Shown: positions 1 to 64,000, counted from the stretch's first letter. The stretch: 64,000 bases of DNA from Octopus sinensis (GCF_006345805.1 NC_043011.1:22332464-22396463), one strand, 5' to 3'. The notes: a model not told the origin generated them from the sequence alone. A program made the numbers and translations.

Positions 1-280
1 ACTGGAACAGCCTGTTCATGAAATTAACATGCAAGTGACTAAGCATTCCAAATACATATGTACCCTTAACATAGTACTTAGGGAGATTCAGCGTGACACA
101 GAATGTGACAAGGCTGGCCTTTTGAAATACAGGTACTACTCATTTTTGCCAGCTGAGTGGACCGGAGCAATGAGAAATAAAGTGTCTAGCTCAAAGACTC
201 AATGTGCCCTACTGGGAATTGAACTTGCAATCTTATGATCATGAGCAGAATACCCTAACCACTAAGCCACATGCCTTCAC
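1..280 (-). mobile_element. tRNA-derived SINE (same family as 46501-46886), older copy
   Basis: The reverse complement matches the body and tRNA-like head of the 46501-46886 element. Confidence 0.75.
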
Positions 281-1255
281 TCACAGGTGGGGGATATTAC
301 TTCACTTGAAAACTGATGAGGGTTGATGACAGGAAGGGCATCTATCTAAAGAAAATCTACCTCAATAAATTCCATTCAACCCATGTAAGCATGGAAAAGT
401 GGATGTTAAAGCGATAAGCTGAACTACAAAACATTGAGAACAATTACTATAGATGATTAGTGATATGACATATTGCACACCCATACAACTATAATAAAAA
501 TATGACAAAGATGATGGTAAATTGGATTGAATTGCCTATATTCAGTTCACTGCAGGACAAAGGCCTCAGCATGTTCTCTCCACCAACAATGGTCTTATGT
601 GAAGGCCATGAATTTAAGCTCAAGATCATACTGGTTTGATGAGCCTAATCTGCCACACTGGCTCAACAGGACTTGGTAGAGGGGTACAGTTTTTATACAC
701 TTACTCAGGAGTAGTTGAGTTGATTACATCGATTCCAGTGCTCACCTGGTACTTATTTTATTAATTGCAAAAGGATGAAAGGCAAAGTCAACCTCAGTAG
801 GATCTGAACTCAGAATGTAAGGATGGTAAATTAATTTGAATATATTTACAGGTTTTGGAGGAGGGGTGTTATTTTGCTTGACATCTATTTTCCATGCTAA
901 ATTGCTTTTTACATCTAAAAGTAAAGACTGGAACCAACTTTAAAAGTCGGGCAAACTGAGAGATAAGCAGAGTTATATTTAGTCCCGAGTAGTGTTTGAA
1001 ATGAAACTTATAGCCAAATTATTAATTTTCAGCATTTAAACTTTAACCACTGTGTTATATATTTGTTAAATCAATTTTTGATATTAGGTGAAGGTGTGGT
1101 TGCATGAAAAAAGCTTGCATTGTAATTACTGTTGCATGGCATCTTGGGCAAGCATTTCTCTACAACAGCCTTGGGCCAACCAATGTCTTGTGAGTGAATT
1201 TGGTAGATGGAAACTGTGTGGAAAACCCATAATATACATATGATACATATACATA

Positions 1256-1425
1256 GGCACAGGAGTGGCTGTGTTGGTAAGTAGCTCGCTTACCAACCGC
1301 ATGGTTCCGGGTTCAGTCCCACTGCATGGCACCTTGGACAAGTGTCTTCTACTATAGTCTCAGACCAACCAAAGCCTTGTGATTGGACTTGGTAGATGGA
1401 AACTGAAAGATGCCCATCATATATA

Positions 1426-1458
<33 letters not shown>

Positions 1459-1632
1459 CTGTCTGTGTTTGTCCCCCAACATCACTTGACAACCGATGCT
1501 GGTGTGTTTACGTCCCCATAACTTAGCAGTTCGGCAAAAGAGACCGATAGAATAAGTACTAGGCGGGGTTGATTTGCTCGACTAAAGGCAGTGCTCCAGC
1601 ATGGCCACAGTCAAATGACTGAAACAAGTAAA
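1256..1632 (+). mobile_element. tRNA-derived SINE, dominant family of this window
   Basis: A-box-like TGGCTGTGTTGGT and B-box GGGTTCAGTCCC, core ACCTTGGACAAGTG, internal (GT)n and end AATGACTGAAACAAGTAAA. More than 12 copies occur in the window. Confidence 0.85.
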
Positions 1633-2399
1633 GCAAAAAAAAAAAAAAGAATATGTACATGTGTATGTGTTCAAGTTTGTTGACAATTTGTGTTGATCAG
1701 TTTACATCCCTGAAACTTACCAGTTCATCAAAAGGGACCGATAGGATAAATATCAGACTTAAAAAATAAGTGCTGGGTTCAATTTGTTTGACTAAACCCT
1801 AGAATGCAGTGCTCCACCAGGACCGTAGTCCAATGACTGAAACAAAAGGTAAAAGATAATAACTGGCTACACACACAAACACATATATGAATGACAAGCT
1901 TCTAAACTGTTTCCATCAGCCAATTCATTCATAAGGCATTGGTGAACCCAGGGTTATAGTCGAAGATACTTGCTCAAGGCACTGTGCTGTTTGACTGAAC
2001 CTGACACATGATTGCAAAGCAAGCTTCCTAGCCACACAACCAAACCTGTGCCTATAAACAATGTGGAGAATACTGTTTAGGATAGTTTATAAATTGTTTG
2101 ATATAGAAAAGTTAAGGAGTCCAAGCAGAGCTAGTGTACATTGTCTACAATGGATGTTATATATTACTTGGAACCTAGTACCATGGCTATTTCAGCTTGG
2201 CACAGCTGGACCACTGAATGTTTGAAGTGGGTTTTGGTTGTCCTCTATGTTGTTCTTCAGCTACAGTGCAATCTTAATCAAAAAGACCTATGATCAAAGG
2301 CATTCCAACCCTAACTAGCCTGTCTTATTAGAAGTATCTGGGACTACATTCTCTAATGTACCATTCTTCCATCTTTTTTTCTTTTTTTTTTACAACAAT

Positions 2400-2880
2400 A
2401 AGGTGAGTGCTGTGAGAAAATCTTTGAGATTATTAAATGTGATGCTTCAGAATTGTGTGTGAGTGCAATGATATTAATTTTGTTGAGTGTATCACAGAGT
2501 GTAAGATGATGCGTGTTTGCTACTGTAACAGATCATTATTAAATATTGCTGTTAATTTGTTATTATGGAGATGTAAACTGTAAGGACTATGTAACCGTAG
2601 TGTCATCAGTATAAGCTGTTACATGCATAGTGTACAAAACAGTAACGAGGTTGTGCATGTATAGACTGAAGAAGATGGGTGATAGGGTAGAATCTTGTGG
2701 ACACACCATTTAGCTCTTGGTAATATTAAGAGAAGAAACAACTCTCACTAACAGATTCAGATATGTCAACACTGAAATTGATCGAGACAATCAGTGCCAT
2801 TAATGCCTGACTCCAATCTGCTGGACACAACGAATATCCTATTCCATTAGTTCTATTGGTCAGTGTCATGAAATATTTTA
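2400..2880 (-). mobile_element. Decayed LINE reverse-transcriptase fragment
   Basis: The minus strand gives PQDSTLSPIFFSLYMHNL and AYTDDTTV (GVPQGS and YADD motifs), interrupted by stops and frameshifts. Confidence 0.6.
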
Positions 2881-3626
2881 GGTCTAAGTTACAATCAATC
2901 TTATATTTAACAACACCGTCACCACTACCACCATCATCATTGTGTAATGTTCATTTTCCATACTGGCATGGATTAGACAGGAACTGATGAACTAGAAGAT
3001 TGTGCTAAGCTCAATCATCTGTTTTGGCATGATTTCTACAGTTGGATGACCTTCCTAATGCCAACCACTTTACAGAGTGTACTGGGTGCTTTTAAGTGGC
3101 ACCATCACCAGTGAAGTCACCAAGCAACTCACAAGATAAAACTCCTCAACTGAGGTGAGGTGGATGTGGCATTAAGCCAGGTGACGAGAGGTTACATGGC
3201 AACTTCAGTTGAGAAAGAAAGAAAAAGATATTGAAGATGTGTCAGGGTGTCCTCTCAAGATACAGGAAGAAGAATATAAGTGGTACAGAGGATTGAAGAG
3301 GGTGAGTGGGAATGTAAGTTTGCAAGCGTGTGAAAGAAAAGTGGTAGATGGAGATGGTGACAGAGGGGAATACAATGACTGGTGGGCACAGGTGTTAATA
3401 GATATAGAAGTAGGAGGTATTAACAGCTCCATGTGCTCTTTTGGACAGTAATCTCACCTGTTTTTCACCCAGATTAAATGGAGCAGAGTAAAATTAAGTG
3501 ACATGTGAAGATGTACTAATTAATTAATCAACCTAAAATATGTTCTCTCTCTGATTACAAGGTTTCAAAGAAACCCTGTCAGAGACTTGCAGTATCTTAT
3601 GCTTTGAAAGAGGGAGGAGATAGGGG

Positions 3627-3674
<48 letters not shown>

Positions 3675-3795
3675 TGTGTGTATGTGTCTGTGCAACATAA
3701 AAACAACAAATATGGTTTAAATAAACCCAATATTTGAGAAAGAATTGGTCATTAATGATTTAATTTTCTATCACCTTTTCATCATTAAGATCAAG

Positions 3796-3855
<60 letters not shown>

Positions 3856-5461
3856 GGAAAGAGAGAGTTACTCTAAATACTAAGAAGACCAATCATACAA
3901 TAAAGTTTACTTTTATTTTGAAATATAACTCCATGGCATGGGTTGGATAAGTCATCCCAATCTAAGTCAGTTCTTAATGGGAGCCACTGCCTTCATAGAC
4001 TGGTGCTCATATGTTTCTATAGCTAGATGCCCTTTGTCACCTACATCTTTACAGTGTCCTGGATATATCATATTTTGGTACCAGCACCAGGGAGATTGTC
4101 AAGTCCTCAATGAGACTACTATAAAGATGTCGCAATGTTTGTTTTCTCTGCCCACTTATCAAAGAAAGGTTCATTAAAACCTGATCTAAATTATGAAGCT
4201 CAGATACAAACTGGTGCTTGTTTTGTCTGAAGGCAGGATATTCTAATGAAACTCTAAATGTGTCAAATTTAACAGTTTTGTGTTTTTATTTTTTAAAGCT
4301 TGTTTCTAACTCAATATACTATTAGAATAACTTGCTAGAAAAGGCAATCAAGTCTTCCTCAAATCATACTCTAATTTATTAAATAAGAATGCAGCCCATT
4401 GTATACATATCTATATGTGTGTATCTTTGTGTCTATGTTCTCATACCACTGCTTGACAACCAGTGTTGGTGTGTTTATATCCCTGTACCCTAGCAGTTTA
4501 GCAAAAGAGACCAATAGAATAAATACCAAGCTTGAAAAAAAAGGATTGGGGTTGATTCATTTGACTAAGAATTCTTCAAGGTGGTGCCCCAACATGGCCA
4601 CAGTACAATGACTGGAGCAATTGAGAGATTAACGATAAAAGATAATCCACACAAAAGGGATGGTCATACCTGGAATGTCTTTTATCATAGATAGGTCTGC
4701 TGGGTAAGGGTTGACCTGGGGCTAAACATCAACTGGTCACTGGTAAAGATATTTAATTATCAAAATTCCTGACCCAAATATTTACATAACTGTAAATGGT
4801 AATGTGTAGCTCACTGGCAGAAACAGCCTCTTACAATATGATGTTGCTATTGTTTAGCCTAAGATCAATTCTCATCAAAAAGATACATAATCAAAGGCAT
4901 TCTACCCATAACCGTCTTAATTTGTATTTTTTCTCTCTCTCAGACACAGAACTACATTATCTAATGTATTCTTTCCTTTTCAGAGAGAATGGGGTGTGAT
5001 AAGGGGTATCGAGCTGAATATAATAAATGCACAGTATCATAACTACAAAACAGGATCTGACCATTATGATAAAGCAATAGGGAACATTTTGAAAAAAATA
5101 CAATTAAAATTTAACGTTATATGTAAATAATTAACTGTATAGTGAAGCGAAGTTGTGAAAGAGGAAGACCCAGAAAGACATGGAATGAAGTATTGGAGGC
5201 CGATCTCAAAATGCGGAACCTTACCTGCCCACCACAACAGAAATGAAATACTAAAACCAAGGTGCCATGTAAAAAGCACCCAGTACACTGTGGAGTTGTT
5301 GGAGTTAGGAAGGGCATCCAGCTGTAGAAACCAAGCCAAAACAAACTATGGAACCTGGTGGGGCCCCTGGCTTTGCCAAGCTATTTAAACCATGCCAGCA
5401 TGGAAAATGGACATTAAATGATGATGATGATGATAATGTATACTGTGTTTGTAAACATTTA

Positions 5462-5790
5462 CTCTTTTACTTGTTTCAGTCATTTGACAGCGGCCATGCT
5501 GGAGCACCGCCTTTAGTCGAGCAAATCGACCCTGGGACTTATTCTTTGTAAGCCCAGTACTTATTCTATCAGTCTCTTTTGCTGAACCGCTAAGTGACGG
5601 GGACGTAAACACACCAGCATCGGTTGTCAAGCAATGCTAGGGGGACAAACACAAACACACACACACATATATATATATATATACACATATACGACAGGCT
5701 TCTTTCAGTTTCTGTCTACCAAATCCACTCACAAGGCATTGGTCGACCCGGGGCTATAGCAGAAGACACTTGCCTAAGATGCCACAGAGT
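5462..5790 (-). mobile_element. tRNA-derived SINE, dominant family (partial, low divergence)
   Basis: Reverse complement of the 1256-1632 family; CpGs are retained. Confidence 0.85.
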
Positions 5791-6713
5791 GAAAATAATT
5801 TTGTCTAAAAGAAATACACTGAGCAATACTTCCTAGAAAGATCGATATTATTATGATCACTTTTGAAGTGATCAAAATAATATCGATACAATTCTTATTT
5901 CATCTCCCTCAAACTCTTCCTGTTTATACTCTAACTCAACTGGATAGCTCGATATGTCTACAGAGGTGGATATTGCAAAAGTATACTAGCCAGAGCGGAA
6001 AACATCCATGGAAACATTATACCTGTTGGTGTTTATCTTTCAGTAAAGAATTGAATATAGGACACTGTGTACAAAGTGCAACGCTGCATTGTAGAAAGAG
6101 ATGAATACTGAATGCAGAGGATGTGCAATGAGCACACTATGTTGGATATGTTATATCAGCATGCATAAAAAACAGCTTTAACAAGGGGTGAGACAAAAAT
6201 GAACATTAATCCTTTAGATTTCTTTGTCAAATGAATTGCTTATTTAGTCACATTGTTTTTGAGTTAGCCATGGTTTATCATGTAGCTTCAAGATTTCAAT
6301 GGTGTGTTTGCATGTTTTTAGAATGACATTGATGTGCAGGTGTGAGAGGTTGGGTCTGGTCAATTTTAACATAAAACAGGTAGAATATTTAGGCCAGATA
6401 TGGCTGGATTAAACACTAAAGGGTGAAAGAAAAATGATAGTGTGTAACTGAAAACACTGTACAAGTACATACATATGATGCATATAAAGGATGACAGATG
6501 AGTCAAGAAGATGAGAATGATGAGAATACTAAGGAAGATGTGAGAAGTGGTAAAGGCTGATCTCAGGATATTGAATCTCATAAAAGAGATAAGGGACTAC
6601 ACATTATATAATCATCTTCATTGTAATCTTGTTTCAGTCATTAGACCATGGTCATGCTGGGGCACCACCTTGAAGAATTCTTAGTTGAATGAATCAACTC
6701 CAGTACTTATTTT

Positions 6714-7197
6714 GGCAATGTTTCGTTTGTCGTAGCACACGCTTCCGTTGATTTCCTCCGTCGATTGTCGATTTCCGTAAAAAATGTAAACACTGAATCG
6801 GCCATACATACATACATACATACATACATACATACATACACACACACATACATACACACACATACATACACACACACACACATACATTCAGACATACATA
6901 TACACATACACCGAGTAAAAAATTTCAGTTATCTCTCTCTTTCACACATTACTCTCTCTGTCTCTTCGCACACACTAACAGAAGCACTTCACTTACACAA
7001 CATACTGTCTGTCTCCCACACCCCATCAAACACACACACGGGGGCTTCAAAAAGAAATTCCCTCGTCATAAAATTGCTTCCTCTTAGTCTCTTTCGCTCT
7101 CATCACTTCAAATATTCCTGCAAAGTCATATGTAAAAAAATAAAAGTTTTTTAAGGAAATCGACGGAAACTTGTGCTACGACAAACGAAACATTGCC
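6714..7197. mobile_element. Non-autonomous DNA transposon (MITE), Merlin-like, inserted in a SINE
   Basis: Perfect 26-bp TIRs GGCAATGTTTCGTTTGTCGTAGCACA (6714-6739 and 7172-7197). Perfect 8-bp TSD CTTATTTT (6706-6713 and 7198-7205). The flanks rejoin into a SINE. Confidence 0.85.
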
Positions 7198-8074
7198 CTT
7201 ATTTTAAGACTGGTACTTATTCTATCAGTCTCTTTTGTCGAACTGCTAAGTTACAGGGGATGTAAACACACTAACACTGGTTGACACAAAACACAGATAT
7301 ATATATATATATATATATATGACGGGCTTCTTCCTGTTTCTGTCTATCAAATCCATGCACAAGACTATAGTATAAGGGTATAGTACAAGACACATGCCCA
7401 AAATGTCATGCAGTGGGACTGAACCTGGAACCATGTGGTTGGGAAGCAAGCTCCTTACCACACAGCCATACCTGTGCCAAGTGTCTACTTTTGAATGCTT
7501 GCAAGGGTCAAATGAAATTGGTTGAGGCAGATTTTCTACAGCTGGTTGTCCTTCTCGTTGCTAACCAGTTTCCTTTAGTCCTTCAAACACAAGTAGTATG
7601 ATGGCCAAACATATGGAGGATTACTAACTATACCACTTGTATGATGGGGACGTTTGTTTACAATTAGTGCACAATATCAAATGAAGGAGACACAAACATA
7701 CACAATGGGCTTCTTTCTCTTCCTTTTTGCCAAATTCATTTATAAGGCTTTGTGCACGAAACTGAGTCTGAAACCATGTAGTTGCAAAGTAAACTCCTTC
7801 ATGTAGTTTGTTTCTTTTATGTCTATTACTCCATGCAAGCATGGATTAGACTAATGTATTACTGAGGCATTGTTTTACAGCCAGATGCTCTTCTTGTTGC
7901 TAACCTTTACCGGTTTTTCAAGCAAAGGATTGCTTGGTTCACACATCACCGAAGGCACAAAACAAGTGGGCAGTATTTTGATACAAGAAGTGACACCAAT
8001 AACACCACTCATAGTGAGCAATTTTCATAGTGTTCAAATATAAACACACACACACATGCACATACATACATGTG

Positions 8075-8425
8075 TGCGTGTATGTGGTAAGAAGCTTGCT
8101 TCCCAACCACATGGATCAGGGTTCAATCCCACATTGTGGCAAGTGTCTTCTACTATAGCTTCAGGCTGACCTAAGCCTTGTGAATGGATTTGATAGACAG
8201 AAACTGAAAGAAGCCTGCTGTGTGTATTTGTTCATCCTCCACAACCACTTGACATCTGGAGTTGGTGTGTTTACATCCCCGTAACTTAGTGGTTTGGCAA
8301 CAAACCAATAGAATAAGTACCAAGTTTAAAAAACGAAAAAAGTACTGGGGTCAATACATTCAACTAAAAATTATTTAAGGCAGTGCCCCAGCATGGCTGC
8401 AGTCTAATGACTGAAACAAGTAAAA
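8075..8425 (+). mobile_element. tRNA-derived SINE, dominant family
   Basis: Same head, core and tail as 1256-1632. Confidence 0.8.
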
Positions 8426-9168
8426 AAGAAAAGATATACATGTGTGTTTTGTATGTGTGTGCATGTGTGACTGATGATGCCCAGATGTTGCATATGTAAA
8501 AATAAATTCAGATATTAATTAGAAGCAGCGTTAATGTTGTAAACATTACTGAATACACATATTCAATGTATGTGCATTATTGTTTGCCAGTAGGCTGCAA
8601 TTTGGTACAGTGGAGATGACTCCATCAAGGCATTGGGTGTTACAATACCTATAAGTCATAGACAGGTGAGTAAAGCATCTGCAAATTTGCAACTAATTCC
8701 ATAATTCTCTATATTTAAGGAGACCCTGAATGAGGTGTTCTTCTGAAGAGATTAATAAAATATTATCAATGGATCTTGAGATACAATTGGTTTTGTTCAC
8801 ATCTACACTGATTTTAACATCACATGTTCTGATTATTTTATTATCAAGACCTTTGTTGAATGTATAGGATGGAATGTAGGTGTGTTATTAATGGAAGTTG
8901 GAGGTAGTCTGTGATGTAGTTAAAAATATTTAAGAGAAAATACATATATGTATGACAGTCCAATAATGGCTTAGCTGAGTAAAAGTTCAAAGTCACTTGC
9001 TAAAGAATAATAAATTTGTACTCTATAAAAGTATGGAGTAATTCTTCAGATTAATATAAACTTGTTTTTATTATAACTGAACATAAAAACAAACATTTAC
9101 GCACACACACATATATATACACATATATGTATGTACATACATATAAATATATATATATATATATATAT

Positions 9169-9810
9169 ACTAGCATTATGACCCGTCTTTGCCGGGTCAT
9201 AGTGCTAGTGCATGTATATATGTGTATATATATGTGTACATATTACATGTACATCTATATATATATACATCTACACATAAAATACAAAGTTATATCTTGA
9301 TATCGCTAGTGATAACAATACTGAAAATATATAACAGACTGGAATTGTCGGACTATTCCATTTCTGCACGCTAATTTTATTTTTAATTTATTCCCATTCA
9401 TGTGAAACCACTTATTCAAGTTCAAATCCTTGATGCAATTTTATACCAATTGCTATTTTTACTTTTGTTATGTTACGATTATATTATACTTTAGTTTGAT
9501 TTTAATTATTACTTACTACATATAATTCAATTGTTATTATTATTTTTATTGTTAAAGTGAAAGTATCCAACATAAAATAGAGAAATGTTTTTGTTTCACT
9601 TTTAACACGTAATACTGAAATAGTGGAGAAGATATGATATTGCTATGGGCTCACCCTAGGCAAGAAGTTGAACATTTTTTTTTTGCCCATGAAACTACAT
9701 GGACCCTAAGTAAGGCATGTGTAAAATTTGAATGAAATTGGTTGTGTAGTTCTCAAGTTTTAGGGAAACACACAGACAGACAGACACACATTCTCAGTTT
9801 TATATATAGA
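9169..9810 (-). mobile_element. Non-autonomous Helitron-like element
   Basis: On the minus strand it starts TCTATATATAAAACTG near 9810 and ends in the hairpin ACTAGCACTATGACCCG..CGGGTCATAATGCTAGT (9209-9169). Confidence 0.55.
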
Positions 9811-12335
9811 GAGATATATATATGTATGCATTATGGAAAGTGCATGGCTCAGTGGTTAGTGTTGGCTTAAAATTGTGAGGCTGTGAGTTTGATTCCCAGA
9901 CCAGGCTGTGTGTTGTTCTTGAGCAAGAGACTTTATTTCACACTGGGTAACATTAGTGGCATGGAGAGGGGAAATTGGCATGTATGTGCAACTGCTGGTC
10001 TTCCATAAACAACCTTGCCTGGACTTGTGCCAAAGAGGGGAACTTTCTAGGTGCAATCCCAAGGTCATTTGTGACCAAAGGGAGTCTTTACTACTTACTA
10101 TTATGTATGTATAATAATGTATGTGTGTATAAACGTCTTATTTAACGTACAACATGTGCAGTAACGTATTAATTTCTTAACGACAATGAAACACCTGCAG
10201 TAAATATGTAGTCATCACTCAAGATATGATAACCTCATAACTTAGCCACTTAGTCTCTCTGTGCATTAGTTTAAATTATATATTAATTTCTGATTTTCCA
10301 GTAACTAGATATTGCTAAATATATCACACATTAATTTTAAACACTTATTGCATCTGTGAAAAAAAAAAAAAAAAGTCAACAACCTTCTTTTATCAGAAGA
10401 TGAAAATGTTCTTTTCTACTCTGGGGGAGGGGGCCAGTCAATTTGATCAACTCCAGTACGCAACTGGCACTTAATTTATCGACCCTGAAAGGATGAAAGG
10501 CAAAGTTGACCTCGGTGGAATTTGAACTCAGAACGTAGCGACGAGTGAAATACCGCTAAGCACTTCGTCTGGATTGCTACCGCTTCTGCCAGCTTGCTGC
10601 CTTAGATGATGAAAATATTATTACATGTTCTTGTATGTATTTATATGATTTTTGTTAGTTGAAACAGTTAATATGATGAACAAATTTTACAGCAATGATT
10701 GAAGAATAATGACGAAACAATGCGTGTGCTATACCTGGTAGTATTTCACTGTGCTACAGAATTTGTTTTAAGTTTTAAAGAAGTTATTACGATTTGATTT
10801 TGATTCTCAACTAGATAAATTTTGTTTCACCAACACCAGGAAAGACACAAATATCACAATTCTCATTTTGTTTCTTCTGAAGTACTTAAAACTTATTGCT
10901 TATCAGGAACTATTCCAGTCTATTTTTTCTCCAGTACACAACATCTACATGATATACAGTTTATGCAAATCAGGAGAATTATCAAGTATTTATAATTACG
11001 AGGGTAATTATAAAGACAAAAGAAATTACATATATAGAATAAAAAAAGGTAAAATCTTGATGAAGTTACTTAGAGGCAATAGGAAATTCAAAATGTTACG
11101 AAATTATTACAGAAATGTAATGAAAAAATATGTAGTGAAAATAGAGTAATAGCTAAGCTAAGAATGGAAAGGAAGGACTACAGAGAATTGGTGCCTCTGC
11201 TATACCTTATCATCTCACTCAAACTTTCAGAAACTACCTATCATCTGGATTGTGTTTGTTTGGAAATGGATAGACTCCCCCAGTCAATCCATGCTCAAAT
11301 ATACAACATGTAAAAAAGATGGTTAGCAACGTGCAAGTTTGAGGAACACAATGAGATATGATATGGCAGAAAAAGAGAATATCTGTAACTACTGGAGAGA
11401 AATGAGTCCAGTATGGTTTATTCAACAGACAGTTTTGAATACAAAAAAAAAAGCTGAAAACAAATAAGATGGTTGAACATCAAAAATTTTGATTAAAGTA
11501 TACGAGTGTGTTGAATATATTCCATTAAAAACACTGTTGTGAAATTGACAAAGGAGGAAATCAGGGTGGAAGAATTCAAAAGTGATGAGGTCAGCTTTGA
11601 TAACAGTAACTCTTAAATTCTTGGAGTGCTTTCATTATGTAAATTTGCTAATCTTGTATTAAAAACTAGAAATTTTGATGATAATGCAGTTATTCCAGTA
11701 TAAAATTCATAAAAATATAACAACTGCATCAATCTAGATGAAACTTAGCGACAGGATGTAATAAATTGTAGGTGTGCATTGTGAACTTCATTTTTACCTA
11801 TTGTCATATCATTGTCACCTGCCCAGATAAATTGATTACAAGTAGTGTGTTCACATATATTTACAAGATATTGATTCATCATCCATTTTCCATGCTGGCA
11901 TGGGTTGCATGGTTTGACCAGAGCTGGCAAGCAGGAGAGCTGCACTAGGTACCAGTCTGATTTGGCTTGGCTTCTATGGTTGGATACCCTTCCTAATGCC
12001 AACCACTTTACAGAACTGAACTTGTTATGAACCAATAATCTCTGGAGGCTGCACATCTCCCATCAGAAAACGCATTCTAAGATATGTTATCATCATCTTC
12101 ATTCATACAATGAAGGTGACCATGCCTTGTTGATACATATATCTCATGGTTTCATTGTTCATTCTGACAAACATTTCTTCAGGTAAAAGTTGAAGAAAAT
12201 AATTAATAGGTTTTGCTACTAAGTTTAAAGGTTTTGAAGGGTCCACATTACTCATGAAAGCATCAATGCAATAACTATGTTATCACTCCAGCACTCCCCT
12301 ATTCAGGATCAAGTTTGTCATCACTGCTCAATGAA

Positions 12336-12698
12336 TCTCTATATAAACGGCAAAATGTCTGTGTGTGTGTGTGTGTCCTTTATACAAATCCACAATTTTT
12401 CAGTTAGAGGGCTTGCACTTTCTATGGTCATTCAAAACCGTCCAAGGGTGGTTGTGCACATCTTTACATTTTCCCCAGTCACCCCGCAAAGCCATTAAAA
12501 AATCAATATAAGTGACTTTTTTGTGAATTTTCTATCCAAAACCCAATCAAAATGCTCAAAACTTGATATGCCAATTGAATGCCAGCTAGCTGTATGTGAT
12601 TGGTCGGAGATTTGGACAGTACTCGTGTGTATGTGCGCACGCAGCTGTATATGCATGCACTAGCACTATGACACGGCAACGCCGGGTCATAGTGCTAG
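12336..12698 (+). mobile_element. Non-autonomous Helitron-like element
   Basis: 5' TCTCTATATAAACGG; 3' hairpin ending CTAG; inserted between A and T with no TSD. A related copy lies at 27110-27808. Confidence 0.65.
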
Positions 12699-15526
12699 TC
12701 TACATATAAATTCCAGTCAGAACGGTTGAAACATTACTGATTATCTTCTTCCAAGTCCAAGCTCTCTTTCCCTAATTAAATAATTAATGATATCACTGAA
12801 TTCTAACTCACTATTTAAGGTAGTATCTACCATGATTCAATTTTTGGTGAAAGGTAATATCCAACACCATGATAGGCCTATGGCCTGCCAGTCCAGAAGT
12901 TACCTTCTATTTGTTTTTAGGCAGATCCACTATCCATTGCTGGCTTGCCAGGCCTGTTGCAACTTCACCATATTACTTATTCTTGCTAGCTGAGTGGATT
13001 AGCTCACGGACACAATGCATTGCCTGGTCCTGGAATCAAAACTACAATCTTACAGTCATGAGTCCAACACCCTAACCACTAAGCCATGTGCCTCCACATT
13101 CACTTTTTGATACTCAAAAACTGAATTAAGAAAGAAAAAAGAACATGAAAAAATTCACTGAACAAAAATACAAATGTATATGGTGTAAACAAGAAGTCTT
13201 TCAACAGTCAATTCTTTCTAAAAATGAGGCTAAACTTTTTTTCAGCCTCCCAAACAATGACATTATTTAAATGTGCAACTTAGGATACGATGACAATTGT
13301 TGTTATTTACAGTACAAGACTTCAAGTGTCAAAGTAGAGATAACTCAGAACTGAATTTTTTTTTTTTGCATACTTTTGTGAACAATAGCCTTATTGGACA
13401 GTTGATCTCAAAGAAGCAAGGAAGTCCACTTAACCAATCGTTAACATGTCTGCAACTCCATTCCATTATGACAGCAGAGAAAAACAGATGTCAAAACAAT
13501 GATGATAGTCACTCATATAAAACGTGAAAATGTATATCACTAAAGAATTGAATGAAATGAGACTAGATGAAGATAAGTTAGTAAAATTTTGAACTGGCAA
13601 ACAAAAGAGCAAAGTAAAAAGTGTAGCTTTCAGAAACTAGTATGAAAGACAATCTGTAGGCATTTCAAAAACAGAGTGGATTATTTTCATGAATTATTGA
13701 TGTTAACGAAAGACTGAGCCTTATTTATGACCAAATGTTGCAATGTTGGGATGATTTCTTGTTATAGTAGACTAAGATGAAGTGCATTGCTTTCCAAGTT
13801 AGAAAGTCTAAAGGAAACAAACTTTAGGACAATAACACACGATTTCTGATAAGATTAGATACACGTGGGGTATGAACTTGATTGTATTTGATACAACAAA
13901 CTATTTATTGTTAGAATGTACACGGATAAAGTCAGAAGCAACAATCAGAAACTTATGGTTGCATGGCGAATGAGACATCACAGTTGTAATATCTGTTTTC
14001 TTTTCTGGCTTAAAATTTTAAGCTGAACTGTTAATCTTCAACAATATTGGCTTCAAATTTTGGCACAAGGCCAGCAATTCTGGAGAGGAGAATAGTTGAT
14101 TACAACAATCCCAGTGATTAACTGGTACTTACTTTATTTACCCCGAAAGGATGAAAGGCAAAGTTGACCGTGGCAGAATTTGAACATAGGATGTAAAGAT
14201 GAATGAAATGCTGCTAAGCATTTTACCATCTCACCCTCTTATCTTCAACAATAAATATTGAAAGGCAATGCTTATCTCCCACGTAATGTAAGTATTGTGT
14301 TAGAACACAAAATACTGTGTTGCTTACCATGAGAGGATCTCTCACATGGACTCATGGTGCATAAAATCACGTGTGTTTATATCATTGACGGTGTGGCAAC
14401 TGTAGCCGATGGTTATCGTTTGTCGACAATAAAACACCCACATTATTACCTGTTAGTATTAATACTGCTTTTGTTGCTATTCATCATCATTTAATGTCTG
14501 TTTTGCATGCTGGCAAGCCAGAAGACGGCACCAGGCTTCACTCTCTGTTTTGGCATGGTTTTTAAAGCTGGATGCCCTTTCCAATACCAACCACTTAACA
14601 AGAGTGGAACGAGTGCTTTTTACATGACACCAGCACTGGCAAGGTCTGTTTTGGCATGGTTTTAATGGCTAGATGCCCTTATTAATGTCAACCACTTTGC
14701 ATAGTGGCAAAGGTGCTTTTTGCATGCCACCAGTACTATTGTTTTATAAATATTGAATAATAAGGACAATAACACGTCTAGTGTATTCCTTTTGATCATC
14801 TCTGCTGCAATAACCACCTAAATCCCAGGACATACTTAGTCAAGTTAAGCAATAAAATGGATGGAACATGTCCACATAGGATTCTTTACACTGGATAACA
14901 GAGTATGCAATGAATTTCCCACTGGACTGAATTATGGTATAAATATTATGCTGGGTTATTTCTAAGATTTTAAATGCCTAGCACCATTCTCTGAAGTAGA
15001 TCTATAAAAAGAACTAAACTAGGTGTAGTCATTGATGTCTACCATATTTTATAGTAAGTGATATGAAGAAAAAAAATATAAGTAAACTGAAGAAAAAAGT
15101 ATCACAATTAAGACTTTATTCATGAACAAGTAACTAAGTTGAATGATTCCCCCAAGCCACCATTCATTAACAAATTATAACTCTTTGGAGGGTTAAACAA
15201 TTTTGGATGAAATTAGTGTGACCATGAAAATGAAAGTATAAAAATATGCCAATAAATAATTAGAACTATAATTAAATGGAAATTTTAAAATTATTGAACA
15301 GTATAAAATATATGTCTGTGCATATCTCTCAAGAAACGTTCTACATCAGAACAAAATACACTTCTATTTAATTCAGTTTCATTCATTCAAGAGAGAGAGA
15401 GAGAGTGATTCTGTGTGTGTGTTATTGTTGGTTAATTTCAAACATACAAAAAGCGATTAAATCAAATATTTGGTCCCCCAGATAACCTCTCAGTGCTAAA
15501 TGCAATAACATCATGAGAATTTTTTT

Positions 15527-15536
15527 TTTATTTATT
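15527..15536 (-). promoter_or_regulatory. Overlapping AATAAA polyadenylation signals of the Ski7-like isoform
   Basis: Minus strand reads AATAAATAAA about 150 nt after the stop codon at 15686. An adjacent genomic A-run could cause internal priming in 3'-seq data. Confidence 0.55.
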
Positions 15537-15685
15537 AAAAAATTACGGTGGTGTAGTTAAATAAAAAAATATAAAAGTAAGGTATTTACAAATATGACAG
15601 GGCTTTATGCATGGGATTTAAATTAAAACGGACTTTCTCAGTAACAAACAGAAAATAACATGAATAGAAACCATTCAAATTTTTA

Positions 15686-17487
15686 TCAGCTATTTGCTTC
15701 AACTGCAATTGGCGCTCGATGGTGATAGGCTTGCTTCTGTCGTGTTTTTACAACATCATCTGGTGATGGTGTAGAGAAATCAAATGGTGTGATATGATGG
15801 AATAAAGTTGACTCCCAGTTTGTAGATATTCCATTCATTTGCACCTTATATGAAAATTTTGGATATTTCAGCTTCTTTGTAGAATTGCTGGAACACTTCT
15901 GTGCTCTGTAGGAAATTACTTTTCCAAATAAGGAAACAGGCTCTTTGAATGCAGTTTTCTGGATTTGCACATCAGGATCTTCTCTAGTTAAATATGTGTT
16001 GTTTTCTTTCTGGGAACAACTAGAATTATCATTATTAGTTTTGTGAACTGGAGTGCTTTCTGGATTGGGCTTAGTTTCCTTAGGTTTCTTGCATAAATCT
16101 TCAAGCCTATTTTCAGCAATGTAATCAGACTTGGGGCTAAGTTCAAGGTTTACTTGACTAATCAAACTTCCTAGAGAAAATGCAGAATCCAAACAGTCGT
16201 CATCTTTGAATGATGATTCTTTGAGTTCTTCTTCCTCGTTAACTTCTAGATTGTATTTAGAGTCATTGAGGTGAGAAGGGAAAGTAGTGTCATTTTCTTT
16301 CTTAGGAAAAGTAGAAAATTTATGATTAGTGAGATCACACAATGAAAATCCCGTAACAGTTTGAGGAGGAGGTGAACTATTTATATTTGAGCAAATCTCC
16401 TTTGGATTTTGCAAGGGATTCTTCTCAGATGTATTCTTAAGCAACTCAAGATGTTTAGAGGCACTCTTATTTTTAGATGGTCTCGAAAAATCAAATGTTT
16501 TTGCAAAACTACTTTTTGAAATATCTGAAGAAAACTGAATCGGTTTCTGAGTTTGTTTTTGTGAAGTTTTAAGTTTTTTGTCTTTCTTCACCGGTTCAGT
16601 ATCAAACAGGGAAACATCTGAATCAAGCTTAAAACGGGTTTTTGTTAAGTCAGCTAAACTTGTCTTATCTGTGTTCTTGGGAGAAAATTTTCTATTTTTG
16701 GAACAGTTTTCACAAGTTTCTTGTGGACAGGTTTCAGCACAACTACATTTATCTTTAGGTGGATCTTTTATACATTGTTTATCATCATTTGTCTTCTTGT
16801 ATCTCTCATTATCAAGATCACCAAGTGAAGACTTAAAACCACTTTCCTGTTTAATCAACGAAGACAAGCTAATTGGTTTATCTCCAATATCAGAACTGTC
16901 TTCATAATCTTCTAGCCATGTATTTTTTTCAATTCCATCAGACAAAGAATGACCAAATTTATTGACTGACGAAAATTTGGCATCTTTTTCCATTTGTTCT
17001 TTATTCTTTTTTGCTTTTTCAAACAAATTCATAAGTTCCTGCTTATTAGATCCATTTTTTAATTTTGGCTTTGTTACACTACTTACTGCAGCAGTGTTGC
17101 TATCAGTTGAAAGCTTCTGACAAAGTGAGGGTGACGAATTCCCAACCCCATGTGTCTCAAAATCGCCTTCCATTGTATGATTAGAAGGCAGTAAACAACT
17201 TTCCTGATTCTCTTCTTGAATGGAATTCTTACTCATTTTCTGATCTAATGATACTAGCTGATCTTCTTGACTATCTTCACTTTCAGAGGTTTTTCGCTGA
17301 AAGATCTCAACTTCAAAGTTGTCTGAAATTGCACTTTCATATGAAGAGCATTCCTCATCTCCTACACTATTCATTCTTCGACATGCAAATGTTTGAAAAT
17401 TCCTGTCTGAAAACTGATTACAATCTGTAGGACTTGTACAGTAATTTTGATTACAAAAACTATCATCTAATTCACATAGAGAAAAGT
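15686..17487 (-). CDS. HBS1L: Ski7-like (HBS1LV3-type) terminal exon of HBS1L; exosome/SKI adaptor region
   Basis: Track ORF of 562 aa (17374-15686) stays open upstream to 17488, with TAA just before. In-frame phase-1 acceptors lie at 17487 (gtaAG|AC) and 17424 (ctacAG|AT). The C-terminus ..EPVSLFGKVISYR..YPKFSYKVQ..ITPFDFSTPSPDDVVKTRQKQAY matches the Ski7/HBS1LV3 motifs. Confidence 0.9.
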
Positions 17488-17492
17488 CTTAC

Positions 17493-17681
17493 CTTACAAA
17501 AGCCAAAAATTAATATGAAGTAGTAGGAGCAGAAGTTTCAACCAATCAGAAACCAGACGATGGCAGCATATTCCACACATTACCAAAAATTTTAAATGGT
17601 AGAAGTAGGAGACAAGAGGGAGATGTCATGAAAGAAAAGAAGAAAAAAAAAAAGAAAAAAAAAGAAAGGCTCTCGTTAGAA
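17493..17681 (-). promoter_or_regulatory. Extended 3' splice-site region: branch point TTCTAAC, long pyrimidine tract, AG-exclusion zone
   Basis: TTCTAAC at 17681-17675 with branch A at 17676. A pyrimidine tract of about 40 nt starts at 17669. There is no AG on the minus strand from 17669 to 17495. Confidence 0.6.
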
Positions 17682-19289
17682 TGTTTATTATTATTTTAAA
17701 ATTCCAACTAAATAACCAAAAATATTTAGTATTTATTTCCATGAACACCAATAGAGGTGACATAGAAAATATTTACACCACTGCAATCCTAGTCAAGGCA
17801 CACAACACCTGCATCAGTCCATTAACTGGTCATCAAATACAACATTCATTTGTAAAAAAAACAAAAAAAAAACAAAAAACAAAAAAAACCCACAAAATTT
17901 TGCAAACACCAAAATTTTAATTTATAGTAAAATCAAGATAAAAACAGAAGATGCTACAAGTAAAATTATAGTTAAAAAGAGGTATCAACTTCCAAGAGCT
18001 GTTTACACAAAGTGTACAAAAGCTACACACATCTATCAAAGAAAATTTACAATTTTATAAACCTCCTTTTTTTTTATATATTATAAATGTAAATAAGAAG
18101 TTTAGACTAATTTGAATCAACTAAAACTAACCTGTAAATTGATTTCAATTGATAGTACATACCCACAAATATCTGGGGAACAATTTTTAATTTAATTCGG
18201 TTACAAGTATAATTCATCCTCATTTCAGTAGGTCATGAAAGGATGTGAGTACCACATTACAAGCTGATGAAAAACTCAGATATACACATATAGAAATTTT
18301 ACTACTTACAACAGTCAGCTATCATTTAGAGTTACGAATGCTGATTTAAGTGTTAGGTGCTTTTTGCCAGGAACACAATGCAGCTCTAGTTCCTAATGAT
18401 AATATTATATATTTCTAAAGACAGAATATAATCCGGTGTATGTAAGAAAGTCCAAATAATTGTAGTCTACAACTTAAGAATCTCAAATAGGGTCACATGC
18501 AGAAAAAATACGAGGAGGAAATCACTCAGTCACCACTTAGGAAATATCTACCTATTTTTAGAATTCACCATAAACATGAACCTCTGCATTGTCATTTAAC
18601 CTAATCTCCCTCACATTACGCCCTACTATCTTAAAACAGGAAGGAAGCATTGGACAATGTAGTGCTAGATATACAAAAAGATGCAGCTTGCACACTGTCT
18701 TCTTTGTTGAAATGCAAATGGACTTACTGGTCACTTGCCTATAAGATCTCAATCAACTTCATAAATCTTTTTGTTTGCCACAATTCAATCCAAATGGATG
18801 TGTACCCCTGCAGACAAACCCACAATATTTGCCTCTATTCCACACACTCTAGCATGTGCAAAAAGACATCAAATGCAGAAACTTCTGTAATCACATCCAT
18901 GCAACAAAGGACCCGTCTTGATTCTGTGATACTATCACTCTCAATCTGACCTTTATATTCATCAAACAGCTTTTCTCTACATCAGTATAAGTAGCAAATA
19001 ATGGAAAAATACAACAGTATATTCCAGACCAAAAATGAGAAAACTCTATAACTAAATATGACTCTCTTTTACAATATTTTAACAACAGTAGAAACAGTTA
19101 CAAACAGCTTTCTCATTATCAACTTCAGCAACCCCACATAAGTTTTTCTTAGAATACCTCCAATATGCTCTCTAATGTCACACATCAGTTGTCTATTGCT
19201 CTTATTCTTACATATAAGCCTTGATACATCAGTAGAACCTTAAACCACGAGACATGAGAACGCCCTGGCAAAGTTGCCTATTTACTGCA

Positions 19290-19555
19290 CTTATCTCGAC
19301 TGGCCTCTGTGCCGATGGCAAGTAAAAAGCACCATCCGATTGTGGCCGTTGCCAGCCTCATCTGGCACCTGTGCAGGTGGCACATAAAAAGCACCCACTA
19401 CACTCTCGGAGTGGTTGGTGTTAGGAAGGGCATCCAGCTGTAGAAACACTGCCAGACCAGACTGGGCCTGGCGCAGCCTCCTGGCTTCTCAGATCCCAGT
19501 TGAACTGTCCAACCCATGCTAGCATGGAAAACGGACGATGATGATGATGATGATC
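19290..19555 (+). mobile_element. (GAT)n-tailed retroposon (SINE or LINE tail), family 2
   Basis: GGAAGGGCATCCAGCTGTAGAAAC...CCAACCCATGCTAGCATGGAAAACGGACG followed by (GAT)n. Nearly identical to 24945-25242. Confidence 0.8.
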
Positions 19556-22409
19556 TCACATAAAATTTAAGAATTCTAAATAGACAACTCCGTCAAATAG
19601 TGCAAAAAGAGTTCTTTCTGAATTCTACCATCTCAGTTGTGCCTTGGGATCCAATTATATCTATATCTAATCCACCCTTCTTTCTCACAAATTACATGCT
19701 CACTGTTACAGCTAACCACACACACAATATCACCCTCCACACTTACTTAACCATTCACACTGGCATCACTCATATAACAACCTGTAGATCTACTACATCC
19801 AAAAATGTTCTTGGAATATCCTAACCTCATTCAAAAGTACCAAGACACATACACTATACATATTATCACCCACATACATACATGAAAAAACATCTAAAAA
19901 CTAATCTATTCTCTATAAAAGTTAACCATTGTAATCTCTGATGGTTTTTTTCATTATGACCAAGTATGTAGAACATATCTAAAACTGCAACCCACTTCAT
20001 GCCACCTTCAGCTAAATATCAACTGAATTGACTCTTCTTTCTCATGTTTTATCTAATGGAAGATGCAGACTTTTCATATAGTTGGGTTGGGCGTCACGAA
20101 ATCAACACGCAATGATATTCTCCAAATTGAATAAAACTAAATAGTTAATTTTTAAATATATCTACAATCTACAACTAGTTATAATATGCAAGTAATGATC
20201 CTTAAACAATATCTTTTCCATAAAAATTAATAAAAAAGGTAATTATAAAGCATAAACGACAGACATTTTCCTTAATTATATTCAAACTGTCAACAAGAAA
20301 CTTTATGTAAGCTATACACACAGGCAAGGGAGAGAGGAAAGTACTTTTTATTTTTTGTGTAGCTAATCAGGTGGTGCTATTTAGTTAAATACAACCTGAA
20401 GTATTTCTGATTAAAAATAATCCCAAGATATCTAAAGGAAGACAGCTCAACAGATTCACCTGTGAAACAAAATCATGTGAAGAACTTCACAGAGGCTGAG
20501 GAATTGTTTAAACTATTTATGTAAGTGAATAAGGTAAGACGTATTAGAAATTGGATTATGTTGATTCACAATTATTATTAACAATTATTAATTGATCCTT
20601 TTGGTCATGACACTTATTTTTTAAAAAATGAATTCAGGAATTTTTTGTTAATTATTTTTGAATTTTTTTGAAGTTTAACTATCTATCCATATTAACAACA
20701 AGGTTAATCCAGCAGCATTCATTTAAATAGAATAAAAAAATATAAGTTAACAATAGACAAACCTCTAACCATGATGTTGGGCACAGTGAACAGTCTGGTA
20801 CCTGGCTGCTCCTGTCTCAATGTACAATTTCTAGATTGAATAAGTTCTCACCCACATGCTATTGTTATTTCTAAAACTTTTGTGAAAACATACATCATCA
20901 AATTTCACTCTATTCTTCATATGTTTGTAAGCAAGGGGTGATGAAATATATAATTCAAAGATCCAAAATTGTAACTGACTGTTGAATTCAATGTATTCTA
21001 CCAACTTGAGACTTTCATCTACAGGGTATATAAGGTTGCTAGGTTTAATTTTTATCTTAAAGATTTGAAATTTAAAGTAAGACAATTTTATTCATCATTT
21101 ATAACATTAAAATTTGTTCAGAGCAGACATTGAAATAATGATGATGAGAATGATGATATTGAATTCACTAACTAAAAAACAAAACACTATTACTATTTAG
21201 TTTGAACAACTACCACAAGATGGTATGCTACTGTATGTGCGTCTTAGACAACAAAAAAAGGACTTTTGTTAAATTTGATATAAATTAGTAAAAATGTACC
21301 AATTAATGTAGTTGCTTTTTTAAATGGGAAAAGAGTGAAAAAAAAACTCCATTATTCTAGACTGAGAAATATGTAATAACATAATCATACATAAATCTTG
21401 GAATTTGCAGAACTGACTAACCCATATCAACAGGAGATACAGTGAGCATTAAAGCAAGGTCGAATGTAAGTAAACAATTCATTTACATAATCAACATCAT
21501 GACAATATGTGTCCTTATCAAACTTTAGTTAATGTGCAAAGATACTATCATTCTTAATGTACATTTGCTGCAGGTGTAAAACAACTGGATTTTCAATCTA
21601 GGGGACAGAAAAGCCAGTTTGTTGAGAGTAATGGATGACTATTTTGTTATATGCAGTATTGATGTTGAGTCAAATACTATGAACTAGAAGAACGGCAACA
21701 GGAACCCCATTATGTTGTATTCTTCCCTAAAAATACTATAGACACTTCCTTTACAGTTACCATGCGTCTCAATTGTGGCACATTGATTCTCAGATAACAA
21801 TGAAGGAGCTTTATCAGATTATATAAAAGGATGAGATAAAACTGAAGCAAGAGTGTAATGAAAGCTACAGCCTCAAAGTGACAACACTTCCCTACTCCCT
21901 CATAGTCAGTAAAATAAAACATCTACAGTGTAGCTGACTGGCCAACTATATCCATAAGCATTTATCTTCTACTAAATAAATAAATATTCTTTAGAGATTA
22001 AAATAGTAAAGCTAACAGCAGTAGTTTTCTTTCTAAGAAAAAAATTTCCTTTATGCAGTCGTAATCAATCCTCCACTCACTTAGAAGTTTATAGAAAGAT
22101 GGGTATTAAATTTTGAAAAACCAAATGCAACATCAGATTTTCTTAGCAATACTTATATCATTTTAACAGAGACTGAAATCCAAGGAGGGACTAAAAATGA
22201 CCAGCTTAATTTAGCAGCTCAACTAGAAATAACAAGAAATCTAAGGTAAATTCTAAATTAGACTGAAATACTTAAAGACATGCAAGATAATTTACATTAT
22301 TAGCTAAATACCATATCTCGATGTTTGCATTAGTAAAGTAGATATCCTCTATTTAACATGAAGACTAAAGACAAGATTAATTGAAAGACGAGCTGAAAAA
22401 GATATTCAC

Positions 22410-22457
22410 CTAGTGATTTACGTCCCTCTCTGGGTCGTCTCTGTGGTTTTGGTGCAC
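22410..22457 (-). CDS. HBS1L: HBS1-like protein, exon 5 ((G)APKPQRRPREGRKSL)
   Basis: Acceptor gatattgtttcAG, donor G|GTGAAT, 48 nt, phase 1-1. It keeps the frame between exon 4 and the terminal exon. Confidence 0.8.
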   Translation of the reverse strand: MHQNHRDDPERDVNH

Positions 22458-22552
22458 CTGAAACAATATCAAATGATCATAACAGTAACAATAATGGATG
22501 AAAATAAAGAATTTATAACATGTTTAATTTTCCCTTATATTCATATATAAGG

Positions 22553-23250
22553 TGCTGGCATGGCTGTGTGGTTAAGAAGCTTGCTTCCCAACTATGTGGT
22601 CTCAAATTTGGTCCCACAGTGCAGCACCTTGGGCAAATGTCTTCTACTATAGCCCCAGCTGACTAAAGCCTTGTAAGTGGACTTGGTAGATGGACACTGA
22701 AAGAAGCCCATTGTATGTGTATACCCTTTTCTTGACATCATGTGATGGCTGTAAATGAGTGTCACTATTATACATGCAGCATTGTTTGTTTCTAGTCTTC
22801 TGTGAAAAACATGTCTGGCCATGGGGGAAATATCACCTTGCTTAGAAACATGTGGGGCTGGCAACAGGAAGGGTAGCTAGCAGTAGAAAATTTCCCTGAA
22901 TAAATTCAGTCTGACACATGCAAGCATGGAAAAGTGTCTGTGAGGTAAGAAGCTTGCTTCCTAACCACATAGTTTCAAGTTCAGTCCCACTGTGTGGAAC
23001 CTTGGACAAATATCTTCTACTATAGCTTTGGGTCAACAAAAGCCTTGTGTATGGATTTGGTAGACAGAAACTGAAAGAAGCTGTTGTGTATATATGTGTG
23101 TGTGACTATGTTTGTCCCCTCATCACCACTTGACAACTAGAGTTGGTGTGTTTATGCCTTCCATAACTTAGCAGTTGAGGAAAAAAAATTTTTTTTAAAC
23201 CAATAGATGGTGCTCCAGCATGGCCACAGTCAAATTACTGTAATACGTAA
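22553..23250 (+). mobile_element. Two adjacent or partial tRNA-SINE copies in HBS1L intron 4
   Basis: Repeated head GCATGGCTGTGTGGTTAAGAAGCTTGCTTCC and core. Confidence 0.7.
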
Positions 23251-24144
23251 AAGAATAAAAGGAATTCAATGATAGTAATGATATATCTGATAACTCATTA
23301 TCCAAAATACTTGGGACTGAAAATATTTGATTTCAGCAAGACTGTATATTTTTCATCTTTAAGGTAGGATAACATGGGGATGGAACCCAAGTCTAAATAT
23401 GTTCTTCATTCACATTGCATAAAAAAAGTTTTTACATATGTTATGAAGACAGTTTATATAAATTTAATGCTAGTTCAGTTTCACTTTGAGAAGTTTTGTT
23501 TTTTACCAAAACAAATCTATGATGGTTTAGATTACAACAGCTGCCCATTTCCAGGGAACCTTCTAAGCACATTCTGAAATTTTCTATTTGACATTTCTCT
23601 CACTTGGAAAATATTTGGGATTTTGGAGGTTTTCAAATTTTTGAATTTTAGAGAAATTATTATCAACTACATATACATGTCCTTCGACTCTTTCTGTCCA
23701 AAAGATTTTTTTCACCCAATATTTACACATTGTTATTACACACTATTTATAACTTTATCTGCTTCGAAATCCACCATTCCAAAAAAGAATTGTGTGTGTG
23801 TGTATGTTTATGCATGCATGTGCACATACATATACACACAAGCCAACAACAGAGTCACTATGTGGTTGCTTGATTTACTAGAACTAACAGCCAAATATTC
23901 CTCAAATTAGATCCTTATTTGAAAGCAAAAAAAAAATGGTATGGATACATTGAATATTGTAGTTCTAGCCAGAATAAAGAAAAAAGTATGGACAATTAGC
24001 ATGCCACTGATCATAGGTTTGCTCAATTAGGTCTCTCTCTCTCAAACACACACACACACAGATACATATATGACATACTGCAGTCTTAAAGACATATAAA
24101 CATGTTATGCACACCCATACACACACATATACATATCTCATTAC

Positions 24145-24279
24145 CTGGTGTGGCAAGCAATTCATTTAAAGCAGCTTCTGTGTCATAGTTATGCCTTTTA
24201 ATGCACTCCACAAGGATATCATCTTGATGAATGTCCCCAAGCACCTCGTGAATCTTATCCAAACAGTGGTTTAAACGAG
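24145..24279 (-). CDS. HBS1L: HBS1-like protein, exon 4, HBS1_N (UBA-like) domain (ARLNHCLDKIHEVLGD...YDTEAALNELLATP)
   Basis: Lies inside track ORF 24086-24328. Acceptor tttttattcAG, donor G|GTAATG, 135 nt. It shows the RL..CLD...EVLGD...D...AL..LL pattern of HBS1_N. Confidence 0.95.
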
Positions 24280-24944
24280 CTGAATAAAAATGGCAAAAGA
24301 AAGAGAAACAAATCAAATAAAAACTCATTTGTATATATTATGATTACACTGTGTAACACAACTTTTGTCTTTGGGCAGTAACTTGTTTCCTATTTGCTTA
24401 ACCCTAGAAAGTATGAAAAATGGCAAATATTTCCTTCAAACTTTGCTTTTGTTATATTTATTCAAACCTTAAAGAATCCCTCTCATCACCTGGTTATGAT
24501 ACTCCCCCAACTACTCCTGCTCACGATCAAAGACGCACATATTGTCAGCCACTAAAGGACATGCTCAAGTGGTTATGGTCAAGCAACTGACAAACAAATC
24601 TGTGGTATTAAGCAGAATATTTGCTATAATGGTATTTCTGCTTCAGCAACTCAAAGCTGAATCTGTTTGAAATGTAATGAAAAATAGATCAGTTTCAAAA
24701 CATTGATGTCCAGGTCAATAAAAGCAAAGTTTGAAGGGAATAGCAGTTATTTCCTTTGATTTCTAGATAAAAGCAAATAGGAAATAACACTTACTGACCA
24801 AAGACAAAAAAAAAACAAAACAAAATAAAATAAAAATTTTGTTAGTGTTATTAACTGCTACTTTGTTTTAATGTGTGACTATAGTAATGGACAAGAGAGA
24901 AACAGGAATGATACCCCATATAACATGAGAAACTTATATAACCA

Positions 24945-25242
24945 ACGTAAAAAGCACCATCCGATTGTGGCCGTTGCCAGCCTCGTCTGGCCCCTGTGCT
25001 GGTGGCACGTAAAAAGCACCATCCGACCGTGGCTGTTTGCCAGCCTCATTTGGCACCTGTGCAGGTGGCACATAAAAAGCACCCACTACACTCTCGGAGT
25101 GGTTGGCGTTAGGAAGGGCATCCAGCTGTGGAAACACTGCCAGAACAGACTGGGCCTGGCGCAGCCTCCTGGCTTCCCAGACCCCAGTTGAACCATCCAA
25201 CCCATGCTAGCATGGAAAACGGATGTTAAACGATGATGATGA
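24945..25242 (+). mobile_element. (GAT)n-tailed retroposon, family 2, with a duplicated ~60-bp internal unit
   Basis: Tandem AAAAAGCACCATCCGA..GCCAGCCTC..TGGCAC units, then the family-2 tail. Confidence 0.8.
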
Positions 25243-25849
25243 AGGCATTATACAGCATGGCCTTAGCCAATGATGGCTAAAATAAACTTAAAGAATTTAA
25301 GCAATATAGACATTAATGTATTTGAAGTTTAATTATTTCACATTATTACTGCAAGTTCCTTGCAAATGTCATTTTCAGAATGACTGGTCATCAACTGATG
25401 ATATCATTGACTTTAAATACATCAGTATGCATGTATAACCATATGTTTATTCTAATAGAGAGTATTTTTTTACCTCTATGAACATTCTTACATTATATTA
25501 TTCATTGCAAACATGCCCTCACATTTGTGAAAACTAAGTTTACTGATGAAGAAATAAAGTGGTGAATATCAAAATGAAGTAATTGATTGGGAGTAGGTTA
25601 TTTTAATTGAAAAAAATTTTTTAACTTTCATGGAAGATGAAGAAATATATATTTGAGAAAATGAAAATATAAATTGTTCTATTAGAGTTAATTCACAACT
25701 TATTGAATGGGTGGGTCAAGAGTTAATTACATCCCTCACCATATGTATTATGGTTAAATGGGGTGGAAACCATAGATATGTATCTAAGCAATAGGTACAC
25801 AGCCTTATGAGGGATGGGGACAACTGTTAATTCTGCAGTTGGCCCAGCC

Positions 25850-26290
25850 ATGTAGTAACAAAGTATCAAGATACTTCTTCATGTGGGCGATCATGGGCCT
25901 TCATCCCTGCTTCTGTTCCACCGATAACTTATCAAGCTATTGAATCAGTCCAGTCATCAGGTATTTTTTCTACTTCCCTGACTGTTTCTTTCAGTTTTTC
26001 AACTGTCACTAAGTATCCAAGGCTGGATCTTCCCATATGATGTCCAATGAACTTAACCTGTCGTATCTTTATGTTGTTAAAAAGTTTATTAGTAGTTTCC
26101 ACATTTCTGTTTATCCAGGAATTTCAATATCTGTTTATTTTATATAATCAACATTTGTTTAAGGGGCTACATTTCTGCTTTAGTATTTGTATCTTAATGT
26201 TGCAGGTCACACAGCCATATCTAAGGAGAAGTTCTATGTATACTAGCAGGACTCTCTTCATTGCTCTTATTGAGAATAGTCATGTTAAAA
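25850..26290 (-). mobile_element. Decayed RTE-like LINE 3' fragment
   Basis: Minus-strand translation fragments resemble the RTE ORF C-terminus (WTDSI..V; N.RYADD-like region), with many stops. Confidence 0.45.
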
Positions 26291-26363
26291 CTTTAGTGTA
26301 AATCAGGCTTTATGCTAAATGATCTGTTCAGTAGTTTCAGATCTCTTTTTTATGCAGTCTTAC

Positions 26364-26513
26364 CTTCATCAAAACTATTGTATGTCACTTTCTTGGAAGA
26401 ACATTTTGGTGAATCTGGGGTAATGATTGGTGGTTCCACATTTGATGGAGAATCACTACTAATGTAAGAACCAAGGTCAAGATTGGACTTCCTGGGAAAT
26501 GTGAACTGGGCCA
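26364..26513 (-). CDS. HBS1L: HBS1-like protein, exon 3 ((V)AQFTFPRKSNLDLGSY...TYNSFDE)
   Basis: Acceptor ctttcAG, donor G|GTAAGA, 150 nt open in phase 1-1. It starts with the AQF motif that follows CISP.T in HBS1L. Confidence 0.9.
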
Positions 26514-26672
26514 CTGAAAGTAAATAAATAAATGATAAGAAATTTATGAAGAATATTTCTGAAATGTTAAAAAAAAAAAAGTTAGAATAGTATTACACAG
26601 AGATTTAATTGTTATAATTTGAAAGCATTCTCATTCTTTTCTAAGATTTTCATTTGGTAAAATATCAAAATA

Positions 26673-27045
26673 GGTGCAGGCATGGTTGTATGGTAAAAAG
26701 CTTGCTTCCCAACCACATAGTTTTGGGTTCAGTCCCACTGCATGGCACCTTGGGTGAGTGTCTTCTACTATAGCCTCAGGCTGACCATAGTCTTGTGAGT
26801 AGATTTGGTAGACAGAGAATGAAAAAAACCTGTTGTGTGCATGTGCGCATTTGTCCCCTACCACCACTTGACAACTGGTGTCGATGCTTATGACCCCTAA
26901 CTTAGCGGTTCAGCAAAAGAGACCAACAGAATAAGTACCTGGTTGAAAAGAAATAAAAATAAGTACTGGGGTTGTTTCATTCGACTAAAAATTCTTCAAG
27001 GCAGTGTCTCAGCATGGCCCCAGTCTAATGACTGAAACAAGTAAA
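26673..27045 (+). mobile_element. tRNA-derived SINE, dominant family
   Basis: Full head, core and tail. Confidence 0.8.
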
Positions 27046-27109
27046 AAAAAAAACAGTATCTTAAATTTGTTACTGTGGATTAAACAACATATTTGTTTTA
27101 ATCATTATT

Positions 27110-27808
27110 TCTATGTATATAAATGGCAAAATGTATGTGTGTGTGTGTGTGTCCTTTATACAAACCCACAATTTTTCAGTTAGAGGGCTTGCACTTTCTA
27201 TGGTCATTCAAAACCGTCCAAGGGTGGTTGTGAAGATCTTTTCATTTCCCAGTTACCCCTGAAAACCATTTTAAAAAATCGATAAACTGACCCCTTATGT
27301 TTCAGGTAACAAAAGTCTTTAATACAAGGGACGTAACTCACTTAATCCAGGAGTTTAATCTAAAGATATTAAACCATAGCAAGGGAAATAACTCTTTAAA
27401 ACTTTGCATTTCTCTCCCTTTGTTATGTATCACACCTCAGTACTGTACCAGACCAATTTATCCAATTTAGGACTGGAACTATCCCGGATTTCTGGATTTT
27501 CTAGTTTCCCAGAGAATTTCTAAACATTTGCTTAAAATCTCTATATCTATAAATGGCAAAATGTCTGTTTTTTGATTGGACAGAGATAATTTTACACCTG
27601 ACAGTTGGATGTGCGTGCGCATTTGCAGACAGTCTGTATGACTCTGTGCAATTTTGGGTTTTGCGAAGATGCATGCTTTTTTGATTTGAGAAATGCAGGG
27701 AATAATTAATGAGTTAGACCAAGTGAATGACAAGAGAGAGGGATTTTCATGAAAGACCAAATATGCTTGACTAGCACTAGACCCGACAGCGCTGGGTCAT
27801 AGTGCTAG
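27110..27808 (+). mobile_element. Composite non-autonomous Helitron-like element (two 5' ends, one 3' hairpin)
   Basis: 5' ends at about 27110 and 27538 match 12336. The 3' hairpin ACTAGCACTAGACCCG..TGGGTCATAGTGCTAGT is at 27770-27809. Confidence 0.6.
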
Positions 27809-28314
27809 TTTAATATATTTTTCTACTTTTCTGTACATAGCCATCTCATGCAACATTCACACCACAGGTACATACTAGCAGTCATCTCTTGTGTACATCA
27901 GCCACTACTTTTAATGTCCAACTATACTTTCAATCCACTTGTACTCTGCTTTTCATGCAAGCTGATGTTCCATTTCCAAATTCCCAAAACTCTGTCGACC
28001 TTCCACATTCAATGGTCCTACCTCACTTCCATACATCCCTTACATACTTCATAATTAGCTTTTTGCTCAAAAAATTTTTCATTATCAATGGATGTAAAAG
28101 ATAACACAAGAATTCAAAACAAGATATTCTTGGGAACATTTTTATACTGATGACCTGGTTCTCATAGGAGATTTTGTCAAAAAACTAGACAAGTTGCAAA
28201 CTTGGAAAGAATGTCCAAGGCTCTATTCCCTAAACATTTTCCCCCACTTCCTTTTGACTCTAGCTACTATACTTTTACTAAGACCACTTCTGGTAATAAT
28301 TACATCACCAAGAT

Positions 28315-28567
28315 CAGTGGTTCTCAATCTGGGTTCACATGGTCCTTGGGTGTCTATATAAGGTTTTGTTGTTAAAAAGTTAGGTGTGGTAAGCTAGTTA
28401 TATTTCTACAATATACAAAATACTTAAACATTCTTTATACAATTCCAAATAATATTTAATCATAAAAATATAATTTTTAGACATTGAATGACTACGAAGG
28501 TCCCCCAACCCCTGAGTAAAATAAGAATCAAAGGGGTCCATATGTAAAAAATAGTTAAGAACCACTG
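28315..28567. mobile_element. hAT-type MITE
   Basis: TIRs CAGTGGTTCTCAA and TTAAGAACCACTG; 8-bp TSD ACCAAGAT/ACCTAGAT (one mismatch). A related decayed copy lies at about 62950-63245. Confidence 0.75.
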
Positions 28568-29424
28568 ACCTAGATAATAGTCTATCATGCTATCTGAACA
28601 ACAGGACTTCTTATAGTGCAACTGAAATCCTGGTTCTCAGACAATCTGCCAGAAATACACCCATGCTAGCATGGAAAGCGGATGTTAAACGATGATGATG
28701 ATGATGATACCTAATGCTTGCACTTATGAACTAAATACCAAGTGTTAACCTACTCCTTATGTATCAAGTAATAATTTTGTGCTCTCTGTTGCTAGTTAGT
28801 TGTTTGGTATTTTCTATATTGACTTTTAGGGCCTTGAACATTCTTTCCAAGTCTGGAACTCGTCTCTAGTTCTTTGAGAAAAATTTGCTTTGGGAATCAA
28901 GTCATCAATATAAAAATGTTCCAAAGAATATCTTATTTTGAATTCTTGTGTTGTTATCTATAATTGAAATGGACTGAAGAAAGAGCACTCTTTAACATCT
29001 ACCTGTTGTCAACCCTCACCTATTTCTAATTACGGTAATATTTCCCCAAGGCCAGATATGATTCAGAGAAGCTTGGAACAAAGGACACTGCTTGTACAAT
29101 GGTGATACTTGTTTATAACGGTCATGTGATGAGATAATGGGACAGTAATGCTCACACATATATAAATATATACATGACAAGCTTCTTTTCAGTTTCTGTT
29201 TACCAAATACACTCAAAGGGTTTTGGTCAACCTGGGGCTATAGTAGAAGACACTTGCCAAAGTGCAACACAATGGGACTGTGGTACTTATAACAATATTT
29301 TTTTACAATGTCCATTTTAACTAAACATTTAAACAAAATATTGGCATTTCAGAGATTTTATGAAGTGACAGTGAGACCATTTTTAGCAAGGAATCTAGAT
29401 ATCTTGAATTGCTTTTCAACTTTT

Positions 29425-29818
29425 ATTTTACTTGTTTCAGACATTAATCTGTGGCCATGCTGGGCACCAACTTGAATTTTTAGTTGAATGAATCAACTGC
29501 AGTACTTATTTATTTTGTTATGTCTGGTACTATTCTATCAGCCTCTTTTTGCTGAACAGCTAAGTTATGGGAACATTAACACACCAACACCGTTTGTCAA
29601 GCAGTAGTGGGACACAAACACATACACAAAGATGCATACATACATGCACACACATGGGCTTCTTTCAGTTTCTGTCAACCAAATCCACTCATAAGTCTTT
29701 GATCAGCCCAAGGCTATAGAAGAAGTCACTTGCCCAAGGTGCTACACAATGAGACTGAACTTGAAAGCATGTGGTTGGGAAGCAAGCTACCTACCAAACA
29801 ACCACGCCTGTGCCTATG
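29425..29818 (-). mobile_element. tRNA-derived SINE, dominant family
   Basis: Reverse-complement copy about 200 nt downstream of exon 2 in transcript orientation. Confidence 0.75.
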
Positions 29819-30026
29819 TGAATTTTGCTGATAACAAATAGTTAAAGGTCATTGAAGAAGCATTGGAATCAGTTACTTTAGCTGAACTGTAAGCTACTAA
29901 ATGAAGCAAATTATTTTAATAATACTATGTCTTATTCTAAGTAGAGTTGATCATGTGATTATAAATAAAAAAAAAATACAGAATAAGATCTTCAGGGAAG
30001 TGAACATTAACAGATAAACAGCATAC

Positions 30027-30104
30027 CAGTTCCAGGAGAGATGCAATATTTATCATCAAATGACTGGCCATAACAATCTTCAACATCATCGTCATCAAAA
30101 AACT
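30027..30104 (-). CDS. HBS1L: HBS1-like protein, exon 2 ((E)FFDDDDVEDCYGQSFDDKYCISPGT)
   Basis: Acceptor ttctaattccAG, donor G|GTATGC, 78 nt, phase 1-1. The acidic YGQS..DD.YCISP motif is typical of metazoan HBS1L. Confidence 0.93.
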
Positions 30105-30656
30105 CTGGAATTAGAAATTAAAAATATATAATGAGTTGATTAGTTTTTAAATAAAATTTTGTGCTAAAGGTAGGTTTTATAAATAGTGTATAGCAATGAA
30201 ACAAAATAGTGTAGAACAGAGAAACATTATTATGACAATTTTTTAACATACATGATTCATGCTAGCATGGGTTGGATATGAACAACAAATGGAAGAAAAT
30301 ATAAACAACTATGTATCTCCTCTGCAGCCAGACACTTGTTTCTGTTTCTCTGTCACACTCTAACCTCTCATCACTTGGCACAAGGCTACCTCCTCCAATG
30401 CCTCCCCACCCTCTCAAACAATCTTTGTCTTGTGGAGTTACTTGATGACCCTACCAGTGCTGGTGCCACATAAAATGTGTCCAGTCCACAATGTAAAGTG
30501 GCTGGCATTTGGAAGAGCATCTAACCATAAAAACTATGCCAAAACAGTGAAGCCCGGTGCAGTCTTCTGGCTTGCCATCTCCTGTCAAACCATCCAACCC
30601 ATGCCAGCATAGAAAAACGGACATTAAGTGATGATGATGAAATAACCAAGACTATT

Positions 30657-31168
30657 TAATCCTTTAGCATTCAGATTACTCTTTCAAATGTAATGCTTAT
30701 TCATTTAGTTCTTTTGAATTTATCTTGCAATTTCAAGATTTCAATGATGAGATTGTTTAGTTTTAGAATGACATTGTAGGGTAGGTGTGAGAGGCCAGAT
30801 CTGGTTAGTTTGAACACAAAACAGAATATCTGGGCCAGATGTGGCTAGTTTTGATTACCCAGACCTAATATCAAGACAACTGGCTGTGACCATCTTATCT
30901 TTGTATGCAAAGCATGCCAATATGATTTTCCTTTTTGTTTAATCCTTTAGCATTTAAACCAGCCATATCTGGCCCAAATACTCTATATATTTTATGTTCA
31001 AGCTGACTGGTTCAGGCCTCCCACATCTATCTTACAATATCATTCTAAAACTAAACAATCACATCCTTGAAATCTTGAAGTTACAAGATAATGCAAGATT
31101 AATTCAAAAGAATGTGATTGAATAAGCATTATATTTTGACAGAATAATCTGAATGCTAAAGGGTTAAG
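30657..31168. mobile_element. Two inverted copies of a piggyBac-type (TTAA) MITE
   Basis: TTAATCCTTTAGCATTCAGATT.. (30657-30852) and its reverse complement (30939-31168, ending GAATGCTAAAGGGTTAA). Confidence 0.7.
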
Positions 31169-32664
31169 TAGGGTTTATGAGGCAGATTTATCTGCTAGTT
31201 CTAGCAGTCTAAAGACTGCACAGAGATTCCCTCATTGCAGTTGGTAATTTGTGAAGGACAAAACAATGACTGTCAGGTTAAGGTGCTCAACCACTGACTA
31301 CATGGTCTTGACTTTAAACTTTCTAAACTATTGACCTTTTGGACAAAGTTCATAACTGTTCTAGCTTGCCTGGATGACAGAATTAGATCTTAACACTATC
31401 TCACAGCACAGCAGTCAACAGTAAAGAGGGCGTCTAGTTGAGGAAACAACTGCCCCAATGAGACCCTCCATATGGTTACTCAACCAAATCTCCCTCAAAT
31501 CATACTGCCATCTTTAAAAAGAAAGGGCAAATTTGGATAATGTAGTCCAAAATAACACTGATTTATTAAAAGAGGGGATGGTTCTCAATCATAAATCTGC
31601 TTGATCAGGGCTGACCTGAAGCTAAGCAACTGTCCCCCACACTCCAATAAACATTCCACACATAGTAACACAAGAAACTAATAAAAGATGACAGAAGATT
31701 AAGAGAGACAGTAAAAGATTTATTGCAGGTAGAGCTGAAAGAAAAGATATGAAAATAGAACAGTTTAGAGGGGAAAATCTTGTAAGTCTTCCATGACTAT
31801 ATTGTTTACGGCATACATGCAAATCACCAGATGAGATCAATGGTTAATCCAGCCTTTCAATAAAGTTACTAAACTACATTTTTCTTTGTGTAAGTTCATA
31901 AGTACATACACATACTCCTTGCATTATGAAGGGATTGCATTCCTAAAAAATGTTGCCATGTGTAATTCTATAATGTGAAACCTATATTCGCAATGACTTC
32001 CATCAATGGGAAAATATTACAGAATTCCACATTATGGCAAGATTTTCAGTAATGCAATGTTTTTGTGTGTATATATCATTACAAAGATTTTAAATTGTTT
32101 TGTTCCTTCATGGAAAAGTGGATGTGAAAACAGATGATGATGTGTATGTAAAACTACATTATCTAATGTGCTCCTCCTTGTGTTTTAGTACCAGTCAGTT
32201 CCGATCCAGGTTTTTGATCAAAGGTATTCAAGCTACAACCATTTTATCTTTCGTTCATAGTGTACCTAGGACCATTATCTAATGTGTCCTTCCTTGTTCT
32301 TGTAGCTTAGTCCCAGGTCTGTCCAGATTCAGTACACCTCTAAATGTATAAGCACAGGCATGGCTGCATGGGTAAGAAGATCGCTTCCCAACAACATGGT
32401 GTCAGGTTCATGTTCATGGCAAGGTACCTTGGGCAAGGGGTTTCTACTATAGCTTTGGTTTGACCAAAGCCACTGTCATAAATAGCATGATTTGTGTTTG
32501 TATCTAAAGTTTGTCCTCATTAGATGTTTCATTGCTCATGATTTACTCTTGCCATCTTGATTGCTTTTATTGTAGATCATACTGTAAAGTATGCTGTATT
32601 GAATGTTAAATAAAATGTATCATAAGGTCACGCCCATCTTTTGTAAATTGTCTTATTTCAATTT

Positions 32665-33340
32665 ATTTAACATTCAATGGAGTTGCCTGTTTTCAATGCA
32701 TCATAGACAATATGATTAGAGAAGATCAAGAATACTTTTGCATACTTGGATAATATTACCATCTGCGGAAAGAATCAAGAAGACCATGACAAAAACCTCA
32801 TGCACTTCCTTGATTGTGCTAAGAAGTATAACATAACCTTCAATGAAAAGAAGAGTAATTATTGGTGCAAAGGAAATCAAGTATCGAAAGGAAACATCAT
32901 ATCTGATCCTGAGAGATTGCAACCATTGAAGGAACTTGCTGCCCCACATGACTCCAAAACTCAAAAAAGGGTTGCTGGCATGTCCTCTTACTACTCGTCA
33001 TGGATTTTGCATTTTTCTGATAAAATCCTTCCCCTGATAATAAATAAAACATTCCCCTTACCAGTAAAAGTGAAAAATGTCTATGAGTATCTGAAAGCAG
33101 AAATCGCAAAAGCAATTGTTGTGACCTAGTGGCTGAGATGGATGCCTCAGATATAGCCATTGCAGCAACTCTTAATCAATGTGGAAAACCCATTGTCTTT
33201 TTCTCAAGATCATGGAGTTCAAGTGAAAGGAATCACTCATCAGTTGAAAAAGAGGCTTACACTATCGTAGAGGCTCTTCAAAAGTGGAAGCATTATCTTC
33301 TTGGCAAGCATTTCAAATTAATCACAGACCAAAAGAGTAT
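32665..33340 (+). mobile_element. Ty3/Gypsy LTR retrotransposon RT-RNase H fragment (pseudogenised)
   Basis: Track ORFs 32746-33129 and 33129-33374 give LDNITICGK..EDHDKNL, DPERLQPL, DASDIAIAATLNQ.GKPI.FFSR and EKEA..IVEAL.KW.HYL.G.HFKLITDQKS. Confidence 0.92.
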
Positions 33341-33342
33341 TA

Positions 33343-33508
33343 CTTGTAAAAGAAGAAAATCCAGTAAGACATAGGCAAAGCAGTGGAAGCTGATCTCAAA
33401 ATGTTGAGCCTCATGGATTTGATGACAAAGTACTGAGACAATTGATGAATTGCTTTCCTCAAGAAGCATTTTGTCTATGCTTGTACGTGATGGACACTGT
33501 CTGTACAC
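33343..33508 (+). repeat. LINE 3'-end copy forming an inverted pair with 37061-37214
   Basis: GAAAATCCAGTAAGAC..GCTGATCTCAAAATGTTGAGCCTCATGGATTTGATGACAAAGTAC aligns to the reverse complement of 37061-37214. Confidence 0.85.
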
Positions 33509-35099
33509 ACACAGAAAACTGTTGAATAATGAGAATGAGTGCTCAAGTGCTCAACACCGCATTGGTGGATAAAATTTCTCTATTTGTGTATTAGCCTTAA
33601 TACACACATATTATTTTAATGAAGCTGAGGAAAGTTCGCAAATTGCATTTAGAGTTGCATGTAACCATCATCAGACAGTAGTAAATACAGATTAATAAAA
33701 CAATTTATAAATCAAAATTTATAAACTAATTTGTTAGTCTATATTACCACAATTGTCTGATGAATGGTTATGTGAAACTCTGAATAATATTTTGTGAATT
33801 TTTCTTGGCTTCAATAATGTAATATTTTTAGTCTATTTTTGATATGAGTGCTATTTTTTTCTTATCTTGTTTTGTACCTATATGCTTACTTGAGAGAGAG
33901 TGAGATGCAGGCATGGCTGTGTGAGAAAGAAGTTTGCTTCCCAACATGGATTCATATTCAGTTCTATGGCATGGTATCTGGGGCAAGTATTTTTACTATA
34001 GCCCTGAGTTAACCTAAGCCATTAAACAAGCAATGTCATTCTTTCCTAATCTTCCATGAAAAACCACATCTGGCAATAGGGAAATGTTACCTCACTGGGA
34101 AATAGGTACAGATTGGTGACAGGTATCTGGCCTTATGAATTGTCTGATTCATGCTATATGGAAAAGTGAATCTTAAATTAATAATGATGACGAAGGTGTG
34201 TGTATGTATATACACACACATCATCCTCATCATCATTTTACCATTTGTATTCCAGACTGGCATGGGATGGATGATTCTACAAGATCAGATGAGCTGGAGG
34301 ACTGTACTGAGCACCAGTGTCTACATTGGAAAGGTTTCTGTGGTTGGATACCCTTCCTATGACCCCAGCACTTGTGTGGTCACTAAGTAGCTCAAAAGAC
34401 AAGACCCTTGAAAAGTTGAGAAGTAGTATTGACAGATGTGACTTTGTGCAAAGCGCTGTGAATCAAAAATATGACAGGACATGTATTTTGCTGTAGAAGA
34501 GATACATGGTTACTTCAAAAAGAAAGAGTGAAAGGATGGAGGAAATGAAATATCAGGATGTACCCTCAAGGAACAAGATAGTGGATAAAGAGAGAATAGG
34601 GACAGCGAACTGAAGCTGGGGGGAGTAGGTTTGTGCAAGTGTGAAAGGAGAGTAACAAATAGTAGAAATGAGGATAGAAGTGAATGCTGTAGATGCTGAG
34701 AACAGGTGGTAAAGACATAGACCATGTAAATCTCACTTTGGGTGAAAGTAAGGAAAATGGTTCTGGGAGGAGGAAATGATAGGTGGCAATATATAAAAAG
34801 ATTATTAATATAATAAAACTGTAGATAGATGAGAAATAGGGAGATGATGTGAAATATGGAAGAGAGAGAGAGAGAGAGAGTACAATGACAGGGATGGAGG
34901 TCAGAGGTATGTAAGGGTGGATATAATGACACAAAAACAAAATGGAGTGGAGATCAATGGCAGATATGAAAGGGTGTTCAGTGGAAAGGATGATGTGAAT
35001 GTGGGATGGGTGCAATGGAAGTGGTTCTAAAGAGAAGGATAACTGGTAGCATAAAGTGAGATGGAATATAGGTAGTTTTGCTCTCAAATAATTACAGCA

Positions 35100-36330
35100 G
35101 TTGTAATTAAAGGGGTAAAGAAGAGATGGATGTTAAGAAGATGAGCTGTGGGGAAGATGTAAGAGACACAGACTGAATACAGTGGTATAGGCAATTGACA
35201 AAATGCCTTTATGGATGGGTCTTCTCGAACACAGCAAATCACCTATCATCTCAGTACCTTAGTCGTTTCTTTTGTGAAGCTCAACAACCAGAGGTCAGTC
35301 TTCAGTACTTCATCCGATGTCTTCCAGTGTCTCCCTTTTCTACAAGTTCCATCCACTTTAAGGAACTAGGACTTCTTTATGCAGCCATCCTCATTCTTAT
35401 ACATCACATAACCATATCAACATAGTCTTCTCCCTTTTACACTACACCTGATATTTCTTATGCACATTGATGTTGCATGTTCAATGGAATACACTAGCTT
35501 CATTTCTTTCAAGCTTTCATGTATCCTCTGTATTTATGGCTCATGTTTCACTATCGTGCAGCATTGCTGTTCTTACCCAAGCTTCATATAATCTGCCCTT
35601 CACTTTGAAAGAGAGGCCTTTGGCTGCCAACAGAGGTAATATCTCTCTGAAATTTTTCCAGCTGTTTTGTATTCTGGCAACTATAATTTCAAAACATATT
35701 CCTCCACTGCTAATTAGGTCACCTAGGTATCAGGAACTATCTATTACCTCTAAGGACACTCTTGGATATTCAAGAAAGTCTATTTCTTGTATGTTCTTAA
35801 GTTTTACTGCTCCTGTGCATCTGCCACAAACAAAGTCTGTTAATTTCCTGTGATTCCACTGTACTGGGTACACTGTAAGGAATTTCTACCTATACCTTCT
35901 CTACATAATGAACAAGACCAGTTTTCTGAAGGGATGAGCATACTGTCTGTTTTCCTGCTTACTAGATCTTAGGTCATTGCTAAGTTAACTTCAAGGCACT
36001 ATGATTCCAGGTTTTGCATCTGCACCTGGAATATCTTTTCTCATTCCATTTCAGATTCAGCTATAAGAACAAGGTCATTGTAGAGGACATTCCATAGGTA
36101 ACCAGTCTTAAATTCTTCTGTTATACCCTGAAGAACTATGATAAACAGGAGGAAACTGAAAACCAAACCCTGGTAAAATCTTACCTGTAACTAAGTTCAC
36201 TGTTGTATTCATTGCCAACTTTAACCTTACTGACAGCATCCATGTACATGACTTGGATGACTCTTACCAGCCATTCATCAACCTCTGGCTTCCACAACTA
36301 GCATATATATAGATACATCATCATCTTCAT
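35100..36330 (-). mobile_element. Decayed RTE-like LINE ORF2
   Basis: The minus strand gives ICGRCTG..YLGDLISSGG..ARI..SWKNFREILPLL..KGLS.KVKGRLY.ACVRTAMLH.SETWA. Track ORFs 35195-35853 are its antisense. Confidence 0.8.
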
Positions 36331-38347
36331 CATTTAACATTCGCTCTCCATGTGGGTGTGGGTTGGATGGTTTGACAGGATCTAATGCCCCATGTCAGTT
36401 TTGGCATGGTTTCTACAGCTGGATGCCTTTCCTAACACCAACCACTTTATAGTGTGTACAGGGTACCTTTTTGTACCACCGGCACTTGCGATGTCACTAA
36501 GTACTTGCAAGACAAGAAAGAACAAGGATAAAAACCCCTAAATTGCGACTGAGCGAGGGGAGGAGGGAATATTTAAGAGGGGTGAGAAGTGGCTACCTCA
36601 TTATATAAGGGAATACCTAGGAAGTAAAGAAGATGGTAATGATGAGGTGCTAGAGAAAGCCCTCAAGGGACAAAAGATGATACAAACAGTGGATTAAGGG
36701 TGTAAGGGGAGAGTAATAGGAGTGGGGGGATGTAGCTTCATGGAAAATATTGGTATGGTGAGGAAGGTGAAGATAGAAGAAACTTAGGAATGATAGATCA
36801 GGGAGAAGGCGGTAATAAGCAAGGTGTGGGTGCGGTGATGAGGGAGATGTAGAGGTCCTGAAGGGTGGCTACAGGGAAGGATTTGGTCGCAGATACAAAA
36901 GACCACAAAGAATGATAGCAGATACAAATGTCTGGGAAGAGATGATGACAATGAAGGATAGCTGGGGGGGGGTATAGGCAGTAACTGGCAGTGCAAAGAG
37001 TTAGGGGATGGATATTAGGAGCACAGGGAGGTGAGATGAATACTTGATGGGGTAGAGTAGGTGTGCAGACAGTGTCCAGCATACACAAAATGCTCCTTGA
37101 GGAGAGCAATTCATCAACTGTCTTGGTACTTTGTCATCAAATCCATGAGGCTCAACATTTTGAGATCAGCTTTCACTGCTTTGCCTGTCTTACTGGATTT
37201 TCCTCTTTCACAAGTTCTGTGACCAGCATCACATGACCACAGTAGTGCAGACACATCATGCACACTACATGATTCCTCTTATACTTATTTTTCTATCGGC
37301 ACACTAAGAGTTTGCAGTACATGCATACATACATATCTATATATATATCTGTTACTTGTTTCAGTTATTTCTGTGGCCATGCTGGGGTACCACCTTAAAT
37401 GGTTTTAGTTGAACAAATTGACCCAAGGACTTATTTTTTTAAAAGCCTATTACTTAATCTATTGGTATCTTTTGCCAAACCGCCAAGTTATGGGGGAAAA
37501 CACTCACTCACACACACACACAATGGTCCACAAAATCTACTTCACAAGGCTTTGGTTAGCCTCAGGCTATTTAAGAAAGCATTTTCCTAAGGTGCAACAT
37601 ATATATATATGTATGTATGTGTATATATATAGACAGTCCTCGTCTGATACAATCTATCGATCTATGTGCGTGGTTTTATGAAACCTTTCCAATGTAGCGT
37701 AATTTTATGAGCTAAAAACGCAAAATCCGGAATTCTAACAAGCCATCCACGTTAAGTTGGATATAAAAATTACTTTTATATTTACACACACACATATATT
37801 CATCTACATATACAACATATAAATATAATATATACACACATATAATACATATGTACGCACATCGACATATATACATATACTTAAACATATAAGTATATAC
37901 ACACACACATATGTGTGTTTGTGTGTAGGTTATTAGAAAATAAATGTTTTAAGTATTAGAGTGTCCCATACTCATTTAAAATACACGATCAGATGATTAC
38001 TGAAATCAAGAAAAACCTTCGTCCCAAATTGATCACAATAAACGGCTTCCATTGTGTTTGCGTGTGTGTGTGTATATATACACACATTTTCTGATTACCT
38101 CATTTCTTCTAATATATAAATATATATATATAATATATATATTTATATATACACTCACACACATACATTAAGTTGTTCTGGTGAAATAAAGTAGTATAAC
38201 TGAAGAGAAATGCTTGAAAAGGTTAAGAAAAAAGAATTGTGCTTGAGAGAAGTTATTTATAGCCAGTGAACAGTTTTCATGTCGCAAGGTTCGCGCTGTG
38301 TAGTAATGATGACAGAAACAAAACTGGATCTTGAATCCACAACTTAC

Positions 38348-38390
38348 CGTCTTCATAGTTCATCGTCCTTACACTTCGATGTCGTGCCAT
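38348..38390 (-). CDS. HBS1L: HBS1-like protein, coding exon 1 (MARHRSVRTMNYED + G)
   Basis: ATG at 38390. The translation matches the Hbs1 N-terminal signature MxRHRNVR. It ends G|GTAAGT (phase 1 donor). Confidence 0.95.
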
Positions 38391-39000
38391 TTCGATTTTA
38401 ATGTCTCAGTGTGAATATTTTCAATAGGAATTCAAAGAAAGATTAATTTCATTCGGAACAATGCTAACTACAACTCATGAAAATCGCGACATCTCGACGA
38501 AAACTGCAAAGCTAGTAAATGTTAGTTTCGAACTATATCAATCGTTAATTTAAACCAATTATATTTCGTTAATTTCTTTTCTGAATGTTAATATAATTTT
38601 TTTTTAAATGTTCCTTATTATTTTCGCGACTATTAATCAGAAAAAAATTCAAAATTATAAATAATTTTTGAAAACTACTTAAACGCTCTCGCCTCCCTTC
38701 GTTAATTGTAATAGAAGTGAGTTGTAGTGTGAGTACGAATTAAAGTAACAAAAGATCAAAGTATGTTTGTTGTCAGTGACGTGGATACTTAATAAACGGA
38801 CAGCTGATAGATTTTACTGATTTTTTTCCCCCCGACGCCACAATAGTCTCTTTCATTAACTATTACCGCGTGTAATATGAAAGTATAGTTAGCTTTCCAT
38901 TCAAGACCACATTTGATATCCGGTTATAATCATTTGTTTTATTTACGTCACTAATGGAAATGCCTATAGTTGTCACGCCTTTCATTTGTCTTATTCTGAA
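38391..39000 (-). promoter_or_regulatory. Probable HBS1L 5' UTR and promoter
   Basis: Unique, repeat-free sequence directly upstream of the ATG that retains CpG. It has two TCGCGA sites (about 38484 and 38625) and TGACGT half-CRE sites (about 38777 and 38945). The TSS is not determinable from sequence. Confidence 0.5.
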
Positions 39001-39136
39001 AATGAATTTGTTCAGATAGGCGACTAATATTCATGTGCAACTTGTGCGTAGTTGGGTCATCAACAGTCAAACAGGAAATCTCACCAAAATTCGAATATCT
39101 TACAGGATGAATATCGAAGCCTGAGAAAGATATTTT

Positions 39137-39960
39137 TTATATGATTTGTCCCAAACAAAGCTTGAAACCACTGTAACACAAGGGACTGAAAAGAAGAGGC
39201 CGATGCATTTCAAAGGCTGTCAATTGACAGAAAGCTAAAAACAGGTAGACCAGAGGAAAATAAGGGGCTGATAGTGAATTCCAGAGAACAGCAGTTTGAG
39301 GAAAGAAACTATTGTCATAAAAGGGCTTCTGATTAACTGGAAATTCAACAGTGAAATAAACAATGCACATAGGCAGAGAAGCAAATGACATTTTAAAGGT
39401 CTTGACAGAGGGTACTTGATCAGAAAGCTCATCAGAGCAATGACCATGGAAATATGTATAGAAAAGACAATGAAAATACGTTTAGTGAGTCACAGACTCC
39501 AATCTAGTGGATAGAAAAGGACTCATCATGTTAATTTGATTTTGAATTTGATCAAGCAAGTTAAGACTCTCAAAGGGGGGCATCAACCCAAAGATGACAG
39601 CAATATTCAATGCAAAGTTGAATGGTGGCCCTATAGAGATACAAGGTACTCTCAGGTGTATGAAATTTTCAAGCACAGAAGAGAGATCCAACCTTTTTGG
39701 TGACTGCCATAGTAATGGACTGAACATATTTGTTCCAAGTCAAACCAAGAAGATGGATACTATAGCTTTTTGAAAGATCAACATTACCCATATCAACAGA
39801 GGGAGGGAATGACTACCTATAAGGATTAATTAACAAAAGCTTTATCTTGCTAGTGTTGTTACCAACCAGTCATTATCCCACTCCATGACGATGTAAAGAT
39901 CATCTTCAAGAAAGGCAGCTTCCTGAAGGCTATTGGTTTAGATAGTTTAGTCATGATAGG
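39137..39960 (-). mobile_element. CR1/L2-like LINE 3' fragment
   Basis: Track ORFs on the minus strand include YDNSFFPQTAVLWNSL, the C-terminal motif of CR1/L2-type ORF2. Confidence 0.75.
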
Positions 39961-41929
39961 AGCAAACAGTGGTATACATTATGTTCCATAATTAACTAAA
40001 GTTGCAATAATTATATCAAAATATATTTTACAAAATATATATATAATTTTACAAAATATATACAGCTAAATACAACATTTAGAGAGGAAAACAGTGTATA
40101 CCATATTCCAAAATTAACTGCAACTACAAGTACTCAAAATTCAAAAAAATAGTACATGATGCTTTCCACTCTTCATTGTGAATGGCCAATTCTTTTTGAA
40201 CCATTTTCAGGAATATATGTAGAAGGGTAGCTGCATCCTTTGTTTTGACACTTTCCATATAGTTAACTGAAGGACTTCTGTTTATATTGTCAATACTCAG
40301 AACTCAAATAGCAGAGTGTGGTACACATCCATGATGATGCTTCAGCTTATAGGATAAGCAAAATTCATTAATTTCTAGTGTTCTCAGGTCTGAATTTTGA
40401 TTGTATTTACGTTCAAGTACCCCAAGTGACTTCTCTAAAAAAAGCTGTTTCAGTCTATTGTTATTTTCTCAGTAAAGTTTCACCTGAAATGTTGGAACTA
40501 GCCAAAAAATATCCTATTCTTATAGACTTAGTGGAGTTATACCTCAGACAGTGTTTTGCTTGGCATTTCTACAGAAAAACTACCCTTCAGTCTGGTGTAC
40601 TTTGTTTAATTCATCCAGTTATTACAAGTACCATGCTTCATTTCATGCTTTAAAAATCTGTTTTGTAGAAGCCACTGAATAATGAGGAATCATCACACAG
40701 CAGTTTGGAAGATATTGCTTGCCATGGTCAGATGAAGATTGTAAATAAAAATTTTTGAGCTGAGTAAATGTGTCAATGTTCTGATCTTACCTTGAGCCAC
40801 CTGAAAATCTTCACCTCCAAGTGTTACCACCTAGAGATGCATCAGTCAGGATAACCAACTAGAAAAATCATCACCCTGTTTTTATTATTGTTCATGAAAA
40901 TTAAAGGGATCACAGTGGATCCACAAAATACACACAAGATAAAATGACAGCAGTAAATTAAATAGCAAAAAGTTTACTTGAATAATATTTGCATATGTTG
41001 TTTATAATAATTGGCAGAGTTCATTGCATTAAATGGTCATTTATGAATTCATCTGTCATAATGAAATGATCAGTTAGATCATTTGGATGTGACAATCATG
41101 TTATCACATATTTAGAAAAAAATTAACATGAAACAAATATTTTAGATATGTGGTACAAACGAAATGATTTGTATGTGTGTGTGTGTGTGTGTGTGAATAA
41201 GAAGGCTGTGTTGCATTGATTTGCCCTACAACTATTCAACTGTGTTGAATTGATAAAAGCTGCTTTTTTAAGATTTTAACTAAGCTCACATGAAACTACA
41301 TGGATAAAAGAATGTGCCAAAAATAAGAAAATTTGATTATGTGACATTAGTTAAGTAAACCAATCACATATTATTTCTGTAAAAGCATTTTGTACCAAAA
41401 GAAAATGATGTGATCATTGCAAATAGTCAAGAATATGAGTCAATCACAATGTTCCTAAAAGTTTGCTGCTGCATCTGCTAAAAATCACATGAAATGATGT
41501 TGAAAGATCAAAAGTATAGCAGATCAGTCACCGATAGGATTTATGAAAGGCTGAATTGATTGTCCCTACTCCAAAAAGCCATGAAAAATTAACTCATATG
41601 CAAGAAATTGAGCCTTTATTTGGTTCAGTGGAATGTTAGAATGTTAGCTGACAGATAAGAAGAGTGATCAACCAGAAAAGAGAACCACCCTTTCTGCAAT
41701 GGAATTGGAAGGATACAGCATCAATATAGCTGTTCCTTGAAGCATAAGACAACCAGAATATGACAATAATATGCATAGAGGATTCACATTCTTTTGAAGT
41801 AGGAAACCAGCAAAGCAGAGACATGTGTAGGGTTAGCTTTGTCATTACAAAAAAAAATTATTAATATTTGCCAAATTAGACTAAAGATCAATGACTGGAT
41901 AATGTATTTGAGAGTTCCTTTTAGAAAGG

Positions 41930-44900
41930 ATGTTATATCACTTTGATCAGTGTTAGATGCTCTTATAATGGTCAACCCTGATGGTATGAAAGCTGTGAAT
42001 GAACATATGTACTGTACCCCAGACAGACAAGTTGATAATGGGTATTTTCAATGCCTGTATTGGACAAAATGCAGAGAAGTGGCCTGATGTTATTGGTAAA
42101 CATGTGGAAAGATACAACTCAAATGGGAAACTTTTCATTTTGTGTCCCAAGCAGGAACTCATCATTATCAACATTTTCAAATAAAAAGAAGAATGAAAAG
42201 TGATCTGGACGCCTTCATGCCCAAAGCATTGGTATCTCTTAGATCAGTAGTGCCCAAACCTGTTTTGACATGAAATTCATTACATGATTTCTCAAAAATC
42301 CTTGAAACTCTATCAATATTTCACAGATTAAACCCACCCTCCTTTTTTAAATAAGACATTGAATGAAACACAAATTGTTGTAAAGAGAATTTATATAATA
42401 AAACACACACACACACACACATGATAACTTATTTTGGAAATAGAGAATAGCATTTGTTTGATAAAAAAAATGATTAAAGTTTATTAAAAGTCACCTTATC
42501 TTGCAAAACTCCAGAATATTTTCCATGGAACTTACTTTGGGAAACACTATCTTAGTCTGCATCCTAATTAGGTAGAAAGAAAGAGATGTATTGATTACAT
42601 TGGTGATGGGAGGGGGAAAACTGTAACACAGACCACAAAGTGCCTCCGTTAAAGAAAGCCTTCCCAGTAATCTTGAAACAGAACAGACAAGGACTTCTAA
42701 GCCTATTAAACTGATGACATAACAGAGAGGAATGTAAAGGACATTCTGAAAGAGCAGCTTTGGAATCCTTGGAAATAACAATAGTGACCAAGTAGTATTT
42801 ATTATATGAATGCAAAATGGTCCTTGCTTCACATTATAGTATATGATATAGCTAAAGATGTGATTCGTAAAGCAAAAAGGAAATATCAAGTTAAGCTTGC
42901 TTGCAAGGATACCACCTTTGCTTTGTTGCTAGAACAATGCAGCAAAGTTTCCAGAAATATCTTCAGGCTCTCAATACTCTATCAAGCTCTACTAGATTCA
43001 GAGAAGCCAAGAGGAGATTACAACAGTACATCCAGACAATGAAGGTGAAGTGATTGGAAAACAATGTGACTGAGTTGCAATCCATAGGGCTGATTTTAAT
43101 GATATGCACAGCTTTTATACTGGATTGAAGGGTGTATTCAGACTTAGAAAAAAGGGACACTCATCTGTAGCAAGTTGGTGGATCAACAATATTACAGGAA
43201 GAAAGACAAATACTTGACTGTTTGCAAAGTACTTAGAGCAATTGCTCAGAATACGACTGTTGGGAAACTTTATTGACAGTGAAGAGGTGTTGATTGAAAT
43301 GAGATCATTTTCAGAAAGATAGAAAATCTAAAGAAAACCTATCAGCAGAATTGTGGAAAGAATGGAGACAATTTCATTACTTATTTCCATCAGGAAGGCT
43401 GTTGATGTCCCACAATGCATAAAACTTGTTGGTTTCATATTCCAGAATGGCGACAGGAACGAGAGTCAGAGAAGTACTTGCCTGAGAATTGTTCATCCAA
43501 CTGAATGAGAAAATTATCTGAAATTCAACATGGGATTGAGAAAGGAAAGAAGCACCATGGATATGGTGTTCTGCCTATGACGGATCCAGAAGAAATATGT
43601 AGAATATAACAAAAGCTTCCATCCAGTTTTCATCAACTTCATAAAGAACACAGTAAATGATTGAATCCATGGCTGATACTCAGAAGTATGAAGGTTCAAG
43701 CCATACATATGAACTCTAGTACTGAATTGTTCGATGATGCAGTAGGAGTCAAGCAGGGCTATATGTTAGCACTAATGTTATTCTCATTGACAGTGATACA
43801 GTTCTTTATTTAAGAGATGAGGAGTTATTTACATTCGACGGATATTTGTCCTAATCTTGTTTGTTGTTAACACGTTTCGGCTGATATACCCTCCAGCCTT
43901 CCCCAAGACACCTGAAGAAAGCTGGAGGGTATATCAGCTGAAATACTGTGTTAACAACAAACAAGATGAGGATAAATATCCGTCGAATGTAAATAATATA
44001 GATAATGTACTGACAGTAATATTTTCTACTACTCAATTGAAGGTGTATATACAGACAAGACTAGACATTTACTTGTTTCATATGTCACATCTCCTAACTG
44101 GAGCAAGTCCAGTGAGAGAAATGTTCACTAATGACTTGCAAAAGATAAGCCCTGCATGTGTGTGAACATCATGCCATTTCCAAATCTTGTTCCTCATAAA
44201 TTTGAAGATATGTGCTTTTGAACAGGGACTGCTTGCAGCCAATGTTGACCTCCACAAAGCATTTGACTTGGTGGATAGGGATGTGCTTTGGATGATTCTG
44301 GAGCTGCAAGGTATATCTCCTCAACTGATTGGACTAATGGAGACCTTGCACACTAGAACAGTCTCCGTGGTTCAGATTGGGGGCTCAACATCTGACTTTT
44401 TCTCAGTCAGATCTGGGGGTCCATCAGAGTTGTGTCTTGGCTCCCACTCTGTTCAATGCCTGCATGGATTGGATACTTGGCCAAATAGTGGTTCAGATGA
44501 GTTGTGGTGAACTCATTAGTGAATCTAGGATTACCGACTTAGATTTTGCTGATGATGCAGTAATTCTTTCTGAGAGTTCCTGGATGTCTTAAGGAGTGCC
44601 CTCCTTTCATTGAATGAGAAAGTGGAACTACTTGGCTTTAAACTTTCTTGAATCAAGACAAAGATTCAGTCCTTCATTGGCTTCTTGGAGAACTCTACCT
44701 TGTCTGTCTGTGTTGCATGTGAGAATGTCGAAGTTGTTGACTACTTCACTTATCTTGGCAGTGAGGTCTCTGGTCCTCCCTATTCTGCTCTATAATTATG
44801 GGACTTGGATAGTCTGGGGCCCTTAGAAGCTGCCTAAAATCATTTAGTACCAGGATGTTTCATAGGATTATGGGCTATCATTAGTTGAATTTTGTATCTA

Positions 44901-45200
44901 AACAACAATTCTATTCAGAAATTGGGATGCATCCTATATGATTCAGGAGTGTCAGCTGAGATTGTTTGGTCATGTTGCTTGATTTTCTGAGTTGGCCCTG
45001 CTTACTGTGTTCTCTTCTCTAAGGATCTGGCTGGGTTGATGGCTCATGTTGATCAACTACGTGCTACATGGTCACAGCAGATGAACAGGTATCTCGTGGA
45101 GATGGGGACTAACTGGGACTCTGCTTGATGGGCTGCATGGGAGGACCTGGGAATACTGCAACAATAGTGAATGCAGCAACACACTGCAATAGTGCATGCC
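41930..45200 (+). mobile_element. Long decayed or composite RTE-clade LINE (endonuclease + RT), interrupted by a PLE-derived inverted repeat
   Basis: NSNGKLFILCPKQELIIINIF (APE C-terminus), VDLHKAFDLVDRDVLW, GVHQSCVLAPTLFNACMDWIL, TDLDFADDAVILSES; many frameshifts. A second RT fragment (GVKQG) near 43500-43790 suggests two copies. Confidence 0.85.
43797..44010. mobile_element. Penelope-like element terminal-repeat remnant in inverted (tail-to-tail) form
   Basis: Inverted arms of about 77 bp (43825-43901 and about 43915-43996) with a CTGAAGA..GAAA hammerhead-like core. Confidence 0.6.
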
Positions 45201-46500
45201 CTTCCCCCACCTGACAAGACTTGATCTGTGCCTATGTCAGACATCAAAACCAATATTACTATTCTTATTGTATTTTCTAAAAACAATGTATTTTAACTTA
45301 AACACAGAAACTTCTGTAATGACCACAGGAATGATGAAATACTTTGATAATTTCTACTTTGCTAGAACCATTACTAATTCCATCAATTTATCCCATAACA
45401 AAACCAAAAATAGGAAAACATATATCCTTGTGTAATTTTCTATGTTTCTCTGTATATTCTGGTATACTTTTCACTAATGAGTCTGAAGATAATGGAGATG
45501 TCTCAGTAGACTTTACAGACTCTCTGAGACTGAAGTAAAGGGGTAGTTGAAGTTACAGTAGATAATGATATATTTGAAGCATTATCTATTTGAGGGTGGA
45601 AGAGGAAATTCCTGTACAGGAATAAGTTTGAAAGGGATGTGTTTCTAGAAAAAAATGGCTTAACCCTTTAGCATTCAGATTACTTTGTCAAATGTAATGC
45701 TTATATATTCACATTGTTTTGAGTTAATTATGCATTACCTTGAAACTTTCAAATTTTGATTATATGGTTGTTTATTTTTAGAATGACATTGTAGAGTAGG
45801 TGTAAGAGGCTGGATCTGGCTTATTTGAACATAAACTAGGTAAAATATTTGGGTCTAATATGGTTGTTTTAAATGCCAAAGAATCAAGATACATGTGTGA
45901 TATACAAGCCGGGTAACAGAATAACAAGCTAGGGCATTCAGTGACTTTTGGCAGAAGTTGTGTTCAGTTGTAGTATAAGCCTTGGGCAATCTTGATCAAG
46001 CAGATCTATGGTACAAAATTAGTTGGTTGAATAACTAGGTGTAATTTACAGCTCTACCACTGTAGATATAATAATTTTTTACAAAAGTACAAGACCGCAA
46101 AAAATCTGTGGAAGAAATTAGTTGAGCAAATTGACTCAGTCCTTGATTTCCTCTCCGCATCATCATCCCCATTTAATGTCTGTTCTCCATACTAGCACGG
46201 GTTGGATGGCTTGACAAGCTGGTATGGTCAGGGGCCACACCAGGTTCCATATTCTGTTTTGGTCTGCTTTCTATAGCTGGATGCCCTTCCTAATGACAAC
46301 CACTCCACAGAGTGTACTGTGTGCTTTTTATGTCATACTATCACCAGTGCTTTTTAAGTGGCACCAGCACCAGTTCTTTCTTTTTACTTCACTTTTGTAA
46401 ATCCTGGGAAAAAGTTGAATTTGACTTGATTTAAATTCAGAATAGAATGAACCAGGATAAATACTACAAGCCATTTGTCTGATGCTCTAATGATTCTACC

Positions 46501-46886
46501 GTGGAGGCGCAATGGCCCAGTGGTTAGGGCAGCGGATTCGCGGTCATAGGATCATGGTTTCGATTCCCAGACCGGGCATTGTGAGTGTTTATTGAGTGAA
46601 AACACCTAAAGCTCCACGAGGCTCTGGCAGGGATGGTGGTGATCCCTGCTGTACTCTTTCACCACAACTTTCTCTCACTCTTACTTCCTGTTTCTGTTAT
46701 ACCTGTATTTCAAAGGGCCGGCCTTGTCACTCTCTGTGTCACGCTGAATATCCCCGAGAACTACGTTAAGGGTACACGTGTCTGTGGAGTGCTCAGCCAC
46801 TTACACGTTAATTTCACGAGCAGGCTGTTCCGTTGATTCGGATCAACCGGAACCCTCATCGTCATAACCGATGGAGTGCTTCCACC
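46501..46886 (+). mobile_element. Young tRNA-derived SINE with 12-bp TSD
   Basis: tRNA-like head GGCGCAATGGCCCAGTGGTTAGGGC..GGTTTCGATTCCC; TSD AATGATTCTACC at 46489-46500 and 46887-46898; CpG-rich. Confidence 0.9.
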
Positions 46887-47117
46887 AATGATTCTACCAA
46901 CCACTACTCTCAGTGCATCAGATGGCTTTGTTGAGAACCACATGTTACACTCTAACACTCACCAGTCTGTTATATAAGCTGAGACAAATGAAAGCAGTGT
47001 ATAGTTTGCAGTTCAGAAAAGAAACAGCTGTGAAATATTCAGGGACAATTAATTACACTGAAGACATATTTATTTTTTTTTGTAAGAAATATCTTTTATG
47101 TTTTATTTGTTTTAGTT

Positions 47118-48895
47118 ATTACACTGTGGCCATGCTGGGGCACTGCTTTAAAGAATTTTAGTCAAACTTATTGACCCTAGTACATATTATTTTTTGTAAA
47201 GTCTGGCACTTAGTCTATTGGACTCCTTTGCTGAACTGCTAAGTTACAGGTATGTAAACACACCAATACTGGTTGCCAAGCAGAGGTGGGGGACAAACAC
47301 ATACATAAAGACACACAAATAGAACAGGCTTCTTTCAGTTTCCGTCTACCAAATCTACCCACAAGGCTTTGGTTGGCCTGAGGTTATAGTAGAAAACATT
47401 TATCCAAGGTGCTGTGCAGTGGGACTGAACCATCAACCATGTGGTTGGGAAGAAAACTTCTTACCACACAGCCATACTTGCACTTGTGTAGGTTATACAT
47501 GGAATTAACAGCTATTCAGATCTGAAAAGAAAACCCTTTATATGATGTATCCTTGGCTATGTTAAGAATGTGAAAGGTTATCAGAGATAGTATGTAAGGT
47601 TTAGCAGTATGTTGTTTGTAAGTAGTTAGATTGTTACCCTACTGCCTTGATCTATGTTTCGTATCTGTGTGTATACACACACTTGGTTCTATACAAGAAA
47701 TGGCATCCAGCCATTTCCAACAGACAAATGGTAATTCACTCAGTATATTAACAGAATTAATCTACCTCATTCATGTACTGTATGTGTTTGGGGAAGTGCC
47801 AAACAGTGCATGGCAATTTTGTTTAACTTCTGTTTTCTTGTCAGGAGTAGTCAAACTAAGTGATGATGGCCATGATAATAATAATGCTTTTGTTTTCTAT
47901 TAAAATAGGCACAGGCGTGGCTGTGTGGCAAGAAGCTTGCTTCTTTATCACATGGTTCTGGGTTCAGTTCCACTGTGTGGCACCTTGAGCAAGTGTCTTC
48001 TATTATAGTCTCAGGCTGATCAAAGCCTTGTGGGTGGATCTGGTAGATGGAAATAGAAAGAAGCCTGTTGTCTATATATGTGTGTGTGTGTGTTTGAGTT
48101 CTGTGTTTGTCCCTCCTACCATCGCTTGACAACTGGTATTGGTATATTTATATCCCCATTACTTAGTGGTTTGGCAAAAGAGACCGAGAGAATAAATACT
48201 AGGCTTAACAAAAGAAAATAAGTACAGGGGTTGATTCATTCGACTAAAAATTCTTCGAGGTGGTGCCCCAGATGGCCATAGTATAATGACTGAAAAGGAT
48301 GAAGGATGTATTAGACTTATTAGTCTTTAGTGATTTTTCTCACTATTTTCTATTTTCTTCTGTATATATCACCAATAAGGTAGAAACTGAAGGTTTGAAG
48401 GACACAGATTTTGTTAAGCTTCTGTTTGAAATAATCATCTTGACCTTTTTGAATACAATGGTATAAGTAAAGAGAGTCTCGTGGGTCTTTGCACCAAATT
48501 TTGATGTAACCATAAACTCATTGGTACAGGCATGGCTGTGTGGTTAAGAAGCTTGCTTTGCAAACATATGATTCTGAGTTCAGTTCCATTATGCAGCATC
48601 ATGAGCAAGTGTCTTCTACTCCAGCCGGGGCCAGCCAATGCCTTGTAAGTAAATTTGGTTGACAGAAACTGTCATTGTTTTTTTTTTACTCCAAACTGTG
48701 TGGAAGCCTATTGTATATGTGTGTCTTTGTGTTTGTGCTCTCCACAGCATCACAAACAGTGTTGGTTTGTTTATGTTCCGGTAACTTTGCAGTTTAGCAA
48801 TACTTTAAGGAAATATGTACTGGGATTGATTTGTTTGACTAAACCTTCCAAGGCAGTGCCTCAACATGACTGCAGTCCAATGACTGAACCAAGCA
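47118..48895. mobile_element. Cluster of three dominant-family SINEs (47118-47490 minus; 47907-48295 plus; 48525-48895 plus)
   Basis: Each shows the family head, core and tail. Confidence 0.75.
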
Positions 48896-49169
48896 AAGTA
48901 TATTTATCTACACACCAACTTTAAATGCTGCTTCCTGACACTCAAAGAAATTGAGCTCTTCAGGGTTTAGCAAAAAGAGTGACAGGCTTAGGAAGTCTTT
49001 CAGTTCCTAAGTATTTCAGAGGATCCCTTGCATTGGCAAATGATCATCAGCTGGGGCAAAGAGAATAGGCAGGGATTTCAAATTCTCTACACTCAAAATA
49101 CTTGATTAGACTAATTAACCCTTTTAAAATGGTTGATGTAAATTTATGCACGCAATGTACATGCTTTAA

Positions 49170-49389
49170 CCCTTAAGCATTCAGATTATTCTGTCAAATG
49201 TAAAGCTTATTTATTCACACCATGTAAAATTAGTCTTGCATTATTTCATGGCTTTGAGATTTCAATGATGTGATTGTTTATTTTTAAAATGACATAATAA
49301 GGTAGCTATGAATGACCATATATGACTAGTTTGAACATAAAATAGGTAGAATATTTTGGCCGGAAATGGCCGGTTTAAACACTGAAGGG
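49170..49389. mobile_element. piggyBac-type MITE with TTAA TSD
   Basis: TTAA|CCCTTAAGCATT...CACTGAAGGG|TTAA. The same family occurs at about 6200-6425, 30657-31168 and 45660-45880. Confidence 0.75.
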
Positions 49390-49726
49390 TTAAATCACAA
49401 TTATTGTTGCTGTACACAGGCAACCAAATGTATCACCACTGTAAACTGGTTAATTACTGATATCAGCATGACTTAGGTCATTTGTGAGTGATGGTTAAGC
49501 TATTAAACCCTTTTATTTACCATGTTTTTGTTGAAATACACAGCCTTAATTTCATATGGTTGGGAAGCAAACTACTGACTATGAAGGAATGATGCTAGAG
49601 ATGTGAAATCTTGCATGTATTAATTTCAACCCTTCTTATTAATAACTGTATTGGTTCTTTCCATGTAAACTGACATCTGACTGTGCAAAGATGCCTTTAA
49701 ATGTAACTATTAGCGACCTCTTGAAA

Positions 49727-49950
49727 ATGGACAAAATTTGGCATCATGGTGTTATCAAATACCTGCAGAAAAAAAAAGTCAAGCCCCCAAAGGCATTCAT
49801 ACTGACATGGTTGCTGCATTAAAAGATGCTTCAGCTTTATCGACAGTGCAAAAACGGGCAGCTGAATTTAGGAAGGAAGGTAAGGCAGAGTCTTGAAGAT
49901 GACCCAAAGTCTGGATGTCCTACAATTGCCACCACTGAGAAAAATATTGA
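49727..49950 (+). mobile_element. mariner transposase N-terminal remnant
   Basis: MDKIWHHGVIKYLQKK..IHTDMV..STVQKRAAEFR..SLEDDPKSG.P.IATTEKNI (HTH region), frameshifted. Confidence 0.75.
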
Positions 49951-52147
49951 TTGCAATATTTGAAAAATCCTGAAGAATTTAGTAAAATTACTTAGTTATT
50001 ATCAAGCTGATGTTTGACATGTAAATTAACAGGAAATTTTGATGGGAGGATTTGATTTAGATCACTTTAAAATAGAACGTTTGTATCATAGATTCAGGCT
50101 GGCCCCAGGTGGGTTAGAATTAAAAGGGTTAATCAACAAAAGATTAGCAGTACTGAGCTAAATGCCTTGCAGTATTTAATCATGTCCCTTAAATTCTGAT
50201 TTCAAATCCAGGTGAGATCAACTTTGCCTTTCATCACTCTAGTATCAATAAAATAAAGGTCAGTTATATACTGAAGGTTGTTTCAATCAATATACCTCTC
50301 CCTTCTCCTACAAATTTGGCATATTGCTAGTATGACAAATCAATATCATTATCAACATTTTTCGCATATTTGCTCCATTACTCAAAGAAGTTTTGCATTA
50401 TGAGAAAACCAAGATGAATACTGATAATTGTCATATGAAGTGTAACAACGATAGACCCAATAAAAACAAAACAAAATAAACTAATAAATCTAGTCTAGAT
50501 AGTTTTGAGTGGTGCCATTCAAGAACTAGGAATGAATATATGAAACGTTTTTTAACGTCTGCTGAAAATAACTGAATTTTCCAAAAATAATTGGAATAAG
50601 ATTATGTTTTCATGGAAGTTTAGAGCAACCAGTCTACATAAATTTCTGGAGGAGATATACTAGACATATCAGGGAGGAAAATAGAATTTCATCCTCTGTT
50701 AGATGAAGTGAGTACCTTATTTTGGATGAATACTTGCTACATTACTTCTAATTTTAAATGCTAACACTTATTATTCAAAACAAAAGATAGTTACTATAAA
50801 TATCTTTAAAAGGAGGGCAGGTAGATAAAATATCAGATATCCGCCGTGGGATAGAAATAGCAGCAGAGCACGATTATCTCTTAGAAGATATAATCCTTCA
50901 AGAACTCTATCTGTAGAAAGGATTAACCCAATGTAAATACAATCTCCGACTTTATAGATGAAAATAATTATAAGTAAGAATCAAAACAGTGAAGTTATTA
51001 GTTTCGTACATGGAAATGTATAAAACATTTAGGTTATACACAAGCTACTAATATATTGCCTTGCTATTTTAGTTCTTACATAATTACGTGTATTGGTTGT
51101 CAGTCCTAAACTATCCTTCCATGTACATGTGTAAATCTCAAAGTGGGCCGACGAACTTAAGATCACAATTCACTGCAATTCGTTCGACTTGTTAAGTATT
51201 TGGGGCAATAAACTCAGTTTCTATTCTACACCAGGTTGAAATAAACTTTAATTATATATATATATATATGGTTTAAACATAACTTTTTAATTTCATGCGC
51301 AGAAACGAAATGATGTAATATTCCTGTTAAAACATGTAAAATGTAAACAATGAATACAAGTATAAACGTTAAATAGAAATAACAAACTAGAGCATGATTT
51401 CATGCTTGTTCTCCAAGATTGCGTCAGATTGATACGCAATCTGAATTCTAATACTGTTTTATATTGACGTTTACGCAATAACACCGAGAAGATTGGCAGA
51501 TTTCCAGGGGAACAGCTGAATTCGAAAAACCAGTAATTACTGCAAACATTTCTGAATGCCCAGTGATTAACAATAACTATTCACAACTAAGCATCAATAA
51601 ATTAATACTTTCTATGAGAACCAGAGTTTTATTTTTTTATATATGAAGTAAAAGCACATTAAGTTACACGAAACATCGGTCTTAAACAATTTATCAGTAT
51701 AATGACGCATTCTTTCGATATAAAGAATGCTTTAATAAATATAACAAATAGCGAAAATACAGAATTCCAAAAAGTATTCTAACGCAGTGCTTTTCACTTT
51801 TTCCTGTTTTAACTATCGAAGCCCTGAATTTTACTAACACCTTTTCCAAAGTTCCCTTGCTACAATTTAACATAAATACACCTGTCGACAAGACTGATCA
51901 CCATTAAATGACACTTGAAATGTCAAAACACTTGGACCAGTAACTATTACCAGATGGGTTTACAGATTGCAAATATTTTTTTGAAAATTAAGCTCTGTTG
52001 CTGAGAAGTGTGTTTCCCAACCACATGGTTTCAGGTTCAGTCCCACTGCATGGGACTTAATTTTGGCACCTTGGGTTTCTACTATAGCCCCGGCTGACCA
52101 AAACCTTGTGAGTGGATTTGATTGACGGAAACTAAAAGACCATCGTG

Positions 52148-52149
<2 letters not shown>

Positions 52150-52243
<94 letters not shown>

Positions 52244-52245
52244 GT
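52150..52245. repeat. (TA)n microsatellite inside a SINE
   Basis: Directly visible. Confidence 0.95.
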
Positions 52246-53754
52246 TTTGGGGATCTGACAATACGTCATAAAGCTAAACCCTTTTTGGACGAGAAACTTA
52301 AGGTAATCCCATAAGTCGGCCTTCTCCATTTTTAATATGTGTGTATATATATATATATACATACATAAACACACGTGTGTGTTTTTGTCCCCACCACCGC
52401 TTAACAACTGGTGTTGGTTTGTTTATATTCTCTTAACATACCAGTTCGGAAAAAAGACCGATGGAAGCGGTACCAGGCCTTTAAAAAAGTACAAGGCCGC
52501 AGTCTCACGACCGAAAGAAATATGAGATAAAAACGTATAAGATCACACCCTCACAATTACCGCTTCCTTCGACCCCAGTATTCCATATATATATATAAAT
52601 TTTCCAACGCAGTCTTCGTCACAGGAGTCGGAGGGAGCAGGACTGTCTACTTTGAGGGGCACTGTTAATGCTTTGTAGAAGGGGCGGGGTTTCCTTGTTC
52701 GTGCTCTGCTCCTTAATATGTTTATTTACTAACCACATGTAATCTGATTGTAGTTGGAGACTAGATTTCTGATTATCTCCCTTGCTTATATTTATTTATA
52801 TTTTCAATTTTTACACTAAACTTGCATTATTTCCCTTGTATCGCTGTTGAAATCCTGGTGAGTCTGAAAATATTTTTGCATTGAGAAACTTTATATTTTT
52901 TATCTTTATTTATTTTTAATTTTGGTAGTTATTTTCCCTAATTATGACGCACTAACTTCTACATCATCTCACAACGTATTTCTTAAGACCACAATGTGTA
53001 ATAATAATAATAATACATTTTTCGTTCTTTATTAATGTATTACCAAAATACCATTCCTTTTGTTCTTTGATAAAATCTGCACCTCACAGTCTATGCGAAG
53101 AGTCTGAACGAACCATCAGATATTTTCATTGATGTTCGTACTTCGTGTTAGTCGGATAGAACTTAAACATATTCAAAAGTCTAAAATTATTCGACTTCCA
53201 ACTAAAAACAACAATATTACTTTTAATATGCTATTCATATCGATTTCAGATCATTCTAGAATCATCCACCCTGTTTTTATTAGTATTATCATTGTTATTA
53301 AAAATAAAAATCCCCATAATAACATACAGAGCATCCAATTCTTGTTTACTACCCTTCTTAGTTTGGACAATTATGAAATATTTCGTATTACTAGTTTTAA
53401 TTTCTAGATTTTCCTTTTTCTTTCTGACATAAATTTATTTTCAAAACAATGTTAGTTTCACCGATGCTTTTTTGTTTGTTTGTTTGGTTCAAAGATATCC
53501 GACATAACTCTCGATACTTCTCTCCAAACATATTAACATCTGTTTCATGTATGTATAGTCAAAACTTTAAATGTTAGGAAGCTTTAATGCATTGTTTGAC
53601 GAGAGATCAACTCATTTTTCTTTCTTTTTTTCTCTCTTCCATCTCTCACTCCGCCCCACCACTATCGTTATGTTTCCAATGCATGCCTGTGTGTGTAGTT
53701 ATATGAACGTATTTAAGTATGGAAGTATAAGTGTGTATATATACATATACACAC

Positions 53755-53789
<35 letters not shown>

Positions 53790-53962
53790 CCTATCTGTTT
53801 ATCTATCTGTCTATCTATCTACCTATCTGTTTATCTATCTGTCTATCTATCTACCTATCTGTTTATCTATTTGTCTATCTATCTATCTACCTATCTGTTT
53901 ATCTATCTGTCTATCTATCTATTTGTCTATCTATCTACCTATCTGTTTATCTATCTATCTGT

Positions 53963-54010
<48 letters not shown>

Positions 54011-54164
54011 TTTTTTTCTCCCCGTCTGTGTCCAGCCCTGTGTGGCTAATAAAGAAACATATCTATCTATCTGTTTATCTGTCTAGCTATCTGTTTATCT
54101 ATCTATCTGTTTATTAATCTATCTATCTGTTTATCAATCTATCTGTCTGTCTGTCTATCTATCT
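53755..54164 (+). repeat. (TC)n followed by a (TCTA/TCTG)n microsatellite array
   Basis: Directly visible; it is the source of track ORFs 53571-54086 and 53731-54117. Confidence 0.95.
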
Positions 54165-56042
54165 GAAGAACTGGAACGAGTAGGCTGGTCACTCTCGCCT
54201 GGCAATGGACCGAGAGGAAGCTGTCTCTAAAAGGTCGGGCAGAGGTGGCGATCACGTAAATTGCTTCCGTCATCTACTGTCTGACCTTTGTGCCTTGTCC
54301 TGACCTTACCATCACCAAACTAGAGCGCATTCTCTTCCGATTCTTGTGGAAAGGATGCGTTCCGATGGTCAGGTGATCCATTTGCTGCCAACACCCATTA
54401 AAAGGAGGGCTGGGTATTTGTGGTTGATGATGTGCAGACATGCGCTGAGACTGTGACAACTCCAGCTCTATGCAGACGACAGTGAACAGGTGTTGTCGCC
54501 GTTTGTAAGGCGTGCTTTCCCGCAGCTCGTCTCCATGACTGAACTGCAGTCGTGGATCAAAAAGAGGCCGAGGAAGGGCAAATGGTACCATGAGTGTCAC
54601 GTTGCTCTGAAGCAACTATGCTGTCCCGGATCAACCTTGAGCAACTTCAACACAACCAAAGCATTCTATGGGGGATTAGTGGAGGGGAGGTATGATGAAG
54701 ATCTCGGGTCAAACCTGGGCATCGACGAAGAATACCTGACCTGCTTGTTCAAGATGACTTTTGGGCCTGGACCTATAGACAACTTCCAGGGATCCCTGGC
54801 CTGGCAGTGCTGTTGAGAAGCGCTACTCATTTGGAATAAGCTCTACAGGCATGGCTTGAGAAACATGGGGCTGATCTGCCTGAGATGCGGTCAGAGCGAT
54901 GAAACCATCCTGCATGCACTCATACAGTGTCCAACCATTTCCAACCTGTGGACCTATGTCGAACGACTGCTATCATGTGTGGGACAAGTTAGTTTATCAA
55001 CCAAGTCTATCGAGAATATTGTCGCGCCTCCTTCCTTGAAATGGGAAGGAAAAGCCTTTTTCATCAGCGTGGTGCAAAGAGCACCATATGAGTGTGATCG
55101 TTGACAGAGCGGCTATTCGAGTATGATTGTTACCAGCGTCGCCTTACTGGCACTTGTGCCCGTGCTAGTAGGGTGCCAAGAACACCATCCGAGCGTGATT
55201 GTTGCCAGAGCAGCCAACTGGCTTCCGTACCCATGGCACATAAAAGGGCACCATTCGAGCATGATCGTTACCAACGTCACTTCACTGGCACCTGTGCTGG
55301 GGGCATGTGTAAAAAGATTTGAGCGAGGTCATTGCCAGTACCGCCTAATTGGCCCCCGTGCAGGTGGCACGTAAAAAGTACCCGCTACACTCTCGGAGTG
55401 GTTGGCGTTAGGAAGGGCATCCAGCTGTAGAAACTTTGCCAGCCCTCAGTCAAAATCGTCCAACCCATGCTAGCATGGAAACGGACGTTAAATGATGATG
55501 ATGATGATGATGATAATGTGGCTATGGCAAAAGAGTGTGTATGGTGGATGTGTCTAAAAGGTCTAGAGACAAACATTTTCCTCTCTGGTCAATCTCCCAT
55601 CAATTTCTTCAAGTATAACTTAAAGAGGAAGGTGGGAGTAGAGAGGGAAGTTTTGTCTAGTGAATGTTTAAAAAAAAAATGGGTGAATGTAGCAAGGATG
55701 GCACGTGTGAATGACGGACCCACCTTGAGCATAGTTCTATGAACCAGAAAAAGAGAGGAAAAAAGAGAATCTCTTACTGTAATGTGTTTTTTTGCATGTC
55801 ATTATTGCCTGAGGTTACCGTGGTCTTTCCTGTAGGCTTTTCTTTCCACGGATAAACCTAATCTGTTTCCCATTTTACACTATGACACTTCAGTGATACA
55901 TGATCCCTATTGATCGTTTTTTTTTTTTTTACCACAATCCCTTTTGATCGAAATTCTACCCCCATCTTTTTTTTCTTTCCTTCCCAAAAAGAAAAGCTCT
56001 ACTTTGTATTTTGTCCCCTCTGTGTTGCCAGTACAGAAACAT
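54165..56042 (+). mobile_element. 5'-truncated Tx1/L1-like LINE (RT C-terminus + zf-RVT), split by a family-2 retroposon at 55073-55517
   Basis: LFRFLWKG..CQHPLKGGLGI and CLRCGQSDETILHALIQCP..LW. The frame resumes after the insertion (AMAKECVWW..) and stops at 55742. The 3' UTR ends GAAACAT and (ATCT)n flanks both sides. Confidence 0.8.
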
Positions 56043-57240
56043 ATCTGTCTATCTATCTATCTGTTTATCTATTTATCTGCCTGTTTGTCTATCAATCTGT
56101 CAGGATATATTCATAAATGTGTGTACGTGTACAGTTTGGTATTCTTGAAATGACACAAGCTAAGTAAAAGCATGGCTGTCCTTGCATACAGACATGTTCC
56201 CTGCATCCCTCTCTGACTGACCATTTCTAATCTTGCAGGCTCGTGGGTTCTGGTGCCATGTAAAAAGCACACATACCAGTACCACATAAACGCACCTAGC
56301 ACACTCTGAAAAGTGGTTGGTGTTAGGAAGGGCATCCAACTGTAGAAATCATGCCAAAACAGAAATGGAACGTGGGCAGCTCTTCAACTGACCAGCTCTT
56401 GTGAAACTGTCCAACCCATGCCAGCATGGAAAACAGACATTAAATGATGAGGATATATATATATATTATATAAAATCCGTTCTGTCTGTCAGTGTGTGTA
56501 TTCTAGGATCTCAGGCATCCTCCATCTGATTGCGCTCAAATTTGATATGTAGATACTGACAGTATCAGGGTGTGTATAAGTCTTGAAAAAATTACAAAAA
56601 TCGATTCCAGGTGAGAATGCGATTGATAAAGCCGTGGGAACATGCATTTGTATGCACAAGTACATCAGCTGTTGCAATTGATACTACACGTATGCGAGAA
56701 AATGCATGTACAGTTTGTGCAACAAAAAGCCGGCTGGCTTGAAATAATGTCACAAAATGCAGTATATTTAAGAGACCAAAAAAGTAAGATGCAAAAGAGA
56801 TATTTTCTTCAAACTTGGCATGAAGGAAGGAAAGACTATTTGGTTTCTCAAGAAGATATTTTTTTTTGCCTTAACTTCGTTTAACAAAACCAAAAATTTT
56901 ATTGAAATAAAGGCATGCTTAATTATTTTGAAAAGAAAACACGTGTCTTTCCTGCCAAGCTTACTGTTTAAATCATGTTTGTGTTCTCCCAGTCAACAGA
57001 TTTATCATTACTGGTACTTTAAACTTTTCGGTTGCATATTTGTTTTAATAAAATCGTTTTTCTTTGGAATAGAAAAAAAGTCTATCTTATTTCTTCTTTT
57101 GCTGGTGTCTCAAATTTAGGTTAAATCAGTGTTTCTCAAAGAGGAGGCCTATGGGATGGTCGGACAAGTTGTTTTGAGAAAATTTGGTTTAAATGTTTGA
57201 CAACTCAGCACTGTCCATTGGACAGGGGGTGTTTTGCTCG

Positions 57241-57279
<39 letters not shown>

Positions 57280-57458
57280 TTATTATTATTATTAATTCAT
57301 TATAAGATTAATTTGAATCAAGGTATTTTAACATTCAGGACACCAGGAAAGGGTCGAATTCAGTGCACATACATGTATATACCAGATGTACTTGTACATC
57401 TACACATACATGTGCGTTTATGAATATATTCTTACATTTACATATATATATGTATGCA

Positions 57459-57790
57459 CAGGATTGGCTGTGTGGTAAGTAGCTTGCTTACCAACCACAT
57501 GGTTCTGGGTTCAGTCCCACTGCGTGGCACCATGGGCAAGTGTCTTCTACTATAGCCTTGGGCCAACCAAAGCCTTGTGAGTGGATTTGGTAGATGGAAA
57601 CTGAAAGAAGCCCGTCCTATATATGTGTGTGTCTGTGTTTGTCCCCCCAACATCGCTTGACAACCGATGCTGGTGTGTTTACATCTCCGTAACTTAGCGG
57701 TTCGGCAAAAAGAGACTGATAGAATAAGGCTTACAAAGAATAAGACCTGGGGTCAATTTGCTTGACTAAATGACTGAAACAAGTAAAAGA
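57459..57790 (+). mobile_element. tRNA-derived SINE, dominant family
   Basis: Full head, core and tail. Confidence 0.85.
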
Positions 57791-58218
57791 GTAGAGAGTA
57801 TATACATCTATACATGTATATATACACATGCAAATATATATACCCATGCACACATGCATGTTCATTCATGATCCAATGCAAGTTCCAGATCCAACATTGG
57901 GAAAGCTCCAGGTATGATATTTGCATAAAATAAGAGCACAAATGGGTCAAAAGTTCACAAGGTCTAACCTATTTTTGTTATTTTGGGTGGAGTGGGAGTG
58001 TCGGTGCTGAAAAGTTACTGGCTTTGGGTAAAGAAAATGCAGGAGGATCAGTTAATTATGATTTTATTCAAAATATTCCCCTCTCTGATTCTCACCCCTA
58101 TTGCAGTGGTGCTTCAGTTTTTCTAAGCCTTATAAAAGAACTCAGAAGGTTGGACCTCCAACCAGGCCTTTTGCAATGCCCTTAAAGCCAGGAACTTTTC
58201 AGTACACCCTCATATATA

Positions 58219-59007
58219 TGGTCTAATCACTAAGTATCTGGACTGTTACCATAGTAACGAAGCTAAAGCACAGATTGACCTTGAACTCTGTTGTGCATGT
58301 GCACTAAGTTTTAACGTTCTAGCTCACTTATGTTGTTTACAGCAGGGCTTGGAATATATGTGTGTAGCATGTGTTTGTTGCATTGACCACAGCAGAGAAA
58401 GTTGAGCAGAGAATCTGTGTCAAGTTTTGCCAAAAGCTTAGTAATAGCTGCTCAGAGGCCTATGCAAAGTTTTCAAAAAGTTTTCTTCACAATACAATCA
58501 AGGAGATTTTGTGCAACTGAAACCTGAGTGTCTTTCTGGTCACCTGAAAGCAGTTTTGGCACAGATTTGGCGGAAATGCATCTCATACCCAAACGGATGG
58601 TGATTAGATGATTTCTCATCACAGCTGCATGCATATCTACAATGTTATTCTCAGTTCCGCTGGTTGTAGGTCTCCCAGAATGTTTGTCTCTATCGACATT
58701 TTTCGGCCATCTTGGAAATGTTTGAACCATTTGTACACGGCTCATACACACCTTTCCATTCACTTTCTGCAACTTTGCATAAGCTTTTGAGCAGGTATCG
58801 CCATAACAACTTTCTTTGTCATGGCCAATGCGACTATCACACATTACTTCGAAGCACTGCTGTAAACAGCGGAAATGTGCTAGAATGTTAAAACTTAGTG
58901 CACATGCACAGCAGAGGTCAAGGTCAATCTTTGCCTAGTGGCTTCACTCTGCGTGCTTTAGCTTTGTTACTATGGCAACAGTCATGATACTTATTTATCA
59001 GACTTTG
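58219..59007. mobile_element. mariner-family element made of two inverted 5' ends
   Basis: Track ORF 58844-58473 gives a mariner N-terminus (HSGRPTTS, LGMRCISAKSVPKLL). Both arms carry CATAGTAAC..AGCTAAAGCAC..GATTGACCTTGA..GTGCATGTGCACTAAGTTTTAAC. Confidence 0.8.
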
Positions 59008-59299
59008 TGCACTGTTGGTGACATCCTGTACCCATATATGCAGTCTTCAAGGTCCTACGTTGTGACTGCACACTCCTTTCACAACCTGGGACCTTAAAGA
59101 CTGCTATAATGCAAGGAAGTATACTAGTCCCTTAATATTTTATATTAAATAGTTCATCTATTGAATAAGACAATCAATACTTCATTTCATTTTACACTAT
59201 ATATATATTATTTATACTATATATTGTATATTCTACATTAATATTATAAAGAATATAAATAAAAGATAAAAACAGACAGTGTTGGAATTTCTTTGATTA

Positions 59300-59338
<39 letters not shown>

Positions 59339-59384
59339 TATATACATGTATATATGTATATGTATGTGTATATATATATATATA

Positions 59385-60150
59385 TTTTAAATGGGCATCT
59401 CTATGCCTTTTAGTCAACAGTGGAGTTTTTCTAGGAGAGTGTGATTTCAGTTCATTCCTATGAAGTTCATTGCTGATTGTTTGTAGTGTAACACTAGTCT
59501 CTGAAGCTAACAAATCTTCTTGCAACTCCTTTCTGGTGATCATTGCATTTTTTTTTTATTCTTCGCATCATTTTTATTAAAGATCTAGGGGAAATCTTGT
59601 GTGGTGCACCTGATCGTATTCTGTTTTCAACAGTTCCCGATTTTTTAATATCTTTGAATAAATGAAGATATGGTAGAAAATGGTATATAAAGGGTCTTTG
59701 ATATTTTCCTGTAACTTTTACTTGCTTTCCACTGTTCAATAATTAAGTTTTTCACTGAATTTGTGAGTTCTTTACTTTTCACCATTATTACGATACTACT
59801 TTATGTTGTCTCAATGCTGAATGAAGAAGCTAGTGTTTTGACACTTAAAAATGACAACTGATAAGATTATTGGAACAAACGAGAAAATTCTAGTAAAAAA
59901 AAAATTATTTTAACAGTGTTTTGTGGCATAGAAAATCATAAATTTATTCTGTACAAATACTTTTTTCACCCCTAAATATTTATAATTGTATATAAATTTA
60001 TTAGTTACTATAATTTATTAGTTTCTTTTGCATATTCTTAGTGTATGCATGTGTATGCATATATAGTATTGGTATATCCCATTTATGTTCATTAGAAGTT
60101 AAATAAATAAAGTATTTTGACATGTACGAATATTTATTTCCCCCCCACTG
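59385..60150 (-). mobile_element. Tc1-like transposon, 5' portion
   Basis: TA|CAGTGGGGGGAAATAAATATTCG terminal repeat at 60150. Transposase fragments SGTVENRIRSGAPHKIS and TISNELHRNELKSHSPRKTPLLTKRHRDAHLKY. Confidence 0.85.
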
Positions 60151-60430
60151 TATATATATACATATAAATATATACATACACACATAAATATATATATATA
60201 TATACACACGTATATATATATATATACGTATATATATATATACATACATATGTATGTTTTGACTGGGCCTGATGAAGCCTTCTGGCTTCACAGACCCCAG
60301 TAGAACCGTCCAACCCATGCTAGCATGGAAAACGGACGCTAAATGATGATGATGTATATATATACACATATATGTATACATATAAATATATGCATACACA
60401 CATATATATGTATATATATATATACATATA

Positions 60431-60478
<48 letters not shown>

Positions 60479-60691
60479 CATACATATATATATATACACA
60501 TATATATATACATATATATATATACATATATATATATACATATATATATACCCATATATACATACATATATATATACACATATATATATACATATATATA
60601 TATACACACACACATATATATATATATACACACACACATATATATATATATATATACACACATATATATACATATATATATATAATATACA

Positions 60692-60732
<41 letters not shown>

Positions 60733-60905
60733 GCACATAAATACATATATACATATATGCACATAAATACATATATACATATATGCACATAAATATATAT
60801 ATATTCATATATATATATATATTTATATATATACACACACACACACATACATACATATATATATATCATCATCGTTTAACGTCCGTTCTCCATATATATA
60901 TATAT
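60151..60905. repeat. Large compound (TA)n/(TACA)n microsatellite with an embedded retroposon tail (60262-60352)
   Basis: Directly visible; it is the source of the YI/IY-repeat ORFs at 60001-60872. Confidence 0.95.
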
Positions 60906-61214
60906 ACACACATGCAAATATATATTTATATCAAAGTATTTATAAAACAGTTATATTGTAGTGGGTATAAGTATATTTCGTTCTTGGATTTGGTTTGGTT
61001 TGCAAGATTCTTTATGTGAGTTCATGTATTGAAGTATATTCTGTTGTGCCTGTGGAGAGTCATTCTCTTTTAGCGCCTTGTAATTTAACACACTCACCAG
61101 TAAAATTCCCACTCATTTACTCATTAATTTTTCTAAAATTTTCATTGCATCTTGCAACCCTTACAATAGTTTTTGACTCTGTCCATTATTGAAGCTGCAT
61201 TCTTTTTTTTGTTT

Positions 61215-61740
61215 GTGCATGAGTGTGGGTCGGTGTGCGTGTGTGTGTGCATACACATGTATGTATGTATGTATGTATGTATGTATGTACATGAATGTGT
61301 GTGTATTCATGCATGTACATGTGTGTGTGTGCATATGTATATGTGTATGGTTGTGTGTACATTTGTATGTATGTATTCTGCCTGTGTATTCATGTGTTTG
61401 TGTGTCTGAGTGTTTTTATGTGTGTGTGTACAGCTCTGTCTCCTTGTATGTGCATGTCTGAGTGTGTGTGTGTGTGTATGGTTTTTTTGCAACTATGTAC
61501 TGTGTTTGTATGGGTGTGTATCTCCATATGTGTGGACGTGTGTCTCCTTATGTGTCCTTGTGTGAAGTGTGTGTGTGTGTATATGGTCTTGCGTTTCAGT
61601 CTGCAATTGTGTATGTGTGTGTGCGCTTGTTCATATTACCTATGTACCTATCCGTCTGTATGTCTATCCATATGTCTACATGTATGTGCATATACATATA
61701 TACACACACCCACACTTACACATACATCTATCTACATAAC
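61215..61740. repeat. Degenerate (GT)n/(GTAT)n microsatellite
   Basis: Directly visible; it is the source of the CV/VC-repeat ORFs. Confidence 0.9.
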
Positions 61741-61789
61741 AGCCTACTAACTATTCTACTCTACCTGTGGGTATGGGTGTATGATATCT

Positions 61790-62618
61790 ACTACGTATAT
61801 TTCCTAATTAGTTCTGGGGATGTTTCTTTTATGAGGATGTAGTCCTGCATGTGTCTGAGTGTTGGGCCCTTTGGGTGCTTGGATAAAATGCGGATGTCAA
61901 GTTGACCCAGGTTGCCTCCATGTTGGTCGTTGGCATGTTGTTAGAGTATGGAGGACTGTTTTTTGTTGTCATATTGTCTCAAATGTTCATTTAGTCATTC
62001 CACAATGCTCCTAGATGTCTCCCCTGTGTATGTGATGTTCATGTCTTTACAAGCATCTTCTATGCATCTTATGCTGTAAACTACATTTCTAGTTCTACAG
62101 TTAATGCCATGGCTAATCCTATGTCCCATGCAGTTATCATTGGTGCATATGGTATTCTCAAAGAGGTACGTCCTACATAGTTGTGATCTGATGGAGTTCC
62201 TTGGCTTTTCAACAATCTTAATGTTAAGTTTGGTTTCCTTCACAGCTTTCCTAAATCTATGGGCTAGTACTCCATGGGCTGTGGCCTCTACAAACATCAC
62301 TCCTTGATATTTGTCAGTTTTATACCACATGTTCACCCTGTTTGCTTTATCACAAGTTCTTTGTATCCTATTCCAGTCTTTGTTTCTATATCTAGGGCAG
62401 GTACCACTGGTATCATTACACATAATGTTATCTAACTTCTTTCTAGCACCCCTGTATACTCGAACCCTATCTTTTTGATCATATCCAGAGAATTGCATGC
62501 GATGCATGAAGTTCTGTACACGTTTCTTCGTTTCGTGAGGTTTGCATAGTGGGGACATGTTGTTCATTATTCTAACTAAGTCTGCTATCAGTATGTTAAT
62601 TTTCATGTTGTGTGACAA
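61790..62618 (-). mobile_element. Penelope-like retroelement: RT C-terminal region + GIY-YIG endonuclease (pseudogenised)
   Basis: Track ORF of 207 aa with M.FSGY..R, VMFV.AT, CRTRNVVYSIRC..C..YTGETSRS. It continues past TGA as LNEHL..SSIL*QHA..H..IL..R..YILIKETSPEL. Confidence 0.88.
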
Positions 62619-64000
62619 AACTGGAGTGTGTTAAATTATAAGGCACTAAAAGAGAATGACTCTTCCCAGACACAACAGTATAAATATAATTAGGTAGATT
62701 AACTGGAAAATCAGGAGAATGTAAGTTTGTTGTATTTGTCCATAGACAGGTAAATATCCAGAGTGTTCTTACTCTAACCTCACAGGTAACGGAAAGGAGA
62801 ATCTGGGAAATTCTTAATAGCTGTTTCTGGGCCTTGTTGATCAGTAAGTGTAGTATTATACATTGTTTATACATATACATGATGTAAATTGGGGTTAGTG
62901 AATGCATATGCCAATAACACAAATTAAAATTATAATAGTACTTACACCAGTGATTTTGAACTGGGGTTCATATAAGATTCTGTGGGGAGCCAAAATACTA
63001 AATAGCAAAATATTAAATTGGAGATCCACAGTAGTATTTTAAGCATCCATATATGTATTGCAAGAAACAGATTAGTTTCTTTCTCTAACATTGTACATAG
63101 TTCAACCTATATAAGGGAATGAGTGAATAACAGAATATGAAAGAACTATCTATAAAATTAGTTCTTAGACACCAAATAGCTATAGGGGTCCACCAGAATA
63201 AAACAGTAAACAAAGGGGTCCATATGAAAAAAATAGTTGGGAACCTTATACCATCATTAGAAGTAAATAAAATTTTGGCAGTTGAAGGTAATTAAAAAAA
63301 ATGTAAATACAAAGCCCATCACAGTAGAGGAAGAGAGTAATAGAGTAGGTAATAGAAGGCTTAAAAGTAAGAACACTATCTATAATATGTTAGAAGTATG
63401 GGAGGGCATAAATAGAGTGATATTTACAAGTCCCTTAATCCCTTGGGAGTTGTTGGAGTACTACAGCCATGCAATGTATCTAGGGTGAGAAAGTCTTGTG
63501 GAGCCCCTCCCTCTCCTGGCAAAACTCATTTCTATAGCTGAGTGGACTGGGGTAACATGAAATGAAGTGTTTTTCTCAATAACACAATGGATTGCCTGGT
63601 CCAAGGATTGAAACCGCAATTTTACGGTCATGAATCCAATATCCTAACCACTAAGCAATGTGCCTAGACTAGTGGTACTCATTTCTACAGCTGAGTGGAC
63701 TGGAGCAACATGAAGTGAACTGTTTTGCTCAAGAACACAACGCATCACCTAGTCCAGGAATCGAAATCACAATTTTATGATTGTGAGTCCAACACTCTAA
63801 CCATTAAGCCATGTGCCTCCACTTGATATATAGAAGAACAAAAACCTAAAAAAAAAAAAATGGAGAAAGGTGAGAAGACTGAAGATACATAGAAGAGATG
63901 GTGGGATGTAACAAAGTAATGGTCAGCCTCTTAAAAGACAGTAAGGCGACCCCCAAAGAGTGTATGAACCTCAGAAGATATCAAAGAAATATTAAAGCAA

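What the first reader, a model, noticed from the sequence alone, without database searches (positions are those of the whole stretch)
15686..38390. Cephalopod Ski7: HBS1L spliced to an exosome-adaptor terminal exon
Five exons encoding the Hbs1 N-terminus splice in frame to a large last exon (454 + 1802 nt = 752 codons, about 751 aa; 730 aa with the 17424 acceptor). It ends with blocks like those of human HBS1LV3 as I recall them: EPVSLFGKVISYR, YPKFSYKVQ and PFDFSTPSPDDVVKTRQ (15787-15737). HBS1LV3/Ski7 links the SKI helicase complex to the cytoplasmic exosome. The ORF alone looks like an uncharacterised low-complexity protein, so automated annotation could miss a Ski7 equivalent. The system is known in vertebrates, fungi and plants; I cannot tell whether it has been described for this lineage.
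Basis: partly seen in the sequence, partly recalled or inferred. Interest (0 to 1): 0.8.

Follow-up and report, generated by a model that had tools for sequence, protein, structure and literature searches.

The report
Octopus Ski7 isoform of HBS1L

Summary
Six minus-strand exons with AG/GT borders (43+78+150+135+48+1802 nt) give a 751-aa ORF. It is 91% identical to the O. bimaculoides RefSeq model XP_014788281.1 ("uncharacterized protein LOC106882204 isoform X1"), which uses the same junctions.

- **N-terminus:** it is HBS1L (Pfam HBS1_N; PDB 5lzw HBS1L, E=5.5e-21).
- **Terminal exon alone:** its only PDB hit is human SKI7/HBS1L isoform 2 (9g8m_E, E=4.9e-7).
- **Mollusc-only C-terminal profile:** it hits human SKI7 (1.8e-17) and then only yeast Ski7 (about 3e-3 to 1e-2).
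they align with the three exosome-binding patches of human SKI7 and its SKI2-contacting helix.
- **Canonical isoform:** in O. bimaculoides a 722-aa HBS1_N+GTPase product starts at the same coordinate. The GTPase exons lie outside this window.

The isoform is widespread in molluscs, echinoderms, corals and vertebrates, usually named "uncharacterized". Brunkard & Baker 2018 reported mollusc SKI7-like proteins and included this O. bimaculoides protein in their supplementary alignment.

Splicing, the 3' end and binding remain untested; no RNA data were available here.

The parts
38348..38390 (-). Exon 1, coding part (ATG at 38390-38388; 43 nt; MARHRSVRTMNYED). The 5' UTR extent is unknown.
   Evidence: tblastn with P0001 aa 1-14 is 100% identical. 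The donor is GTAAGT at 38347.
30027..30104 (-). Exon 2 (78 nt), acidic stretch plus the conserved YGQSxDDxYCISPGT motif of HBS1L
   Evidence: acceptor TTCCAG, donor GTATGC. It aligns with human HBS1L in 5lzw_jj.
26364..26513 (-). Exon 3 (150 nt), AQFTF motif and linker
   Evidence: acceptor CTTTCAG, donor GTAAGA.
24145..24279 (-). Exon 4 (135 nt), core of the HBS1_N helical domain (aa about 86-140)
   Evidence: Pfam HBS1_N scores 27.7 bits against a cutoff of 26.4. PDB hits are 1ufz_A at E=2.4e-9 and 5lzw_jj at E=5.5e-21.
22410..22457 (-). Exon 5 (48 nt, GAPKPQRRPREGRKSL). It ends in phase 1 and is the last exon shared with the Ski7-type model.
   Evidence: acceptor TGTTTCAG, donor GTGAAT.
15686..17487 (-). 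Ski7-specific terminal exon, coding part (1802 nt including the TGA stop at 15688-15686; aa 152-751). It is mostly low-complexity or disordered and carries the adaptor motifs.
   Evidence: It is an open frame of 600 codons and 91% identical to P0001 aa 152-742. Its PDB hit is 9g8m_E human HBS1L isoform 2, E=4.9e-7. Pfam finds nothing above threshold. The O. bimaculoides and Acanthosepion gene models both join exon 5 to this acceptor.
17424..17425 (-). It is a candidate only.
   Evidence: The site exists, is phase 1 and is conserved in O. bimaculoides. No gene model seen here uses it.
15905..15943 (-). SKI7-like motif (EPVSLFGKVISYR, aa 667-679). It is the counterpart of the human SKI7 helix 555-572 that sits in the RRP43-MTR3 cleft.
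   Evidence: Alignments are. The human contact residues are from PMC11540850. The metazoan consensus A+PShFAahL is from PMC6143672. Octopods have one extra residue (V) after the Pro.
15839..15865 (-). YPKFSYKVQ (aa 693-701). It is the counterpart of the human SKI7 loop 582-593 (YKTFLYSRQVQ) between RRP43 and the RRP45 C-terminal tail.
   Evidence: F, Y and Q are invariant in the six-species alignment and conserved across molluscs.
15725..15793 (-). Patch 4-like motif and following helix (ITPFDFSTPSPDDVVKTRQKQAY, aa 717-739). It is the counterpart of human 602-616 (CSL4 binding) and 617-632 (helix contacting SKI2 RecA1).
   Evidence: 51 of 147 representative relatives carry the same motif 9-30 aa from their C-terminus without a GTPase G1 motif. 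Yeast Ski7 structures are hit through this motif.
16319..16351 (-). GFSLCDLTNHK (aa 531-541), the likely counterpart of human SKI7 helix H1 (GSLSSLAFHK)
   Evidence: HMMER aligns vtgfslcdltnhkfst with LTG-SLSSLAFHKASPT. This is inference only.
16151..16183 (-). AFSLGSLISQV (aa 587-597), the best candidate for the SKI3-docking helix (human H2 LSLSELIAETI, L454/I458). It is one of six SLxxL motifs.
   Evidence: L and L/I positions are invariant across octopods, a clam, a fish and human in A1. SLxxL occurs 6 times against 0.46 expected (the pattern was chosen post hoc). Which copy, if any, binds SKI3 was not tested.
15531..15536 (-). Candidate poly(A) signal AATAAA, about 150 nt after the stop
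   Evidence: It is not conserved in O. bimaculoides, which has AACAAA, so the assignment is weak.

Best explanation
This is the 5' part of the octopus HBS1L gene on the minus strand. [quoted passage not shown]

Gene structure: splicing exon 5 (ending at 22410) to the acceptor at 17487 and terminating in that exon gives a 751-aa protein. It has the HBS1L N-terminal domain, a long disordered middle and a C-terminal adaptor module, and it has no GTPase. Skipping this exon and splicing on to downstream GTPase exons, which lie beyond window position 1, would give canonical HBS1L.

Mechanism, inferred from the human and yeast structures:
- The last 90 or so residues wrap the cytoplasmic exosome core through three short patches: an RRP43-MTR3 helix, an RRP43/RRP45 loop and a CSL4-binding PFDF motif.
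- The terminal SPDDVVKTRQKQAY helix touches the SKI2 helicase.
- One or more upstream SLxxL(I/T) helices dock on SKI3.
- The shared N-terminal domain contacts the 40S subunit.
- Together these tether the SKI2-SKI3-SKI8 helicase to the exosome for 3'-5' decay of ribosome-bound mRNA.

Shown here: the exon structure, the ORF, its conservation, and homology to HBS1L (N-terminus) and to solved SKI7/Ski7 proteins (C-terminus).
Inferred: that the splice is actually used, where the transcript ends, and every binding step.
For: - Exon structure: exact exon-intron structure with canonical splice sites and a single stop.
- Ortholog: the same structure appears in the collinear O. bimaculoides locus, where a RefSeq model of 742 aa is 91% identical.
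- Cuttlefish: the Acanthosepion model P0005 also runs from exon 5 into the Ski7-type exon.
- Canonical isoform: in O. bimaculoides, a 722-aa product with HBS1_N, GTP_EFTU, D2 and D3 starts at the same coordinate and runs past the Ski7 exon.
- N-terminus: HBS1_N is above Pfam's cutoff and HBS1L 5lzw_jj scores E=5.5e-21.
- C-terminus: the sole PDB hit is human HBS1L isoform 2. A mollusc-only profile gives human SKI7 at 1.8e-17 and four yeast Ski7 chains at 2.5e-3 to 9.5e-3, with the next hit at 0.26.
- Motif positions: they match the structurally defined human contact patches and the published metazoan consensus.
- Spread of the family: 548 representative relatives, with 51 of the 147 retrievable top hits carrying the C-terminal P4-like motif without a GTPase. 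Taxa include bivalves, gastropods, a chiton, sea stars, corals, lamprey and fishes.
- Coding constraint: a 600-codon ORF against at most 167 codons in shuffles, only one in-frame indel against O. bimaculoides, and dN/dS of 0.54.
Against: - No transcript data were available, so the 22410-to-17487 junction and the 3' end rest on gene models from other species.
- The candidate AATAAA is not conserved.
- The GTPase exons are not in the window or in the 10 kb downstream of the ortholog's Ski7 exon. Alternative splicing with canonical HBS1L is therefore shown only by the O. bimaculoides gene calls.
- The acceptor at 17487 has a weak pyrimidine tract (TTTGGCTTTTGTAAGGTAAG).
- Pairwise dN/dS is only moderately below 1, and the two species are too close for a strong test.
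- The SKI7-like motif deviates from the consensus by a one-residue insertion.
- The near-universal AF after the P4 helix is AY in octopods.
- The SKI3-docking helix cannot be assigned uniquely.
Confidence: 0.9

Rival explanations
1. The large ORF is an independent gene, or a transcribed intronic ORF, encoding a lineage-specific low-complexity protein. On this reading it is not spliced to the HBS1L N-terminal exons, and an ATG at 17374 would give 562 aa.
For: - The ORF has its own in-frame ATG.
- A 559-aa product starting at that ATG is on record from a Logan assembly of another octopod (P0002). Prokaryote-style gene calling on a 4-kb contig would start at that ATG in any case, so this is weak support.
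- Pfam sees no domain in the exon.
Against: - The frame stays open for 37 codons upstream of that ATG, exactly to a phase-matched AG acceptor.
- The O. bimaculoides and cuttlefish models join it to exon 5.
- In bivalves, gastropods, a chiton, sea stars, corals and vertebrates, the same C-terminal motifs sit in single proteins that begin with the HBS1L N-terminus.
Confidence: 0.03
2. The exon is mainly a non-productive or decoy terminal exon. Its use would down-regulate canonical HBS1L by premature polyadenylation, and the protein product would have no adaptor role in octopus.
For: No expression or protein data are available here. dN/dS is only 0.54 against O. bimaculoides, and the acceptor is weak.
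Against: - The three exosome-contact patches and the terminal helix are conserved from octopods to bivalves, fishes and human, while the rest of the exon diverges freely. That is the signature of selection on the protein, not on the act of termination.
- The zebrafish P4-like peptide pulls down 7 of 10 exosome core subunits (PMC7924785).
Confidence: 0.04
3. In octopus the Ski7-type exon is also, or mainly, included internally through a donor upstream of the stop. That would give a long protein with both the Ski7 motifs and the GTPase, as in plants, many fungi and the Patiria miniata model.
For: Patiria miniata 'HBS1-like protein isoform X1' (P0068, 1344 aa) has a P4-like motif at residue 738 and a G1 motif at 927. 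Plant SKI7 retains the GTPase.
Against: - The motifs lie within 35 residues of the stop, and the conserved octopod tail (HHRAPIAVEANS*) runs to the stop in all three octopods.
- The O. bimaculoides calls are 742 aa without a GTPase and 722 aa with one, and 722 aa is too short to include this 600-codon exon.
Confidence: 0.03

Closest known systems
Human HBS1L isoform 3 (HBS1LV3 / HBS1L3 / SKI7; PDB 9g8m-9g8p chain E; Kalisiak 2017, Kowalinski 2016, Koegel 2024)
   Same: - The N-terminal exons are shared with HBS1L.
- A single large alternative terminal exon replaces the GTPase.
- A disordered middle carries SLxxL-type helices.
- The C-terminal order is the same: SKI7-like motif, then F-Y-Q loop, then PFDFxxxSPDD(I/V)VKxxQKxA helix.
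- Sizes are similar (751 aa against 632 aa).
   Different: - Overall identity is only about 25% in the C-terminal 215 aa.
- Octopods have one extra residue in the SKI7-like motif, AY instead of AF after the terminal helix, and a 10-12-aa C-terminal extension.
- There are cysteine-rich stretches not seen in the clam, fish or human sequences I aligned (A1/A2).
- The spacing between the H1-like and the best H2-like helix is about 55 aa, against about 20 aa in human.
Zebrafish Ski7 (ski7-specific exon 5 of hbs1l; Cabrera-Quio 2021, PMC7924785)
   Same: [quoted passage not shown] The P4-like peptide binds the exosome core experimentally.
   Different: The zebrafish function is shown in vivo (oocyte-to-embryo RNA tuning). 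Nothing is known about expression or phenotype in cephalopods.
S. cerevisiae Ski7 (PDB 5g06, 5jea, 8qca, 8qcf)
   Same: It is the adaptor between Ski2-3-8 and Exo10. The P4 motif (FNRPSPDDIIQSAQLNAF) is recognisably homologous to the mollusc profile, at E of about 3e-3 to 1e-2.
   Different: Yeast Ski7 is a separate paralogous gene that arose after whole-genome duplication. It keeps a GTPase-like domain and has its exosome- and Ski-binding regions at the N-terminus. Its Ski3-binding elements are not conserved with metazoans.
Mollusc 'uncharacterized protein LOC...' Ski7-like models (O. bimaculoides XP_014788281.1, Aplysia XP_005104902.1, Mizuhopecten XP_021367803.1; Brunkard & Baker 2018, Suppl. 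Data Sheet 3)
   Same: The window gene is the ortholog of XP_014788281.1: 91% aa identity, a collinear locus and identical exon junctions. These proteins were already assembled as metazoan SKI7-like sequences.
   Different: The species is different. The window protein has 9 extra residues (SCLLPSNHT). The published listing gave no gene structure, motif-by-motif mapping or cephalopod-specific comment.

Membership tests
SKI7 / HBS1L isoform 3 (metazoan Ski7-like exosome adaptor) | N-terminus identical in kind to HBS1L (HBS1_N domain and the conserved MxRHRxVR...YCISPxTAAQF segment) | tested here: met
   Pfam HBS1_N scores 27.7 bits against a cutoff of 26.4. phmmer against PDB gives HBS1L 5lzw_jj at E=5.5e-21 and 1ufz_A at 2.4e-9.
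SKI7 / HBS1L isoform 3 (metazoan Ski7-like exosome adaptor) | No translational GTPase domain in this isoform | tested here: met
   Pfam on the exon and on the full 751 aa finds no GTP_EFTU. There are no G1/G3 motifs anywhere in the window.
SKI7 / HBS1L isoform 3 (metazoan Ski7-like exosome adaptor) | Made from the HBS1L locus by an alternative exon, with the same 5' exons also serving the canonical GTPase isoform | tested here: met
   This was met in the collinear ortholog only. O. bimaculoides L001 has a 742-aa call (HBS1_N only) and a 722-aa call (HBS1_N+GTP_EFTU+D2+D3) that share the same start, and the second runs past the Ski7 exon. In the window itself the GTPase exons are out of range.
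SKI7 / HBS1L isoform 3 (metazoan Ski7-like exosome adaptor) | SKI7-like motif (metazoan consensus A+PShFAahL; human 555-572, RRP43-MTR3 cleft) | tested here: met
   KEPVSLFGKVISY aligns with human ARPSAFASTLCLR and with bivalve GPSVIGKSLLF / DPSSIGNALSL, with P and S conserved. It deviates by a one-residue insertion after the Pro.
SKI7 / HBS1L isoform 3 (metazoan Ski7-like exosome adaptor) | Patch 4-like motif PFDFxxxSPDDIVKxNQ close to the C-terminus (CSL4 binding) | tested here: met
   PFDFSTPSPDDVVKTRQ lies at 15787-15737. F, D, P, S, P, D, Q and A are invariant across 10 mollusc sequences. It matches human and yeast Ski7 structures.
SKI7 / HBS1L isoform 3 (metazoan Ski7-like exosome adaptor) | Significant sequence homology to experimentally characterised SKI7 proteins and to nothing else | tested here: met
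   A mollusc-only profile (A5) against PDB gives 9g8m_E human SKI7 at 1.8e-17, yeast Ski7 chains at 2.5e-3 to 9.5e-3, and an unrelated next hit at 0.26.
SKI7 / HBS1L isoform 3 (metazoan Ski7-like exosome adaptor) | SKI3-docking helix (human 451-464, L454/I458) | tested here: inconclusive
   There are six SLxxL motifs. One (GFSLCDLTNHK) aligns with human H1. AFSLGSLISQV aligns with fish PSLADLISQ and clam LSLADLAKK, but MAFFT places it at a different human segment than H2. No unique assignment is possible.
SKI7 / HBS1L isoform 3 (metazoan Ski7-like exosome adaptor) | The spliced, polyadenylated mRNA exists (exon 5 to Ski7 exon junction) | not testable with these tools
   No RNA-seq is available. 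The only support is gene models in O. bimaculoides and Acanthosepion that use the junction.
SKI7 / HBS1L isoform 3 (metazoan Ski7-like exosome adaptor) | Physically bridges the exosome core (EXO10) and the SKI2-SKI3-SKI8 complex | not testable with these tools
   This needs pull-downs, co-IP or complex modelling. It is known for human, zebrafish and yeast.

The most novel reading that the evidence does not exclude
Octopod Ski7 may differ mechanistically from the vertebrate protein in its disordered middle. It carries six SLxxL(I/T) motifs, which could give multivalent or alternative docking on SKI3. It also has octopod-specific cysteine clusters (CSCAETCPQETCENC, aa 399-413, and C-x6-C-x4-C-x5-C at the start of the exon) that could form a small metal-binding or redox-sensitive module. 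The optional 17424 acceptor would remove the first SLxxL motif and three of those cysteines, which would give two adaptor forms.
Probability: 0.1. Interest if true: 0.35.

Novelty: already known. Interest (0 to 1): 0.12.

Why it matters
The Ski7 adaptor couples the SKI helicase to the cytoplasmic exosome for co-translational mRNA decay. This shows that the octopus HBS1L locus has the same two-product design as vertebrates, fungi and plants, which adds one more data point for its antiquity.

The practical value is annotation. In molluscs these isoforms are almost all labelled "uncharacterized protein", and one is labelled as a bacterial-type adhesin. That hides a core RNA-decay factor from functional and comparative studies. 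Renaming them "HBS1L isoform / SKI7-like" would be justified. It does not open a new question, because the system, its motifs and its wide distribution, including this octopus ortholog, are already published.

Tried and rejected
1. **Search for canonical GTPase exons in the window.** All were negative in the window and in the 10 kb downstream of the ortholog's Ski7 exon. One weak hit at 10005-9919 (E=0.03) has no counterpart in L001, so I dismissed it as chance. Linker exons of the canonical isoform could still lie in 1-15685, and I could not detect them without the octopus canonical protein.

2. **The search for homologous proteins with the 151-aa N-terminus.** It returned only one protein, the cuttlefish P0005. 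The word index missed even P0001, so this search did not deliver the canonical isoform.

3. **Exact look-up of the spliced 751-aa protein.** The contiguous 562-aa ORF, which the tool does allow, is not on record. The window's species therefore stays unidentified beyond 'an Octopus close to O. bimaculoides', at 87-94% nt identity including introns.

4. **Pfam on the terminal exon alone.** It found only a sub-threshold NUP210 Ig match (14.5 bits against a cutoff of 27), which I rejected as noise. This explains the 'uncharacterized' naming.

5. **dN/dS by region.** There were too few substitutions for regional conclusions. The '400..-110' bin gives 1.5 from only 7 changes.

6. **Rfam and tRNA scans of the window.** Nothing was found.

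7. **Structure prediction.** I did not run it. A single-chain model of short binding motifs would not test binding, and no multimer tool is available.

Full report

Yes. On the minus strand there is an open frame of 600 codons ending at a TGA at 15688-15686. The longest open stretch in 30 shuffles of the window was 167 codons.

The frame stays open for 37 codons upstream of the first ATG (17374), up to a phase-1 AG acceptor whose exon starts at 17487. A second phase-1 acceptor gives an exon start at 17424.

tblastn with the best database relative and direct reading of the borders give five upstream exons: 38390-38348, 30104-30027, 26513-26364, 24279-24145 and 22457-22410. Their lengths are 43+78+150+135+48 = 454 nt. 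Each internal exon has an AG acceptor and exons 1-5 each have a GT donor.

Joined to 17487-15686, they give 2256 nt, which is 752 codons with one terminal stop and a 751-aa protein. The three quoted peptide blocks are at 15943-15905, 15865-15839 and 15787-15737.

**2. What is it?**

*Closest relative.* The terminal exon is 91% identical to a 742-aa O. bimaculoides RefSeq protein, 'uncharacterized protein LOC106882204 isoform X1' (P0001). That protein carries Pfam HBS1_N and uses the same six exons and the 17487-type acceptor. The 9-aa length difference is one in-frame indel.

*Collinearity.* The window is collinear with that locus at 87-94% nucleotide identity, introns included. It therefore comes from a closely related Octopus species.

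*Other cephalopods.* A third octopod ORF (P0002, 84%) keeps the frame. A cuttlefish model named 'HBS1' (P0005) also runs from the exon-5 sequence into the Ski7-type exon.

*N-terminus.* The 151 N-terminal residues are HBS1L. Pfam HBS1_N is above threshold, and PDB hits are mammalian HBS1L at E=5.5e-21 and the HBS1L N-domain 1ufz.

*Terminal exon.* It has no Pfam domain. Its only relative among 177,635 PDB sequences is 'Isoform 2 of HBS1-like protein', the SKI7 chain of the human exosome-ribosome supercomplex (9g8m_E, E=4.9e-7).

*Independent test of the family.* I built a profile from mollusc C-termini only: three octopods, six bivalves and Aplysia (A5). It finds human SKI7 at 1.8e-17, then four yeast Ski7 entries at 2.5e-3 to 9.5e-3 through the P4 motif. 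Nothing else scores below 0.26.

**3. Locus logic.**

In O. bimaculoides two products are called from the same start coordinate. One is the 742-aa Ski7-type product. The other is a 722-aa product with HBS1_N, GTP_EFTU, D2 and D3 that continues past the Ski7 exon and off the end of the fetched locus.

The Ski7 exon is therefore an alternative terminal exon lying inside the span of canonical HBS1L, as in human and zebrafish.

I found no GTPase exon in the window or in the 10 kb after the ortholog's Ski7 exon. The canonical 3' exons therefore lie beyond window position 1, which is unsurprising given cephalopod intron sizes.

**4. How it most likely works (inferred by homology).**

Koegel et al. 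2024 (PMC11540850) define these elements in human SKI7:
- residues 1-144, shared with HBS1L (the paper's SKI7-40S construct);
- two helices, H1 and H2 (451-464; L454 and I458 in a SKI3 TPR cleft);
- EXO10 patch 1, a helix at 555-572 (RRP43-MTR3);
- patch 2, a loop at 582-593 (RRP43/RRP45 C-terminal tail);
- patch 3, at 602-616 (CSL4);
- a conserved helix at 617-632 that touches SKI2 RecA1.

The PDB chain is the 369-632 construct. By my own offset estimate from the construct boundaries (chain position is about residue minus 364), the aligned segments correspond as follows:

| Octopus segment | Human segment | Human role |
|---|---|---|
| EPVSLFGKVISYR | ARPSAFASTLCLR | patch 1 |
| YPKFSYKVQ | YKTFLYSRQVQ | patch 2 |
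| ITPFDFSTPSPDDVVKTRQKQAY | ITPFDFKSASPDDIVKANQKKAF | patch 3 plus the SKI2 helix |

The motifs also fit the metazoan consensus published by Brunkard & Baker (A+PShFAahL; IaPF[D/R]F[K/D][S/T]aSPDDIV+A). Two small octopod peculiarities stand out: one extra residue after the Pro of the first motif, and AY in place of the nearly universal AF.

Upstream, GFSLCDLTNHK aligns with human H1 (GSLSSLAFHK). The protein holds six SLxxL motifs against 0.46 expected from composition, with 0 of 20,000 shuffles reaching six. I chose that pattern after seeing it, so the count is indicative only.

The same enrichment is seen in the clam and fish proteins. AFSLGSLISQV is the best SKI3-helix candidate, but the assignment is not unique.

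**5. Evidence for selection.**

Against O. bimaculoides, the exon has 68 substitutions in about 1770 nt (roughly 4%). Flanking intron blocks show 6-13% divergence with many indels. The exon has a single in-frame indel and dN/dS of 0.54.

This pair is too close for more. The real evidence is deep conservation of the C-terminal 90 residues, while the middle is unalignable between classes.

**6. How widespread, and is it new?**

A profile search of 1.84 billion representative proteins found 548 relatives. The table lists 150; the 147 of them held on file were scanned. Of these, 51 end with the P4-like motif and lack a G1 motif, 21 are canonical GTPase forms, and one (Patiria miniata isoform X1) has both.

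Named examples include Mya, Dreissena, Ylistrum, Mytilus, Ostrea, Ruditapes, Aplysia, Nucella, the chiton Liolophura, Asterias, Montipora, lampreys and many fishes.

In invertebrates the names are almost always 'uncharacterized protein'. The Mytilus edulis copy is called 'serine-rich adhesin for platelets-like'.

The identification is not new, however. [quoted passage not shown] Their Supplementary Data Sheet 3 alignment contains XP_014788281.1 from O. bimaculoides, the ortholog of this gene, together with Aplysia, Mizuhopecten and Lingula sequences.

No paper in the searchable library mentions Ski7 together with octopus, or HBS1L together with cephalopods, in its main text. The cephalopod case has been listed but never discussed.

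**7. What remains open.**

- Use of the splice junction and the choice between 17487 and 17424 are untested. Both database models that span the junction use the 17487 type.
- The 3' end is uncertain. AATAAA at 15536 is 150 nt past the stop but reads AACAAA in O. bimaculoides. ATTAAA at 15372 and AATAAA at 15120 are alternatives.
- All protein-protein contacts are inferred.

**8. Verdict.**

The gene is an ordinary ortholog of a known, broadly conserved isoform, and the main value is an annotation fix. Interest is low (0.12).

The least ordinary reading still open is that the octopod-specific cysteine clusters and the multiple SLxxL helices give the adaptor lineage-specific properties. I put that at about 0.1.

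Noticed in passing
window 32716-33371 (+ strand), within 32345-35133: A frameshifted LTR-retrotransposon pol fragment (RVT_1 C-terminal part, then RT_RNaseH at E=1.4e-21). It lies antisense in HBS1L intron 1, inside a stretch of about 2.8 kb that has no counterpart in the collinear O. bimaculoides locus (L001 13449/13466 are adjacent). That suggests an insertion in the window's lineage or a deletion in the other.
   Followed up: partly
window 40175-43797: About 3.6 kb upstream of the HBS1L start has no counterpart in O. bimaculoides (L001 8006/8007 are adjacent). ORFs there had no Pfam hit. The nature of the indel is unknown.
   Followed up: no
window 57453-57770, 47898-48295, 26667-27059, 22935-23185, 8078-8436, 4381-4620, 1232-1642 (and L001 about 800-1195, 18165-18550, 23520-23907, 38140-38548): A dispersed repeat of about 300-400 nt is present in many copies at 66-80% identity in both the window and the O. 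bimaculoides locus, mostly in HBS1L introns and flanks. It looks SINE-like or MITE-like and was not classified.
   Followed up: no
window 53758-54165 and 60355-60866: Long microsatellite arrays: a TCTA/TCTATCTATCTG-type array, and a (TA)n / 26-nt TATATATATACACA-type array of about 500 nt. They generate spurious long ORFs of YIYIYI-type translation.
   Followed up: partly
window 58473-58844 (-) and 61995-62618 (-): Two ATG/TTG ORFs of 123 and 207 aa. From memory, the first resembles the N-terminal HTH part of a mariner-type transposase, and the second ends in a GIY-YIG-like ...VVYSIRC...YTGETSRS... segment. Neither had a Pfam hit, and the first, the only one I searched against PDB, had no PDB hit either. 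They are probably decayed mobile-element remnants.
   Followed up: partly
window 16703-16747 (-) and 17400-17485 (-): Cysteine-rich stretches inside the Ski7 exon: CSCAETCPQETCENC (aa 399-413), and C-x6-C-x4-C-x5-C near the exon start. They are conserved among the three octopods, although O. bimaculoides has GSC for CSC. They are absent from the clam, fish and human sequences aligned here. There was no domain hit.
   Followed up: no
window 15531-15536 (-) versus L001 about 31057: The only canonical AATAAA close to the stop is AACAAA in O. bimaculoides, and the following A-run differs by 4 nt. The true poly(A) site of the Ski7 transcript may be elsewhere.
   Followed up: partly
P0153 (Mytilus edulis XP_071145021.1) and P0068 (Patiria miniata XP_038057817.1): Two annotation oddities among relatives. 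The M. edulis Ski7-like isoform is named 'serine-rich adhesin for platelets-like'. A sea-star HBS1L model of 1344 aa contains both the P4-like motif (residue 738) and the GTPase G1 motif (927), so either the exon is included internally in that lineage or the model reads through.
   Followed up: partly
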